From: a virus
Lineage: Duplodnaviria > Caudoviricetes
DNA length: 54,057 nucleotides
Direction: 5' to 3' (one strand)
Virus record (IMG/VR): IMGVR_UViG_3300048930_000256
Span: 1 to 54,057 of that record
This document shows, piece by piece, positions 1 to 54,057 of this stretch. Every line of letters begins with the position of its first letter. The first letter of the stretch is position 1. The notes below the pieces were generated by a model. The model made no database searches. It was not told the origin of the DNA and worked only from the letters and a program-made list of their open reading frames with translations. Both the position numbers and the translations under genes were made by a program.

Positions 1-127
1 CTAGCCCGCTTTGGGATGCTATACAGCTCACCGCCAGTAGAAAGCCCGAGCTGCTGAAAACAAGAATCTATCGGTGTTGCTGCTGCTGGGTCGTCCCAAA
101 TCTTTGCTGCAATTCCTTGGCCGTCTA
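1..127. repeat. 127-bp direct terminal repeat (copy 1); circular contig overlap
   Basis: Bases 1-127 are identical to 53931-54057. 127 is a common assembler k-mer length, and a gene reads through the junction. Confidence 0.97.
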
Positions 128-239
128 CACATTGAAGGCCACCAACGGGAGCGAGCTTGGCATTAAGTTCAAGTCTTCGAGTCACTGGGTCTACCAGTGA
201 GGATATCGAGCAGGTGTCATTTATGCACGGTGCAGACAC
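1..239 (-). CDS. 5' part of a ~301-aa minor tail/virion protein spanning the circular junction
   Basis: GGAGG RBS then GTG at 239. It translates MSAPCINDTCSISSLVDPVTRRLELNAK... and stays in frame across the junction into the 53264..53764 ORF. Confidence 0.85.
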   Translation of the reverse strand, partial: MSAPCINDTCSISSLVDPVTRRLELNAKLAPVGGLQCVDGQGIAAKIWDDPAAATPIDSCFQQLGLSTGGELYSIPKRA

Positions 240-269
240 TATGTTCCTCCTAATTATTAGCTATGGAGT

Positions 270-620
270 TTACCCAAAGCTGCGCACGACAATTTCTTCG
301 CCGGTTTGTCCAGAGCGTACCCTTGCTTCATTCATAGAGGAAAAGCCAACATCTCCAACATAATAGAGTGTTTTAGAGTACCGCTCTGGTAGGGTGTATG
401 TGTTGCCGGAAAGCTGCGCAAGAACGCCAGTGTCAATCAATTCTTGAACGCCGGAGCCTCTAACATACTTCGTCGCTCCAGCAGCTTGCCCGCCGGCAGA
501 CTGAAGGAACGTCACCCGTATAACTTCTGGCTCTGGTTCGCCGAATACAATAGCATTGTTTCTGGTAGCGCCAGCTCTTGAACCGCCGCCTCCACCGCCG
601 CAGCTTCCGCACCTTGCCAT
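270..620 (-). CDS. hypothetical, probable virion protein (N-terminal MARCGSCGG)
   Basis: 116-aa ORF tightly packed among the tail genes. Confidence 0.7.
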   Translation of the reverse strand: MARCGSCGGGGGGSRAGATRNNAIVFGEPEPEVIRVTFLQSAGGQAAGATKYVRGSGVQELIDTGVLAQLSGNTYTLPERYSKTLYYVGDVGFSSMNEARVRSGQTGEEIVVRSFG

Positions 621-622
621 TG

Positions 623-862
623 CTACAGTACCTCTGCCATTCCCTGCGCGACAAGGCCGTTGATGAGCTTGTCTGTGCCGTCATGAAGAACTACGTCGCC
701 CTTGACATATTGATTCACATTAGCCTTGATAACAACTCGAACAATGGTATCTACTTCAGATTCTTCTTCAGCCGCATCGTCATCGATTGTCATGCCAAGA
801 GATTCTGCAACTTCCTTTAGTGGAATAATGTCTTTCCACTCGCCGCTATCTTCGTGTTCCAT
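623..862 (-). CDS. hypothetical acidic protein
   Basis: Start moved to ATG 862, which follows a GGGGG RBS. A TGA-TACGCT extended -10-like element lies upstream. Confidence 0.6.
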   Translation of the reverse strand: MEHEDSGEWKDIIPLKEVAESLGMTIDDDAAEEESEVDTIVRVVIKANVNQYVKGDVVLHDGTDKLINGLVAQGMAEVL

Positions 863-933
863 TTTTCGCCCCCATCGTGTTATGTTTTGTATTCTGCCCA
901 AAGCGTATCATTCCTACTCGTATCTTGCTAATT

Positions 934-2811
934 CTAATAATGAACAGTGACTATGCAAAGGCCGCCGGCTCCAACCCCTCCAGTATATCCAGTCGCTACA
1001 GCGGTGGCAGCTCCAGAGCCGCCGCTTCCTTCTGATTGACCGTTCCTGCCAACGCCAGATATCTCGCTCTTTCTTGTATTCGCGCCGCTCATGGCAGCGC
1101 CGCCGCCGTATGCTGCAAGCGCAGCCACGCCAGCAATTATACGACCATTTCCACCATCACTACCGCGAAGAAGAGTTGTCCCGGTCGTGCCAATTCCGCC
1201 AGCTCCGCCAAGGGCGACATCGTTGCCAGTGGTCCTAGTAGCCATACCGTTGCCACCAGAGCCGCCAGTTGCTATACAGTGAGCGCCGAAAGATGTCGTT
1301 CCGCCTGTGCCGCCATTGCCGCCAGTTGCGCTACCAGCAGTTCCACCAGCACCGACTGTTATAGTTTCGCTAACCCCGAGGCTTGCTACAGGAATAATGG
1401 CGCGAGCATAACCGCCACCGCCACCACCTGCGCCCTCTGCTTGTCCAGAGCCTGTTGAGTTTACGCCGCCACCACCGCCGCCAGCACCAAATGTTTCAAT
1501 GGTCACGCCAGTCATTCCGGGGTACGATGCCTTTGTGAATGAGTGTGGAGAGCCGGAGGTAGTGTAATTCAGGAGTGTTGGAACCGTAGTGGTGCCAGTG
1601 TCTCCCTTATCACCAGTGCGAACAAACTGCACGGTGCATGGGTCGTTGTTTACAAACGTGCCATTCGATGCAATCTGTACTACAGTGAATTGCCTGTATG
1701 TACCAACATCGGTCTGCGCTGCTGTGATATGCAGCACTTTCAATGTTGATGGAGTGGTCGCACTACGGATTATCAGATGCCCGCGAACAGAGCTGGTAGA
1801 GTCGTCCCACACATCAAGGAACGATGCAATGTTTACTGCATCGTTATCAGTCTCGCTTATTCGCAGCGTAGTGTTTCCGGCATTAAGTTTTAGCTTGCCG
1901 GTGCCCGGGTCTCCAGTGCCAGTGTCAGTGTTGTATTGGTATCTAACGCCAGCATCAAATCCTGTAGCGCCAGTGGGACCTGCCGGCCCCGTGGGTCCCG
2001 TAGGCCCTGCCGGTCCAGTCGGACCTGTTGCCCCCGTAGTACCAGTATCCCCTTTATCACCTGTCCTGTAAAATGCAACAGCGCAGTTCTCGTTGTTAGC
2101 AAAGGAACCGCTGCTTGCAAGCTGGTTTACGGTGAACTGCCTGTATGTACCGGAGTCAGTCTGTGTTGCTGTTATTTCTAGTGCCTTGAAAACTCCGGGG
2201 TTATCAGCGCTTTGCACAATGATATACCCGCGTGATGTTGATGTAGAGTCATCCCATACATCGAGGAAGCCTGCGATAAGTGCGCTGGTATTATCAGTTT
2301 CGCTTATGCGAAGCGTTGTATTACCACCATTGAGTTTCAGCTTCCCAGTGCCGGGGTCGCCTGTTCCAGTGTCCGTATTGTACTGATACAGGAATCCCGC
2401 GTCGATACCATCTGCTCCAGTGGCGCCAGTCGGTCCAGCGGGGCCGGTGGGACCAGCGGGGCCTGTAGCTCCGGTAGCACCAGTAGGACCGGTAGCACCA
2501 GTAGGACCGGTAGCACCAGTAGGACCGGGAGGACCAGCGGGGCCAGTAGCTCCGGCAGGGCCAGTTGCTCCATCTGCTCCAGCGGGGCCTTGTGGCCCGG
2601 GAGGACCCTGCTCTCCCCCTCCGCCAGTTCCGCTAGTAGAGCCATCTGGATTGACAACAAGCAGCTCGCCATTCGTGCTTTCTGCCCATGTAAAATCATC
2701 TGGGAGTACAGAGCGGTTGATAGACTTTTTGAGCTGCTTAATAGCATCCCAAATAGATTGGAACTCATTGCCTATGGCGTCCCTAGGATTTCCCATCTCT
2801 CGCCTAAACAA
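934..2811 (-). CDS. tail fibre with collagen-like G-X-Y repeats, a duplicated ~125-aa module and a Gly-rich C-terminal domain
   Basis: Long GPT/GAT/GPA triplet runs; two copies of [23 protein letters not shown]...KGDTGTT; located after the minor tail genes. Confidence 0.85.
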
Positions 2812-2812
2812 C

Positions 2813-3895
2813 CTACGCCTCCTCTTCTGTATCTATGAAGCCGCCGCTGTCATCATCAGCAGTTATACCCTCAACCTGCGCAAGCGTACCAATAGGCTGC
2901 AAGCTTATGCCTATCGTTTGTACGCCGGCAGCAACATCAACATCGACAGAACCAAGCCTGAAATCCTGTGTCTGCGCGTAGCATAGGTTCTCGAATTCAA
3001 GTGAGACAATTCTGCCGGGAATAAGTTCTTTTACATCAATAGCACCCTGCCGCAAGGTAAGAGCATCGCCAGCCCTAACAACCCTAGGGACAACGCCGCT
3101 GGTAAAGTCGTACCGAGAGCGGGCGGTAGCCGCTGCTGTGGCGTTCGAGTTGATTGACTCATCGAATACTAAGTCTTGCACAAGCGGGTAAATCTCTGAG
3201 CCTGACACAATGCCCGGAGGGTACTGCCCAACAACAGAGCGGGCGCCCTCAACTATCACTTGGTTAGCGAACAGCTCTCCGGCCTTTCTAAGAACAATAT
3301 CGCCAGAGAAGTCGTCACTGCCAAGCGTAAGCCTTTCACCAAAAGCTAGTGTGCCAACATACATCTGGTTGCCGATAACAGTCACATCAACCGCTGCATC
3401 CATAAGCTCTTTCAGAATGAACCAAACGATTCGCTTCTGCGTATTAGGATAGCGACGAGATGCTATGACGCCAGTAGCGCTAGTGATAATCTCAACAGGA
3501 ATAGGGCTATACTGCATAGCATTATCCCAAAGCTCTTTGAAGTGGATAGCCTCGTCCTGCTTTTTCTCGTATGGCTGTTGCAGCACCCTGCGCCTAGCCC
3601 ATGAAAGCATATCCTCTGCTTCAACAACGACAGTAGACCTACCGTACTCAACGGCTGTGATTGGTCCAGACCAGACTATATTGTTGTCTAGTAGTATCTC
3701 TAGGTTGTCGGCAAGCGGCTCGATGTCTCCCAGTAGTGAGCAGCAATCAGGGTCGTTGAGCGTATGAACTATCTTCGCCTTGGAAATCTCATCGTTGCGC
3801 CTACCCCAGCTAATGCTTTGTATTGTGTATGGGGCTACGCCAATAGCAGCGCCCCTAACGCCGTACCTGACCTCGTATGAAAAATCGCAATCCAA
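2813..3895 (-). CDS. minor tail protein (baseplate hub/Tal-like position)
   Basis: 360 aa, second gene after the tape measure, abutting its neighbours. Confidence 0.7.
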
Positions 3896-5275
3896 TTACG
3901 ATAGCCACCTTCGGTATTTCGCTATTGTTGCTACAGAGCGAGACTTACCAGCACCAGTCTTAAGCTGCGTATTCGACTTATCCCATTCTACACATGCAAC
4001 CATTGGTGCGCAGCTTGTCACAAGTGGGAAGAGCTTCCCTCTAGCCGTGTCAATCTGGTATGGGAACGGAGTGCATTTTCCATCGCAAGACATGAAGACC
4101 CTATTGGAGCGCCCGTCTATGGTAAGCGTTGCGTTTGATGGTATGTATGGAATCTTGATTTCAAAGCGCGGGCTTGGCCGCGAAGCGCACCACGCATCGT
4201 ATGATTCCTCATCGTCGATACACTCTAGCTCATCTGGGTTATCGTAGATTGACACAGTGACATTGCGTAGGCCAAGTTCTGTGAAGGCTATGCCATCAGC
4301 GTCTTCAGCTGTATCAAACCCACTGAATATGTCAATCTTAAGTGCGGTATCATAGCCAGCCGCGCCAATGTCGTTCACGCAGCAGCATTGCACAATCTTC
4401 TCCAGAGGCTCACAGAAACAGCTTGAAGGTGTGATTGTAGTCGGAGTAGGAGCAGATGCCGAGAAACAGGTACACAGCGGGTCTGTGATACATCTATCGC
4501 AGGCCGGCTTAGGTTCATTGCAGCACTCATCGCGGCAGAACGATGACCAGTCGAAGCACCTAGTAAATGCCTCTGGGTCTGCTACCTGTGTGCAGGCAAC
4601 GTCTTCACAGCCAAAGCTATAAGGTGATTCGGATTGAATAACGACGTTTACCTTCTGCGCTACACACGAGCAGGTGTCAAAGAATTCTTCTGGAAGAATC
4701 TTGATGCCATCGACAACGCCAGAGCTTTCCCATGACCTAAGACCAGTATCACAGCCTTCAGAGTCGTCGCAGCTACGGCGAAGCGTTAGCCGGTTCCCAT
4801 AACATGCGCCGCACGGGTCTTGGTCACAAATGCAAAGCTCGGTCTCAAATACTCTTCGCAGCCATTCGATGCCATAGTCTTGACCACGACATGAGGTAGA
4901 CAGGACAAGCATCTCAATGGTCATTGAGCGGCCTGCAAGACTCGCCCTGTTAAGAATTGTGCCTACATCAAAAGCTGGCACAGGCTCCCTACGAATGGTG
5001 GAGTCTGAGGCGCCCTCAACTTTGAGAATCATAGCGCCAAGGAATTCTGTTGATGCGCTATCGTTCGGGTCGTACCAAGGAGCTGGGTCTTCCTCTGGGC
5101 TGACAGGCGGAGTATTCATGTCATCAAGCGGGCATGAACACTCCAGCATCTCTGGCCGGCAATCTTCTGGGTACATGTCGTTCTCACACGCCCACTTATG
5201 GTAAGCGTATGTTCGGGCATTGTCGGCAAATACAGCGCAACCATATTGAGCAAAGCTATGACGAGTTGTTGTCAT
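3896..5275 (-). CDS. minor tail protein (distal-tail/Dit position), Cys-rich
   Basis: 459 aa directly after the tape measure; about 35 Cys by manual count; C-terminal IPYIPSNATLTIDGR segment resembles actinophage minor tail proteins. Confidence 0.75.
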   Translation of the reverse strand: MTTTRHSFAQYGCAVFADNARTYAYHKWACENDMYPEDCRPEMLECSCPLDDMNTPPVSPEEDPAPWYDPNDSASTEFLGAMILKVEGASDSTIRREPVPAFDVGTILNRASLAGRSMTIEMLVLSTSCRGQDYGIEWLRRVFETELCICDQDPCGACYGNRLTLRRSCDDSEGCDTGLRSWESSGVVDGIKILPEEFFDTCSCVAQKVNVVIQSESPYSFGCEDVACTQVADPEAFTRCFDWSSFCRDECCNEPKPACDRCITDPLCTCFSASAPTPTTITPSSCFCEPLEKIVQCCCVNDIGAAGYDTALKIDIFSGFDTAEDADGIAFTELGLRNVTVSIYDNPDELECIDDEESYDAWCASRPSPRFEIKIPYIPSNATLTIDGRSNRVFMSCDGKCTPFPYQIDTARGKLFPLVTSCAPMVACVEWDKSNTQLKTGAGKSRSVATIAKYRRWLS

Positions 5276-8200
5276 CTACCTGCTAACCCCCTGTACCTGT
5301 GACCTTATTCTAGCATCGAGTAGCGATACTATCGTAGCAGGGTCATTAGAATTTGTATTGACAACAATCTGCCGGTTGTCATTCACCATAGACCCCGGCT
5401 GACCAACAGCTCCACCAGAGTTATTAAGCGCATCGATAAGGTTGCGCAAATCCTTGGCAGAAATGACAGAGCCGTTTGTCGATGGTACGAACAGTTCCCT
5501 GCCGCGCTCGCCAACCGTGTACGGGGTCATGGCGTTTACTTTGCCGCCCTGCGCCCTGAAGTTTCCTCCGCCATACTGCTTCAGATACTTCATGACCTTT
5601 GCAACATACGCGATGGTTTCGCCAAACGATGAGAGTGCAATTGCAGCGTTGCCCGGCCCGGCGTTATACGCAGCAAGAGCCATAGGGATATTACCGTTGA
5701 AAGCTTTGAGCTGCTGCTTGATGTACTTAGCGCCGCCGATAGCGTTCTGGAATGGGTCAAGGATATTGTTCACGCCGAGGCTTGCGGCGGTGGCCGGCAT
5801 AAGCTGCATGAGGCCGCGAGCGCCAGCAGGAGAGCCGGCATTAGGATTGAATGACGACTCTGCCCGAGCTATAGCGGCGAGCAGGTTGAAATCTACGCCA
5901 GTGACTTTAGCAGCGTTGGCAAGCGCATCCTCGACCTGCTTTGAGGCTCCGGCAATGTCAGCCATCATCTTCTCATTGCCACGTATCCATCCAAGGTGAA
6001 GGTGGTCATAGTGGCCAGATGATTGCCACAAGACTTCATCGAAGAACTTGCCTTGGTATTTCCGTGCCCACGCCGCTGCACTTGACAGCTCGCCGAATGT
6101 GTTGCCACCGCCAAGGCCGTAGTCCATAGCAAGGCCCTGTACGTGCAGGGAGTTTGCAGCCCCACCGATAGCAGCGTTGTATGCTGGGTTGTTGTACCGA
6201 CGCATCTGGCTTGCAATGTTCGGGGTAATGCCAAACATTTTGCCGATAGCAACAGCCTGCGCGATAGTGTCTTCCATGCCTGTGGACTGACCAATGCCAC
6301 CAGCAGCAAAGCCTAGCGTTCCTGCTATAGGAGCAATGTCGGCAAAGAATTCCTGCGGGTCAAAGTCAAGGTCTGCTCCGGCATTTCCAATAAGGAATTC
6401 CGCAGACATCTCTTTGAATAACTTGTCTGGAATTGTGTGCTTGGCAAGGTCAGGCCCTACACTCTTTACCCATCCCTTGACTTCACCAAAGCCGTCTTCA
6501 AGACCGCGCTTAAATCCGTGCATCATAGCTTCACCGGCAGGGCGTAGCAATTGCTTGTCGTATGAGATTGGGCCTTTGTTATTCTTAATCCATGTAGCAA
6601 TACTCTTGACGAATGGCTGAACCTCTTTCATCCAGACATCTTTGATTCCGTCCCTGAATCCGAGCATGACTTGTGTGCCTGCGTATGCGGCTGCAACCTT
6701 GCCCTTCTTCAGTGTATCGGTAGCGCCGTTAAGCGCGGCGCGGGCAGCAGACCTAGCTCTACCAGCGGCAAGGCGCATACCAGCAGCAAAGCCGCCAGCG
6801 ATAGCCATACCAGCAGCAAACGCAGATGCGGTAGCGATAGGCGTCCATAGCACGATGCCAGCAGATAGTCCGAGAACGCTTTCACGCCCGCGCTTCTTCA
6901 TGAGGCCGGACGGTGATTTGATTTGCATGTACCGCGTGAACGAGCTATCAAAGACGTTCGCCATTGTCACGCCAGCTTTTTTCGCTGTAGGCTCTGATGC
7001 CTTAGTTCCTGCTAGAAGCCCCTGCGCAGATTGCTGTGCGTACTTAAAGAAGTTCTCTTTTGCTCTTCTCGGAACAACAGCCCTAGATTGTATGGCCGCT
7101 GTCTGCTTGGCAAGGTTGCCAATTGCTATTTCTATATTAGCCTTAGTTCTAACAAACCCATCTCCGCCGAACAGGAACTGGTTCTGCATACTAGCGGTTG
7201 CTTTGTTATACAGCTCTCTCTGCGCTGCTGTGAGTTCACCTACTAGAGCTGGGTCTCTAATAGCGTCCCTAACAGCTTTGATTTGCGGCTCTACTATCGA
7301 GCGCGGAGAGAATGGAGCCTTAGCATTACCAAGATTCTGTCCACCAATAGACACCCGAAGCTCTAGTGGGCTTTGCTGTATGAAGCTTCTCGCAGCCTTT
7401 ATCTCGGCGTCAATCTTTTTTAAGAGCTGATTGCGCTGGTTCTTTGGAAGGCCGAGCGTAAGAATTGTATTGCGCTCTTTCTGAAGAACCTGTATCTGTC
7501 CAAGAACCGTTTGAACGGCTTCTTGATTAAGCCTTGGTGAGAACGCAAGGCCACTCTCCATCTTCTTGTTGAATTCAGAGAATGTGAACTGCCTAATCTC
7601 ATCCAGACGCTTTGTCTGTAATTGCGAAAGCTTTTCACTGGCTTTAAGCTGGCCAATACCAAGGAGCGAGCGGAGGCGTTCACCCTCAGCATTTTTCAAA
7701 GAAGCCTTGGCGTATAGGTCTACCAGCTTCTTAGTTTCGTTGTTTACGCCAGCAATAGTCTTTGATGCAAGGGTATTAGCTGTACTCTTCTCAATCTCTT
7801 TGTTAGTTTCTTTGAGCTGCTTATTCAGCTCTTTCACGCTATCCTTGCTCTGCTTGAAAGCATCATTAAGCTTGTTCGCTGCTTCATCTGACTTGAAAAG
7901 ACTGTCGCTTGCACTCTTTAGCTCAGAGCGAATATCCTTTATCATGCCGCCGATTTTAGGAATACGTTCAAGCGGTTTGAGTGATTCTCTTACAACATCA
8001 AGTATGAAGCCCGGTATGGCCTTGAACGGTGCAGACAGGTAGTCGAACATGCTGCCGCCGATAAGCTTGATGCCTTCGAGGAAGTCGCCGCCAAGTATTG
8101 CCTTCACTCCACGAGTGAACTTACCTATAGCCCCGAGTGTTGAGCCGACAAACCTACCAACAGCTCTGCCAAACGCAAAGAACGCTCTTCCCATGAATGA

Positions 8201-11182
8201 AAGCACGTCTGAAATAATCGGCTTGATTGCCTTGAACAAATCACTGAGCTTTTCAAAAGAGACAGAAAGACCGTCTATTACCTCGTTCGCATCTTTATTG
8301 CCTTTGAGCGATTCTGATAGACCCTTCTTGAACCCCTTGAAGACATTAGTGACTACTTGCACAGCAGCCACGACGAGTCCAAATACAACTGCAAGCTTAG
8401 AGCCTGCCTTTACAATTCCAGCGATTATCGGGCGAATACTTTTCAGTAGACCAGACAGCTTGGATATTCCCGAGAGCTGCCTTGGCGCGGCAAGCGCAGC
8501 AACGCCACTAGCAGCAGCAGCCTTGCTTTTTCCGCCACCAGCGACAAGTGTTGCGCCGGCAGCAGACTGTGAAGCAGCGACAGCGGCCTGAGCAGCAGCC
8601 ATACCGCGTAGCGCGGTAGTAGTCCTGTTCACAACTTGCAAATACTGTGAGCCAGCGGTAGCCCATGAGGTAAGCGTGTTCGCCCATTTGAGTCCAATGA
8701 TGGCGACCATGATAGCTTTTAGCTTTTCAAGCTGTGAAGCGAGTCCGACTATAGGAAGAACGAATAGCCTTAGCGCTTTACTTGTAAGGAAAAGCGTGAC
8801 CCACGAACGTATAAACGCCCTGACAGCAGCGTCGTTCTCACGAATGAACTTAACAAGAGTGCCGAGCGCCCTGCCAATTCTAGGAAGCGTGTTTTCCGCA
8901 AATCTTCCTAGCGCCTCGAACGCCTTGCCAAGCACAGCAAAGAATCCCATGTTAGAGCCAGCGCCAAACGCCTCGCTCCTAAACTCTGTGAACATTCCTG
9001 ATATACCTTTAAGGAATGATGCGTACCCCTTCTCTAATGAATTGAAGAATGATGCGCCTTCTCCACCAAACGCGAAGCGCTCGATAGCTGGAACGAAGTT
9101 TTCAGCAACAGCATTTCCTATAGCAATTGCCCTGTCCTCCAATTTTGTGAACAGGGATACAGAACCCTCCATCTCGCCATTAAGCTGCTTGAAAGTGTCT
9201 CGAAGTGAAAGGCCGATAGGCTCTGCCGCCCTTCGTGCAAGAGCGCCAATTTCGTTTGTAAACTGCTCAAACTGGAAGGAGAGTGTGTTGGTGAATACAC
9301 TAGCCTGTCGCTCTGTTGCCCCAGTAGCAGACTTTATTTGCGCTTCAAGGGCGTTGATACCATCCATTCCCATAGAAGAAATCTGTGGAAGAATCTGGAT
9401 AAGCCCTGCGCCAGACTTCTCAGTGAGGCCAAGTTCTTTACGCAGCCTTGCTAATCCTTGGCTACCCTCAGCCTCCCTAACCTTCTCGAATTGCTCGGCC
9501 ATCTGGACAAGCGTTTTGGTGAATGGAATTGTTTTCCCGTTTACCCTGCCAACTTGTATGCCGTACTTCTCGAAGGCTGCGGTTGTCTCTGGTGTCTTGG
9601 TAGACGCCTTGTTTATTTCACGGATGAGGATGCCCATTTGCTCACCGGCTTTGAGGCCGCGAACATTGGCTTTCGCAAATAGCGATAGAATTGTTAGCGT
9701 CTGAGAAATCTCTTGACCATACGCCCTAAACGATGGCGCTGCCCTGTTAGCAAACGCTTGCGCAACCTCTGTGGCTGATGCGTTGGTAGCGTTCGATACA
9801 AACGTGAACTGGTCTGTAAGGCGGGTAAGGTTCTTCATCTCCTCACCAGATGCGAAGATCGAGCCGGTCAGATGCTCGGTCGCTTCAGCGAGGTCTATCT
9901 GTTCGTTTTGTGCAAACCTAGAAACAGTGCCAAGAGTTGATTCAATCTGCTTGATGTCTAGGCCGGCCTGTGCAAGAGCCTTTGCGCCCTCTGCAACCTC
10001 TGTTGTGTTGAAGATGGTCTCAATAGCAACCTGCTCAGAAACTCTAAGAATCCTGTCGCCAAGCTGTGCCACAGAGCGCTCAAATCCTTTTGCCCCATCT
10101 TCGCCGCGAGACATAGCCTCAACAAAAGCGTCTGATGCTAGAACGCCTACGGCGCGAGCCGCTGCCTGTTCAGCCCTAGCGAAAGAAACTATGGCGCTGC
10201 CCGATATAGCGGCAAACGAGCCAGCTACTCCTGCCGTGAAAATACCAAAGCCTGTTGTCAGCCTTCGCAGAATTCTCGTGGTAGTTGCATCGAACTGTGA
10301 AAGGTCGTTTCGCAGGATTCGTAGTGTAGCCCTGTGTGACCCTTGAATCGATGCTTGCGCCCGCTCATTTATGAGAACTCTTTGGGCTGCGAACCTCTGG
10401 TCTTGCAGGAGCTGCTTACTTCTAAAGCGAGCCTCCTCCATAGACTGAGCATCGAGGCCAAGCTTCTTCGCGGCAAGTAAGCGTCCTTCAGTTGAAGCAG
10501 CAGAGGAAACTCTGATATCAGCAGCAGCCTTTGCCTTGGCAGCCTCGCGCTCGATGACCTTCGCTGCTTCAGCTTCAGCCATTCGAGTTTTGTTCTGGTA
10601 CAGCGTATCTATCCGTGCTTGCAGCGCGGCAGCAGTAGCAACAGCTTTAGCCCCAGCCTTGGCTATAGACTTCTCATCTAGGTCTATTGGTATATCAACT
10701 GGGTCGCCTTTGAGATTTACTTCAAGCTGCTTCACCTTCATGCGAAGCTCTCGAACAAGCTCCATTTTCTCGGTGTCTAGGTCAAGCTCGACACGAATCT
10801 TTGGCGGCTTAGTCTTCGCCTCTTTGAGTTTCCTGTTCGCATCCTTCAGCGCAGCGCGGGCATCTCGGGCTAGAACATTTAGGCCAACATTCAGAGTAGG
10901 CGGGTTCTTCAGCGTTTTAAGCTGTGCGTTTGCCTCTCTAATTGCAGCGGCGCCAGAGCCTCTTCGAACCTTCAGGTCTACAGGAATTGTGACAGGGTTT
11001 TTCTCAGCCTGCGCTTCAGCCTCTTTTTGGACAGACTTTACAGCGCCCTTTTTGAGATTCAGAACTACAGGAATATCGGCGACAACACCCTTTGTGGAGG
11101 ACTCTATTGCAGCCTGAAAAACCTTCCTATCAACATCGGGAAGAAGTTCAACGAATAACCTACCTGCAATCTCACCAGCCAC
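5276..11182 (-). CDS. tape measure protein with C-terminal M15-like peptidase and SLT transglycosylase domains
   Basis: 1968 aa, Ala-rich and helical, follows the chaperone genes. Motifs: NAAIGGAANSLHVQGLAMD..HYDHLH (M15-like) and AESSFNPNAGSPAGARGLMQLMP..AAYNAGPG (SLT). Confidence 0.95.
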   Translation of the reverse strand: MAGEIAGRLFVELLPDVDRKVFQAAIESSTKGVVADIPVVLNLKKGAVKSVQKEAEAQAEKNPVTIPVDLKVRRGSGAAAIREANAQLKTLKNPPTLNVGLNVLARDARAALKDANRKLKEAKTKPPKIRVELDLDTEKMELVRELRMKVKQLEVNLKGDPVDIPIDLDEKSIAKAGAKAVATAAALQARIDTLYQNKTRMAEAEAAKVIEREAAKAKAAADIRVSSAASTEGRLLAAKKLGLDAQSMEEARFRSKQLLQDQRFAAQRVLINERAQASIQGSHRATLRILRNDLSQFDATTTRILRRLTTGFGIFTAGVAGSFAAISGSAIVSFARAEQAAARAVGVLASDAFVEAMSRGEDGAKGFERSVAQLGDRILRVSEQVAIETIFNTTEVAEGAKALAQAGLDIKQIESTLGTVSRFAQNEQIDLAEATEHLTGSIFASGEEMKNLTRLTDQFTFVSNATNASATEVAQAFANRAAPSFRAYGQEISQTLTILSLFAKANVRGLKAGEQMGILIREINKASTKTPETTAAFEKYGIQVGRVNGKTIPFTKTLVQMAEQFEKVREAEGSQGLARLRKELGLTEKSGAGLIQILPQISSMGMDGINALEAQIKSATGATERQASVFTNTLSFQFEQFTNEIGALARRAAEPIGLSLRDTFKQLNGEMEGSVSLFTKLEDRAIAIGNAVAENFVPAIERFAFGGEGASFFNSLEKGYASFLKGISGMFTEFRSEAFGAGSNMGFFAVLGKAFEALGRFAENTLPRIGRALGTLVKFIRENDAAVRAFIRSWVTLFLTSKALRLFVLPIVGLASQLEKLKAIMVAIIGLKWANTLTSWATAGSQYLQVVNRTTTALRGMAAAQAAVAASQSAAGATLVAGGGKSKAAAASGVAALAAPRQLSGISKLSGLLKSIRPIIAGIVKAGSKLAVVFGLVVAAVQVVTNVFKGFKKGLSESLKGNKDANEVIDGLSVSFEKLSDLFKAIKPIISDVLSFMGRAFFAFGRAVGRFVGSTLGAIGKFTRGVKAILGGDFLEGIKLIGGSMFDYLSAPFKAIPGFILDVVRESLKPLERIPKIGGMIKDIRSELKSASDSLFKSDEAANKLNDAFKQSKDSVKELNKQLKETNKEIEKSTANTLASKTIAGVNNETKKLVDLYAKASLKNAEGERLRSLLGIGQLKASEKLSQLQTKRLDEIRQFTFSEFNKKMESGLAFSPRLNQEAVQTVLGQIQVLQKERNTILTLGLPKNQRNQLLKKIDAEIKAARSFIQQSPLELRVSIGGQNLGNAKAPFSPRSIVEPQIKAVRDAIRDPALVGELTAAQRELYNKATASMQNQFLFGGDGFVRTKANIEIAIGNLAKQTAAIQSRAVVPRRAKENFFKYAQQSAQGLLAGTKASEPTAKKAGVTMANVFDSSFTRYMQIKSPSGLMKKRGRESVLGLSAGIVLWTPIATASAFAAGMAIAGGFAAGMRLAAGRARSAARAALNGATDTLKKGKVAAAYAGTQVMLGFRDGIKDVWMKEVQPFVKSIATWIKNNKGPISYDKQLLRPAGEAMMHGFKRGLEDGFGEVKGWVKSVGPDLAKHTIPDKLFKEMSAEFLIGNAGADLDFDPQEFFADIAPIAGTLGFAAGGIGQSTGMEDTIAQAVAIGKMFGITPNIASQMRRYNNPAYNAAIGGAANSLHVQGLAMDYGLGGGNTFGELSSAAAWARKYQGKFFDEVLWQSSGHYDHLHLGWIRGNEKMMADIAGASKQVEDALANAAKVTGVDFNLLAAIARAESSFNPNAGSPAGARGLMQLMPATAASLGVNNILDPFQNAIGGAKYIKQQLKAFNGNIPMALAAYNAGPGNAAIALSSFGETIAYVAKVMKYLKQYGGGNFRAQGGKVNAMTPYTVGERGRELFVPSTNGSVISAKDLRNLIDALNNSGGAVGQPGSMVNDNRQIVVNTNSNDPATIVSLLDARIRSQVQGVSR

Positions 11183-11191
11183 GCCCAGAGC

Positions 11192-11638
11192 CTACCCTTC
11201 ACTATTAGTTGTCACTGACAGGTCTCCACTGTCGTCAGCTCCTATCGTGAAAGCGGGGGGCGCTTTGTCTTTTGAACCTTTGGTATTTGAGCGAGCGCCA
11301 GCACCGCCAGCGCGTCCAAAGAATTGGGTAAGGTCGCCAACAGGCTTCTTCTCGACAGGCTTGATATTAAGCCCGCCCTCTTCGCCCTTCTTAGCGGCAG
11401 CGATTCTCTTCTTCGCAGAAGCTTTAATCTCAACCATTCTCGGGTCGCCGAAGAATATCTCTTGGTATTCCTTCTCCCATACTTCTGGGTCGATTGTCTG
11501 CATTACCCATTCAATTACCAAGTTGCAGAACCTTCTACACGAAAGCCCCAGCAGGTCTGGTATCTGATGGTAATGCGCCTCTAACCGACAGTATGCGGCT
11601 CTTGTGATACCAACAAGAACCTCTATTTGGTAGGGGGG
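11192..11638 (-). CDS. tail assembly chaperone, -1 frameshift extension (GT-like)
   Basis: The frame of the 11192..11521 ORF stays open upstream to the C-CCC-CCT heptamer (11632-11638), in the -1 frame of the upstream chaperone. Confidence 0.75.
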   Translation of the reverse strand, partial: PPYQIEVLVGITRAAYCRLEAHYHQIPDLLGLSCRRFCNLVIEWVMQTIDPEVWEKEYQEIFFGDPRMVEIKASAKKRIAAAKKGEEGGLNIKPVEKKPVGDLTQFFGRAGGAGARSNTKGSKDKAPPAFTIGADDSGDLSVTTNSEG

Positions 11639-12027
11639 CGGCCTGATACCGCCTCTACAATGTCAGAGAGAACTTGTGAGATAAACTCTGCGTCTGCTGG
11701 GATTTCAGCAGATGTATCCATGAGAGCAGCAACGAAGTCGTCGCCATCTTTGCCAATGAAGGCAGAGCGGATTGCGCTAACGAACTCACGCATATCAACG
11801 TCATCGCCGTCTTGGATTTGGCCAGAATGAACCAAGAAGGCTGCTGGCATTGGAGTGACAAGCTTGTATTCCTTACCACGGAACGAATACACAAGCTCTT
11901 CTCCCCGAGCTTTGAGGTATCGTTCACGAAGAGCGTTTTCAGCGTCAGCGCCCACAACTCGCCGTGGAACTGCTGGAACTACTGGTGCAACGCCTAGAAC
12001 TGGTTGGCCTACTGCTTCCTCTGTCAT
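11623..12027 (-). CDS. tail assembly chaperone (G-like)
   Basis: 134 aa ending SGRPPTK, upstream of the tape measure, with a slippery site just before the stop. Confidence 0.8.
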   Translation of the reverse strand: MTEEAVGQPVLGVAPVVPAVPRRVVGADAENALRERYLKARGEELVYSFRGKEYKLVTPMPAAFLVHSGQIQDGDDVDMREFVSAIRSAFIGKDGDDFVAALMDTSAEIPADAEFISQVLSDIVEAVSGRPPTK

Positions 12028-12036
12028 TACTTCCCC

Positions 12037-12945
12037 CTACATGTATTTTGCGGCTACTTCTCTCAGTGCCCGCCTGAGTATATCATATCCGTTGTATTTG
12101 CTTGTGGATTTGGCACCGAGATAATACTTGCCGTTCTCGCCTCTCATCATATACCCTTTTCGCTTAATTCTAAAAGGCCGGCTGTCGCGCATCCTCCCGC
12201 GCCTGTCTTTCCATGTAAATCTTTTTGAGTATCCGCGCCTCTGGTCTACAATCTGGCCACCCCTACTCTTCGTGCTTGAACGCTTTCCAGCAACTCCTCC
12301 CGACAATTTCAATGGGTCAAACTTTCCAGAAACCTGCCTGCGCTTCTTAGCCTCTGGGTCTCTACGGAAATACCTAGCCTGTGCAGATGCGGCGGCCTGA
12401 TATTCCTTGCTGGCAGAAACCCATCCCTTAGCCCGCTTCTGTGAAGCTGTATAGCTTTTGTTCATCGCGTTTATACGCTTCGCGTTAGCGACTGATATCG
12501 GGATATGGAATGGCTTCTTTCGTGCCGGAACCTTGGCACCTTCAGCCCCAGTGCCGCGCTCAACCTTGTTCGCAGACGGAGCAAGGTTATACACAGCAAC
12601 TCTCGTGTTCGACCCCTTGCCAGTGACAATAGCATTTGTAAATGATGACTGGTACTGTCTATCCCCTGCTCGCTCCCTGCGGAAAGCGTATGTTGGCCTA
12701 GGTGTGACCCTTCCGCCAACCTTCCTCGCCCTAAGCAGGCCGCCCTTGTTCCTTGGCCTGCGAGGATTCTCTGACGCTAAACCCTCAGCGGTTTCTGAGA
12801 TGAGATTACCAATCTCTACAAGGTCTACTCTTACCCTGCGCGTCTTCTGAAGCTTAGTGACGCCAGCAGTTCCCCTGCCACCAACAGTGACTTCACGGTA
12901 GACAGTAGCCTTAAAGTTCCTCGATGCTATAAATCTGTTCCCCAC
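12037..12945 (-). CDS. highly basic neck/tail-completion protein (HK97 gp10-like position)
   Basis: ANKVERGTG and C-terminal ILRRALREV resemble gp10-type motifs; very Arg/Lys-rich; lies between the terminator-like gene and the chaperone. Confidence 0.5.
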   Translation of the reverse strand: MGNRFIASRNFKATVYREVTVGGRGTAGVTKLQKTRRVRVDLVEIGNLISETAEGLASENPRRPRNKGGLLRARKVGGRVTPRPTYAFRRERAGDRQYQSSFTNAIVTGKGSNTRVAVYNLAPSANKVERGTGAEGAKVPARKKPFHIPISVANAKRINAMNKSYTASQKRAKGWVSASKEYQAAASAQARYFRRDPEAKKRRQVSGKFDPLKLSGGVAGKRSSTKSRGGQIVDQRRGYSKRFTWKDRRGRMRDSRPFRIKRKGYMMRGENGKYYLGAKSTSKYNGYDILRRALREVAAKYM

Positions 12946-12954
12946 TACGGCCTC

Positions 12955-13422
12955 CTAGCAGCATGAGTGGTGACGAGTAAAGGCAATTTCTATCGTAGCT
13001 CCATAGCAGCCGCCTGAAGCAGCCCTGTCAAGCATACCGCCGCTAACAGCGACCTCTTGACCAGTCCTAACATAATCCTTCAGCACTTCATATATGTTGC
13101 ACATGACACATTCAAGCATGGTCTCAAAGTCTTTGATGAAGCAGCGGGCATCCTCGTCTTCAAGGATTGGGTCGAAGTCTTCCCCGAGATTCTTTAGACA
13201 GCACCTATTCATAGAGATGGTGAAGTTCTCACGCACCTTCATCAAACACTTCTCGCTACCACCAAGCATTGTTGAGCCATTCCAGTATGCAGCAATGTGT
13301 GAGCAATCTGCCGGCGGCTCTCCGGGTGATACGAAGACATCATAGGGGCAGCCATTGTCAGCGTTCTCGATACAATCAGATGCAACTGCGAGCAGGTCAG
13401 CTAGGAAAGAGTACCTGTCCAT
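12955..13422 (-). CDS. probable tail terminator, Cys-rich
   Basis: 155 aa with 12 Cys; position after the head-tail adaptor; C-terminal GGCYG. Confidence 0.55.
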   Translation of the reverse strand: MDRYSFLADLLAVASDCIENADNGCPYDVFVSPGEPPADCSHIAAYWNGSTMLGGSEKCLMKVRENFTISMNRCCLKNLGEDFDPILEDEDARCFIKDFETMLECVMCNIYEVLKDYVRTGQEVAVSGGMLDRAASGGCYGATIEIAFTRHHSCC

Positions 13423-14180
13423 TAGCCATGCCTCACATTGCGAGTTGAGCGCAATGCGTCAAACATTCTGGCCTTTCGGCAGCGCCCATGAACAGTAAGA
13501 GCGTGGTCGATAATTGGGTTGCCAGTAAGACCTTGCGCGAGAAGCTGTACCACATCATGCACTTCTATATCTACGCCGCGTCTGGCAACACTACGAACGT
13601 GCGCTGGAAGAGCGCAATTGTTTCCACCATTACAAGCTTTCTTCAACTCACAGACAAGCTCGGCGCAGGCCATCTTCAGCTCAACAGGAGGCTCACGGCC
13701 AGTCGCGTACGAAACAACAACCTCTTCAGAAGCAGAACCGCTACTAAGCGGAAGTCCAAGATTGTTCGATGTCGGCCACGGAAGCCCGTCAGTCTTGACT
13801 ACCCGAGCGTTCTCATCGAGGCGGTACAGTGAAGAGTCAAGCTCAACGCCGTTAATTGTCACGCTCTCCACAGAAAGAATCGGGAAGTCGCTGGTTAGCT
13901 CGATAGCGTAGTATGCGCCGCAGCCACAAGGGTTGCGATTACATGAGCAGCAATCAAGACACGGGTAAATAACCTGTTCACAAACGCCCGGATACCGATA
14001 GCATGTACGAGCATAGAGAAGATTTGATGCTGCAAGTATGAGCTGTTCGTCAGTCCATTTGAATACGAGGGAGCTGCTTTCACCATCACAATCGATGGAT
14101 TCAGCCTCCCCCTCGCAACATAAATCAGATGGTTCAATCCAGCCAGCACCACAAACAGTTTTAGGGTCGCGGTAGGCCAC
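13422..14180 (-). CDS. head-to-tail adaptor, Cys-rich
   Basis: 252 aa with about 17 Cys; motifs ASNLLYART, VESVTING, CALPAHVRSVARRGV and TGNPIID, as in cluster-B-type adaptors. Confidence 0.75.
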   Translation of the reverse strand: MAYRDPKTVCGAGWIEPSDLCCEGEAESIDCDGESSSLVFKWTDEQLILAASNLLYARTCYRYPGVCEQVIYPCLDCCSCNRNPCGCGAYYAIELTSDFPILSVESVTINGVELDSSLYRLDENARVVKTDGLPWPTSNNLGLPLSSGSASEEVVVSYATGREPPVELKMACAELVCELKKACNGGNNCALPAHVRSVARRGVDIEVHDVVQLLAQGLTGNPIIDHALTVHGRCRKARMFDALRSTRNVRHG

Positions 14181-14192
14181 ATTGACCCCCTA

Positions 14193-14870
14193 CTAGTCTT
14201 GTGCTGGAACTGTCACGAATCCGCATGTTCCTTCAAGAGTCTCAGTGATAGAGTCATCGAAGAACTCCATGTAGTGAGACTGTGTACCAGCAGGAACAGT
14301 AGCGAAATCGTAAGGGCTGTCGTTGAAAGGACCGTCTGCCCAGTTAGCAATCTCGGCTGGTGATGTTCGCCCTTCAAACTTGACGATTCGGAATGGGTCT
14401 TCCTTCTCATCTGTTGGAAGCTTGAATCGAACTTTTGGCAATACGATTCGGCGATACTTATGGTCAGCTTCGCAGCTTTCATCAGGTACAGTCTCGAACA
14501 GCTCAACGCTAATCCAAGGAAGGCAGTTGAGTCCTTCTACTTGATACCAACCGATGTTCTCAGAACCGTTGTTGATGAGCGTCTGGCCAGTAAGAAGATT
14601 GGTCAGCTCATAGTCTGGGTTGAGAAGTTCAAACTCAATGTTGATGTCTTTGAGTTCATCACACTTCTTGGTTTGCCAGCACTTCTTGCCGCCCTCGTTT
14701 TTCAGTACGGTTTCATCTCCGTCCTCAATGTTCTTTGTCATTACAACATTGCGGAAGCAGTTGAAGATGTATCCGTTGGTTGCTCCTGCAAGTGGAGCGT
14801 CAGAACATTCATCGACAAGCGCAATACGAATTGCGTCAATGTGTCCTGCTGGCAAACATACCTGTGTCAT
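14193..14870 (-). CDS. major tail (tube) protein
   Basis: 225 aa; RIALVDEC, EDGDE..KN..GKKC and DYELTNLLTG resemble actinophage tail-tube proteins; has its own promoter and RBS. Confidence 0.8.
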   Translation of the reverse strand: MTQVCLPAGHIDAIRIALVDECSDAPLAGATNGYIFNCFRNVVMTKNIEDGDETVLKNEGGKKCWQTKKCDELKDINIEFELLNPDYELTNLLTGQTLINNGSENIGWYQVEGLNCLPWISVELFETVPDESCEADHKYRRIVLPKVRFKLPTDEKEDPFRIVKFEGRTSPAEIANWADGPFNDSPYDFATVPAGTQSHYMEFFDDSITETLEGTCGFVTVPAQD

Positions 14871-14899
14871 TATCTTTCCCCCTAGAAAGCATATTTGGC

Positions 14900-14914
14900 T
14901 TCATTCAGAGTATA
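14900..14914 (-). promoter_or_regulatory. late promoter motif TATACTCTGAATGAA
   Basis: TATACT -10 hexamer plus downstream bases, 14/15 identical to the element upstream of the major capsid gene. Confidence 0.65.
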
Positions 14915-14929
14915 GCCGTGAATGATGGG

Positions 14930-15277
14930 CTACTCTGCTGCGTCGCCCTCTTGCTCCGCCTCTTCTTTACTAACCTCTTTTACCGAGAGGACTTTAGATG
15001 TTCCGAGTGGCAATATAAGATGCTCAGAGCCGACAGAAAATGTTTCTGTGCCACCAGTTGTCTCAACCTCATACTTATGTCCGGCAGCTAGGACAAGGAT
15101 TTCCCTGCCGCCATGCTTGATAACATCGCTCGCAGCCCCCGTAAGCTTCTTGGCAGAACCTTTCGGCGTGTAGCCAATAGACTTGTCCTTGCCACCAGCA
15201 GAGAAACTGGTATTCATATTACCTTTGCCCGGGATAACGACGTGAGCGCCTCCCTTGTAAAATCCAAGAACTTTCAT
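14930..15277 (-). CDS. hypothetical protein (head/neck module)
   Basis: 115-aa ORF with AGGAG RBS, packed in the operon. Confidence 0.7.
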   Translation of the reverse strand: MKVLGFYKGGAHVVIPGKGNMNTSFSAGGKDKSIGYTPKGSAKKLTGAASDVIKHGGREILVLAAGHKYEVETTGGTETFSVGSEHLILPLGTSKVLSVKEVSKEEAEQEGDAAE

Positions 15278-15278
15278 G

Positions 15279-15494
15279 CTACTCCTGTCCTAGTATGGTT
15301 TCGCCGATGCTTCGAGCGCTGTAGCCAGTTCTATGTGCAAATAGCCTAGGAACGGGCACAACCACTACATGATGCCCCTCATTGGCATTAGCGTGGATTT
15401 CCTTTGTCGCTTCTGCTACAGCAGCATCTCTTTGCCGCATAGCAACCTCGCCACATTGAGCGCACAGCGTATCGTAAAAAGCTATTTGAGACAT
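15279..15494 (-). CDS. hypothetical protein (CxxC)
   Basis: ATG 15494 overlaps the upstream TAA; GGAGGG RBS. Confidence 0.6.
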   Translation of the reverse strand: MSQIAFYDTLCAQCGEVAMRQRDAAVAEATKEIHANANEGHHVVVVPVPRLFAHRTGYSARSIGETILGQE

Positions 15495-16669
15495 TAGACC
15501 CTCCACCAAGCGCCCTGCGCTCCGACGAGTTTTACAGACTCATACGGAGTGAGTCCGATATTAATTGTTAAAGCGTTGTCAATCAATGATGCGTCGATGG
15601 TATCAACAGTGACAGTACCTGTAGCGCCATTAACCTCTTTGAGAATTACAACATCTCCGTCGCCGCTGACCTCTGGTATTGTGATTGTGAACGGAGCGGC
15701 GGCAGCGTCATACAAAACAATTGTGCCAGCATCAGTAAGAACCGTGTTGGCAGACACTACGCCTTCTACATTGTAGATTACCCGCTCTGGAAGCTCTATT
15801 GCTGGGGAGGCGGCAAGTTCATCGATGGCAGCCTGAACGTCATCTGCAACAAGACCGCTGACAACATTGCTATAGCGCAGGGCAGATGCGTCTGTAAAGA
15901 ACTGGTCAAATACTCCTCCGCCCATCTGCGGCTGAAGTATGCCCTCATTTAGATTGATAACAACACTCTGGATGAGGCGAACAAGTGTTGTTGCAGAGCT
16001 TACAAAAACATCATCAGCAAGGCTCGGTGTGTTGCCGCTCATGCTGTATGCAAGGAATCCAGCAAACCCGTCTTCTATTTCAACAACGGGGACGCCTCCG
16101 TATATTCCAACCTGAGTTGTGCTTGCTATTGCCGAGCCATCGGTGACGCCTATGACAAAAAATGAAGTTGTATTTGGAACAAATATAAATGGAGCGTTCG
16201 TGCTGGATATAGCACTGGCCCTTGCAATTGCGATAACCGTGTTCTCTGCAATGTAAATAGGAGAGCTGCTGCTAGACCAGAAAATGATGCCCTGCGTAAT
16301 AACGCAGTTCACCATGCTTGTTATAGTCACACCATCAGTGAACTCGACCGGCATACTGAACGGGTTGCCGTTGCCAAGGAATGTGATATTGCTGAAATCC
16401 CACGCACCGGCAGGAACAGTCTCTGGCTGTTCGATAAGCACAGACTTCGGCCCTTCCACAAGAGCCATCGCGTCAAACATGTCCTGCCAGTTGTTATACC
16501 TGTTGCCCTGCTGTGTGCCAGAAGAGTTATAGATATATGTGACGTATGGGGCGCTTCCCCAAACCGCATCGCCATTCGTATCAGTGATGAGTATTTGTAG
16601 CGGGTCTCCGCCTTCAGGAAGCCCGCCTCCGCCGTTAGAACAGGAGCATGGAGGAACAACAGCCATCAC
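15494..16669 (-). CDS. fibre-like protein in the head module (possible capsid fibre/decoration)
   Basis: GGDPLQIL..NGDAVW and SGLVADDVQAAIDEL fibre-type motifs; beta-rich central region. Confidence 0.6.
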   Translation of the reverse strand: MMAVVPPCSCSNGGGGLPEGGDPLQILITDTNGDAVWGSAPYVTYIYNSSGTQQGNRYNNWQDMFDAMALVEGPKSVLIEQPETVPAGAWDFSNITFLGNGNPFSMPVEFTDGVTITSMVNCVITQGIIFWSSSSSPIYIAENTVIAIARASAISSTNAPFIFVPNTTSFFVIGVTDGSAIASTTQVGIYGGVPVVEIEDGFAGFLAYSMSGNTPSLADDVFVSSATTLVRLIQSVVINLNEGILQPQMGGGVFDQFFTDASALRYSNVVSGLVADDVQAAIDELAASPAIELPERVIYNVEGVVSANTVLTDAGTIVLYDAAAAPFTITIPEVSGDGDVVILKEVNGATGTVTVDTIDASLIDNALTINIGLTPYESVKLVGAQGAWWRV

Positions 16670-16675
16670 AACCCC

Positions 16676-17461
16676 CTAACAAAGCTCAGTGAGAATTGCG
16701 AAGGAGCAGCAAGGGTCGAACCTAAGAATAGCGAGCCTTTCAAGAAGGACAATCTGCTCATTCTGGATATGCTCAAAATTAGCGATGTCGAACTGCTCGG
16801 CAACCGCATACTCCACTGGTCCGGTAGCATACAAATATGCCTGCCCATCAGTAGGCTCTGCGCCGCCAGTAGGAGCCTCGTTCGGGTAATCATCAACGAT
16901 GAGCTTGTGCCCACCGATACGATACCCCTCGCCGTCAAACTTTACCAAATCATTCTTCATCAAGAATGGGAGCGCCACTCTAGGGGCGTGAATCCAAACT
17001 CCTCCGCCGCCGCAATCATCAGATGCAGAGAGTAGGCCAGCAACGCTACCAGCAATACAAGCAGGAGTGTCAGGCGTAATATCAGTAGCAGACGAAACAA
17101 TGTCTGGGTTTCCAACATTCACATCAGAGAGAACAAGTTCATGCGCAAGTGAGCGGGAAAGCCCACGGGTCAAAGCGTTCTGCGCAAGCAGACGAAGCTC
17201 TGCCTCATCAGGAGCGCCGCTACAACGAAAACCGCTATATATGAGGAATGGGTCGAACTCTGTCGGCTCACCCTTATCAATGATGTTCTGCTTGTCCTCC
17301 CCATACGAACAGCCCCAGCGGTCAGCGCCGCCACAGCTAGGCGTAAAGGTCACACCACCAGACCAGTCGTATCCCGACGGTAGCTCCCGAGCGGCATCAG
17401 CGAGACCGCCCGGGGCTACGTCAGGAAGAATAGGTGGAAGGTACTTGTTAGTGACAGTCAC
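16676..17461 (-). CDS. second capsid protein (pentamer-type, Rosebush-like)
   Basis: 261 aa directly after the large capsid gene; FDPFLIY..C, IHAP, YATGPV and N....ER motifs. Confidence 0.7.
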   Translation of the reverse strand: MTVTNKYLPPILPDVAPGGLADAARELPSGYDWSGGVTFTPSCGGADRWGCSYGEDKQNIIDKGEPTEFDPFLIYSGFRCSGAPDEAELRLLAQNALTRGLSRSLAHELVLSDVNVGNPDIVSSATDITPDTPACIAGSVAGLLSASDDCGGGGVWIHAPRVALPFLMKNDLVKFDGEGYRIGGHKLIVDDYPNEAPTGGAEPTDGQAYLYATGPVEYAVAEQFDIANFEHIQNEQIVLLERLAILRFDPCCSFAILTELC

Positions 17462-17474
17462 CTAAGAACCGCCC

Positions 17475-19085
17475 TTAGCAAGCTTCTGGCTCTACGAGAG
17501 CTGTTGAGCCGCCAGTACCAGCGCCTGTGAGTTCGAGTGTGAAGCTCGGCACTTCTGGAACCATCTTCTCAAGGAACTCATGTCCTTCAAGGAAGTATTG
17601 CACTTGGTTCTGGAGAGTAAGAGCCGCGTCACGCTGGAAGCCAGCCTCAACAAGAACGCTCTCGCCTCGTGTGTACGCATTGACAGGAACGATGTTAAGC
17701 GTCCATGTGCCGATTGCGGTACAAGGGTCGAAGGCTACAGTGCTGCCCGGGTCTACATAGAGACCAGCAGCGGCAAGATAGTCAGCTTCTGCGGTGACAT
17801 CGGCATCCATTGCCTGTACGATTTGACCAACGCCAAGCTCTCGGAGCTGTGCTTCGATTGCAGCGCGGTTAGCGCCACGAGAGAAGCCGCGTCGATGTTC
17901 GTCAGCGATAAGCGCTTCCATCATTCCGGGAGGAAGGATGAGAGCGTAGTCGCCCCAGTTGATGCGGGTGCCGTAGCCTGCAACAGCCACAAGATGACCG
18001 AGTACAGCTTCAAGCTGGTTAAGCAGGCCAACGCCGTTGCCAAGGCCATAGGTAAGAACCGTGCTGTCTGCGCGAAGCGTGTTGAGCAGTTCTTGCTCTG
18101 CGGTTCGTGCGTACACGATTCCAAGCTTTGTGATGAAGTCATCAATAAGCTCTGGATGGCTGATTTGCTGGAAGATAGAATGGCGACCAGCAGCAACGAT
18201 TGCGTATGGGTCTACCTGTGTTGGCTCTTGGCAGGTAAGGTCTACATACGGCTTCCATGTTGATGGCGTGTCAGCTTCAACAGCAGCTTGGTCTACACAC
18301 GTCCACTTGGTCACGCCGGCAGCTACGTCTGCGAGCGCAAGGCCCTTGACATAGTTGAATGGACCTTGTACTGGAACAGCGCGGAAGAGGCTGGCAACAG
18401 GGCGAGCATCTTCACCAACAGAGCGAATTGTCTTGTCAGTCTCGAACGGGCCGCAATAACAAGCTGCTTGGATTGGCGATGCAAGAACAGCACCTTTCTC
18501 TGCTGCCTGCGACATGATGATTGTGTTCTCAATCGCGCTGTTGCGACCAGATACAATCTTCTGCCCAGCAATCTCTCGGTTGATGTTAGCGAATGAATAC
18601 CGCCCATCACCACTCTTAGAAGCTAGTCGGTGAACTCGCTCCCAGTCAGAGACTTCCATCTTCGAGCCGACGCTCATTCCGTAAGACGAGCTGGAAGCAA
18701 TGATTGTCAATGCTGGACCTTCGCCACCGCCATCGAGGTTCTGCTTTTTTGGTGCAGCGCTCTGCACGGCAGCAGCAATCGCCTCTGGCTCTGGGGTTTC
18801 GGCTGGTGCCTCTTCCTTAGCTGGCTCTTCAGCAGGAGCTTCAACTTCAGCAGGAGCTTCCACTTCTTCAGCGGGAGCCTCTTCTTCAGCAGCCTTTGGA
18901 GCTTCTGGAGCTTCAGCGGTCAGCTCTGCTACGAGCTTTGCGTCTTCAATCTTTGCTTCGAGTGCGATGCGCTCATCTCGAAGTGCGCGAAGCTCTGCTC
19001 GCCCATCTTCATCGATAACGTCTAGCTTGGCGATTTCACCAGCTCGCGCTCGGATTTCTTCCATTCGTTTTAGTAGCTCTTCCAC
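17475..19085 (-). CDS. major capsid (hexamer-type) protein with N-terminal scaffold-like region
   Basis: 536 aa; N-terminal coiled coil and EAPAEE linker, then AACYCGP.ET, Q..HPELI and ARTAE motifs; follows the protease. Confidence 0.8.
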   Translation of the reverse strand: MEELLKRMEEIRARAGEIAKLDVIDEDGRAELRALRDERIALEAKIEDAKLVAELTAEAPEAPKAAEEEAPAEEVEAPAEVEAPAEEPAKEEAPAETPEPEAIAAAVQSAAPKKQNLDGGGEGPALTIIASSSSYGMSVGSKMEVSDWERVHRLASKSGDGRYSFANINREIAGQKIVSGRNSAIENTIIMSQAAEKGAVLASPIQAACYCGPFETDKTIRSVGEDARPVASLFRAVPVQGPFNYVKGLALADVAAGVTKWTCVDQAAVEADTPSTWKPYVDLTCQEPTQVDPYAIVAAGRHSIFQQISHPELIDDFITKLGIVYARTAEQELLNTLRADSTVLTYGLGNGVGLLNQLEAVLGHLVAVAGYGTRINWGDYALILPPGMMEALIADEHRRGFSRGANRAAIEAQLRELGVGQIVQAMDADVTAEADYLAAAGLYVDPGSTVAFDPCTAIGTWTLNIVPVNAYTRGESVLVEAGFQRDAALTLQNQVQYFLEGHEFLEKMVPEVPSFTLELTGAGTGGSTALVEPEAC

Positions 19086-19117
19086 CGAAGTCTCCCCTTT
19101 TGTTTACGGCGTTGCGA

Positions 19118-19132
19118 TTCGTTCAGAGTATA
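19118..19132 (-). promoter_or_regulatory. late promoter motif TATACTCTGAACGAA
   Basis: Matches the element upstream of the major tail gene; GGGGAG RBS downstream. Confidence 0.65.
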
Positions 19133-19157
19133 AGCACGAATCTTTTATCGTTGTTGT

Positions 19158-20411
19158 TTATTCGGACAAAATAGCAGCGGTTCGCGCAGCGACAAGAGTG
19201 GCGACAGCTTCCTCTAGCGCGGCGATACGAACAACAGCATCGTCAATCTTTGCCATTACAGCTTCGTCCATGCCACCTTCTTTTCCGCCCATATCGGCAG
19301 AAGCGGTAATGTTGGCACCATCACAGTCACAGGCTGAAGCTTCAACCTTTCCGCATGGGCACTTCTCTTCCGCTTTTTGACAGTCGCATGGCGCAGAGCC
19401 ACAAGTTGTTTCTGGCATGGTATCCCCCTGTTGCTTTTCAGTCACAGCATACATCGCAAGTATATTGCCATTAACATCCATAGCGGTAGCTGCAATGGAA
19501 CCTTTTTCTGCGCGGGTCATGACCCCTTCGGCCCATGACTGTCCAGCATCTCCACCCCACAGCTCCCACGCTACTTCACCCGGAGTCGGCTTATCGTCTT
19601 CACGGTTCTTTGCCGAGCGGTCTACGCTGTGCCGAGCAAACCATGCCCGCATACGGGTCAGCTTGTCTAGCGATTGCTTCTCGCCAGAAGCCATGCTCTT
19701 CGCTTCTGATACAGTCTTTGGCCTAAGCCCAGCCCCAGAGTGCCCCTCTTCGTGCCATTTAAGTCCACGCTTTACGGCTTCGACAACGCCAGCCGGCGGT
19801 GAGAATGTTTCTCCAGAGCTGATACTCGCAGCTATGTTCTGCATCTGCCCGCTTGTCAGTGACACGTCGCCAGCGTTCGCCATCGGATAGCCGGGAATGT
19901 TCACGAAGCAGGCTCCAGCAAAGTCATAGCCGGATTCGCTTTCTCGCCACGAGCCTAGCCACCTCCAGTCGCCAGAGATGGGACTTGCGCGAATCTTTGC
20001 AATATCGAGTTCGTTCACGTCTGGCCAGAGTGCGCCGGCAAACCATAATCCCTTATCATCTTCGCCATAGCGAACCCGCATTAGCTGGGTATTGGTATTC
20101 TCATAGAATGATGGGACAGCAGCGTTCGCCTCATCAAGCGATGCGTGTCCAGCACCGCCACCGATATTCGCTGTGGCAATTATCGTTCCGTCTTCCAGCT
20201 CTGTCTCGCCTTGATGCGCGTAGCCGTAATCAGACGGAGAACCCTTTGGTGGGCGTAGGCAACCTTCGAGTCCAGAGTGGCACGTATCCCATAACGCTAT
20301 GTATCCATAGACTCGGCCATCTGCGGTGATTGTGATGCGGCGGTCTGTTGGTATCTCTTCTGGTGGAGAGAACCATTCGGCTGGTGGTTTGATTGGGATA
20401 TCCATACCCAT
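19158..20411 (-). CDS. capsid maturation protease with an extra internal domain
   Basis: GRVYGYIALWDTCH, GED..GLWFAG and SGDWR motifs; between portal and capsid. The true start may be a leaderless ATG at 20405. Confidence 0.8.
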   Translation of the reverse strand: MGMDIPIKPPAEWFSPPEEIPTDRRITITADGRVYGYIALWDTCHSGLEGCLRPPKGSPSDYGYAHQGETELEDGTIIATANIGGGAGHASLDEANAAVPSFYENTNTQLMRVRYGEDDKGLWFAGALWPDVNELDIAKIRASPISGDWRWLGSWRESESGYDFAGACFVNIPGYPMANAGDVSLTSGQMQNIAASISSGETFSPPAGVVEAVKRGLKWHEEGHSGAGLRPKTVSEAKSMASGEKQSLDKLTRMRAWFARHSVDRSAKNREDDKPTPGEVAWELWGGDAGQSWAEGVMTRAEKGSIAATAMDVNGNILAMYAVTEKQQGDTMPETTCGSAPCDCQKAEEKCPCGKVEASACDCDGANITASADMGGKEGGMDEAVMAKIDDAVVRIAALEEAVATLVAARTAAILSE

Positions 20412-20420
20412 AGAATAACC

Positions 20421-20451
20421 AAAGGGGGAAGCCAGCAGCAGCTCCCCCCTT
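20421..20451 (-). terminator. intrinsic terminator-like hairpin after the portal gene
   Basis: AAGGGGGGAGC-8 nt loop-GCTTCCCCCTT followed by TGGTT on the minus strand. Confidence 0.55.
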
Positions 20452-20511
20452 GTGGCACCCTAGGTTGGTACGTGCCCCCCCAGACACAGGCATACTATAG
20501 CAGATGCCCTT

Positions 20512-21846
20512 TTACCTTTCTAGGTTCCGGTCTCCTACAGGCTCCCCCTCCGAGTCTCTAAAGTTCGAGCTTGGCATACGAACGGCTCCGTCTGGCTGAT
20601 TGCCGAGCCTGCCTGTAGAGCGCGGGTCATTGGCGTGTGGATGAATAAACTTGTCGTCCATGCCAGCGTAATGCAGCGCTCCTTCTCCAGATAGTGCGCC
20701 TGTTGCAAACATTCTGATAGCCGCGTCTGTGCGGTCTGGCTTCACGACCATCTCGGTGGCATCGACAATGACGTGCGCATCACCCTTGTCTCCAAGGTTC
20801 TTGGCTGTTGGATACACAAAGTTTTCCTCTACTGCCTTAGCGATGATATCGACTATTGGTATGAGGTAGTAGTTCGCTGTGTTCTGGTCTACCTTCCAGC
20901 CGGCCCAGTGATTCGTTCCGCCCATGCCGGTGATTACTTCTGTTGGCAGGTCGATGCCATCACCGTACCTCTTGGCATACGAAGACATGCGCGAGGCGAA
21001 AGCGTCTGCATCGTCAGCCCGCTCTGTCATGAGATGACGAAGGCCGTCAGAGAATTCAGAGCTACCAAACATGATGACAGGAACATAAGCGTCCTGCGTG
21101 TCCCTATCCCTAATGCTGTCGCTCATAGCGCCGCGAAGCCGCTGCTCGAAGTGCGCCTGTGTTCCCGGCTCTGGCTCTCCGCCGTCTAGGTCAGGCCCTT
21201 CAACAAACTCATCATTTGGAATGTAGATGATTCCTGCGCCTGCAAGGCGACTGGTGCCTATTGCTGTATCTGCAAGCTGGTGGACGTACATTGCTTCGAG
21301 TACATCTAGGAGCGCTTCATGTGTAGACCACGCCCTGTCTTCTCTGTCTGGGTCTGGCCGCCATACGCGAAACCACTTCCATTCATTGCCGAGCGGAGCC
21401 ATCTTCCCATTATCACCACGTACGAGAAGCGGTTTGTTCTGGTTCTCGTACTTGTAGTCGCCCTTGCCGATAACCTTCCAAGCTGTCTTCTTTGCTATAC
21501 GATCATATCTATAGGCGAGTATTACTTCTCCGACTAGGAAGATATTTGATGCTGCCCTGCCAATGTCTAGGCTCGATAGCTGCCGCGTTAGCGCGCTGTC
21601 ATTTGTGCCAGTGCCTGTGCAGACAAGCCTACATTTCTTTGTCGTGTTGTTTACGAAGAGCGATGCGTGTGCAACCTCTGGGATGCTTTTGCGAAAGGCG
21701 AGTGTTCGCTGCTGCCAATTCTCGGTGCGGCGGATTATCGACTCTGGGTTTGCTGGGTTTCCCCCGCGTACCACGCCACCACTTGCAGCTACGATTGGCG
21801 GCTTACCGCTAGTCTTTTTTCTTTTGTCAAATATCCCCATGCCCAT
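20512..21846 (-). CDS. portal protein
   Basis: 444 aa; WQ..., RVWRP.P, SRLAGAGII.IP, D.P.E...G.G..NHW..W motifs of cluster-B-type portals. Confidence 0.85.
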   Translation of the reverse strand: MGMGIFDKRKKTSGKPPIVAASGGVVRGGNPANPESIIRRTENWQQRTLAFRKSIPEVAHASLFVNNTTKKCRLVCTGTGTNDSALTRQLSSLDIGRAASNIFLVGEVILAYRYDRIAKKTAWKVIGKGDYKYENQNKPLLVRGDNGKMAPLGNEWKWFRVWRPDPDREDRAWSTHEALLDVLEAMYVHQLADTAIGTSRLAGAGIIYIPNDEFVEGPDLDGGEPEPGTQAHFEQRLRGAMSDSIRDRDTQDAYVPVIMFGSSEFSDGLRHLMTERADDADAFASRMSSYAKRYGDGIDLPTEVITGMGGTNHWAGWKVDQNTANYYLIPIVDIIAKAVEENFVYPTAKNLGDKGDAHVIVDATEMVVKPDRTDAAIRMFATGALSGEGALHYAGMDDKFIHPHANDPRSTGRLGNQPDGAVRMPSSNFRDSEGEPVGDRNLER

Positions 21847-21858
21847 ATCCTACTCTAA

Positions 21859-21929
21859 AGGCGATGACGGGACTCGAACCCATGTTGCAGGTTTTGCAGA
21901 CCTGTGCCTAGCCGCTCGGCCACATCGCC
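21859..21929 (-). tRNA. tRNA-Cys (GCA)
   Basis: GGCGATG/CATCGCC acceptor stem; CAGGT-CTGCAAA-ACCTG anticodon arm; GGTTCGAGTCC T-arm; U73 discriminator typical of tRNA-Cys; no encoded CCA. Confidence 0.95.
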
Positions 21930-21943
21930 ATGCCCCTAGTATA

Positions 21944-21968
21944 AACGAAAGCCCCCATCACTGGGGGC
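21944..21968 (-). terminator. intrinsic terminator directly followed by the tRNA -10 element
   Basis: GCCCCCA-GTGA-TGGGGGC then TTTCGTT, then TATACT (21943-21938). Confidence 0.65.
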
Positions 21969-22046
21969 AATCGCCTATCACGTAAACATCCTCTTCACCA
22001 CCAATCACTATAGCTTACGTGGCGCGAGATGCAACTCATTCGCATA

Positions 22047-22979
22047 TCATGATACTAGCATAGCTTTCCGTCTTGCCCGCCTCTTCCTACAGTAGCAGGC
22101 TGCGCACATTCCCCTGCCAGCGTGTTTGCTTTCAGTTGTTCCACACTCTACGCAATGCGCATGATACCTACTCCATGCAGCGTCATCGAGTGGCGGTACA
22201 TAGTTTGGGTCATTGCGGTGCGGGTAGCAGGTGTGACAGTAGCCAGCAGCCATGTGCGGCCTCTTTGTTCGCAAGCATTTCTGGCAGTAGTCGTATTCAC
22301 TTGCCCACCTAAGAGCGCCTGTCTTGTGTGGGTACAGCTCATCTAGGTAGCCGTGTTCCCCTAGGCCGGTGAGCAGCTTGTCTACTTTTTCTAGGGTGAC
22401 TCCTTTGCCCAGTGTTTGCCGGTAGCGTATCTTCCTGACGAACTCATGGTGCAGGCCAGCGCTTTCACAGATGTCTTCGTCTGTGTATCGAGAATAGTTC
22501 TTGTCTAGGAATTCTATGATTGGCGTAGGGCTGACGCTTTCCCGCATATCCCTCTGCCTGCTGCTGGCCTTTGCCCTGCGAACACTATCCTTGTACCGAG
22601 CGCGTGAGCGCTTAATCCTTGCCCTTTGCTCCTTAGGGTTTTGCCTTCGCTCTTTTCCTATATCGCTATAGCACTTCTTGCACCTAGGGATTAGGCCGTG
22701 CGTTGTACCGCTTCCTTTCTGATGGTAATAGTTTTCTCGTGGCTGCCAGTCTAAGCAGCGGGTGCATCGGTAGATGGTTTCTCCTTCTACCTTCTTATGG
22801 AGGAACGGGTGCATAGCCTTCTTTGTTTTAGACACTACTGCTACTGCTGCTGCATCGAAGTAAACGCGGCCACCCTCTTTCTTCCTACCTATCATCCCCC
22901 GAGCTGCCCACCGCTCCAGTGTTGATGGGCTGACCTTATACTTCTCGGCTACATGTTTGGTGCGCATCCACTCAGTCAT
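22047..22979 (-). CDS. multi-domain DNA-binding protein (MerR/Xis-like HTH, CxxC fingers, second HTH-like region)
   Basis: N-terminal VAEKYKVSPSTLERWA..G; CTRC..CKKC; two C-x2-C..H..G.C-x2-CY repeats. Confidence 0.7.
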   Translation of the reverse strand: MTEWMRTKHVAEKYKVSPSTLERWAARGMIGRKKEGGRVYFDAAAVAVVSKTKKAMHPFLHKKVEGETIYRCTRCLDWQPRENYYHQKGSGTTHGLIPRCKKCYSDIGKERRQNPKEQRARIKRSRARYKDSVRRAKASSRQRDMRESVSPTPIIEFLDKNYSRYTDEDICESAGLHHEFVRKIRYRQTLGKGVTLEKVDKLLTGLGEHGYLDELYPHKTGALRWASEYDYCQKCLRTKRPHMAAGYCHTCYPHRNDPNYVPPLDDAAWSRYHAHCVECGTTESKHAGRGMCAACYCRKRRARRKAMLVS

Positions 22980-23208
22980 CTCGCATCACCACCCGTACTC
23001 CCTTAGCCCGTAGGCTGTCTAGTTCTTGTAGCCATAATGATAGTTCTCCGCAGATATGCACTTCATCTGCTACGTCTATGCCCCATAAACCTTTCGGCTG
23101 GCTGACGATGGTTGCAGATGTTGGGCTTGCTGGCAGGTGCTTCTTATCTTGGTCGCGGCACCATAAGGCTCTTCTTTGCTGAGTGGATGCGTAGTATGTT
23201 TTTCTCAT
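22972..23208 (-). CDS. hypothetical protein, leaderless
   Basis: TAGTAT-N6-ATG; overlaps the start of the next gene. Confidence 0.6.
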   Translation of the reverse strand: MRKTYYASTQQRRALWCRDQDKKHLPASPTSATIVSQPKGLWGIDVADEVHICGELSLWLQELDSLRAKGVRVVMRDD

Positions 23209-23304
23209 TGCAACATACTACACTAAGTCTTCTTCTGGGGGAAGTGTCTGGCCGTAGGAATTGGCCTGAAAAATTTTTCGGGGTGTCCTGTTTTACACGC
23301 GAAA

Positions 23305-23560
23305 TATAATGAACCCTATAATGATATATCTCATGATATCTACTAGCATAATACCTATCATGATATACAAAATATATAATTAAGCATCATAATATATAAT
23401 TAAGCATTATAGTTCATAGACAATATCATGACCTATTAATTAAAAAAAGATATCATGATAGTAGTTTATCTAAAGCATTATAGTTCTTATTCAATTCATT
23501 ACCCAATAAATTAAATAACTATCATGATAGTAGTTTATCTAAAGCATTATAATTCATTAT
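23305..23560. repeat. AT-rich non-coding repeat/palindrome array (candidate origin or pac/terminus)
   Basis: AATATATAATTAAGCAT x2 (23371, 23391); a 32-bp direct repeat at 23451 and 23520; TATCATGATA palindromes at 23356, 23451 and 23520. Confidence 0.8.
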
Positions 23561-23565
23561 AGGCT

Positions 23566-23889
23566 TCAACGCCCAAGGATATAGTCTGCGAGTTCTTTAC
23601 GCTCAATGAGCGTTGAGCCAAGTTTATGCTGATAGTTTCCTTGACGGTATCTCCGTGCGCTATAAACCCAGCGCTCTAAGTCGCGCACTCTCCAAATGCG
23701 AATACCTGATGGAGATACATAGAAAGGCTTAGGGAAATTGTAATGCTTGAATTTTCCTTTGCTGCCCATAGAGGAGATAAGCTGATTGCAATACACAAGG
23801 CTTATCCCCAGAACAGCAGGCAGCTCTGATTGGAAAACAATAGAATTGAGTGGAACACTCTTCATCATCGTATCGCCAGTATGAATCAT
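23566..23889 (-). CDS. AlpA/Xis-like winged-helix regulator, leaderless
   Basis: ELPAVLGIS...FPKP...IRIWRVRDLERW; TGC-TATCAT-N6-ATG at 23889. Confidence 0.65.
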   Translation of the reverse strand: MIHTGDTMMKSVPLNSIVFQSELPAVLGISLVYCNQLISSMGSKGKFKHYNFPKPFYVSPSGIRIWRVRDLERWVYSARRYRQGNYQHKLGSTLIERKELADYILGR

Positions 23890-24240
23890 ATACACATGAT
23901 AGCACAGAGCGATACAACCATATACCAAGCACTATAAATCGCAAAAACATTATAGGAAGCAGAAGGAAGAGCAGAGAGAATCCCTATAATGAAAGAGCTT
24001 CCATATAACAAACTGGAAGAAGTGCAAAGAGTAGTAGGGGAAATGAAAAAGGGAAAATGAGTGTTTTAGCCAGCTCCCACTTGTCTTTCCCTCGGCTGGC
24101 TTTTGGTGTGTTAGTACCCGAATTGTTGGAATTTGCAGGGGTTTTATATTGCGTAATTGTGAGTGTCTTCCATCGCAAATTCGCCGATACTATAGGTGTA
24201 AGGTCAATCACGATTGACACTATTGACGGGAGATATCGCG

Positions 24241-24480
24241 ATGCCTAAATTAACGAGCGAACAACGTGCCCGCCGGCGTGACGCCAAACGGGTTGAATTA
24301 GCGTATCCTGAGCTACCGGATACTATGCGCAATTCACCTTTCAAGCGCAATTTGCGTAGTGAGCGCGATATACGCTTGACTAGCGGGTTAGGCGCACCAG
24401 ATATGAATTCACGCAGTACGCGCAAGGTTCCTCGCACGGACGGGGATTCTGGTAGGTACTTGCAATACCGCGCCAATTAG
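24241..24480 (+). CDS. hypothetical basic early protein
   Basis: GGGAG RBS before ATG 24241; TACTAT -10-like element upstream. Confidence 0.55.
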   Translation: MPKLTSEQRARRRDAKRVELAYPELPDTMRNSPFKRNLRSERDIRLTSGLGAPDMNSRSTRKVPRTDGDSGRYLQYRAN

Positions 24481-24643
24481 CTAGACGACAATTCAAGCCC
24501 CCTACGGGGGGCAACCATGATAACCGTTTCCGGCATGGTACGAGAATTCGGAATTCCCGAATTGTAGTGTAGAATTCAATTTCACGATTGAATTGTACGG
24601 TGCAATTCCGCGCCGAATTAAACTCAACGAGAGGATATATGAC

Positions 24644-24997
24644 ATGAGCAATTCAATCAAAATTTTCGTTTCTACAGGAAACGACGCTGCCCCGCAAGTA
24701 TTGCGGGCAGTAGCATCACCAACAATTGCGGTCGATGCTTGTAGGTCAGTCATCGCACAACAATTGGGCGATGAAACGGCAGACAAATTATTCGGAATTC
24801 GCGTACCCACTGAGCGCGGTTTCAAGCGTTCCGCGATGGAACGTGGAATGATTTCCGGCCTACGTAGTGGGGAAGGTTTCGCTACTATGGCCGGTGGCAT
24901 CACGGTGGCCGCCGCCGCCGATATGGATACGGCTATCGACGCTATAGCGGACGTTGAGCGGTTGGCAACGATTGGCCGCGATATCCTAACCTATTAG
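24644..24997 (+). CDS. hypothetical early protein
   Basis: GAGGA RBS; followed by a strong terminator. Confidence 0.7.
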   Translation: MSNSIKIFVSTGNDAAPQVLRAVASPTIAVDACRSVIAQQLGDETADKLFGIRVPTERGFKRSAMERGMISGLRSGEGFATMAGGITVAAAADMDTAIDAIADVERLATIGRDILTY

Positions 24998-25002
24998 CCT
25001 AT

Positions 25003-25076
25003 ATGCCCGTGGTGGGGATTCCTGCCACGGGTATTTTTTTGAAATTCGCGTACCCGTCAATTTGGCGGGTATTTTT
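25003..25076 (+). terminator. two tandem intrinsic terminators
   Basis: ATGCCCGTGGTGG...CTGCCACGGGTAT followed by a T-run; then TACCCGTCAA-T-TTGGCGGGTA followed by TTTTT. Confidence 0.75.
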
Positions 25077-25121
25077 ATAGCGGGAATTCCGCGCAACGGC
25101 CAAATTTTTGGGAAGGAAATT

Positions 25122-25250
25122 GTGAACGTATATCTCACCTATAAGCCAATTGGCGTGAACCGGAAAATTTTCCGTACACGTGAAACAGCAATTCGAGGGG
25201 CTGCATGGATACGTGCAGAGAAAGGAATGAAAATTCTATGGAAGGACTAA
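25122..25250 (+). CDS. small hypothetical early protein
   Basis: AAGGA RBS and GTG start; overlaps the next gene. Confidence 0.4.
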   Translation: MNVYLTYKPIGVNRKIFRTRETAIRGAAWIRAEKGMKILWKD

Positions 25251-25531
25251 GTACATACTGGGTTTGCGTGGATTGCTACATGCTACACGTAAACAATGAA
25301 TTGCCGGACGGCGTGACCGAACATAATTTTTTGTCGAATTTGGTCGATGAAGAATTGTATACCGGCCTGCTGTACGAGGAACATTCGTGCGGAAAGAAAA
25401 TTGATGACGATTTTAATATCGGGTGTGAGTGCGAACACCAAGAATTTTCTTGGAGTACGTGCGACGGCTGTAGCTCAACACTTGGCGGGCATAGGTTCGC
25501 CATAACGGGAAGGTATAAGTATGCGAAATAA
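25238..25531 (+). CDS. hypothetical Zn-binding early protein
   Basis: CVDC...FSWSTCDGC..LGGHR motif, recurrent in phage early regions. Confidence 0.7.
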   Translation: MEGLSTYWVCVDCYMLHVNNELPDGVTEHNFLSNLVDEELYTGLLYEEHSCGKKIDDDFNIGCECEHQEFSWSTCDGCSSTLGGHRFAITGRYKYAK

Positions 25532-25856
25532 ATTTAAGTCAAACGGATTCATGAGTCAGGAATCAATTTATATTGCCGACAAAATCGGTGATTCAAAATA
25601 CTACACGAAGGGAGGATTCCTAAATTCGTATTCACTGGCCTGCGGATACATAGAATCGCTGTGGGTAGGCGACCATAGGATTTCTATGGGATTCGAGGGC
25701 TGTTTCGACGTAAAATTTGCCGGAAATCTTCACGGCGAATATATCCGTATATGGGAAGGATTCGATTCTATAGGCGAGGCTAGGGTAGCGTTCCTACGCC
25801 TATGTAAATGGGTAATCGCTGCATCTGGGAAAGATGAAAGGGAATTTGTTCGATGA
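25521..25856 (+). CDS. hypothetical early protein
   Basis: 111 aa, overlapping operon arrangement (YSLACGYIE motif). Confidence 0.7.
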   Translation: MRNKFKSNGFMSQESIYIADKIGDSKYYTKGGFLNSYSLACGYIESLWVGDHRISMGFEGCFDVKFAGNLHGEYIRIWEGFDSIGEARVAFLRLCKWVIAASGKDEREFVR

Positions 25857-26050
25857 AACCTGAGACACCTATTCGCAGAATTCAATTCAACGATGACATT
25901 GAAATTGAAGTCTATGTAAATGGAATTGCCACAGTCTGCGTAGATTTTGGCGATTATGTTAGCTGGCGCAAATTCATGTGCTGGGAAAATGAAGACGAGC
26001 TGCTAGAGATGGTAGCAGACTACATAGAAAGGGTGAATGATAATGGATAA
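25853..26050 (+). CDS. hypothetical early protein
   Basis: ATGA overlap with the upstream gene. Confidence 0.6.
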   Translation: MKPETPIRRIQFNDDIEIEVYVNGIATVCVDFGDYVSWRKFMCWENEDELLEMVADYIERVNDNG

Positions 26051-26957
26051 GACGCTAGAAATAATTGCCAGTATGTTCAAGCAAAATACTGGGGTCGCGC
26101 TATGCGATAGTGGCGGCCACAATGGGCGCGGCTGGCAACGTCGCGCAGATAAATCACTAGAGGAATTAGCGCGTAGCTACGGGAAAATTGATGCCTATGG
26201 CTGGGTAGATAAAGAGGGTAAGAGCAATCTTGATTTCTACCCTGTTGTCAATACAATAAATTGGCTCAACGATCGGCTATGCTACGACGATGACCTGAAT
26301 AGGCTCATGGATTTATTCATATCGCAAGACGAAGATATGGATTCGTGGGAACAAAAATCTTCGTATGAGCTTCGAGAGGAATTTCCTGCATGGCTACACG
26401 CTAGAGCAAACGAATTCCTAGACGACGGCGGATCGTATTGTCCGGTGACGGACATAGAGCTAACAGAATTTCTTGAAGATGAAAGCTCTGAATGGGGAAT
26501 CAGTGACCCTATAACAGAAAATTCGTACAACTACGACAACACGCTCGACAACATAATTTTATTCACAGCGTTTCAGGGATACTGTGACGCGATTGTGATT
26601 CTACAGGTACACAACGGGGCAGATGCTAGAGGCGGGTACACGATGCCGAAGGTATTCCGCACCAATGACAGTGATGGAATCTACGGTATGCTTGATTTCA
26701 ATAGGGCTACTGTGTACTGCAATGAGTGTGATTCAAACTGGGAATCTGACTACACTCTAGGCGACATTCAAAATCTGCCAGCAATAATTTGCGAGAGCAG
26801 TATCGAAGCTGCTGCCAGAGCGAAAGGCTCATGCGAGAATCGTATCGAAGAGCTGGATATATCGAAAGCAGACTGGCATCACATTGTCTACTGCAAGGAA
26901 ACTGGGCAAGTATATTGCCCGAAATGCGGAGAGGGAACACTGGGGGCATCATCATGA
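26037..26957 (+). CDS. conserved acidic phage early protein (NTG..DSGG..GR.WQR / H.G.D.RGGYT type)
   Basis: 306 aa with recognisable conserved motifs and C-terminal CxxC pairs; function unknown. Confidence 0.8.
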   Translation: MIMDKTLEIIASMFKQNTGVALCDSGGHNGRGWQRRADKSLEELARSYGKIDAYGWVDKEGKSNLDFYPVVNTINWLNDRLCYDDDLNRLMDLFISQDEDMDSWEQKSSYELREEFPAWLHARANEFLDDGGSYCPVTDIELTEFLEDESSEWGISDPITENSYNYDNTLDNIILFTAFQGYCDAIVILQVHNGADARGGYTMPKVFRTNDSDGIYGMLDFNRATVYCNECDSNWESDYTLGDIQNLPAIICESSIEAAARAKGSCENRIEELDISKADWHHIVYCKETGQVYCPKCGEGTLGASS

Positions 26958-27313
26958 CAGAAACACTATCAATGCTAGAAATGAAAATTGATTCGTGCCT
27001 GCGAGATGAAAATTCTGGTGCGTCAGTATTCGACATGTTGCCAGCATGGAAAGCTGAATATGAGTATGTAAACGGAATCGAAGTAGAGGGTAGCGGCGGA
27101 CTGACGCTACTCGACCACTATATGCGAATGGCAATGATTGATTCTGAATACGATGAAATCAAATACGTTCATGACGATTTTGTTATGAGCAGAATCGGTA
27201 GGTGTGTGTTCACACTCAACGGCTCAGGATTCTACGCAGCATGTCTGCATGATTCCATTGCAGACGCAGAAAAATTCATGAACGAATACTCGGAGGATAC
27301 AGATGAAGTATAA
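26954..27313 (+). CDS. hypothetical acidic early protein
   Basis: ATGA overlap at 26954. Confidence 0.65.
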   Translation: MTETLSMLEMKIDSCLRDENSGASVFDMLPAWKAEYEYVNGIEVEGSGGLTLLDHYMRMAMIDSEYDEIKYVHDDFVMSRIGRCVFTLNGSGFYAACLHDSIADAEKFMNEYSEDTDEV

Positions 27314-27854
27314 GGTCGGAACAATAGTAAAGAAAGTGAACGGCGTAGATAATTTTCTAGCGTTCAACATACCAGACAAGGTTGCGTATAAATGGATACG
27401 TGAGAATGGAGATGACGAGCATAGATTCGTACCTACGCAGGATTCTGATATCTATTACGATGATGAGGTGTCGTATAAAGAATTGTGTGTGACGCTCGAC
27501 AATGCTGGGCATAGGGATATACAGCCGCCAACGATACGCAATAAGCGCGAACACCTTTACAATGAATTGGCTGACATCGCTGGCAGCATACTGTTCGCTT
27601 GGCTGAAAGAGCGTGTTGGATTCAATGGCTCTACAAATCTTGCCAAGAGCATTGAGGAAATAGCAGACCACGAGTACGGCATAGGAACAGCCAAGTATAT
27701 TTGGGCTGGGATTGTTGCAGAAATCTACGACTATGAACCAGATGTATGCACAATCGCCATTGTGCAGTATCATTACATAAAGCTCGACGAGGTTCCTACA
27801 CAACTAAAGGCAAGCGCAGTAGATGACTACTGGGAAAAGTACGGCAATGAATAG
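27303..27854 (+). CDS. hypothetical early protein
   Basis: GGAGG RBS; 183 aa. Confidence 0.7.
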   Translation: MKYKVGTIVKKVNGVDNFLAFNIPDKVAYKWIRENGDDEHRFVPTQDSDIYYDDEVSYKELCVTLDNAGHRDIQPPTIRNKREHLYNELADIAGSILFAWLKERVGFNGSTNLAKSIEEIADHEYGIGTAKYIWAGIVAEIYDYEPDVCTIAIVQYHYIKLDEVPTQLKASAVDDYWEKYGNE

Positions 27855-28077
27855 CGTAAGGGAAATGATGATAGGCGAAATGATACTTGGCCTAGTGCAG
27901 ATGAAAATTTTCTGCAACATCACGGGCAAGGTGTTGGACTACAGGACATGCAAGGTGTTGTTCGATAAAGACGGTCTGCCAGAAGATGTTATCCATGAAT
28001 CTGCCGAAATACCATCAGAGATTGTGGAAACACTGGAAGGTCTTGGCTACACAATCAAATCACAGAAAGGAAAATGA
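27847..28077 (+). CDS. hypothetical early protein
   Basis: Overlapping operon arrangement. Confidence 0.6.
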   Translation: MNSVREMMIGEMILGLVQMKIFCNITGKVLDYRTCKVLFDKDGLPEDVIHESAEIPSEIVETLEGLGYTIKSQKGK

Positions 28078-28078
28078 T

Positions 28079-28309
28079 ATGACCTACTTAGACACATTGA
28101 TGGAAGAGAAAGGTATTGATGACTACGATAGCTTCACCTTCGAGCATGATGGAGAAATGCACATCATGGAATATGGGTACATTCGGCAGGCTATCAACAG
28201 TGCGTCAAAGAAAGAACAGGAGGCCATACATAACACGCTACGGCAAATCGATTTCAGAAATGGCCGCGTAGAAAACTATCTAAAGCACCTTGCGCGAGCA
28301 TTGGTATAA
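28079..28309 (+). CDS. conserved hypothetical phage protein (YLDTL.EEKGID...IDF.NG type)
   Basis: AAGGA RBS; recognisable motif. Confidence 0.7.
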   Translation: MTYLDTLMEEKGIDDYDSFTFEHDGEMHIMEYGYIRQAINSASKKEQEAIHNTLRQIDFRNGRVENYLKHLARALV

Positions 28310-28327
28310 AGGGAAAGGAGAACGAAA

Positions 28328-28672
28328 ATGATGCAGTATAGCTTTACAATCACAATAGATGGAGATGACCTTGAATATACAGAGCTTCGTCCTGCACACT
28401 ATGATGACGAAGACTTCGACCATGAAGCGCTCGACGAGTTCATGGACAATGTTGTGTCTATCATGGAGGAATCCTATCAAGAGAGTAGCTTCTACAACGA
28501 CCTGAGAGAAGCATGGGCGTATGCCAAGACCTGCGCAGATAAGCCCGAGCTTCACCACCCCGACTGTGACTTCAAGGTTTCTTCGGACGCTAAACATGCC
28601 GCTGAAACCTTTGGCACTGACGAGAAGATAGAAGTCCACGAATGTAATCTTGGCTGCTTAGGAGGAGAATAG
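28328..28672 (+). CDS. hypothetical very acidic protein
   Basis: AAGGAG RBS. Confidence 0.7.
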   Translation: MMQYSFTITIDGDDLEYTELRPAHYDDEDFDHEALDEFMDNVVSIMEESYQESSFYNDLREAWAYAKTCADKPELHHPDCDFKVSSDAKHAAETFGTDEKIEVHECNLGCLGGE

Positions 28673-28674
28673 AA

Positions 28675-28875
28675 ATGGAAGACCTATGTATCAACTGCGA
28701 GCGACCGGAAGAAGAGTGCGATGACGAGTATGTTTGTCTGGAAACACAGGCGTACATATCCCTCATGGACGTTTTGAAAAAACATGTTCCACAAGAGGCT
28801 ATGTCAGAGGTTGATATGGCTTTAGCAAGTTGGGGCGAAGCCGTACAGGAGCTAGGGCACTTCAATGGCTTATAG
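28675..28875 (+). CDS. hypothetical protein
   Basis: GGAG RBS. Confidence 0.6.
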   Translation: MEDLCINCERPEEECDDEYVCLETQAYISLMDVLKKHVPQEAMSEVDMALASWGEAVQELGHFNGL

Positions 28876-28900
28876 CTCGACTTACCAAAAAGGATAAATC

Positions 28901-29311
28901 ATGAACATCGACTACCAAGTAAAATACAAAGACGCTATACGAGAAGCCAAGCTGCTCCTATCTGACAACGGTGAGAACCCAGAGTATGACAGAGGTGTGG
29001 TGGAGATTATTGCCTACCTGTTCGATTTGGGCGATGAGCCAACCACGCAGGTGTGCGCAGATTTGGGGCTATCTTATCCAGAATATATCCCCTCGCTTGT
29101 TGAAACGGTTGAGGTTGCTGCTTCAAGAGTACACCAAGAGATAGAAATATACTCAGCAAACGAGCTGGTATCAGGAACGCCCATAGCTTGCGAGCTTATG
29201 AATATGGCGAGCGAATGGGCTGACATGTACCCAAACGCAAAGCAGGCGTATGCGGTAGTAAATAGGTATCGACGAGAGCTGGCTGAGTTGGCAGAAAAGA
29301 GCAGAGTATGA
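28901..29311 (+). CDS. hypothetical protein
   Basis: AAGGA RBS; NPEYDRG motif. Confidence 0.7.
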   Translation: MNIDYQVKYKDAIREAKLLLSDNGENPEYDRGVVEIIAYLFDLGDEPTTQVCADLGLSYPEYIPSLVETVEVAASRVHQEIEIYSANELVSGTPIACELMNMASEWADMYPNAKQAYAVVNRYRRELAELAEKSRV

Positions 29312-29661
29312 ATATCGAAGAGCTACATGAAGAGATAAGCAACTCGAAGCCTATTGGCTGCTGGCTAACAGGTGCAGACTATGAAGCAGAAACCATAGAC
29401 ATGTTCGCAAGAATGAGAGATGGAAGAAAGATAGTTGCAAGATTCAACCGCAAGCAATCTTTCGTAAGCCTCTACGTCGAAGAGATGGGACAGCTACAGC
29501 ATAAGGAGTGGTACAAAACACCAGCAGAAATTATGCTATCACTGTTCGGGTACTTCAATGCCCTGCCCATAGATGTAGACGAGTTCGATGGTGATGAACG
29601 CTTCGATGCAATGGAAGACTACATTGAAGAGGCATACAAGAAAGTAGGTATCAGGAAATGA
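29308..29661 (+). CDS. hypothetical protein
   Basis: ATGA overlaps on both sides. Confidence 0.7.
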   Translation: MNIEELHEEISNSKPIGCWLTGADYEAETIDMFARMRDGRKIVARFNRKQSFVSLYVEEMGQLQHKEWYKTPAEIMLSLFGYFNALPIDVDEFDGDERFDAMEDYIEEAYKKVGIRK

Positions 29662-30119
29662 AATACAAGAGCGATGTACGCAAAAAAGAATACAGGGATA
29701 CAAAAAACTATCGACTGGTACAAGTAAGTTATGGTCTTAGGTATATCAAGGGGAACCAACTACCGTACTTCTTCGCTGTGGGTAGCGCGTGGGAGTATGG
29801 GAATCTCTCAGCCAGTCCGAATGTTGCCGGCTATTTGTCTGACCTACGTGAGATTGATGATGAGCTGAAGCCATTCGTACAGCTACATCTCAGTGACACA
29901 GATGGAGTTCCGATACACGCCATAGATAATGGTTGGTACTGGTATCACGGTGGAAAATTAGAAACCTGTGCAGACGCTCTAAGAGTGAAGTTATCAGACC
30001 TGCCTACTGGTATGGAAAGCAAAAAAGAATTCTCAGAATTCGTAGACACCCTACGACCTACATGGAAGGAGCTGGCTACCGAAACAATCCTCAAGCATGA
30101 CCTCAAATACACAGAATAA
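29658..30119 (+). CDS. conserved hypothetical phage protein (LHLSD..G.P.HA..NG.Y motif)
   Basis: 153 aa; ATGA overlap. Confidence 0.7.
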   Translation: MKYKSDVRKKEYRDTKNYRLVQVSYGLRYIKGNQLPYFFAVGSAWEYGNLSASPNVAGYLSDLREIDDELKPFVQLHLSDTDGVPIHAIDNGWYWYHGGKLETCADALRVKLSDLPTGMESKKEFSEFVDTLRPTWKELATETILKHDLKYTE

Positions 30120-30143
30120 CAATCAACTGAAAGGAGTTATGAC

Positions 30144-30713
30144 ATGGGCTGGACAAGCGCATATAAACCAGAGCGGCTAACCGCAAAGCAATTTATTAGT
30201 GAGGAGCTAAACGCAAACGGCTACGAAGTAGTAGCTGCATCATCTAAGGGAAGCACAGTGTACGCTGCCGTGCGTCACCCTGAAGGATACGTATTCGGCG
30301 TAGTCACAATAACATCTACTCGAAAGATTGATGGGTTCAACTTCTCATGGAAGATGATGGACGAATCTGAAGGGCCGAACGAATCTGAGATGCCGAAGAG
30401 TGTATTCGACAAACTCACACCGCTAGACGAGATGCCAACAGCTTCTGAGTATGCTGCTGAGTGGAGGGAAAGGGTGAAGGTGAACCTGTCAAAACCCAAA
30501 GTATCGCTGGCTGTCGGAGATACGGTGCTTGTATCAGAAGGTATCAGGATAACTAATGGCGATACGGTTTACAGCTTCACGTTTCTAGGAGGCTACGAAG
30601 CTGAAATAGAAACACGCGGAGAGCGGCTTCGTCTGCGGCTACCAAAAAGCTGGAAGCGAATGTTCAACTACACCGTAGTACCGCAAGGGCAACAGTCCAA
30701 TGCTGCGGGATAG
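30144..30713 (+). CDS. DUF6927-like protein
   Basis: MGW...YAAV...K.MDE..GP....P..V...L....A..WR pattern; AAGGAG RBS. Confidence 0.7.
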   Translation: MGWTSAYKPERLTAKQFISEELNANGYEVVAASSKGSTVYAAVRHPEGYVFGVVTITSTRKIDGFNFSWKMMDESEGPNESEMPKSVFDKLTPLDEMPTASEYAAEWRERVKVNLSKPKVSLAVGDTVLVSEGIRITNGDTVYSFTFLGGYEAEIETRGERLRLRLPKSWKRMFNYTVVPQGQQSNAAG

Positions 30714-30856
30714 AACCTACCAAGCCTACATAATAGGGCTAATCATTGGTTATGCGATAGGCAAGCTCTAACAAACATCGACGGATAACGAAGAGCAAAT
30801 CCCCATCACAAACCTTAGCCAGCCCAAAGGTAGGAAGCGCATGACAGCTATTAATT

Positions 30857-30888
30857 TTCATTTGAAAGTATCATGATACTCAATGAAA
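30857..30888. promoter_or_regulatory. palindromic operator-like site AGTATCATGATACT
   Basis: Perfect 14-bp palindrome (30867-30880) inside a longer imperfect inverted repeat, in an intergenic gap; same core as the 23.4-kb array. Confidence 0.55.
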
Positions 30889-31158
30889 TATAACAGCAAG
30901 AAAATTACAAAAGTGTAAAGTTCGTCATATCTATAAATCATTATAGACAAGGACTTGCGCCGCACACATAGCTGGTATCTAGCCGTCGTCCACCTGCAAG
31001 ATATTGCTACCTTAGCTCGGTTCCGTATTCCACGGAAAGTGACCAACCTGAATCGCACTAGGCAACTATGGAGGGATATGAAGTAAGCAAGATAGCACAT
31101 GATAGAAATGCGAGTCAAATTACTGTATGCTACTTACAAATAACGGAAGGGAACCGTA

Positions 31159-31380
31159 ATGAATATCGAAGACCAAATGATAGACGAAGCTCTAGCCTCA
31201 CCAGAGTTCGCAGCGTACTCGGCAATCAAGGAAACCAAGAGGCTTGCGGAAATCTTATGGCACATAATGCCAGATTCTTCTGCTCACCAACGAGCGAAGT
31301 ATGCACTCATTCACCTACAATCTGCTGAGTATGAGATGGAGGCGGAGCTAGGCAAAGCAAAGACGCTGGCAGGTGATTGA
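31159..31380 (+). CDS. hypothetical protein
   Basis: AAGGG RBS; overlaps the next gene. Confidence 0.6.
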   Translation: MNIEDQMIDEALASPEFAAYSAIKETKRLAEILWHIMPDSSAHQRAKYALIHLQSAEYEMEAELGKAKTLAGD

Positions 31381-31630
31381 TATGCCAGACATCTATAGGC
31401 CATCAGTGCCTGTCGGCGAATGTACTACGCTGGTAGAAGCAAGCGAGAAGATGAAGTGCAGCTCAACAATGTTGATACAGCATAGGCGCAGAGGAACAGA
31501 AGGATTTCCAAATCCTGTAGCAAGGTTTGGTAGGTCTATCCTCTACGTTGAGTCAGAGCTTGAAGCTTTCTACAAGACTATGTGCTGGAGGCAGGCAGAC
31601 AAATCAATACAAGAGCTAATCGGGGGGTAG
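31373..31630 (+). CDS. AlpA/Xis-like winged-helix protein
   Basis: EASEKMKCS..L...GFPNPV..FGRSILY...EL..F pattern. Confidence 0.65.
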   Translation: MIDMPDIYRPSVPVGECTTLVEASEKMKCSSTMLIQHRRRGTEGFPNPVARFGRSILYVESELEAFYKTMCWRQADKSIQELIGG

Positions 31631-31679
31631 CTATGGAAATAATCGCTGTCATATTCGCAATACTAATCCTAATGGAGTT

Positions 31680-32558
31680 ATGATGTTCACAAATCAAGAC
31701 CTAGAATTCAATCCAAAATCACACAGGTATAAGGTCAAAGACTCTAAGCCTGCAATCTATGTTCCATCTGTGACTACCATCACAGGGCTGCTGGCAAAAA
31801 ACTTTCTAGTTGAGTGGGCTGCAAGGGAGTCTGCAACTGCGGCTGTGTTGGCTGCGATAGAACATGAAGGCGGCATCGAGGAATCGACCATCGATTCATT
31901 CATCAATGCTGGTAGACAGGCTCCAAGAGATATGCGAAAGCATGGGGCTGATGTTGGCACGATAGTTCACCAGCAGATACACATGATGATGCAGCCCGGG
32001 TGGATGCCAAAGCTAGAAGAGGTTCCAGAAGAGCTTCCAATAGAATCGGAGCTGGCGATGGAAGCGTTCGATACATGGCACTCTGAGTTTATGATTGCAG
32101 AAGGTATGGAGCCTGTTCTTGTAGAGCAGATAGTTGCTCACCCGAGCGGGCTGTACTGTGGGACATTCGACCTGCTCATGAGCAATGGTGAGAAGACTGT
32201 ACTTGTGGACTTCAAGACAAGTAATCAGTCTGAATCAAATCCACTTGCGATATACCCAGAATACTTCTTTCAGATTGCTGCATACTATAAGGCTGTCATG
32301 GACGGGAGGGTAATCGTAGGGGAAAATGTTGGAGTGATTGTAGACAAGATTGATGAGGCGCAGATAGTTGCGCTGGGCAAGAACGGCCAGCTTGGAACGA
32401 CCACTCTACAAAGAGATGAGCTTGAAGAATATAGTCAGTCATTCATGAAGGTTGCCGAGCTATATCCCACGTACAGAAAGATAGAGCGTGAGATACGAAG
32501 GCTCAACAAACAAGAGGCTACGCACAGAGCGGAGCTACTAGAAACCATAGGAGAATAA
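31680..32558 (+). CDS. PD-(D/E)XK (Cas4-like) recombination exonuclease
   Basis: H.Y..., PSVTTI, G..VH, E..., GTFD..VDFKTS and Q..AY motifs; adjacent to ERF. Confidence 0.85.
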   Translation: MMFTNQDLEFNPKSHRYKVKDSKPAIYVPSVTTITGLLAKNFLVEWAARESATAAVLAAIEHEGGIEESTIDSFINAGRQAPRDMRKHGADVGTIVHQQIHMMMQPGWMPKLEEVPEELPIESELAMEAFDTWHSEFMIAEGMEPVLVEQIVAHPSGLYCGTFDLLMSNGEKTVLVDFKTSNQSESNPLAIYPEYFFQIAAYYKAVMDGRVIVGENVGVIVDKIDEAQIVALGKNGQLGTTTLQRDELEEYSQSFMKVAELYPTYRKIEREIRRLNKQEATHRAELLETIGE

Positions 32559-32560
32559 CA

Positions 32561-33262
32561 ATGGCAGATAATGTCGATAGGCAAACAACAATGCACTTGG
32601 AACACTTCAGGCCTGCTGGAGATACCACTCCATATATTCAAATAGTTGGAGAGCCTGCTGACAGAGCTTCACTATTTATGAAGCTCGCTCAACTCAATAA
32701 GAGCTTGAAGAAAATCAAGCACACTGGGAACTTCGACGCTGGTAATACTAAGTATAGCTACGCAACTGAGTCAGATGTTATTGAGCCAATAGCAGCGGTG
32801 CTTGGAAAGGTTGGACTAGCAACTGTTCCAAATGTCGTTGAACAGTGGTGGCACGATATACCAAGTAAGTACAACATCAATAGGGTTTGCACGGTTCATG
32901 CGCAGCTTCTCATTGGTGACACTGATACTGGCGCATATATCGTAGCGCACACATACTCAACAGCAGCAAATGGGGACAAGGCTTCTAACGCTGCATTTAC
33001 CACGGCAATCAAGTACCTGCTTGCAAAACTAACATTGGTTGCTTTCGGAGATGATGCTGATGAATACAGCATTGATGGCAAGAAGGCGGCAGCCCCTCGC
33101 TCTGCAACAAAAGCCAAGCTCGACGCTCTACACAAGAAGGTAAAGGAAGCTGGAGCTGAAGATGCTGTGAAGAAGTACCTGAAAGACAACACTGTTTCTT
33201 GGAGCAAGATGACAGAGCAGCAGGTGCAGGACGTAGAAAAAATAATCGAACAAGGAAGCTGA
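32561..33262 (+). CDS. erf: ERF-family ssDNA-annealing recombinase
   Basis: YSYATESDV, DKA...AFT.A.KY.L and D.D motifs; follows the exonuclease. Confidence 0.8.
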   Translation: MADNVDRQTTMHLEHFRPAGDTTPYIQIVGEPADRASLFMKLAQLNKSLKKIKHTGNFDAGNTKYSYATESDVIEPIAAVLGKVGLATVPNVVEQWWHDIPSKYNINRVCTVHAQLLIGDTDTGAYIVAHTYSTAANGDKASNAAFTTAIKYLLAKLTLVAFGDDADEYSIDGKKAAAPRSATKAKLDALHKKVKEAGAEDAVKKYLKDNTVSWSKMTEQQVQDVEKIIEQGS

Positions 33263-33264
33263 CG

Positions 33265-33480
33265 GTGGCAGACAAGTACGCCCATAAGAAACCATACAAA
33301 GAGAAGGTGTTGCCAAACAAAAAGCTTAGGCAATGCTTTAGTGTATCCGGAGCATCAAAGGCGGCATACCCAAATATAACGGTAGCCAATGAGTACGCTG
33401 AGAAGTATGGTCTTAGGGCGTACTTGTGTCCCGTATGTAGAAAATATCATTTGACAAAGAAGGGAGTTAGTTGTGATTAG
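33265..33480 (+). CDS. small Zn-finger protein (Y.C..C..YHLT)
   Basis: GTG start after AAGGA; AYLCPVCRKYHLTK. Confidence 0.65.
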   Translation: MADKYAHKKPYKEKVLPNKKLRQCFSVSGASKAAYPNITVANEYAEKYGLRAYLCPVCRKYHLTKKGVSCD

Positions 33481-33856
33481 TGAGCGTGATGTTTGGGCGC
33501 ATGTTTATGCGTATGACACGATGAGCGATAGTAATGAGGACGAGTTTGATGCAGATGTGCAGCTTGCGCACGTTGATGACGAGGTATTCGGCGAGTGGTT
33601 TGAGCGCAAGGTTTTACTTGGCCATGTGAGCCGTGATGGGAAGATTTTTCATCCTGAGCTTGCGTGGTTTGTGCGCACGTACTTCCCGCTATCTACTATC
33701 CAGCTTGTTGGTGCCAATGTGCTTGTCTGTGACAGGTGTTTTAGTAGCGGTAGCCGCCCGAATGGTAGCGGCATTGTGAGCGATGTTGAGGTTGAGGATT
33801 GCGATGATTGCGACGGCACGGGCATTGTTGCCGTTAATGGAGGGGCAGCACGATGA
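33473..33856 (+). CDS. hypothetical protein with a DnaJ-type CxxCxGxG finger
   Basis: CDRCFSSG...CDDCDGTG; strongly G/T-biased sequence. Confidence 0.65.
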   Translation: MISERDVWAHVYAYDTMSDSNEDEFDADVQLAHVDDEVFGEWFERKVLLGHVSRDGKIFHPELAWFVRTYFPLSTIQLVGANVLVCDRCFSSGSRPNGSGIVSDVEVEDCDDCDGTGIVAVNGGAAR

Positions 33857-34437
33857 CACTGATTACTAGACAGCCAGACGATTTTCGGGTCGGCGATAGA
33901 GTGTACGACACTGAGCATAATACGATTCACCGTATAACATGGATTACTGATGATATGTGTGAGCTTGATGATTCTGGGGCTTCTACGCACAAGAAGCTAT
34001 TATTACGCGTTATTAAGCCGGGGGAGACTATCCCTAAAGGCGCAACTGTTCGCAGGATAACCGCCAGTGGATTAGCAGAACCGTTTGAAACAATGTACGA
34101 TACTACTCAGGTAGGCAGCGGCGGTATCCATGTTCTTGTTTCCCTCCCCGAACCAGAAGAAGAATTAGAAGATGTCAAGCAGGTGGCTGATGCGCCTATG
34201 CCGGCTAGTACAGGCACACAGTTAGCGGTTGATAGAAGTCCTGCTGGGGAACGGAACACCTGCGATTCCCCAGTGGGCACGGTTTCAAATGATGCGATTC
34301 TGCAAGCCGCCGCAACAATCTACGCGGGTACCGACACCTTTCTAGGTGCAGAAAAAATTACAGTATGGGCGGCGCGTACAGCTCGTGAATTAGCTGACCT
34401 AATCACACAGAAAGAAGGGATAGACCAATGGATTTAG
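33853..34437 (+). CDS. hypothetical protein
   Basis: GGAGG RBS; ATGA overlap. Confidence 0.65.
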   Translation: MTLITRQPDDFRVGDRVYDTEHNTIHRITWITDDMCELDDSGASTHKKLLLRVIKPGETIPKGATVRRITASGLAEPFETMYDTTQVGSGGIHVLVSLPEPEEELEDVKQVADAPMPASTGTQLAVDRSPAGERNTCDSPVGTVSNDAILQAAATIYAGTDTFLGAEKITVWAARTARELADLITQKEGIDQWI

Positions 34438-34604
34438 CAAAATATCTGGACGAACTCGCAAACCGCATAAACGACGATATGGATTACGTGCAAGATTCCT
34501 ATGCAGGGGAAAGTAGAGAACGGAGGTATGACACGCTGTGGTGTATTAAAAGTGTTATACAACACGCCTCCGAACTCGCAGCGAAGGTAGAGGCAGACGC
34601 ATGA
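34428..34604 (+). CDS. small hypothetical protein (58 aa, below the ORF-track cutoff)
   Basis: MDLAKYLDEL...; fills the gap and overlaps both neighbours. Confidence 0.55.
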   Translation: MDLAKYLDELANRINDDMDYVQDSYAGESRERRYDTLWCIKSVIQHASELAAKVEADA

Positions 34605-34879
34605 CAGCAATGATGCAGAACAAGACGCGCAAGCCGTGGGCACGAGGCGAGTTTGCGGAACGAATCTACTGCCAGTCGTGTGGCTGGCGAGGACGCGAGT
34701 GGTCAAAGCTGAACCCATGTATCTGCCCAGAGTGCGGCGCATGGCGTGGGCTTCCAGCAGGCGTGACCCGTGGAGACTGGGATACCGAGGTTAGTCGGTG
34801 GGAGTGGTTCCCGTTGCGCGGCATGGTATGGAGGCGTAGCGAACATGACAGGCACGTTGAGGTTGACGTATGGCCTTGA
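34601..34879 (+). CDS. small Zn-ribbon protein
   Basis: CQSCGW...CPECG. Confidence 0.6.
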   Translation: MTAMMQNKTRKPWARGEFAERIYCQSCGWRGREWSKLNPCICPECGAWRGLPAGVTRGDWDTEVSRWEWFPLRGMVWRRSEHDRHVEVDVWP

Positions 34880-35298
34880 TTCCTAAACAAGAACGCGACA
34901 AGATGCGGCCGGTCTACAGTATTGAAAACGAAGCTTATCGTGACGATTGCGATATTACTCGCATTTACTTGATTCAAGCACTCGATCATGCTGATGCGAT
35001 GGACGACCTACTCGCCGAGCGTGATGCTGAAATCAAAAGGCTTACTTTGCAGAACCATTGTTGCCGCCAGTTTAGCGACCTATCCGGCCTAACCGTGGAA
35101 GAAATCGAACGAGTAGGTTCGTGCGGGTGCGTACAAGCGAAGAGGTTGTTAGAGCGTATGGCGGACGCATTGAAAGCCACAATGAAGCACTTGCATCCAC
35201 ATGCAACAGGATCAACACCAGACGGGTTGGCTGATTTTGTGGAAGATTCGCTGGTTATCCTTGCGGAGTTTGACGCGATGAAACGAGGCAACCAATAA
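34870..35298 (+). CDS. hypothetical protein
   Basis: GAGG RBS; operon packing. Confidence 0.65.
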   Translation: MALIPKQERDKMRPVYSIENEAYRDDCDITRIYLIQALDHADAMDDLLAERDAEIKRLTLQNHCCRQFSDLSGLTVEEIERVGSCGCVQAKRLLERMADALKATMKHLHPHATGSTPDGLADFVEDSLVILAEFDAMKRGNQ

Positions 35299-35549
35299 TG
35301 GGATACGCACAATACACGCTAAGTGACGGACGAGAAGCTGGATACGCAGTACAGGCAACATGTGATGAGCCAAACTGTGACGCTAAAATAGATCGTGGTA
35401 TGGCGTACTGCTGCTTACCAGTAGGAGGAGGCGAGCACGGTTGCGGCCACTATTTCTGTTCAGACCATTTGACCTATAGCCTTGACGTTCCGAAAGGCGA
35501 AAGCCAATCATGCTTTGAGTGTGACAAGCTGAACGGAGGCGCGGAATGA
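35298..35549 (+). CDS. small Cys/His-rich phage protein (GY.V.ATCD...C...IDRG..Y.C type)
   Basis: Recognisable motif; TAATG overlap. Confidence 0.7.
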   Translation: MGYAQYTLSDGREAGYAVQATCDEPNCDAKIDRGMAYCCLPVGGGEHGCGHYFCSDHLTYSLDVPKGESQSCFECDKLNGGAE

Positions 35550-35767
35550 GTATTCATATCGAAATAAACATTGATTGCGACGGTTGGTTAACGGCAGGAC
35601 AAGAATGTGAAATGCGCGCCAAACACATACAAGAAGAAGATAACACCGCTTTCCCAATGGATGAAGGGTGGGTGACAATATCCGACGGCTCGCTCGATGA
35701 TTATTCAGTTCAGGGTGAACACTATTGTGGGCCATGCGCGAAACGACTAGGAGTATCGGAAAAATGA
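35546..35767 (+). CDS. small Zn-binding hypothetical protein
   Basis: CDG...C...GW...HYC..C; starts at a repeated junction. Confidence 0.6.
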   Translation: MSIHIEINIDCDGWLTAGQECEMRAKHIQEEDNTAFPMDEGWVTISDGSLDDYSVQGEHYCGPCAKRLGVSEK

Positions 35768-36021
35768 TGACCGTTCATGAACTAAAAATCCAGCCACAAT
35801 ACCTTAGAGCAATTCAGCGACACGAAAAACTATTCGAGGTACGCCTTAACGATAGAGGCTACCAAAAAGGCGATTACCTACACTTATGCGAGATAAGCGA
35901 AAAGAACGGCCTTCGCACAGGTCAATCAGAGTACGTCAAAGTCTTATATGTACACAGCGGGCTTGGTATGGCAGAGAATTATGTGTGTATGAGCATCGAA
36001 GTAATAAAGGACGCGGAATGA
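35764..36021 (+). CDS. DUF3850/ASCH-PUA-like protein
   Basis: HELKI.P.Y...K.FEVR.NDR.YQ.GD.L.L.E. Confidence 0.8.
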   Translation: MMTVHELKIQPQYLRAIQRHEKLFEVRLNDRGYQKGDYLHLCEISEKNGLRTGQSEYVKVLYVHSGLGMAENYVCMSIEVIKDAE

Positions 36022-36236
36022 ATACCGTCAATATGAAGCTAGAAGGTACAAGCTACACAGCTACCGCGTACCGTTGGGATGGTGGATCAGTGGACATAAA
36101 TATCAGTAAGGATGATGGTGGTTGGGGTGGGTGCGGGCACCCGGGCTATATCTCCTTGACGCGCAATGATTTGGTCCTGCTACTCGCAGCGGTCGATTAT
36201 GAGCTTGGTATTGCAATGAAACGAGGCGCGGAATGA
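36018..36236 (+). CDS. hypothetical protein
   Basis: Starts and ends at CGCGGAATGA junctions. Confidence 0.6.
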   Translation: MNTVNMKLEGTSYTATAYRWDGGSVDINISKDDGGWGGCGHPGYISLTRNDLVLLLAAVDYELGIAMKRGAE

Positions 36237-36406
36237 ATGAGTATTCCCCGCTAGAAATTCTCGAAGATTATAAGTACAGCATGGCCTATGGATGCAGGGA
36301 GATTCTTCGTGAAATGAATAAACAAAATTACGGAAAAGCGAAAGAAATGATTGAGCGACTGATATTTGATTATGGTAAAGAAGATGATGTGGGGTATCGC
36401 GGATGA
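36233..36406 (+). CDS. small hypothetical protein (57 aa)
   Basis: MNEYSPLEIL...YRG*; bounded by ATGA overlaps. Confidence 0.55.
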   Translation: MNEYSPLEILEDYKYSMAYGCREILREMNKQNYGKAKEMIERLIFDYGKEDDVGYRG

Positions 36407-36843
36407 CTATATTCAGACGCAAGAACAACAAGCAAAAACAGCTCGCGTCGAAGCATGTCGTGCAATCCGCAGAAGCAGGCTTCCCACAGGTATCAGGAGA
36501 GATTCGAGACGCGATTCGTGAGGATATTAAAAAGCTCAAGCGCGAACTAGCACAGGGCGGCTACTTCACAGGATTTAAGCCAATCATCATGCACGAGAAG
36601 GAATCTATTATGCGAAATTGCGGCTGCCAAAACCGTCACAGATGCAGTTATCATGAAGGGCACGTAGACGGTTATGCACAAGCGGAGAAAGACATCGCAA
36701 ACGCGATACGCACCGGCCGAATCGTTTCAAACATGCAACCCGCAACAGGTGACGATTGCGCTCATGGTGTGATCAGCTATCACGACTGCACTGAATGTAT
36801 CGCAGAGGGCATCGAACATGGCGAGCATCGGAGTAGCAAATGA
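36403..36843 (+). CDS. hypothetical Cys/His-containing protein
   Basis: 146 aa; ATGA overlaps. Confidence 0.6.
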   Translation: MTIFRRKNNKQKQLASKHVVQSAEAGFPQVSGEIRDAIREDIKKLKRELAQGGYFTGFKPIIMHEKESIMRNCGCQNRHRCSYHEGHVDGYAQAEKDIANAIRTGRIVSNMQPATGDDCAHGVISYHDCTECIAEGIEHGEHRSSK

Positions 36844-36986
36844 ATACACCCTGCCCAAACTGGGATGACGGCAGACACAACTGGCTTCAAGGTGGCAACG
36901 TATGGTGGAGAGCATGGCACAAACTAACGCCGTGGAAACGCTACCGAGTGTGTGTTAGCTGCGGATACAAGGAGTATACAAAGTGA
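36840..36986 (+). CDS. small C/H/CxxC protein (48 aa)
   Basis: MNTPCPNWDDGRHNW...CVSCG; overlaps both neighbours. Confidence 0.5.
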   Translation: MNTPCPNWDDGRHNWLQGGNVWWRAWHKLTPWKRYRVCVSCGYKEYTK

Positions 36987-37198
36987 GTATTCCTCGGCAA
37001 CATACATGCCATAAATGTGGTTGGTGCTACTACATCATGGAAGATTTGTCGCAGCCTGATTATATGCGCCGGATAGCACAATACGGTCTGCCGTTGTCGT
37101 GTGCGTGGTCGAATCTATGGCTAGGCATCGCGTACGCTTTAGGTATTCCGCGATTAGTGGATTGGTTGAGTAAGACCATACGAAAATGGAACACATGA
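36983..37198 (+). CDS. small hypothetical protein (CxxC, amphipathic C-terminus)
   Basis: AAGGAG RBS. Confidence 0.55.
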   Translation: MSIPRQHTCHKCGWCYYIMEDLSQPDYMRRIAQYGLPLSCAWSNLWLGIAYALGIPRLVDWLSKTIRKWNT

Positions 37199-37481
37199 GT
37201 GAATGGCTACTCGGACTTATGCTAGTACCACTACTCGGCTGGGTTCTATCATGCTGGGCAGAATCTAACAATCATACAGAACCAGATTAACAATCACATG
37301 AAAGTGAGCATGAAAGAGGCCATAACGCTCACTTTTGCGTAAGCCTTACTAGAAGGTTTGCAGAGTAAGGGTTAGTAAGAGCTAGACTTAGTGTTAAGCG
37401 GGTTAATAGCAATTGTATTTTCCATTAAACTGTATTTTCCAACACTAAGAAAAAGGATATTCATAGACAAGGAGAAGATGA

Positions 37482-37763
37482 ATGATGTACGATGACCCAA
37501 TTAAAGTTATAGAGGAAATGTTTAACAAGGAGAGCAATGAGTCGTACGAGGCTGGCCAAGAGAACACGGTCGATGATATATGCCGCTGGCTTGAAAAACA
37601 GTCTAGGTATTGGAATGGCCGGTCTATAAATGCGGAGAATGATATTAGTGATCGCAGGTTCTATGATCGTGCGATTTTTTGCAAAGACCTTGCCCATGAT
37701 ATACGGGCTGGCAAGTACAAGAATTGTTTCGGCGTAGTATTCAAGGCAGGAGAAGATGAATAA
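37482..37763 (+). CDS. hypothetical protein
   Basis: AAGGAG RBS. Confidence 0.6.
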   Translation: MMYDDPIKVIEEMFNKESNESYEAGQENTVDDICRWLEKQSRYWNGRSINAENDISDRRFYDRAIFCKDLAHDIRAGKYKNCFGVVFKAGEDE

Positions 37764-37885
37764 TGACTAGCCGCAAGATGCCGTTATTATGCAGGCTTGG
37801 TCTACACCGCTGGCTGTATGGTAGGAATATCCTGCGATATAGGACGTGTAGTCGTTGTGCGAGTAGGGAGATTTTGAACGGATGA
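37763..37885 (+). CDS. small DUF1660-like Zn-finger protein (40 aa)
   Basis: LLCRLGLHRW...RTCSRC. Confidence 0.5.
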   Translation: MTSRKMPLLCRLGLHRWLYGRNILRYRTCSRCASREILNG

Positions 37886-38076
37886 GCATGTACGGCGACA
37901 CACCCTGCGAGATATGCGGGGCACATACAGATTACTGCATCATTCAGTATGGTGCTACAGTTCATTGCGGGGTTCCTTGTACGAGGATTCGTGGTAATAA
38001 CGATGAGACTGTGAGAGAACTCAAAGCGGAGGCGGATATTATGTTGCAGATAAGGAGTGAAAATGAGCAGAAGTGA
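37882..38076 (+). CDS. small Cys-rich hypothetical protein
   Basis: CEICG...HC..PC. Confidence 0.55.
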   Translation: MSMYGDTPCEICGAHTDYCIIQYGATVHCGVPCTRIRGNNDETVRELKAEADIMLQIRSENEQK

Positions 38077-38299
38077 AGAAGATTGGAATGAGGCTCGCAG
38101 CCGTGTGATTGAGGCGCGCAGGCTCTTGCGAGAATCCATAGAGCTTATTGACGACTTTCCCGTGGGTTTTTCTGAGGAGACATATACTGATTTTCAGAAA
38201 GCTATCAGCCTGTTTCGTGAGATGGAGGGCTTCTACAATCGTGCGATAGGTGCGCTCACCGTCACCATCTTTGATGATGCCGTAGATAACCATAAATAG
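38057..38299 (+). CDS. hypothetical protein
   Basis: AAGGAG RBS (start may be 38063). Confidence 0.55.
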   Translation: MKMSRSEEDWNEARSRVIEARRLLRESIELIDDFPVGFSEETYTDFQKAISLFREMEGFYNRAIGALTVTIFDDAVDNHK

Positions 38300-38348
38300 A
38301 ATTGGTATTCTTTAATGAATAGTTTCGGCAGCGAAGGGAGCCAAGGGA

Positions 38349-39632
38349 ATGTCAGAAAGCGCACGGGCGATAATAGCGCAAGCAATAAAGGGTGATAGAG
38401 ACACGAGCTTATTGGTTGGAAGCATAGAGCCATCTTGGATAGAAGACCAGCATTGTTATGCAATCATCTCAACAATAATAGACCTGTCTATATCTGGCAA
38501 ACCTATAACGCCAAAGACAATAGCATCGCGCATAGCAGGTGTCATAGATAGAAAAGAGTGCGCCTCGCTATTCTCATCGCAGGCGGCAGTAAAGGAATAT
38601 GTTGAGTCGTGCGAGAATCCAGACGGCTCGCGCATAGAATCGCACATAGAGCAAATCAAGCTCGACTACACAAGGTCTTCAATAATTGCTGGCGCCAAGA
38701 GGGTGGTAGATAGCCTGCCAAAATACCAGACAGCAGAAGAAGCTGCATCAAGCTCGATAGAAATAATGGCTTCAGGCATGACCTCAACCATTGGTGACGG
38801 TGGCGCTGTCGATAGCATGAAGGCAATTGACTCTTGGCTAAAGAGCAGGGAGGAAGCGTCGTTCATTAGGTCGTGGGACTTCCCTTTCCAGACATGGCAG
38901 AAGCGGGCGAAGTTCAAGCAGAGTGAGATACTTGTCTTTGCAGCTCCATCAGAAAGCGGGAAGAGCTGGTTCGGCGACCAGATGCTAGAGCGCGGCTGCA
39001 AGTCAGGCTCTCGCGTTGCACTGTTCACTGGCGAGATGACGCCAGAAGAGCATATAGAGCGGCTAGTAAAGATGGGCGGGTATAGTAGTGACGAGCTTGA
39101 TTCTGACAGGGCGAAGAGGCGGCTGGCAGATATAGCCTCGTGGGACTTCACTATCTATGATGGCCTAATAACCATAGATAGGATTCGCGCTGCATGTGTT
39201 CGTGCAAGAGCCATAGGCAGGCCGTATCACATGGTCATCGTAGACCACGTACACCTTATGGCCTTCGAGGGTAAGAATGGGTACAGAATAGCCCTAAACG
39301 ATGCGATGTCTATATTCAAGGGCGAGATAGCTAACAAGGAAAAGTGTGGCGTTGTATTACTATGCCAATTGAGGAAGCCGGAAAACTCAGACCCATCAAG
39401 GCGGCCACGCAAGAGTGACATCAGGGAGAGTGCGGCAATAGAGAATATCGCTGACTGGATATTCCTCATGGCTCGCAACAATGATGACGATGTTGATAGC
39501 ACAGAAAGCACTATATGGTGTGACAAGCGTAGGGGCGGCAGAAGGTTCCCGACTATCGGTGTGGAAATACACCCTAAGTTAAACCGGCTTGTAGAGATAC
39601 CAGCGGGGTTCGCGCCGACAATGATTGTTTGA
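38349..39632 (+). CDS. dnaB: DnaB-like replicative helicase
   Basis: Walker A AAPSESGKS, F.GEM, IVDHVHLM, LCQL, P..SDIRES..IE..AD and K.R motifs. Confidence 0.9.
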   Translation: MSESARAIIAQAIKGDRDTSLLVGSIEPSWIEDQHCYAIISTIIDLSISGKPITPKTIASRIAGVIDRKECASLFSSQAAVKEYVESCENPDGSRIESHIEQIKLDYTRSSIIAGAKRVVDSLPKYQTAEEAASSSIEIMASGMTSTIGDGGAVDSMKAIDSWLKSREEASFIRSWDFPFQTWQKRAKFKQSEILVFAAPSESGKSWFGDQMLERGCKSGSRVALFTGEMTPEEHIERLVKMGGYSSDELDSDRAKRRLADIASWDFTIYDGLITIDRIRAACVRARAIGRPYHMVIVDHVHLMAFEGKNGYRIALNDAMSIFKGEIANKEKCGVVLLCQLRKPENSDPSRRPRKSDIRESAAIENIADWIFLMARNNDDDVDSTESTIWCDKRRGGRRFPTIGVEIHPKLNRLVEIPAGFAPTMIV

Positions 39633-39678
39633 TACAATCACCATCGTAATCGATAAGCAGCAATAGAAGGGGCACTAG

Positions 39679-40047
39679 ATGTTCAAGAACGAAGTATCAC
39701 TAGAAGGAATCCTCAAATGGGAGCCAAAGAAGTTTGACCCAAAGCAGGACGGGCAAAAGCCAATTATGGTATTTGCACTAGAGCAGACGCAGGAGAACAC
39801 TGACCGTCGCAGCCTATTTCATTGCAAGGCGTATGGAGACCTTGCCGGCACACTGGCGCAAGAGAACCTTTCACAAGGAGACCGCATCCTTGTCGAAGGC
39901 CGGCTGAACGAATCTAAGTGGAAAGACAAGCAGACCGACGAGTGGAAAAGCCGTATCGAAGTTTGGGCGCGTAAGGTTGAGTTTGTGGACAGGGTTGCTG
40001 CTGGCGTCGCGGCTGGCGGGGATGACTTTGATGACATTCCATTCTAG
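39679..40047 (+). CDS. ssb: single-stranded DNA-binding protein
   Basis: N.V.L.G, GDRILVEGRL...W.DK and acidic C-terminal DDIPF. Confidence 0.92.
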   Translation: MFKNEVSLEGILKWEPKKFDPKQDGQKPIMVFALEQTQENTDRRSLFHCKAYGDLAGTLAQENLSQGDRILVEGRLNESKWKDKQTDEWKSRIEVWARKVEFVDRVAAGVAAGGDDFDDIPF

Positions 40048-40050
40048 TCG

Positions 40051-40326
40051 ATGAGAAAAAAGAGTGATGAACACCGTGGCGCAGAGTGGCTTCTTTATAG
40101 GAAGACGCTCGCGCTCGGTGACATCATTGATGAGTATGAGTCTGCAAAGATGCTTGGCATAACAGTCCACACATTTAGGGATGCCAAATATAAGGGGCAT
40201 ATATTCGGCCTTGATTTCCCAGAGCCGATATTTAGTTCGCAGAACAAATCGATATGGCTTATGTCTGAAATGCAGGACTTAGCTCGAAAGCATAGAGCAA
40301 AGAGGGCGGCAAGGAGAAAGCGATGA
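40051..40326 (+). CDS. AlpA/Xis-like winged-helix protein
   Basis: ESAKMLGIT...DFPEPI.....IW...E. Confidence 0.65.
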   Translation: MRKKSDEHRGAEWLLYRKTLALGDIIDEYESAKMLGITVHTFRDAKYKGHIFGLDFPEPIFSSQNKSIWLMSEMQDLARKHRAKRAARRKR

Positions 40327-40952
40327 CTGTTTTGGTTGGCATTACAGGTAGGGCTGGCTGTGGGAAAGACACTGCGGTATCGATTATAGAGCAGATATAT
40401 CCAGCTAAGACAGTGGTTCAACTGTCGTTCACAAAGAAGCTTAAAGAGTCTACGGCTGCGCTGCTTGGTATCAGTGTTGAAAAGCTGGAAGATTTGAAGC
40501 GGTACTATGACAAGCCGCTAATCACCGTGAGGGATAAGGATGGGACAATACTTACCGAGCATACGTTCCGCTCTATCCTACAGGTGAATGGCACCGAGGC
40601 TCACAGAGATATATTCGGTGAAGACTTCTGGGTAGAACAGGCCGAGAAGGAGATAAAGACATGTTCCGATATGAGCGTTGATATCATTGTCTTTCCAGAT
40701 GTTAGGTACGCTAACGAAGCGCAGCTCATACAAAAGTATGGCGGCATAATCATAAGTATTTCCAGCGACAATCACGAGATAGGGATTGACCACGGGACAG
40801 AGGTTCCTATACCAGACGAGCTGGTAGACGCTGCCATACACAACGGAAACTTTGATGATAATATGGCTACACTGACTTCTGATATACGAGACGCCCTGAA
40901 ATTGCTCGAATGGAATTCAGGCGTGTCATTACAAGGTTCTTTCGTACCTTAG
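40323..40952 (+). CDS. deoxynucleoside monophosphate kinase
   Basis: GITGRAGCGKDT P-loop; R..LQ..GTE..R; DVRY.NE. Confidence 0.88.
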   Translation: MTVLVGITGRAGCGKDTAVSIIEQIYPAKTVVQLSFTKKLKESTAALLGISVEKLEDLKRYYDKPLITVRDKDGTILTEHTFRSILQVNGTEAHRDIFGEDFWVEQAEKEIKTCSDMSVDIIVFPDVRYANEAQLIQKYGGIIISISSDNHEIGIDHGTEVPIPDELVDAAIHNGNFDDNMATLTSDIRDALKLLEWNSGVSLQGSFVP

Positions 40953-40974
40953 TGTTATACCTACTAATAACCTG

Positions 40975-40999
40975 ATACCTACCAGTATTGGGTAGGTAT
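40975..40999 (+). promoter_or_regulatory. hairpin followed by an extended -10 element (TGC-TAGTAT) upstream of the Rpf-like gene
   Basis: ATACCTACC-AGTATTG-GGTAGGTAT inverted repeat; TAGTAT at 41002-41007. Confidence 0.45.
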
Positions 41000-41015
41000 G
41001 CTAGTATCGTTTGCT

Positions 41016-41417
41016 ATGAAACTAGCAAAAGAAATAATCATTGTCCTAGCAGTATCAATCGCAATTGTATTCGCAGCGACCAGTATCGCAGAAGCAGCAG
41101 GGCCGCCACGCGGCAGTATCGGCTACTGTAAAAAACACGCAGTAAACGACCTAGTGAAACGCAAATGTTATATTCGCGTTGTGTGGAAGAGCGAGGGTCG
41201 CCGCGTATCTGACAAGGCCGTGCGTGTTGCATGGTGCGAGTCGCGTATCAATCCGAGAGTATGGAGCCGTGGCGGTCACTACTACGGCACGTTTCAGTTC
41301 GGTGCGCCCGAGCGCAAGCGCTTCAACTATGGGCATACAGTTGTCAGCCAAGCACGAGCAGCACTCGCCTATTACAAGATTAGTGGTTGGAGGCCGTGGC
41401 CTAGTTGCGGCGCATAA
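41016..41417 (+). CDS. secreted Rpf-like (lysozyme-fold) transglycosylase
   Basis: Signal peptide MKLAKEIIIVLAVSIAIVFAATSIAEA; VAWCES..., G.YYG.FQF, Q..AA and G.RPWPSC motifs. Confidence 0.75.
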   Translation: MKLAKEIIIVLAVSIAIVFAATSIAEAAGPPRGSIGYCKKHAVNDLVKRKCYIRVVWKSEGRRVSDKAVRVAWCESRINPRVWSRGGHYYGTFQFGAPERKRFNYGHTVVSQARAALAYYKISGWRPWPSCGA

Positions 41418-41438
41418 TAATAAGCAGGAGGCGGCAAC

Positions 41439-42023
41439 ATGACTACCATAATAGACAGATATGACGCAATCCTCCTAGACCCGCCGTGGTATTACCCAAC
41501 CAGTAAGAACAATATGGGCGCGGCAGAGCATCACTATGACTGTATGAGCGATGCTGAGATAGCAGCAATGCCCATCAAGCAGCACTGTGCGAAACATGCG
41601 TATGTATTTGTCTGGGCGACTGGCCCGCTACTACACCGGCAGATACAGATGTTCGAGCATTGGGGGATACACTATCGCGGTATCGCGTATGTGTGGGTTA
41701 AGACCCGTAAGGACGGGCAGATTATGGGCGCAGCAGGTGTGCCGCCTACGTTCACGAAAAGCAACGCTGAACTCTTGCTCATGGGTACGACGTGCAAGAC
41801 TGGTCGGCCATATAAGATAGAGACATATACGGAGCCGCAGATTGTTCTCGCGCCGCGTGGTAAGCACTCTGCGAAGCCAGAGGTATTTCAAGATAGCATC
41901 GAGCGTGTGATAGGGTCTGACAAGCGAAAGCTCGAACTGTTCGCAAGAAGGCAAAGGGATGGCTGGACATGCACAGGCATCGAGCTTACAGGGCACGACT
42001 ATAGGGAAGGGAAGCTGATATGA
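41439..42023 (+). CDS. MT-A70 family N6-adenine methyltransferase
   Basis: DPPW, HY..M, F.W.T, W.K, E.LL, HS.KP and ELFAR...GW...G.E motifs. Confidence 0.92.
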   Translation: MTTIIDRYDAILLDPPWYYPTSKNNMGAAEHHYDCMSDAEIAAMPIKQHCAKHAYVFVWATGPLLHRQIQMFEHWGIHYRGIAYVWVKTRKDGQIMGAAGVPPTFTKSNAELLLMGTTCKTGRPYKIETYTEPQIVLAPRGKHSAKPEVFQDSIERVIGSDKRKLELFARRQRDGWTCTGIELTGHDYREGKLI

Positions 42024-42673
42024 ATGTAATGCAAGCGCAATGGTGGATACAAGGCGGAATCACGCATGGATTCATCTATGATGTTAGGCACAATGGGAAA
42101 GAAGGTGAAGTGGCAAGCGTTGGTGGGGAAGTTATTCTTGATGACATCTACCAGCTATCATCATATCCCAAAGGGTGTAGGTGGGTAGACGCCGGCTGTC
42201 ACGCTGGTGTATTCTCTATAGCAGCAATTCAGGCTGGGCACACAGTTGCATCTGCAATCGACGTAGACTTAGATTGGTGCTTTGCATACTCATACACCAT
42301 AAATACTTTTATGAGCCAAATGGCTGCTCGGGGAATGGCTGCCTATAGTCAGGAGATAGACCCGAAAAACGAGATGCTTTTCTCGGCAGAGCAAATAATC
42401 TCGATAGCACTAGAAGATGTTAAGGGAATTCAGCATGACAGCAACGCGCTTAAACTGGATATACAGGGAGCCGAGTCATCTATACTCTCGGCACATGGAT
42501 GTAAACTTCTTGCAGACTATTTCAAATACATGGTTTTTGAATGGCATCACATAGACGACCAGAGTTATGCCGACACGCTAGAAAATAACGGCTGGTCAAT
42601 AGCATCTGTATCAAAACACACAGACACCTTAATGGGCATTGACACGCAGATTGTTAGCGCTGAAAGAAGGTAG
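42020..42673 (+). CDS. FkbM-like SAM-dependent methyltransferase
   Basis: D.Y...VDAGCHAG.FS; LKLDIQGAE; E.H. Confidence 0.7.
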   Translation: MNVMQAQWWIQGGITHGFIYDVRHNGKEGEVASVGGEVILDDIYQLSSYPKGCRWVDAGCHAGVFSIAAIQAGHTVASAIDVDLDWCFAYSYTINTFMSQMAARGMAAYSQEIDPKNEMLFSAEQIISIALEDVKGIQHDSNALKLDIQGAESSILSAHGCKLLADYFKYMVFEWHHIDDQSYADTLENNGWSIASVSKHTDTLMGIDTQIVSAERR

Positions 42674-42687
42674 GGTATGTGTAGTCT

Positions 42688-42906
42688 ATGGACAGAATGT
42701 CTTGGACTACGCAACATCTCATTGACGAGAACCAGATGCACATAAACGCTCTGCGCTCAATGATACTGGGCAATGTCATGGATGGTAGGCCATGTATGGA
42801 GATTCAGCGTACACTCTCGTTTGCGCTTGGCATTTTGCGGGAAAGAAGAGAAGTGCTAGAGGAGAGAGCGCGGGCAGAGGGAATAGTGTATGATACAGAG
42901 ACCTAG
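42688..42906 (+). CDS. hypothetical protein
   Basis: 72-aa ORF in the operon. Confidence 0.55.
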   Translation: MDRMSWTTQHLIDENQMHINALRSMILGNVMDGRPCMEIQRTLSFALGILRERREVLEERARAEGIVYDTET

Positions 42907-43280
42907 TGATAAGCGCTTTATCATCAACGGTTCCCTTCACAGCCAGTCTATGCTTTCATCATAGGCTGGCTTTTGATATGGTACGGGATATGAACGACAG
43001 CGGCAAGATACCAGAAGAATGGTATCCACATATAACAGAGGCAATCAGTAGGTCTACTGGCCTAAAGCCAACTGGAGGGAACCAAGTGAAAGAGCCTAGC
43101 GATATACCAACAATGGCTTTGCTTAATGTAATAGGCGAGCATGAAATGAAAATAGAGAAGCTGGAAAGTCGCGTTTCGATTATTTCGTTTAGAGCGAATT
43201 TTGCCTACGGGATATTCGTAGTAATCATTATGCTGCTTGTTGTTTCTCAGATATTAAACTTGGTGGAGGCTTGGCTGTAG
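42906..43280 (+). CDS. hypothetical membrane protein (C-terminal TM helix)
   Basis: FAYGIFVVIIMLLVVSQIL hydrophobic stretch; the start may lie further downstream. Confidence 0.55.
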   Translation: MISALSSTVPFTASLCFHHRLAFDMVRDMNDSGKIPEEWYPHITEAISRSTGLKPTGGNQVKEPSDIPTMALLNVIGEHEMKIEKLESRVSIISFRANFAYGIFVVIIMLLVVSQILNLVEAWL

Positions 43281-43999
43281 CGCATACCCCAGACGACGCG
43301 CAGCAGTACAGGAAAATACTTCAAGGCGATACCAAGGCTAGAGATAGGATGGTTGAAAAGCATCTTGGTCTAGTAAAGAAAAATGTTGTCTACTATGCTA
43401 GACGCAATCCAGAGATACCACTAGACGACCTCCTGCAAGAGGGGCATATAGGTCTAGTCATGGCGCTCAACAAGTTCGATGTAGACAAGGGGTACAGGTT
43501 TTCTACATACGCATCATTCTGGATTAAGCAAAGGATACAGCGGTTCGTTGTATTCAGCCATCCAAAGTCAGCTACAGCTAAACGCAAGGACATAGAAGAC
43601 TTCATCAATGGAAGAATGAGCGAAGAGCTGAAGCCGCTCTATAGCAATCGGTGCGGCTCATACTCGCCAATAGACTCGCCTGTGAGTAGGTCTGGAGAAA
43701 GTGGACTAGACTCAAACAAGGCAAGCAGTATAGCTGAAATGGCTTACGATGCCTGTCAGATGGAAGTGTCAGAGCTTGTAGAGGACAAGGATGAATGGAG
43801 GCACATGCGCTCCGTCATGATGGATGTCCTAGACCTTAGGGAGCTAACAATCATAGGTATGCGTTTCGGTGTGATGGGATGCACACAGAAAAAGATTGCA
43901 GACATAGCAGATGAGCTTGATATAACCATTGCCAGCCTAAGAAGCATTGAGGCTGTTGCTATGAAGAAGATTCGTGATGAGCTTGGAGTAGAATCATGA
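43271..43999 (+). CDS. sigma-70 family RNA polymerase sigma factor
   Basis: Region 2 DDLLQEGHIGL..A..KFD..KGYRFSTYA.FWI; region 4 L..RE..II..RFG...IA..L. Confidence 0.93.
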   Translation: MAVAHTPDDAQQYRKILQGDTKARDRMVEKHLGLVKKNVVYYARRNPEIPLDDLLQEGHIGLVMALNKFDVDKGYRFSTYASFWIKQRIQRFVVFSHPKSATAKRKDIEDFINGRMSEELKPLYSNRCGSYSPIDSPVSRSGESGLDSNKASSIAEMAYDACQMEVSELVEDKDEWRHMRSVMMDVLDLRELTIIGMRFGVMGCTQKKIADIADELDITIASLRSIEAVAMKKIRDELGVES

Positions 44000-44343
44000 G
44001 CGGTCGAAGGTCTAGGTCAAAGGGTGCAAGGGGCGAGCTTGAAGTTGGCAAGCTTATAGCCGCCGCCGGATTCCACGGAGCGAGGATGGGAAGGAATGGA
44101 TACTCTGCCGAAGATGTCGAACATTCAATCCCAAACGTACACATCGAAGTAAAGCGTACAGAGAAGATGCTTTTTTCGACATGGATTAAACAGGCAGAGA
44201 GAGACTGTGGTGACAAAACGCCAGTGATTGTTCATAGGGGTAATGGTGAGCCTTGGAGAGCTTTGGTTCCATTCGACTACCTGCTTGATTTGATGGCGCG
44301 TGTCGAAGGTGTTGCGGAGGGGAATAACGATAGTACGCAGTAA
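43996..44343 (+). CDS. Holliday junction resolvase (Hjc-like PD-(D/E)XK)
   Basis: SRSKGARGELE...D...IEVK...QA..D....P. Confidence 0.85.
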   Translation: MSGRRSRSKGARGELEVGKLIAAAGFHGARMGRNGYSAEDVEHSIPNVHIEVKRTEKMLFSTWIKQAERDCGDKTPVIVHRGNGEPWRALVPFDYLLDLMARVEGVAEGNNDSTQ

Positions 44344-44349
44344 TTATTT

Positions 44350-44556
44350 GTGGGGGTAATCGTGGATTGTAGGAAGGCTATCGACTGGCTAGAGGTTAGA
44401 ATGGAGGGTGAAGTAATAGAGTATGAGGACTTCGCCAAGGCTTCCAAAGATAAGCAGTATTGGAACGGCAGAATCGCTGGGGCAAAGGATGCTCTGAAAA
44501 TAATACGAGGGGTCAAGATGAGACTTGAAATGGAGGAGATGAATGAGCGACGATAG
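44350..44556 (+). CDS. hypothetical protein
   Basis: 68-aa ORF filling the operon gap. Confidence 0.5.
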   Translation: MGVIVDCRKAIDWLEVRMEGEVIEYEDFAKASKDKQYWNGRIAGAKDALKIIRGVKMRLEMEEMNERR

Positions 44557-44857
44557 CTATAGGGAGGAAGAGATTTCTGCTGGTGCGCTCATAATAGCCA
44601 CTGGCTCCATAGACGAAGCAGAGCGTAGAATAATCAAGGTTCTTGGACTTAGCCAAGAGAGGGCGCAAGATGTTGTAGCAGACGCATCGCTCATGCTTAT
44701 AGCTAACGCACCGCCAGAGATACGCAGGAGCTTTACTGCCGTATGCTCATACCATAGATGGAATCATCTGTTCGAGAAAGCTGCGCAGGCGCACGACAGT
44801 AAGACGATGATGGAGGCGCAGAAGAATATCGATGCTCTTATGAGGTCAGTACACTAA
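44543..44857 (+). CDS. hypothetical helical protein
   Basis: GGAGG RBS. Confidence 0.65.
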   Translation: MSDDSYREEEISAGALIIATGSIDEAERRIIKVLGLSQERAQDVVADASLMLIANAPPEIRRSFTAVCSYHRWNHLFEKAAQAHDSKTMMEAQKNIDALMRSVH

Positions 44858-45036
44858 TGCCTATTCATGATTACAAATGCGATTCATGCGGGTGTGTCAC
44901 AGAACATCACAGTGACGATATGCCAGAGTTTTGCGAAGGCACATGCGGTATGCACCCTGATTGCAATGGGAGGGTAAACAGGGTCTGGTCAGCGCCTCGG
45001 CTTGGAAGAATGAGTAGTGGGGAGCCTCCGCGATGA
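44857..45036 (+). CDS. FmdB-like Zn-ribbon protein (59 aa)
   Basis: MPIHDYKCDSCG...C...C.G...RV.SAP; TAATG and ATGA overlaps. Confidence 0.8.
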   Translation: MPIHDYKCDSCGCVTEHHSDDMPEFCEGTCGMHPDCNGRVNRVWSAPRLGRMSSGEPPR

Positions 45037-45560
45037 GCGAAGAGATAATCCACACAAAACAGACGCCATCATATAGCCGTAGGCCAGATGAGCCAGCGTC
45101 AGACTACGAGGCTTTTGTTGAGTGGTGCAGGATTCCACCATCAAGCAGGTCTACTGGAAACTTCTGTAGGCGAACAGGGTTCCCGCAGAAGGCTGTGAAA
45201 AGGATGCGTGAGAAGTGGCAATGGGATGCTAGGGCGGCAGCGTTCGACGCTGATAGCGTAGCCCTGCGGCCAGACCCTGCATCGATGGAAGAAGAGGCGG
45301 CGCTCGCCGGACAGATTGCTGCTGCAACCACGCTTATCGAGCTTGGCCTACGCTCTATCGAGCTGAAGAACCCATCGCTCATATCGGCAGACAAGGCGCT
45401 AAAGCTTGTAGAGAAGGGCGTGGAGATTCAGCGCAAGGCGCTCGGTCAGGCAGATGTCAATATAGAATTCTCCTCTGGCGACCTAAGCAGGGTGAACAAG
45501 CTTATAGAAGACCTAAACATAGAAGACGCAGAACTGGTAGACGAGGAGCTTGAAGAATAA
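45033..45560 (+). CDS. probable terminase small subunit
   Basis: 175 aa immediately before TerL; E....YEAF..W and KWQW..RA.A.D motifs. Confidence 0.6.
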   Translation: MSEEIIHTKQTPSYSRRPDEPASDYEAFVEWCRIPPSSRSTGNFCRRTGFPQKAVKRMREKWQWDARAAAFDADSVALRPDPASMEEEAALAGQIAAATTLIELGLRSIELKNPSLISADKALKLVEKGVEIQRKALGQADVNIEFSSGDLSRVNKLIEDLNIEDAELVDEELEE

Positions 45561-47973
45561 GATAACAGCAGCCCAGTATGCAAAGCTGAGTGCTGCGGAG
45601 CGCTTGGCATTTTGTGGTGCGCTTGCAAGGAAGAGATGGGAGAAGCTTAGAAGGCCAGAACAAGTTCCGGGTATGTATCACCAAGATACATGGGTCACTC
45701 ACCTAACAATGGCTGGGAGAGGGTTCGGGAAAGAGCTTGCGCTTGATACGCCCATACTAACTGCAAATCGCGGCTGGATAACCATGGGTGATATTGAGGT
45801 TGGAGATGTTGTCTTCGACGAGTCTGGCGCTGAGTGTAATGTGACATTCGTTAGCGAGCCTACAAATGCCAAGCCGATGTTCCGACTCAACTTCTCGGAT
45901 GGCTCCAGCCTAGTAGCTTCAGACACGCATGAATGGCTAACGTCCAGCGCGTTAGAGCGTAAGGCTTCCAGAAGAAATGGCGGCGAGCTGAGGGCTACTG
46001 TTAGAGAAACTATTGAGCTGTATGCAACGCAAAAGCATGGGAGCAGGGGCGACACAAATCATTCCATACAGCTCTGCAAGCCAATTGTGTTCTCTCAAAT
46101 ACAGGAGTTAAAGGTAGACCCATACATGCTAGGCGTTTGGCTCGGTGATGGCGCCAGTAAGGAGAGGGTTTTACACCTCTCCAACAGGGATGAGTCATAC
46201 ATAGTATCTGGTATTGATTGCATAGAGAATGGCTTTAGAAAGCAATACAATGGATATGCCAAATATAGGATAGAGATGGATACATGGCAGGCGATGCGGT
46301 CGCATGGCCTTTCTGGGAACAAGCATATACCTCGCCAGTTTATGTCTGCTACTGTTGCCGAGCGAAAGTCTCTCCTTGCTGGGATTATAGACACCGATGG
46401 AACAATCAGCACTAAATCCGCCTGTGAAATAACACTTTGCAATGAGAGGCTTGCGCATGATGTTCACGAGCTTATCATCGGGCTTGGCATAAAGGCTGTT
46501 ATCAAGAAAAGCGCGGCGACGCTAAACGGGAAGACTGTTGGCGACAGGTGGAGGATAACATTCACCATCTATACAGGACACGAGATACCAGTTCGCTCAT
46601 CATTCAAGGCTGGAAGAATTAAGCCGGCTGGTAAGCAATCCACTCGGCAGGCGCACAGAATGATACGAAGTGTTGTGAGAACAGCCAATGTCCCATGTAG
46701 GTGTATTAGCGTAGATTCTCCATCAAGACTGTATCTTGCCGGCAGGCACCTTATTCCAACGCATAACACCCGTGCAGGCGCGGAATGGATTTTGAATGAG
46801 TGTATAAGTATGCCCGGAACTATGGCAGGCATACTAGCTCCAACATACGACCACGGCATAAAGGTCTGCTTATTCGGAGAGAGCGGCGTTATGTCACTAC
46901 TGGCTGACCACTCGACAGTAAAGTGGAATGAGTATAAGAAGCAGCTCACTTTTGCGAATGGAAGTATGATAACGCTCTACTCTTCAGAGCATCAGAAGAA
47001 CCTTGCAGGACCGCAGTTCCACAGGTTCTGGATTGATGAGCCGGCAGACCTAGCGCACGGCATGAGAGCATGGAAGAAGCTTAGGCCGGCGGTCAGACTA
47101 CCCACGATAGACGGCTCGCCGGCACGAATCCTCATCACGGGTACGCCGGCACCAGTCCCGCTTGTGCAGCATATCTGGGAGCTTACACAGAAGAACCCAG
47201 AGATTTACACGCTGTCTAATGGTCGCACGATGGATAACGAGGCCAACCTCGACCCAATGATGGTTCAGGAATTGTATGAGCGATACAAGGGCAGCAGATA
47301 CTTCCTTCAGGAGATGGAGGGGCAGCTACTCTTGCAAGCTGACGGCGCCCTATGGACATCGCAGGTTATACATGGGAACACGATACCGTATGACAAGGCG
47401 ATGCACTTCGATGAAGTTGTTGTTTCAATCGACCCAGCGGTATCAACTGAGAAACATGCTGACGAGACTGGCATCATCGTTGCTGGTATATCCGAGAAGA
47501 ATTGCTACATACTTGCAGACTATTCAGTTAAGGCCAGTGCCTTAGATTGGATTCGCAAGGCGTACTCCATAGCGCAAAAGCATGGCGCAAGAAAGATACT
47601 CTATGAGCGCAACCTAGCCGGGCCTATGATAGAGGACGTATTCAAGAAGGTTTTGCAAGAACACAACTCAAAGATTAAGCTAGTAAAGGTGCAGGCTAGG
47701 AAGTCTAAGGGTGTTAGGGCGGAACCTATTGCTGCGCTGTATGAGGCGGGTAGGGTGTTCCATGTGAGTGACACTCCAGACTCATGGGGGTCACTTGAAA
47801 AGCTAGAGTCGCAGATGACTACGTGGGAGCCTAAAGACTCTAAAAGCCCAGACAGGATAGACGCTCTTGTTCACGCCGTAAACTACCTTCTGGTCAAAGG
47901 AGCTGGAGGAGCTAGGGTCTACACGTCGAAGGACATCAAGACGAACATAACGATGACTGGCTGGAATAAGTGA
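45550..47973 (+). CDS. terL: terminase large subunit (intein-containing)
   Basis: Walker A AGRGFGK|T split by the intein; G.Q....WIDE; TGTP; nuclease IDPA...DETG; SPDRIDA. Confidence 0.95.
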   Translation: MKNKITAAQYAKLSAAERLAFCGALARKRWEKLRRPEQVPGMYHQDTWVTHLTMAGRGFGKELALDTPILTANRGWITMGDIEVGDVVFDESGAECNVTFVSEPTNAKPMFRLNFSDGSSLVASDTHEWLTSSALERKASRRNGGELRATVRETIELYATQKHGSRGDTNHSIQLCKPIVFSQIQELKVDPYMLGVWLGDGASKERVLHLSNRDESYIVSGIDCIENGFRKQYNGYAKYRIEMDTWQAMRSHGLSGNKHIPRQFMSATVAERKSLLAGIIDTDGTISTKSACEITLCNERLAHDVHELIIGLGIKAVIKKSAATLNGKTVGDRWRITFTIYTGHEIPVRSSFKAGRIKPAGKQSTRQAHRMIRSVVRTANVPCRCISVDSPSRLYLAGRHLIPTHNTRAGAEWILNECISMPGTMAGILAPTYDHGIKVCLFGESGVMSLLADHSTVKWNEYKKQLTFANGSMITLYSSEHQKNLAGPQFHRFWIDEPADLAHGMRAWKKLRPAVRLPTIDGSPARILITGTPAPVPLVQHIWELTQKNPEIYTLSNGRTMDNEANLDPMMVQELYERYKGSRYFLQEMEGQLLLQADGALWTSQVIHGNTIPYDKAMHFDEVVVSIDPAVSTEKHADETGIIVAGISEKNCYILADYSVKASALDWIRKAYSIAQKHGARKILYERNLAGPMIEDVFKKVLQEHNSKIKLVKVQARKSKGVRAEPIAALYEAGRVFHVSDTPDSWGSLEKLESQMTTWEPKDSKSPDRIDALVHAVNYLLVKGAGGARVYTSKDIKTNITMTGWNK
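45733..46767 (+). mobile_element. class-3 intein (345 aa) with LAGLIDADG homing endonuclease
   Basis: Begins ELALDTPI and ends PTHN before Thr+1; WCT signature (HEW, RCISV, PTHN); LAGLIDADG boxes YMLGVWLGDG and LLAGIIDTDG. Confidence 0.92.
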
Positions 47974-47985
47974 TAGGGTAATCTC

Positions 47986-48405
47986 ATGACCAACTTATTA
48001 GTGATATTGATTATTCTCGGAATTGGTACAGCTCGGATTACAGCGCTGCTTGCCAAAGACAAAATCTTCCACGGTCTTAGAGAGTTCATTTTCTACCGCT
48101 CTCCACCAGAAGACAATGACATGCTTGGCTACTACTATCAGGCGTATCACAAGGTCAGCAAAGAAGAGGCAGCTAAGAAACATTCACCGTGGCACAGTAA
48201 GAGGTATATCTGGAATAAGGATGGCGACGTGCGTAAAGAGGGATTCTTTGGCGCACTCTTTTCTTGCACTCGCTGCCTATCCGTATGGGTAGCTCTATTC
48301 AATTACCTTGCTTTCACCATCGAGCCTGTCTATACTATTTACTTCAATGTAGTAATGGGTATGTCATTCATATCTTCAGCAGCAATAGAAAGGTACTACA
48401 GATAA
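47986..48405 (+). CDS. DUF1360-like membrane protein, leaderless
   Basis: RIT.LL..D.I...R...G.L.SC..C.SVW; TGA-TAGGGT-N6-ATG. Confidence 0.75.
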   Translation: MTNLLVILIILGIGTARITALLAKDKIFHGLREFIFYRSPPEDNDMLGYYYQAYHKVSKEEAAKKHSPWHSKRYIWNKDGDVRKEGFFGALFSCTRCLSVWVALFNYLAFTIEPVYTIYFNVVMGMSFISSAAIERYYR

Positions 48406-48653
48406 TGAGCAACATCATTCGTAGCGTTCGCGTTAGGCATCCAAAGGCTCCAGAGTTCGAGATAGCTATTGGCGTACAGTCAAGGCCAAAGAGACTGTCT
48501 GACCTAGAAGCAGACACTGAGATGGAGCGCTACCCAGTTGTAGAGTTTTGGTATCACAATGGCGATGCAATGCCAGTCGGCTCGATGCGCCTAGAAAACT
48601 TCAATGAGCTTGTCGAAGAGGTTGCCAAGATAGGCAGCCGCATCATGCCATGA
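48405..48653 (+). CDS. hypothetical protein
   Basis: TAATG overlap. Confidence 0.6.
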   Translation: MSNIIRSVRVRHPKAPEFEIAIGVQSRPKRLSDLEADTEMERYPVVEFWYHNGDAMPVGSMRLENFNELVEEVAKIGSRIMP

Positions 48654-48892
48654 CAGAGAGCTGCCGCACATGCGGCCAGCACAGGTGGTCATTCGATGGA
48701 TATTGCCTATCAGTGAAATGCGCTGGCAGCTATAAGCATCCAAACTGGCCAAAGACAAAACCAGCCAACATTGCTGAAGAGCAGGCTGGAGCATTAGAAG
48801 TAAAGAGGCCGCGAAGCAAAAGGCTGCGCAGAGAAGCGGAAGCCTACTACGCATCAAAGGGCAAGGTCGCCCCGTGGCTGCTAGGAGATTGA
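48650..48892 (+). CDS. hypothetical protein (CxxC)
   Basis: ATGA overlap. Confidence 0.55.
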   Translation: MTESCRTCGQHRWSFDGYCLSVKCAGSYKHPNWPKTKPANIAEEQAGALEVKRPRSKRLRREAEAYYASKGKVAPWLLGD

Positions 48893-48893
48893 T

Positions 48894-49112
48894 ATGCAAT
48901 TACAAGAACACGATATTCACGGATTTCCAAATCATAAGCAGTTCGGTTTCCCAGATGAGGAGCTGTTTGGAGTCATGACATACTCTGGATACAACATAAT
49001 CCATGACGGCATTGGATATATGGGCGTGTGCGATAAGCATAGGTCGCGCTACTACTCAACAATCGAAGAGTGCGTAGCGTTCATCGACGGATTTCTTTTG
49101 AAGAATGGCTAA
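48894..49112 (+). CDS. hypothetical protein
   Basis: AGGAG RBS. Confidence 0.6.
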   Translation: MQLQEHDIHGFPNHKQFGFPDEELFGVMTYSGYNIIHDGIGYMGVCDKHRSRYYSTIEECVAFIDGFLLKNG

Positions 49113-49183
49113 AGTTTTCTGGATTCGTGCCGATAATCATAATACAGGCGGAAATATACTTGTTCAAATGATAATCGGGGGTA

Positions 49184-50140
49184 ATGATGAAATTCAGAAA
49201 TACAGCAATTCTGCTGGCTATTACAGGTCAGCTTGCTTTCTCTGGCACAGCAGCCGCAAACCAAGGGCAATTCCCTAGGCCATACGGCACGTTCTGCAAT
49301 ACAGCTCCAACGGTTGCGCATATCTGCGCCAATGTAGACGACTCATTCTCATACAAGCAGACAGCGGTTGATGCCACTGGTAGGGGATGGGGCTACCTAC
49401 GAACACACACTGGACAGCACACTCTGCACCACGACGGCTGCTACTACGTCTACAAGAGTATGCAGCAATGGTACTCAATGGGTTCACCAGTAGGCTCTAG
49501 GAATTGCGTGTATGTTGGCGGCCACTATGTAGACCACGTTCTATTCAAGTATATGTTCAATGACATACCAGCACAGGACATAGATGACTTCGTTCCATCC
49601 GAGCAGGTAATCATAGCGCAGCTTGTATCAGGTGGGCAAGTGATACAAGCAAATGTTGGCGTAAGCAAATCTAGTGGGACGAGCCTGAAAAGGTATTGTG
49701 AGTTCTATAGCGTCAGAAGCTGGATGACATCGCTTGGTAATCACATGAAAGAAGTTGCCTTAGATAGGACGCCGGATAGTATCATGCAGGCTTGCGGCTT
49801 CAAGCTTCGCTACAAGGACGCGCCAAAGAATGAGCCAGAGGACGGTTCAGGCTCATCAGACTCTAGCTCTTCACCAGAAGAAGAGACTGGCCAAGTAGTA
49901 GTTCCGGCAAACTCTAAGAAGTGCGGCACGGCTGGCCTAAAGAAAAAGCGTGTGGCTGTTCGCTCTACAAGCCTGAACTGCCGAGCGTCAAAGAATGTCA
50001 TCTCTTCTTACGCTAGGTCGTACAAGTCTCCAAAGGGATGGAGCTGTAGAGCAACGATTAGCGACAAGGGTGTTAGGGCGAAATGTGTTCGCAAATCTAA
50101 GAAGAGCAGGGTCGCTGCTTACGGGATATGGAGAAGGTGA
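49184..50140 (+). CDS. secreted Cys-containing protein of unknown function
   Basis: Signal peptide MKFRNTAILLAITGQLAFSGTAAA; Ser/Glu linker; basic C-terminal domain with four Cys. Confidence 0.75.
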   Translation: MMKFRNTAILLAITGQLAFSGTAAANQGQFPRPYGTFCNTAPTVAHICANVDDSFSYKQTAVDATGRGWGYLRTHTGQHTLHHDGCYYVYKSMQQWYSMGSPVGSRNCVYVGGHYVDHVLFKYMFNDIPAQDIDDFVPSEQVIIAQLVSGGQVIQANVGVSKSSGTSLKRYCEFYSVRSWMTSLGNHMKEVALDRTPDSIMQACGFKLRYKDAPKNEPEDGSGSSDSSSSPEEETGQVVVPANSKKCGTAGLKKKRVAVRSTSLNCRASKNVISSYARSYKSPKGWSCRATISDKGVRAKCVRKSKKSRVAAYGIWRR

Positions 50141-51057
50141 TTTGGCGCTGGGGATAGCATTGGTAAGTAGGGGACGCCATCAGACAAAAGCATATACCCC
50201 GGAGTCCACTTAGGGAATGTCGTAGTATATTGCCTAAGGTATGCTGTCTTGGCGTCATCGAACAAGCCGCCAAGCTCTACGCACCAGTGCTGTCCCCCTT
50301 TGTTCCTGCCAATAGCATGGTGATGCCTATGCCCAGCAGCAATGTGCATCTGGTGAATATCGCATAGCTCACGAGGAACAGTCAAAGGAATCTTGCTGTA
50401 TTGATTTGTGTGGCAGATATACCAAGTGCCAACCCCGCTCTCGACTAGAGCGTAGTCAAGGCCCGTCACATGTATCTTACTGAGGTCTTCTGCCGTCATG
50501 TCTGGCAAGAGCATCTTCACAGTCTGCTCAAAGCGAAGCCTGTACCCGAGTGACTCCATCACTCTATTGTCGTGATTACCTTTTGTGATAATTATTTTCT
50601 TGAACACTCGCAGCATAATCTCTAGTATCCGCTGGGCGTGAACCATCTCCACTTCCATGCCGGCGCCGGCCTGCTTAGGCGAGTACCTTGATAGGGCGTC
50701 TAGGTTGAATAGGTCTCCTGCTATGATTAGCCAATCCGTGCAGCCGAAGCGCATGGCATCGTCAATCATTTTCGCGGCGACTTCGTGCGAGATAAGCGGA
50801 ATATGCCAGTCTGAGCTGACTAGGCCACGTCCTCTTAGCACTATCTCCTGCATTGTTGATAGAGGCTCTACTGGATGCGGAAGTTCCAGCATCTCCAGTG
50901 CAACTTTGTTCAGCTCGCTTTTCTTGAATTTCTGAACTTGCCTCTGTATGGTTCGTTCGTGGAATCCGTGGTGATTCGCAATTGCCTTTGCATTTCCGTG
51001 AATTGCAAGCTCCTTGGCAATCCACTCCTTGTTCAAGTAAGGTTTCTTTGCGCTCAA
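50119..51057 (-). CDS. calcineurin-like metallophosphoesterase with N-terminal HTH-like segment
   Basis: SDWH, GD..N, GNHD, H and GHRH motifs. Confidence 0.88.
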   Translation of the reverse strand: MSAKKPYLNKEWIAKELAIHGNAKAIANHHGFHERTIQRQVQKFKKSELNKVALEMLELPHPVEPLSTMQEIVLRGRGLVSSDWHIPLISHEVAAKMIDDAMRFGCTDWLIIAGDLFNLDALSRYSPKQAGAGMEVEMVHAQRILEIMLRVFKKIIITKGNHDNRVMESLGYRLRFEQTVKMLLPDMTAEDLSKIHVTGLDYALVESGVGTWYICHTNQYSKIPLTVPRELCDIHQMHIAAGHRHHHAIGRNKGGQHWCVELGGLFDDAKTAYLRQYTTTFPKWTPGYMLLSDGVPYLPMLSPAPNHLLHIP

Positions 51058-51148
51058 CTCGGCTCCCCCTGCCGTCGCTTGCTATGACCTTTTGTGTGTG
51101 GCGACTAACCCTGCCAGCAGACTTTCTTCCCATAGTAAGGCGTATGCA

Positions 51149-51364
51149 CTATCCCTTACTTATGTATGTTGAAAGCATGAGTATAAGAATAGACTGTGTA
51201 ATCCCGTACACAAGTAGGGCGGCTTTGCCCCACGTAGAAACCGATGTCATAAACTTTGTGACCTCAGTATTGAATGTCTGCTGCTCTTTGGCCGCAACAG
51301 CCATCGTTTTCACGGCATCTTCAAGCTCGCTAATCCTATGCTCTATAATGCTCTGATTAGACAT
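51149..51364 (-). CDS. small lysis-module membrane protein (coiled coil plus C-terminal TM)
   Basis: Follows the endolysin; RISELE coil and hydrophobic tail. Confidence 0.6.
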   Translation of the reverse strand: MSNQSIIEHRISELEDAVKTMAVAAKEQQTFNTEVTKFMTSVSTWGKAALLVYGITQSILILMLSTYISKG

Positions 51365-51927
51365 TATCGTAGCTTTCGTACAAACGCCTCGACTTGGCTG
51401 AGGCTCCGCTCTCTGCGCATAACCTTGCCGCCATTGTCATTGCTTGATAGTGAAGTGTTTCCCTCGATTGCGTAGAAGGTTCCAGCCTTCTTGTTAATCC
51501 ACTTCTCAAAAAGTCCAACGTGGTCTGCTGCTCCGCCATCAAAGTCGAAAGCTACTGCGTCACCTTCGCGCACCCTGTCTCGATGCACAATAGAAAGCCG
51601 GTGCTTCTTCTGTTTAGCTAGGCTGACAAGCTCTGGAACGTAATCAATCTTCAGTGCAAGCTCGCGTGGAATGTCGTGCCCAGCTTTGCGCCACCAAGAA
51701 GCAACGGCCATACCGCACCACGGTACGCCGTCTTGTCGCCACTCGCGGCCATACTTTGTCTTATTAGAACCAGCAGGGCTTTCAGAGTATCCCAAATCCT
51801 TCTTAGCAATCTCGATAGAGCGCTTTCCTAGAGCGCGGGCAGACATATCTCGCCAAGCCCTCTTGTATTTTGGCTTCGGCTTTCCAGTAGCCTTCCAAAC
51901 TTGAATCCATCTAGGTAGCTTTGGCAT
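51364..51927 (-). CDS. endolysin, CHAP/NlpC-type amidase/peptidase
   Basis: GYSESP.GSN.TKYG, PWC, GD...F, DHVG and IEGNT motifs. Confidence 0.9.
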   Translation of the reverse strand: MPKLPRWIQVWKATGKPKPKYKRAWRDMSARALGKRSIEIAKKDLGYSESPAGSNKTKYGREWRQDGVPWCGMAVASWWRKAGHDIPRELALKIDYVPELVSLAKQKKHRLSIVHRDRVREGDAVAFDFDGGAADHVGLFEKWINKKAGTFYAIEGNTSLSSNDNGGKVMRRERSLSQVEAFVRKLR

Positions 51928-52154
51928 TACTCTGTTCCATCCATTTCTTCGTAGTAGGTATCAGAAACCCGCATAGCTTCGTCGAAGCCGCCGGGTTTAT
52001 CTCTAAACGCTCCAAGGATATAGCTGGCCATACCAGCGACAATCATCTGCGCAAGACTATGGGTATCTTCTGGAGCGAAGACAAGCATCACAGCTCCGAC
52101 AATGAGCGTGATTACTGCTAATACTATGTCGATAGGCTTTCTCATGCTAACCAT
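51927..52154 (-). CDS. putative holin (2 TM), leaderless
   Basis: Two hydrophobic helices; directly upstream of the endolysin; TAGGGT-N6-ATG. Confidence 0.65.
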   Translation of the reverse strand: MVSMRKPIDIVLAVITLIVGAVMLVFAPEDTHSLAQMIVAGMASYILGAFRDKPGGFDEAMRVSDTYYEEMDGTE

Positions 52155-52163
52155 AGCCTAACC

Positions 52164-53264
52164 CTAAGTCTTGATGATTTTATTGACGACCGTAAAGGGC
52201 TGCATAATCGAGAACTGGTTTCCTGTAGGATTGCCGTTGCCACCAGATGTAGGAACGGTGACTCCAGAGCTTGCGCTGTTTATAGTGACTGTGTGCGAGT
52301 GCGAGCCATTGGATGATGTCAGTTCGTTGTTGAGCTGCTGCTTGTTTGTACCAGAACCGCTAACAACTATAGAGTGCTGGTCTCCAAGGTCAAGCTGCTG
52401 CACTGTTGGCCCGCCAGATGAGCCTGCTACCCACCTTGTCACACCTTCTGGCACTGTGGTATTAACACTTCTGTTGGTAAGCGTAGCAGTTGTAGCTGTC
52501 ACAAATGACCGTCCAGATGTTCCAGTGCCGTGCGTGTGGTCTGGAGTCGTGCTGACAGAGTTGGTATGCGTATGCCCAGCGTCTGTCACGGTATGGCTAT
52601 GTGCTGGCAGGTTGCCAACATCAAGCTCAACGAACTCTTGGCCAGAAATGTATCCCAAATCATCAGGGTTAGACAAGACGCCGGCATCTCCAGCCGGAGT
52701 TCCCATATCGTCAAGGCCAACGCTTACCCTACCGCGAAGGTCTGGTAGCTGGAACATACCGCCGCCGGGGTCTACGCCGCCGCTACCATTGTGCCCAATG
52801 ACAGCAAAGAGTGTTGAGTATGTAGCCTGACTAACAAGCGAGCCATCGCAGGCCAAGAAGCCTACTGGAGCATTGTCTGCAAAGAAGTCGATGATAGCGC
52901 CGGTTGGCAGGTCTCCACCAGAGGCGGGTATAAGACCGATGCTTAGTCCGTCTGGCCCTACATTGATGGGCACTGGGCTTGCTGGGTCTATCTTCACTTC
53001 AGCAGATATACCGCCAGAGCTAATCTGCATATCAACACTGTCAGAGTCCTCGATATTTACATTCAGCTCTGGGCTGTGGCCATACGGTCCTCCCGGAGTA
53101 ATGTCTATCGCGCCATCGGTGTTTGTTGCCGAGAAGATTGTCTCTTGAACTGTAAGTGTCCAGCCGCCACTAAGCGGGTCTCCGTTCCCTGACAGCGTGG
53201 CAAGCTCTTCCGGCTCAACCTGTAGCTGGCATGAACACTGGTCAAAGCAGCCGCACAAAGACAT
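52164..53264 (-). CDS. tail fibre protein with tail-collar domain
   Basis: PTGAI..F....P.GFL.CDG..VS...Y..LFAVIG...F.LPDLRGR...; H.H repeats; C-terminal QPF..VN.IIK. Confidence 0.9.
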   Translation of the reverse strand: MSLCGCFDQCSCQLQVEPEELATLSGNGDPLSGGWTLTVQETIFSATNTDGAIDITPGGPYGHSPELNVNIEDSDSVDMQISSGGISAEVKIDPASPVPINVGPDGLSIGLIPASGGDLPTGAIIDFFADNAPVGFLACDGSLVSQATYSTLFAVIGHNGSGGVDPGGGMFQLPDLRGRVSVGLDDMGTPAGDAGVLSNPDDLGYISGQEFVELDVGNLPAHSHTVTDAGHTHTNSVSTTPDHTHGTGTSGRSFVTATTATLTNRSVNTTVPEGVTRWVAGSSGGPTVQQLDLGDQHSIVVSGSGTNKQQLNNELTSSNGSHSHTVTINSASSGVTVPTSGGNGNPTGNQFSIMQPFTVVNKIIKT

Positions 53265-54057
53265 TAGATTACTTCTCCGTTGTATGGCATGAATACTACT
53301 GTTCCGTCTACCTTAAAGCCTCGTTCGGTGAATCCGCCCGGCTGGTCTACAGTAATAAGATTGAGCGACTGGTTTGTTCCAACGTGCGATGCGATAGCAT
53401 TGAAGGACAATGTAGCGCCGCCAGCAACTTCGCCGATAATAATAGCCTCTTCCCAGCGTCGCTTATGGTGCGGGAGCCTGCTGTTTCTTTGTATGCCGCC
53501 AATATCCATAAACGTGCGGAGCGTTCCAACCCCGCCAAGTAGGTTGTTTACTGTCATCTGACAGTCAATGTGAGCGTTGAATGGTATGAACGCATTACCC
53601 TGTGTGACAGAATCTTCAGGGTTGTTATTGACATCATCAACCCACGCTCTAACAGCTCTCTGAGCAGAAGACAGGTTGTTGTCTCCTAGAATCGGGCTGA
53701 CAGAATCGTATGGAGAGATAAGGTCAAATCCAGAGCCATTACCAAAAGAGCTTCCGGGCGGCACAAAGCCGACACTGTATCCAACCCTAAATCGAGCTTT
53801 GATAATAGTAAGGCAGCGGCAAGAGTGCGGGTTTGTAATAGTGACCCCGTTTAGCGCGTTTGCACTAGCATCGCCCTCTGATGTACCCTGCGGTATATTA
53901 ATTGCATCGCCAGAATCAAAGAGCTTCCACCTAGCCCGCTTTGGGATGCTATACAGCTCACCGCCAGTAGAAAGCCCGAGCTGCTGAAAACAAGAATCTA
54001 TCGGTGTTGCTGCTGCTGGGTCGTCCCAAATCTTTGCTGCAATTCCTTGGCCGTCTA
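53264..54057 (-). CDS. 3' part of the junction-spanning minor tail/virion protein (start at 239)
   Basis: The frame is open from the window end to the stop at 53264; continuous with 1..239. Confidence 0.85.
   Translation of the reverse strand, partial: DGQGIAAKIWDDPAAATPIDSCFQQLGLSTGGELYSIPKRARWKLFDSGDAINIPQGTSEGDASANALNGVTITNPHSCRCLTIIKARFRVGYSVGFVPPGSSFGNGSGFDLISPYDSVSPILGDNNLSSAQRAVRAWVDDVNNNPEDSVTQGNAFIPFNAHIDCQMTVNNLLGGVGTLRTFMDIGGIQRNSRLPHHKRRWEEAIIIGEVAGGATLSFNAIASHVGTNQSLNLITVDQPGGFTERGFKVDGTVVFMPYNGEVI
53931..54057. repeat. 127-bp direct terminal repeat (copy 2)
   Basis: Identical to 1-127. Confidence 0.97.

Follow-up and report, generated by a model that had tools for sequence, protein, structure and literature searches.

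The late region and its tRNA-Cys gene

The window, by which we mean the whole 54,057-bp stretch of DNA analysed, is the complete genome of an uncultured siphophage with a G+C content of 49%. Its termini share a 127-bp repeat that marks the circular junction, and one tail-fibre gene joins the late array across that junction (Table 1). No integrase was seen among the window ORFs that were searched. Among the top Foldseek matches of the AF2 model of the penton-type protein (pLDDT 95.5), all are HK97-fold capsid or encapsulin structures (best E 1.6e-11). Likewise, the AF2 model of the terminator (pLDDT 81) matches lambda gpU, T5 p142 and the DT57C neck protein with E values of 4e-6 to 2e-5. The orthologue of the 391-aa protein in G001, one of five IMG/VR records with Cys-rich orthologues (G001-G005), begins with MSPIPPDCSDCSC. 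A CxC-type motif is kept at the N-terminal head of the fibre genes in G001, G002 and G004.

ARAGORN and Rfam each report a single tRNA across the 54,057 bp, and, as the preliminary description of this DNA had stated, it is a tRNA-Cys. Its placing was also given correctly there: a gap of 12 nt separates it from the portal ATG (21846), and the TATACT hexamer (21943-21938) lies 8 nt ahead of it. The same description took the tRNA to be the first unit of the morphogenesis transcript, which is less certain, with co-directional genes upstream (22047-24476) and a terminator-like hairpin (21968-21951) directly ahead of the hexamer. A sigma-70 scan listed no promoter at TATACT. The motif TTTATACTAGGG occurs a single time in the window, a frequency that does not exceed chance.

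Table 1. Features of the late region, with positions in the window
Feature	Position	Strand	Basis
Tail-tip protein, 116 aa, N-terminal MARCGSC	270..620	-	motif shared with proteins of G001 and G004
Tal-like minor tail protein, 360 aa	2813..3895	-	phrog_837 E 3e-40; BLASTP to prophiT36-1 gene 70 6e-6
Distal tail protein (Dit), 459 aa, 35 Cys	3896..5275	-	phrog_838; BLASTP to prophiT36-1 gene 69 9e-8
Tape measure protein with C-terminal lytic domain, 1968 aa, 0 Cys	5276..11182	-	PHROG matches
Tail terminator, 155 aa, 12 Cys	12955..13422	-	AF2 and Foldseek; alignment with relatives
Head-to-tail adaptor, 252 aa, 17 Cys	13422..14180	-	phrog_783 E 9e-34; BLASTP to prophiT36-1 4e-15, 31% identity
Major tail (tube) protein, 225 aa, 8 Cys	14193..14870	-	phrog_792; BLASTP to prophiT36-1 major tail protein 1e-6
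391-aa protein, N-terminal Cys motif MAVVPPCSC; possibly fibre or decoration	15494..16669	-	
Second HK97-fold capsid protein, penton type (MCPp-like), 261 aa, 8 Cys	16676..17461	-	phrog_779
Major capsid protein, hexon type (MCPh-like), 536 aa, 6 Cys	17475..19085	-	phrog_777; MAFFT
Capsid maturation protease, scaffold-like, 10 Cys	19158..20411	-	PHROG matches; BLASTP to prophiT36-1 protease 2e-16
13-pair hairpin in portal-protease gap; slot of the L098 tRNA-Cys, hairpin alone in L121	20422..20451	-	
Portal protein, 444 aa, 2 Cys	20512..21846	-	phrog_776 E 8e-47; BLASTP to prophiT36-1 portal 6e-21
tRNA-Cys, anticodon GCA, no encoded CCA	21859..21929	-	ARAGORN; Rfam RF00005 62.8 bits, full-length cloverleaf
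TATACT hexamer, consensus match only, without -35 element or repeat elsewhere	21938..21943	-	
G+C-rich terminator-like hairpin directly upstream of TATACT and tRNA	21951..21968	-	
Tail-fibre or collar-type protein, N-terminal CxCx3CxC (MSLCGCFDQCSC)	52164..53264	-	PHROG tail-fibre matches

Cysteine content and conservation

Cysteine is generally among the rarest residues, and it makes up ~1.9% of the proteome of this phage. The structural proteins had been described as Cys-rich, and the counts given for Dit, adaptor, terminator, tube and penton-type protein are exact (Table 1), as are the terminal motifs quoted (MARCGSC, MTQVC, MSLCGCFDQCSC and (M)MAVVPPCSC at N termini; HSCC, TELC and PEAC at C termini). 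Together, these five proteins contain 80 Cys in 1352 residues (5.9%), compared with 239 in 15286 elsewhere (1.56%; Fisher p = 2e-20). The description fits these five proteins and does not extend to the virion module as a whole, which has 113 Cys in 7037 residues (1.6%), or 2.2% without the tape measure, next to 2.1% in the other ORFs, a set that a crude longest-ORF caller produced and of which some members are probably spurious. The Cys-poor virion proteins are the tape measure (0/1968), a 302-aa protein and both chaperones (0 each) and the portal (2/444). Weighted roughly by copy number, the late proteins are estimated to require Cys at 1.8% of residues, a value not above that of the other ORFs, and the proposal that the tRNA-Cys meets a late demand for Cys finds no support in this comparison.

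Dense CxC, CC and CCC clusters are present in the virion proteins. Across the five Cys-rich proteins there are only five CxxC motifs, compared with six in a single Zn-ribbon protein (22047-22979); of the placings listed, Dit has two and the terminator and adaptor have one apiece, with C155-C158 of Dit and C74-C77 of the adaptor among those counted.

Many of these cysteines are conserved among relatives. The Dit alignment has 26 invariant columns, 10 of which are Cys, and each Dit homologue contains 31-38 Cys. Over 16 relatives of the terminator, 11 of its 12 Cys are invariant and the remaining one is at least 90% conserved. In the penton-type family, C80 is found in 69/70 members and C51 in 68/70. 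MAFFT alignments place Cys at tube positions C22, C133 and C216 in 8/8 sequences, and at MCPh positions C211 and C285 in 7/7. Variable Cys columns of the Dit family co-occur perfectly as the pairs 297/428 (19/19), 175/223 (29/29) and 46/247 (36/36), a pattern that is confounded by relatedness.

Comparison with Jabs and with other actinobacteriophages

Jabs is a siphophage of Mycobacterium abscessus whose particle, according to a 2026 cryo-EM preprint (bioRxiv 10.64898/2026.07.24.740622), contains ~1,700 disulfides that join capsid, connector, tail tube and tail tip. Its authors propose lysis, or the time after it, as the stage of bond formation, and they describe C6 of ORF61 and C12 of ORF62 as bonded to Dit. 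High similarity of Jabs to Cluster MabL has been reported. The MabL prophage prophiT36-1 of M. abscessus (OQ417966.1) encodes proteins of the same lengths as those of Jabs (594, 257, 352, 180, 478 and 345 aa) and contains all the Cys residues whose positions the text of the preprint gives.

Six of nine window proteins compared with prophiT36-1 show significant BLASTP similarity (portal, protease, adaptor, tube, Dit and Tal), and these are collinear. The penton-type protein reaches only E 0.21, yet is collinear across 254 residues; MCPh and the terminator had no BLASTP match among prophiT36-1 proteins. Gene order is also common to both: portal, protease, long major capsid protein, a ~260-aa second HK97 protein and three small genes are followed by tube, adaptor, terminator, chaperones, tape measure, Dit, Tal and fibres with N-terminal Cys. 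The two HK97-fold capsid proteins, one of long hexon type and one of ~260-aa penton type, are shared within the lineage, as is a tube gene that precedes those of adaptor and terminator, with chaperones, tape measure, Dit and Tal after them. Both phages have tape measures and chaperones with 0 Cys. However, identity is only 21-31%, the peripheral domain of the Jabs/MabL tube protein is missing from that of the window (225 vs 352 aa), and Cys counts are higher in the window (Dit 35 vs 15, adaptor 17 vs 10, terminator 12 vs 4, penton type 8 vs 1).

By alignment with MAFFT, Jabs-type tube residues C19, C60, C131 and C234 correspond to window C22, C64, C133 and C216, and MCPh residues C271, C347 and C587 to C211, C285 and C536. 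Likewise, penton C97 aligns with C80, and 9/10 of the prophiT36-1 adaptor Cys align with window Cys. In Dit, C305, C311, C322, C337, C340, C388 and C454 align with C259, C262, C268, C286, C288, C352 and C422; these 7 of 15 include the Dit-Dit pair and both fibre-anchor sites, while the other 8 Jabs Cys have no aligned Cys in the window. The N-terminal CxC motifs of the fibres in G001, G002 and G004 parallel the Dit-bonded ORF61 and ORF62 cysteines described in the preprint. In contrast, certain Jabs bond positions are not Cys in the window (MCPh C281-C563 is R221/E511, MTP C79 is L83 and terminator C93 is S56), so those bonds are impossible here.

The cultured Streptomyces phage TP1604 (Woodruffvirus) and related phages of Streptomyces, Microbacterium, Gordonia and Arthrobacter carry PHROGs 776/777/779/783/792/837/838 in the order of the window, at 22-33% identity. 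The same subset of proteins is Cys-rich in TP1604 (gp14 10, gp16 10, gp17 15, gp18 12 and gp21 24 Cys), with 1 Cys in its portal and 0 in its annotated tape measure. A brief literature search found no discussion of cysteines in phages of this type. On the evidence of its genes and their order, the virion module belongs to the Jabs/MabL-type lineage, which is widespread in phages of Actinomycetota.

Probable disulfide bonds, possible metal sites and the putative role of the tRNA-Cys

Since several Cys residues that are disulfide-bonded in Jabs align with nearly invariant Cys in the window, the disulfide reading is supported through homology. From the counts, conservation, homology and folds given above, we infer that the conserved Cys most likely form intra- and inter-subunit disulfides under oxidising conditions, at or after lysis. 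Bonds between C211 and C285, and from penton C80 to C211, would link capsomers; C22-C133 would join successive tube rings, and C268-C286 would join Dit subunits, to whose C259 and C288 the N-terminal Cys peptides of tail-tip and fibre proteins may be bonded. The window lineage has about twice as many Cys in Dit, adaptor, terminator and penton-type protein as Jabs, and most of the extra ones are without a solved counterpart; these may form additional disulfide knots. Alternatively, the extra Cys could largely bind Zn, Cu or Fe-S, such that metal sites rather than disulfides stabilise these parts, with the adaptor loop C60-C87, the Dit insert C129-C299 and the protease stretch 337-363 as candidate regions. 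The dense Cys clusters would suit this, as would the weak, below-cut-off match of the CxC-rich protease stretch to a metallothionein-like Pfam family (E 0.006), and tail-tip proteins of the lambda gpL type bind an Fe-S cluster. In the adaptor the chemistry could be of either kind, as the corresponding Cys-rich loops of Jabs (residues 68-102 and 191-197) are described in the preprint as unresolved by cryo-EM. Against this stand the disulfide bonding in Jabs of the alignable Cys, the scarcity of CxxC pairs and, with the caveat of relatedness, the paired co-occurrence of variable Dit columns, and we consider metal binding by much of the extra Cys, in the three regions named, unlikely.

The occurrence of the tRNA is sporadic. 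Equally Cys-rich relatives without it exist, which the preliminary description had named as grounds against the association: no tRNA was found in G001-G005 or in the 41 kb of TP1604 scanned, no tRNA-Cys in L099, L100 or L121, and MabL prophages are tabulated with 0 tRNAs, unlike the window. Nevertheless, L098, the closest relative found, carries one a gene further down, 18 nt before the protease ATG, so that, of the five closest genomes with both portal flanks visible (the window, L098, L099, L100 and L121), the first two have a tRNA-Cys. Both genes are intact, high-scoring cloverleaves directly after a G+C-rich hairpin, and they are identical in 50/72 columns with the same CUGCAAA anticodon loop. 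Elsewhere in the loci compared (125 loci, 1.86 Mb) there is no tRNA-Cys, and other relatives have unrelated single tRNAs (Met, Ser, Gln, Pro, Leu). A divergent tRNA-Cys in the neighbouring slot of L098 makes a non-random link possible, and the link between tRNA-Cys and the Cys-rich virion is weak. That the tRNA is dedicated to the late operon, co-transcribed at its head and needed for a surge in Cys demand, would fit its closeness to the portal gene and that of its counterpart to the protease gene, its restriction to these two genomes and the ~1.9% Cys proteome. It is nonetheless quite improbable, given the tRNA-less relatives (among them L099 and L121, whose loci show both sides of the portal gene) and MabL prophages, the estimate of late demand, and a hairpin rather than a called promoter upstream. 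We find it still more doubtful that the tRNA stands in for host tRNA-Cys lost to a nuclease specific for it, an attack that would hit a Cys-rich phage with particular force. Two reports indicate that tRNAs encoded by phages can serve to escape defences aimed at tRNAs (PMC10264068, PMC11555353), a mycobacterial toxin is described that cleaves exclusively tRNA-Cys and stalls ribosomes at Cys codons (PMC13096801), and the tRNA-Cys recurs in two slots; but no such nuclease is linked to the host of this uncultured phage, the anticodon loop is the same in both genomes, and most relatives manage without the tRNA. The codon- or amino-acid-supplementing or anti-defence tRNAs of the first two reports resemble that of the window as intact genes inside an expressed array, whereas here there is one lone, Cys-specific tRNA. 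Another unlikely reading is that of a passenger, acquired beside a hairpin, with no tie to cysteine usage and perhaps of use solely as a site where RNase P/Z cuts to trim the portal mRNA. Its sporadic occurrence, the hairpin that precedes it in both phages and has no tRNA behind it in L121 or at 20451-20422 of the window, and the unrelated tRNAs of other relatives agree with this. However, both genes are intact, and two divergent lone tRNA-Cys in different slots of the two closest genomes make an irrelevant specificity unlikely.

Our preferred reading, to which we assign a probability of about 0.65, is that of a Jabs/MabL-type disulfide particle with an optional, accessory tRNA-Cys. The earlier interpretation would then stand through homology in its disulfide half, where Cys that form inter-ring, inter-capsomer and Dit-Dit or Dit-fibre disulfides in Jabs align with conserved window Cys, and would mostly lack support in its tRNA half. 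Disulfide cross-linking is also described for gp39 tail tubes of the PF08813 family (Protein Sci 2026, PMC13576161) and, as cited in the Discussion of the Jabs preprint, for particles of Agrobacterium phage Milano and cyanophage Pam3. As proposed for the window, inter-ring or inter-component disulfides stabilise those tailed-phage particles; unlike it, they involve unrelated protein families, none is described in these sources as tied to a tRNA, and we do not claim membership. From its presence and absence among relatives, we infer that this intact tRNA-Cys gene is an accessory one, inserted behind a hairpin and before a structural gene, where it probably supplements cellular tRNA-Cys while a proteome with ~1.9% Cys is expressed. 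The proposed disulfide-stabilised virion is of an already known kind, that of Jabs, and the tRNA-Cys is neither a required nor a defining partner of the Cys-rich virion.

Cysteine-rich proteins of the virion module

The preliminary description had counted many cysteines in five virion proteins, namely the distal tail protein Dit (35 of 459 residues), the adaptor (17 of 252), the terminator (12 of 155), the tail tube (8 of 225) and the penton protein (8 of 261), and all five counts are exact. Jointly, these proteins hold 80 cysteines in 1352 residues, compared with 239 in 15,286 residues elsewhere (Fisher p = 2e-20). The description of the virion as cysteine-rich holds for these five proteins but not for the module overall, which has 113 cysteines in 7037 residues and shows no enrichment. 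The tape measure contains no cysteine in 1968 residues. A rough stoichiometric estimate, which uses copy numbers of the type found in the M. abscessus phage Jabs and a ring number taken from the tape-measure length, puts cysteine at ~1.8% of the residues in a virion. The figure for the phage ORF set is ~1.9%, and such genome-wide percentages are approximate because the ORF set comes from a crude longest-ORF caller.

The names that these proteins had been given (pentamer, tube, adaptor, terminator-like, Dit position) are reasonable in light of their PHROG matches and predicted folds. The PHROG families matched are 776 (portal), 777 (head protein), 779, 783 (adaptor), 792 ('major tail'), 837 and 838. 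Two capsid genes lie next to one another, one encoding a 536-aa protein (phrog_777 major head protein) and the other a 261-aa HK97-fold protein of putative penton type. The predicted fold of the latter (pLDDT 95.5) has HK97-fold capsid or encapsulin proteins as its top Foldseek matches. Likewise, the 155-aa protein has a predicted tail-terminator fold whose top matches include lambda gpU, T5 p142 and the DT57C neck. A PDB sequence search with the Dit profile, the adaptor, the major capsid protein (MCP) and the tube returned no matches. The C-terminal part of the protease/scaffold protein carries a metallothionein-like CxC run, for which the Pfam metallothionein-like match is weak (E 0.006) and falls under the cut-off. 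In some relatives the tube-protein gene is doubled. The coordinates of these and other features are collected in the table.

Features of the window and of its relatives discussed in the text
Feature	Sequence	Coordinates	Strand	Details
Dit	window	3896-5275	-	459 aa
302-aa protein	window	12037-12945	-	between terminator and chaperones; no cysteine; no family match
Protease/scaffold protein	window	19158-20411	-	CxC run at residues 337-363, 7 Cys in 27 residues
Portal-protease hairpin	window	20451-20422		
Late array	window	21846 (portal) to 270, resuming at 54057	-	
tRNA-Cys(GCA)	window	21859-21929	-	
Terminator-like hairpin	window	21968-21951		directly upstream of TATACT
MerR-type HTH protein	window	22047-22979	-	310 aa; six CxxC pairs (Zn-ribbon-like)
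Sigma-70 family factor	window	43271-43999	+	regions 2 and 4
Large terminase	window	45550-47973	+	807 aa
DUF1360 membrane protein	window	47986-48405	+	139 aa; PF07098 E 7e-11; phrog_781
Doubled tube-protein gene	relative locus L101	7950-8660 and 9340-10014		10 Cys in each copy
Doubled tube-protein gene	relative record G004	17740-18414 and 18470-20152		one copy lengthened to 560 aa
tRNA-Arg(TCG) call	prophiT36-1 (L124)	8713-8786	complement	inside annotated hypothetical gene

The cysteines are well conserved among relatives. We found 40 Dit homologues; the 34 full-length close ones have 31-38 cysteines, and more distant ones have 28, 28 and 19. Cysteine accounts for 10 of the 26 invariant columns in an alignment of 20 Dit sequences, and 11 of the 12 terminator cysteines are invariant across 16 sequences. 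For the penton protein, which is matched by 435 representative clusters at 50% identity (E <= 0.001), we aligned 70 diverse relatives with a mean column identity of 24%; C80 is a cysteine in 69 of the 70 and C51 in 68. Orthologues in five IMG/VR relative records (G001-G005) equal the window proteins in cysteine richness, and the pattern is repeated in the cultured Streptomyces phage TP1604. The cysteine columns of the Dit family also show correlated gain and loss, which is suggestive of pairs, though it is confounded by phylogeny.

Homology to the Jabs particle and possible metal binding

A 2026 cryo-EM preprint (bioRxiv 10.64898/2026.07.24.740622) describes Jabs as having a T=9 capsid of a hexon-type protein (MCPh, 594 aa) and a penton-type protein (MCPp, 257 aa). 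Capsid, connector, tube and adhesion device are reported there to be joined by about 1,700 disulfides, with Dit bonded to a fibre N-terminal cysteine, and the authors suggest that these bonds arise as the cell lyses or afterwards. A further paper reports high similarity between Jabs and Cluster MabL (PMC12993973). In place of the Jabs record PQ001584, we compared the window with the MabL prophage prophiT36-1 (OQ417966.1), which was reached by an adaptor search; its proteins are as long as those of Jabs and have a cysteine at each position that the preprint names.

The window and prophiT36-1 have a common gene order of tube, adaptor, terminator, chaperones, tape measure, Dit and Tal, without a separate stopper. 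They differ in the gap between terminator and chaperones, where a 115-aa gene in prophiT36-1 stands in place of the 302-aa gene of the window. BLASTP matches the portal (6e-21), protease (2e-16), adaptor (4e-15), Dit (9e-8), tube (1e-6) and Tal (6e-6), and the penton protein is collinear at E 0.21; the hexon MCP and the terminator have no BLASTP match among the prophiT36-1 proteins. In multiple alignments, the window has cysteine at several of the Jabs bonding positions, namely the inter-ring tube pair C19-C131, the hexon-to-hexon pair MCPh C271-C347, the penton-to-hexon residue MCPp C97, the Dit-to-Dit pair C322-C337, the Dit fibre anchors C305 and C340, and Dit C388-C454. In the same alignments, other Jabs cysteines have no cysteine counterpart in the window, namely MCPh C281-C563, C79 of the tube, C93 of the terminator and 8 of the 15 in Dit. 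Fibre-type proteins of the window, G001, G002 and G004 start with CxCx3-4CxC or CxxC motifs, which, as sequence motifs, fit the Jabs anchoring mode.

The preliminary description had proposed a particle crosslinked by disulfides or by metal. The disulfide reading is supported by homology to the Jabs particle as far as the preprint describes it, but some of the Jabs bond positions are not cysteine in the window. With regard to metal, the five cysteine-rich proteins together contain few CxxC motifs, compared with six in the Zn-ribbon-like MerR-type protein. The extra cysteines do include dense CxC, CC and CCC clusters, and the Jabs adaptor loops equivalent to those of the window are not resolved in the structure, according to the preprint (bioRxiv 10.64898/2026.07.24.740622). 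Given these clusters and the unresolved loops, the extra cysteines of the window virion may bind metal. We conclude that the window represents a more cysteine-laden relative of the Jabs-type particle already described.

As to what might oxidize such a particle, Pfam searches of 40 window ORFs, a set that holds about half of the small ORFs, returned no thioredoxin-, DsbA- or Erv-type oxidoreductase. The DUF1360 membrane protein, in which an SCxxC(L/M)S(V/F)W motif is conserved, is a candidate thiol oxidoreductase. Its homologues were detected by tblastn in 4 of 14 relative sequences (G001, G002, G004 and G005), two of which (G001 and G005) have it immediately upstream of the portal.

The tRNA-Cys, its junction and its distribution

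As had been described, the window has a lone tRNA, a tRNA-Cys(GCA) that is the sole tRNA called by ARAGORN and Rfam alike. It appears intact (62.8 bits in Rfam, model positions 1-71 of 71), and it ends in a U at the discriminator position. The spacings reported for it are also correct, being 12 nt from its end to the portal ATG and 8 nt from the end of TATACT to its start. The terminator-like hairpin and the tRNA occupy the junction between the MerR-type gene and the portal, and in the relative loci L099 and L121 homologues of the MerR-type protein directly abut the portal gene. A sigma-70 scan called no promoter at TATACT. The phage encodes a sigma-70 family factor of its own, so its late promoters may differ in look from host sigma-70 sites. 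The tRNA does precede the portal, but co-directional genes lie upstream of it, so it need not head the late operon.

The window is 54,057 bp in length and is an entire IMG/VR virus record with direct terminal repeats, an exact 127-bp repeat being common to both ends. This repeat implies that the late minus-strand array runs from the portal to one end of the record and resumes at the other into the fibre genes. On the plus strand, the large terminase has Hom_end and LAGLIDADG_3 matches at residues ~260-341, preceding its Terminase_6N and 6C domains, a pattern resembling an insertion of intein or homing-endonuclease type.

The preliminary description had further paired the tRNA-Cys with the cysteine-rich virion. 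We defined a close set of five sequences (the window, L098, L099, L100 and L121) with portals at least 55% identical and both portal flanks visible. The tRNA-Cys is present in two of these, before the portal in the window and after it in L098, where it lies 18 nt ahead of the protease ATG; the two tRNAs are identical in 50 of 72 columns. No tRNA was found in L099, L100 or L121. In L099 the upstream gene abuts the portal, and L121 has the portal-protease hairpin alone. Nor did Rfam on whole records and ARAGORN find any tRNA in the five more distant, equally cysteine-rich records G001-G005, in four of which the portal gene is visible. Across 125 loci (1.86 Mb), tRNA-Cys is confined to the window and L098, and other loci carry single Met, Ser, Pro, Gln, Leu or Arg tRNAs. 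PMC9934374 gives MabL prophages 0 tRNAs (Table 2), so the tRNA-Arg(TCG) called by ARAGORN in prophiT36-1 is probably false. Given its absence from relatives and from MabL prophages, tRNA-Cys is neither necessary for nor characteristic of a cysteine-rich virion. The proposed partnership is largely unsupported, but it is not dead, and the recurrence of the tRNA in the closest pair is suggestive.

At the DNA level, the 18-kb region had no match among cultured phages, and a search of viral contigs with the portal protein alone found no relatives. The best tblastn matches of the portal are 21-26% identical, and all 30 of those listed are phages of Actinomycetota; the cultured carriers of these protein families likewise all infect Actinomycetota. 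Exact searches with the window tRNA (viral contigs and genome contigs) and with the L098 tRNA (genome contigs) gave no matches and so no clue to the host. The sole non-actinobacterial hint is weak: L121 (CAYUGQ010000150.1), a 5.7-kb contig whose portal shows 55% identity, was assigned to a MAG that bears the label Candidatus Sumerlaeota. When the window tRNA was compared with that MAG by BLAST, the only match was the D-arm of a tRNA-Ser.

A possible scheme of cysteine supply and thiol oxidation, and the wider lineage

It is possible to combine these observations into a 'cysteine economy' module of supply, decoding and oxidation, in which a hyper-cysteine branch of Jabs-type phages would depend on cysteine decoding and thiol oxidation. 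We consider this unlikely, with a probability of about 0.15. Under such a scheme, tRNA-Cys would have been captured on at least two occasions, at two distinct sites beside the portal gene, either because host tRNA-Cys is limiting or because it is attacked by a tRNA-Cys nuclease, and the DUF1360 (phrog_781) CxxC membrane protein may catalyze virion disulfide formation at lysis.

If the disulfide reading holds, virion-wide stapling by disulfides would not be the curiosity of one M. abscessus phage but an ancient trait conserved in a very large lineage of phages. The breadth of this lineage is indicated by the 435 penton-protein clusters and by hundreds of cultured actinophages with shared families, and its uncultured branches carry double the cysteine load. 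Redox-sensitive, covalently stabilized particles could then also be predicted from a sequence signature consisting of invariant cysteines in the N-arm and E-loop of the MCP, in the tube and in Dit, together with N-terminal CxC fibre anchors. Such prediction bears on phage storage, formulation and nanotube engineering. With its sporadic occurrence, the tRNA-Cys provides a modest natural experiment on whether a tRNA can be captured in response to amino-acid demand instead of codon bias.

Follow-up and report, generated by a model that had tools for sequence, protein, structure and literature searches.

Both at the origin of E. coli, where SeqA is involved, and at pac of phage P1, clusters of the tetramer GATC act through their methylation state. 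The stoperators of cluster A mycobacteriophages are repressor sites of 13–14 bp that occur in many copies genome-wide, are asymmetric, and are oriented with transcription. In phages T5 and T7, restriction words have been purged from the phage DNA, including the DNA that enters first. AATT itself is foremost in Lsr2 binding arrays, according to the available text of PMC8476142, which also describes an AATT(G/C) motif in G+C-containing sites, tolerance by Lsr2 of G/C adjoining AATT, and occupation of the AATT minor groove by the HMGA1 AT-hook; H-NS prefers TpA steps instead. Many mycobacteriophages need Lsr2, which relocates to their replication zones, and in phage Fionnbharth a region of low G+C that separates divergent genes is put forward as a plausible place for Lsr2 to bind (available text of PMC10066036).

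The window, i.e., the whole stretch of DNA analysed here, is a viral genome of 54,057 nt (Duplodnaviria; Caudoviricetes; IMG/VR record IMGVR_UViG_3300048930_000256) with an array of AATT at the start of its early arm. The first-pass annotation had counted 50 copies in 24121–25980, 17 in 25981–27960 and one in 27961–29940, and these figures were reproduced exactly, as were the six copies within 24541–24600 (starts at 24545, 24552, 24560, 24573, 24578 and 24591). The 3.84 kb from 24121 to 27960 thus hold 67 AATT. The three counted stretches have similar G+C (0.468, 0.450 and 0.455, respectively), so base composition does not set them apart. For 24100–26000, base composition predicts 9 AATT, dinucleotide-preserving shuffles give 16.6 ± 3.5 (maximum 26 in 500 shuffles), and a maximal-order Markov model predicts 31. 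A scan of the 136 strand-symmetric 4-mers in all 2-kb segments placed AATT at 24001–26000 as the top local excess genome-wide, with 50 copies where the rest predicts 5.2 (P~1e-31), and the runner-up non-overlapping 4-mer reached only ~1e-10.

The array is one-sided, beginning at the divergence point and extending into the + arm only. An A+T-rich block of ~70-bp repeats with ATCATGAT palindromes lies at the divergence point (23300–23560) and is a candidate promoter, operator or origin adjoining the array. Five promoter-like matches occur on the + strand in this region, a count not above that of shuffles, and the minimum of the cumulative GC skew is at position 23948. The first gene of the late-arm side (23566–23889, − strand) specifies an HTH protein that is kept in a relative (44% identity to L006:954–1286, E=2e-29); it had zero matches in the profile libraries searched and, on our reading of its sequence, may be of the AlpA/excisionase type. 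At the array start is a small hydrophobic ORF of 63 aa, a mechanical gene call only, which carries 4 AATT (24057–24248, + strand). The genes that follow are all on the + strand, and chances used, below, means silent chances to spell AATT. An early ORF of 79 aa (24241–24480) is basic (pI 11.1), without family and with a low-confidence predicted fold, and uses 5 of 6 chances. It is followed by the densest non-coding block, with 9 AATT in 163 bp (24481–24643) and an imperfect inverted repeat of 22 nt (24559–24580/24587–24608, 82% complementary). The next early ORF (117 aa, 24644–24997) uses 6/12 chances; its sole match among 5.8 billion proteins is itself, and its predicted fold has a pLDDT of 51.6. 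By site positions, 8 AATT fall in a second non-coding block (24998–25204), which also contains terminator-like hairpins at 25003–25034 and 25050–25072. Three small early genes (108, 111 and 65 aa; 25205–26050) use 7/8, 5/11 and 5/7 of their chances, and the first of them matches phrog_3034, of unknown function. An acidic early protein of 306 aa (26037–26957), matching phrog_11344, and two more early genes (119 and 183 aa, 26954–27854) below the array tail complete the set.

The profile along these genes has two parts. A plateau from 24121 to 26560, delimited by site positions and containing the top 4-mer outlier, holds 59 AATT in 2.44 kb of genic and intergenic DNA, and the share of silent chances used is 0.5–1.0 per 500-bp bin up to ~26.5 kb. 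The tail (26561–27960), recognised by site positions and silent-chance use, holds 8 AATT in 1.4 kb; use drops there to ~0.1–0.2 (one thin bin has 2/3) and is 0 by 28 kb. The decay with distance described in the first-pass annotation is more aptly a plateau and then a drop to zero. The plateau spans six gene borders, and the drop sits in a run of genes with overlapping starts and stops, without a promoter or terminator gap. Use even appears to fall inside a single gene, that of the 306-aa protein, from 7/12 silent chances in the first half to 3/15 in the second (Fisher P=0.057). Because the plateau crosses gene borders and the fall lies within the overlapping run, the AATT signal is positional and not gene-bound.

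Selection acts on AATT at the DNA level, at silent positions. In the genes of 24057–26957, 42 of the 79 silent chances to spell AATT are taken, whereas the remaining genes take 90 of 1047; the frequency of such chances is barely raised (9.3 per 100 codons in the zone, 7.4 elsewhere). Most copies of the array arose through silent codon choices. The excess persists under a codon-preserving shuffle, the control named beforehand: within-gene permutation of synonymous codons in the seven genes of 24241–27854 gives 25.1 AATT, summed over genes, where 41 are present, and in six of the seven the count exceeds resamples drawn at genome codon usage (P<=0.013). AATT occurs in all three codon phases of the zone genes, and its density is about threefold higher in the non-coding DNA of the zone (45.9 per kb) than in the coding DNA (14.4 per kb). 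GC3 is 0.47 both in the zone and in the next early genes, and codon usage is otherwise alike, with only the AATT-making codons shifted; AAA, CAA, GAA, AAT and ATT are all more frequent in the zone. By the silent-choice and permutation tests, protein coding does not explain the array, and these tests, with the plateau and fall, bear out the earlier proposal of a positional signal in the DNA. The excess did not vanish under the composition and codon controls, as that proposal had allowed it might.

Information in the motif is limited to the AATT core. The flanks carry 0.13–0.21 bits and form no consensus; most are G or C or else lengthen the A/T run, and a preceding T and a following A are disfavoured. 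The prominence given earlier to GAATTC, CAATTC and CAATTG does not hold, as these make up 8, 6 and 3 of the 67 sites, beside GAATTG (8), AAATTC (8), GAATTT (6), AAATTT (6) and AAATTG (6). A target cluster for M.MunI (CAATTG, 3/67) or EcoRI (GAATTC, 8/67) was rejected on these counts, the 4-bp core and not a 6-bp word being enriched. Reverse-complement flank pairs are balanced (31 vs 19), with no strand asymmetry, and TTAA, ATAT and TATA are not enriched in the zone. The helical phasing for which a check had been suggested is absent: the best period is 21 bp, with a power of 5.1 that lies below the 95% null of 7.7, and the power at 11.5 bp is 3.8. A wrapped or curved complex is therefore not indicated, and phased A-tract (intrinsically curved) DNA was set aside since the sites show no repeat of ~10–11 bp. 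A Chi-like array of recombination hotspots was likewise discarded, as a Chi-like word would be asymmetric and oriented towards a DNA end, while AATT is self-complementary with symmetric flanks.

Two proteins tie the phage to phages of actinobacteria. The portal protein has 846 matches, and among the names listed, which leave out 5 rarer organism names and 52 host entries, all organisms and hosts are those of actinobacterial phages. For the 306-aa early protein, 30 of 32 matching records are Gordonia or Mycobacterium phages, in which its relatives sit near the right end. The capsid protein and endolysin matched no phage record. One relative is binned as Candidatus Sumerlaeota, in a bin without an Lsr2 match, but this binning is doubtful. 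The phage genome has a G+C of 49%, which is low for Lsr2-bearing actinobacteria. Seven close relatives have no AATT in 40.8 kb, where 34.7 are expected, and AATT is the only A/T word that they purge. Of the readable relatives, L006 reaches furthest into the early arm, by at most ~590 bp, and is without AATT at the matching place. No similar array occurs among the readable relatives or cultured actinophages; Saintus has 35 scattered AATT and FuzzBuster 2. Outside the zone, AATT in the present genome stands at 0.66 of its Markov expectation, a level that neither requires nor excludes protection. GATC is purged throughout, with 11 sites in 54 kb, and the zone shares this purge with 2 sites against 12–14 expected.

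We infer that a protein reads the AATT array, as well as which protein this would be and what its binding would do. The best explanation, held tentatively and short of probable, is that a nucleoid protein of Lsr2 or AT-hook type binds the array through the minor groove, with both reader and host being predicted. The 67 bare AATT copies over the promoter-proximal early operon would form a platform of narrow-minor-groove sites. Their reader would have an architectural role and is most likely a nucleoid protein from the host, of either Lsr2 or AT-hook (RGR) type; it would bind many low-specificity sites, join along the DNA and coat the first 2.4–3.9 kb of the early arm. Early genes might in this way be shut off following a first burst of transcription, or the DNA might be shielded or organised, e.g., by seeding a replication zone. 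A core-only, strand-balanced motif with no excess of TTAA, ATAT or TATA suits a groove reader on duplex DNA, and the preferred AATT of an Lsr2 site is abundant, though the DNA is not A+T-rich overall. Of the options raised in the first-pass annotation, an AT-hook or Lsr2 landing zone fits best, given the cited AATT preference, but the phage encodes no Lsr2 N-domain, Lsr2 DNA-binding domain, H-NS domain or RGR-hook protein. Against an Lsr2-type reader, a loosely specific nucleoid protein should be content with plain A+T richness, and the exactness of AATT, with GC3 unchanged, would be seen more typically with an enzyme that recognises 4 bp. A bolder version, to which we give a low probability, is that the graded pad, recoded at silent positions, draws an Lsr2-type host protein onto the first-expressed and perhaps first-entering DNA as a timer, shield or replication seed, and that the relatives have removed AATT to evade this protein, not a restriction enzyme. 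If true, one 4-bp word would be a two-way dial of phage–nucleoid interplay.

An enzyme with a 4-bp site could be an adenine methyltransferase, of phage (MT-A70) or host, with the cluster acting through its methylation state to set incoming, fully methylated DNA apart from newly replicated DNA. We consider this rather unlikely. AATT is an exact 4-bp palindrome without flank preference, as for Type II enzymes, and a possible writer on AATT is the product of the MT-A70 gene at 41439–42023 (+ strand; Pfam PF05063, E=9e-29); the AATT-core enzymes EcoRI, MunI and MluCI are grouped as relatives in the available text of PMC4081073. The AATT purge in the relatives is what restriction pressure on this phage family would usually leave, and the array adjoins the GC-skew minimum and A+T-rich repeat block, a possible origin. 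However, a methylation mark gives no reason for grading over 3.8 kb or for one-sidedness, and known methylation clusters span 160–250 bp, not kilobases; with a 2.4-kb plateau and 1.4-kb tail, the array is not a compact cluster of a few hundred bp like those of P1 pac or oriC. Specificity is not given by the best solved relatives of the MT-A70 protein (chains deposited as MT-a70 family proteins, E=2.5e-16) or by NCBIfam, a search of which gave no meaningful match. The methyltransferase option of the first-pass annotation is right as to the presence of an MT-A70 gene but not as to the word CAATTG, and the membership of M.MunI in the MT-A70 family that it had named found no confirmation in the available text of the literature. 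A reader encoded by the phage itself, an early or virion-delivered protein of unknown family that regulates or protects the early arm, is unlikely. The first early genes are without relatives or family and one product is strongly basic (pI 11.1), and the array is peculiar to this phage among readable relatives, as expected for a private reader. Yet sequence-specific regulators of phages usually need more than 4 bp, the predicted folds of the two first early proteins were of low confidence and gave no lead, and no candidate reader was found.

It is more doubtful still that the array marks the first-ejected or first-packaged virion end, as a terminase landing zone, entry ratchet or end shield. 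The layout resembles that of L5-type actinophages, with structural genes running from one end and early genes inward from the other, which would place the ends in the divergent region beside the array; a TerS-like HTH gene is 1.1 kb away, and the array makes up ~4.5 to 7% of the genome. The record, however, was assembled as a circle, closed at an arbitrary point by a 127-bp overlap, and the one sequencing run found consists of contigs, in which virion ends are not visible. The large terminase gene (45550–47973) is 21 kb distant, and headful packaging, if used, leaves ends unfixed. The TerS landing zone suggested earlier is weak, since known terminase recognition sites are much shorter, at a few hundred bp, than the 2.4–3.9 kb found here. 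Very unlikely, finally, is a zone without a function of its own, whether it came in recently from an AATT-rich donor, follows from early-gene codon preference or reflects an AAUU signal in the RNA. Early regions of phages are mosaic, and the AATT-making codons are commoner in the zone, but AATT exceeds permutations that preserve each gene's codon usage, is denser still in non-coding DNA and falls within an operon, apparently within one gene. Since its codon usage and GC3 match those of the next early genes and it shares the GATC purge of the genome, the zone is not a recent import. Symmetric flanks count against an RNA signal, and no Rfam family scored at its threshold.

Among the systems described, the dense GATC/Dam clusters (oriC with SeqA, P1 pac) similarly consist of a 4-bp palindrome whose frequency far exceeds chance both inside and outside genes, and the array, like them, adjoins a candidate origin and packaging genes. 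The present phage carries an adenine methyltransferase, fitting Dam-type systems, with methylation of AATT being putative. These clusters cover ~160–250 bp, in contrast to 2.4–3.9 kb here, and the present genome purges GATC. Stoperators are likewise many copies of one short word, genic as well as intergenic, under selection as binding sites through which a protein acts on transcription, but the word here is 4 bp, palindromic and restricted to a single graded zone, and the cluster A phage Saintus has no AATT cluster. Regions bound by Lsr2 in actinobacteria and their phages have the same AATT core with adjoining G/C allowed (available text of PMC8476142) and the same kilobase scale; the proposed Lsr2 site of Fionnbharth is also beside divergently transcribed phage genes (available text of PMC10066036), and the portal links the present phage to actinophages. 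Known Lsr2 regions are plainly A+T-rich, whereas the sites here are written into codons in DNA of normal G+C (0.45–0.50), and the array is graded and one-sided, with binding only predicted. Restriction-word purging concerns the same class of word, a short palindrome, and the relatives of this phage purge AATT fully, but the sign here is opposite: AATT is packed into the initial 2.4–3.9 kb of the early genes in this phage and eliminated in its relatives.

The tetranucleotide AATT is densely clustered at the start of the early (plus) arm, in a stretch (24121–27960) with a plateau to about 26.5 kb and a tail to about 28 kb. The counts of 50, 17 and 1 that the first-pass annotation gave for 24121–25980, 25981–27960 and 27961–29940 proved exact, and these three stretches are nearly equal in G+C. 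For 24100–26000, base composition predicts 9 sites, dinucleotide shuffles give 16.6 ± 3.5 (maximum 26 in 500), and a maximal-order Markov model predicts 31. When all 136 strand-symmetric 4-mers were scanned in all 2-kb windows, AATT at 24001–26000 was the top outlier (50 sites versus 5.2 expected, P = 1e-31). The runners-up, AAAT and ATTC, both overlap AATT, and the first independent word was TATA, in A+T-rich spacer (1e-10). Within the zone, TTAA, ATAT and TATA are not enriched.

The earlier view that protein coding does not explain the motif was upheld, as the excess persists when A+T content and amino acids are controlled for. Silent chances, i.e., places where synonymous choice could spell AATT, are taken in 42 of 79 cases in the genes at 24057–26957 and in 90 of 1047 in all other genes, while such places are only slightly commoner in the former, at 9.3 versus 7.4 per 100 codons. 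Synonymous permutation within each of seven genes, keeping the codon usage of each, gave 25.1 sites compared to the 41 seen, and codon resampling with genome-wide usage gave far fewer than seen. The sites are spread over all three codon phases, and their density is 45.9 per kb in intergenic and 14.4 per kb in coding DNA of the zone. The silent-chance excess, the codon permutations and the intergenic density thus remove A+T content and amino acid composition as explanations, and AATT is a word selected at the DNA level.

Information is confined to the AATT core, with flanks contributing at most 0.21 bits (in effect, 'not T before, not A after'), and a longer motif was rejected on this basis. 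The sites show no preference for the MunI or EcoRI hexamers, CAATTG accounting for 3 and GAATTC for 8 of the 67 sites. Reverse-complement flank pairs are balanced (31 versus 19), which fits a reader of duplex DNA over a reader of RNA; the sole match to RNA families was sub-threshold and lay over a double terminator. The helical phasing considered in the first-pass annotation was absent (the best power was 5.1, below the 95% null level of 7.7).

The array begins at 24121, preceded by 277 AATT-free bases, and is one-sided: in the late-arm genes beside it, the share of chances taken is 0 to 8%. In successive 500-bp bins of the array up to 26.5 kb, this share is 0.64, 0.50, 1.0, 0.53 and 0.54, followed by 0.21, 0.67 (2/3) and 0.12 in the next three bins, and none of the 37 chances between 28.0 and 29.5 kb is taken. 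The overall slope is −0.59 logit per kb (r = −0.49, P = 1e-14). The drop falls within a run of genes with overlapping stops and starts, and may be located inside the gene for a 306-aa protein itself (26037–26957), where 7 of 12 chances are taken in the first half and 3 of 15 in the second (P = 0.057). The graded use, the drop within overlapping genes and the one-sided onset support the proposal of a positional DNA signal.

The window is an IMG/VR virus record in full, 54,057 bases long. The two gene arms diverge at about 23.2–24.1 kb and converge at about 50.1 kb. On the minus arm are a TerS-like HTH protein (22047–22979), the portal (20512–21846), a MuF-like protein, the capsid protein, tape measure, tail fibres and endolysin, and a tRNA-Cys (GCA) gene (21859–21929, minus strand) separates the TerS-like gene from that of the portal. 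The plus arm carries small genes without family, a PD-(D/E)XK nuclease, ERF recombinase, DnaB helicase, SSB, dNMP kinase, an MT-A70 methyltransferase (41439–42023) and a sigma-70-family factor (43271–43999, plus strand) that contains both region 2 and region 4 and probably serves the late (minus) arm. The large terminase (807 aa; 45550–47973, plus strand) closes the early/middle arm, on the strand opposite to the TerS-like and portal genes and 21 kb from them, an unusual layout. No integrase was found among the window proteins scanned. At the divergence point, the A+T-rich spacer 23300–23560 (G+C 0.39 per kb bin) contains a pair of roughly 70-bp repeats together with several ATCATGAT(A) palindromes, and adjoins a conserved HTH gene (23566–23889, minus strand). 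The spacer is a candidate for a set of operators or an origin, and the cumulative GC skew reaches its minimum at 23948.

Relatives of the portal in metagenomes share 45–63% identity, and some of them (P0003, P0014, P0021, P0023, P0024 and P0033) are on contigs of 57–62 kb. The metagenome scan yielded 63 loci, and only one of them (L006) reaches the divergent region; there, the HTH gene is kept (44% identity, E = 2e-29), the early-arm stretch of about 590 bp has no AATT, and its first gene is unrelated to that of the window. Scans of viral contigs for the start of the early arm found, besides distant loci, only L002, which breaks off within the portal gene. A further viral-contig scan yielded no relative, and a genome scan gave one relative contig of 5.7 kb. 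Seven close-relative loci (L006, L007, L008, L009 (=L002), L010, L016 and L070; 40.8 kb) contain 0 AATT versus 34.7 expected (Markov) and 0 TTAA versus 5.8 expected, while no other A/T 4-mer, ATAT, TATA, AATA and ATTA included, falls below expectation. This amounts to a purge of specific words throughout a phage family. Distant G+C-rich loci are likewise almost without AATT, Microbacterium phage FuzzBuster has 2 in 54.8 kb, and no AATT cluster occurs in the cultured phages Saintus (a mycobacteriophage) and FuzzBuster. Compared with the relatives read here, the array is a lineage trait against the family habit of removing the word. The 5.7-kb contig L070 has 62% G+C and lacks AATT, and was assigned to a MAG named Candidatus Sumerlaeota, whose large contigs have 52% G+C and 390 AATT versus 383 expected; given this mismatch, the bin assignment looks doubtful. 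In sequencing run X1, 0.14 of sampled words were present, and five short low-depth contigs within 23.6–26.9 kb, identical or one letter off, matched the window, with much of that stretch uncovered. X1 may be the source sample, and therefore lends no independent support.

All organism and host names listed for 846 portal matches are of phages of actinobacteria, at no more than 26% identity, and of the 32 records that match the 306-aa early protein, 30 come from phages of Gordonia or Mycobacterium, with the gene placed close to the right end. In Saintus, the relative of this protein, gp90 (45593–46405), adjoins gp89, annotated as an anti-restriction protein, and is among the first genes of the leftward early operon. 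The capsid protein and endolysin have no match among phage records, megablast against phage records for relatives spanning the start of the early arm returned nothing, and an atlas search for the host returned viruses only. With capsid and endolysin unmatched, we infer the host from this actinophage kinship.

A bare palindrome of 4 bp suits two kinds of reader: a minor-groove protein, and an enzyme with a 4-bp site. For the enzyme, the phage has its MT-A70 methyltransferase, and the loss of AATT from relatives resembles the effect of restriction, but no match to the MT-A70 enzyme pointed to its target, and we know of no methylation cluster that is graded over kilobases. A minor-groove protein of the Lsr2 or AT-hook type, which would bind the array, is the best available option, if a tentative one. 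The kilobase scale of the array, its lack of phasing, its position beside a divergent promoter region and the actinophage kinship fit such a reader. One study reports AATT as the core found most often in the top Lsr2 sites, an AATT(G/C) motif that lets Lsr2 tolerate G/C neighbours, and an HMGA1 AT-hook sitting in the AATT groove, H-NS preferring TpA steps instead (PMC8476142). Another shows Lsr2 to be needed by many mycobacteriophages and to relocate to their replication zones, and proposes as binding site a low-G+C stretch between divergent genes (PMC10066036). Against a minor-groove reader, the exact word has been made without any drop in G+C, a precision for which a protein of loose specificity would have no need. 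Among the window proteins, neither an Lsr2 nor an H-NS domain is encoded, and four weak pattern matches to an RGR hook were unconvincing, none being in an early protein.

Other explanations are weaker than a minor-groove protein or an enzyme. A private phage protein might read the array, but the 79-aa and 117-aa early proteins have folds of a quality too low for structure searches (pLDDT 59 and 52) and the latter is without relative. The TerS and MunI options of the first-pass annotation are weak. As to a role at a physical DNA end, also weaker, the 127 bases repeated at both record ends are due to assembly overlap, which makes the map a circular one. A non-functional origin of the zone is similarly a weaker explanation, and its recent import was rejected on codon usage and on a GATC purge common to the genome: GC3 is 0.47 in both the zone and the next early genes, codon shifts are limited to AAA, CAA, GAA, AAT and ATT, in parallel with which some G+C-rich codons increase, and the zone has 2 GATC sites versus 12–14 expected. 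Genome-wide, GATC is nearly purged, with 11 sites in 54 kb versus about 190 expected (9857, 21501, 26271, 26431, 34984, 35210, 35391, 36085, 36771, 37650 and 37665). Seven of these lie in 34984–37665, a near-normal density over 2.7 kb, and this block may be a recent mosaic insert.

Short words kept or purged by phages are among the few readable traces of host or phage protein action on phage DNA, and the textbook case of such selection is the purging of palindromes. The array is the reverse, a kilobase-scale, graded enrichment of one palindrome, mostly at silent codon positions. The observation is real and strong, and a literature search found no description of such an array. Whichever reader applies, the silent sites of early phage genes can hold a dense second code. 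With a methyltransferase as reader, the array would act as an epigenetic timer of a new kind; with a nucleoid protein, it would be a naturally occurring substrate, for which a recoded version is the obvious control, on which to test phage use or escape of xenogeneic silencers, a question opened by the Lsr2 requirement in mycobacteriophage growth (PMC10066036). Known phage word arrays, namely GATC clusters, stoperators and Chi clusters, are kin of the AATT array, which differs from them in its word, in being written in silent codon positions, in being graded and one-sided, and in having a sign opposite to that of its relatives.
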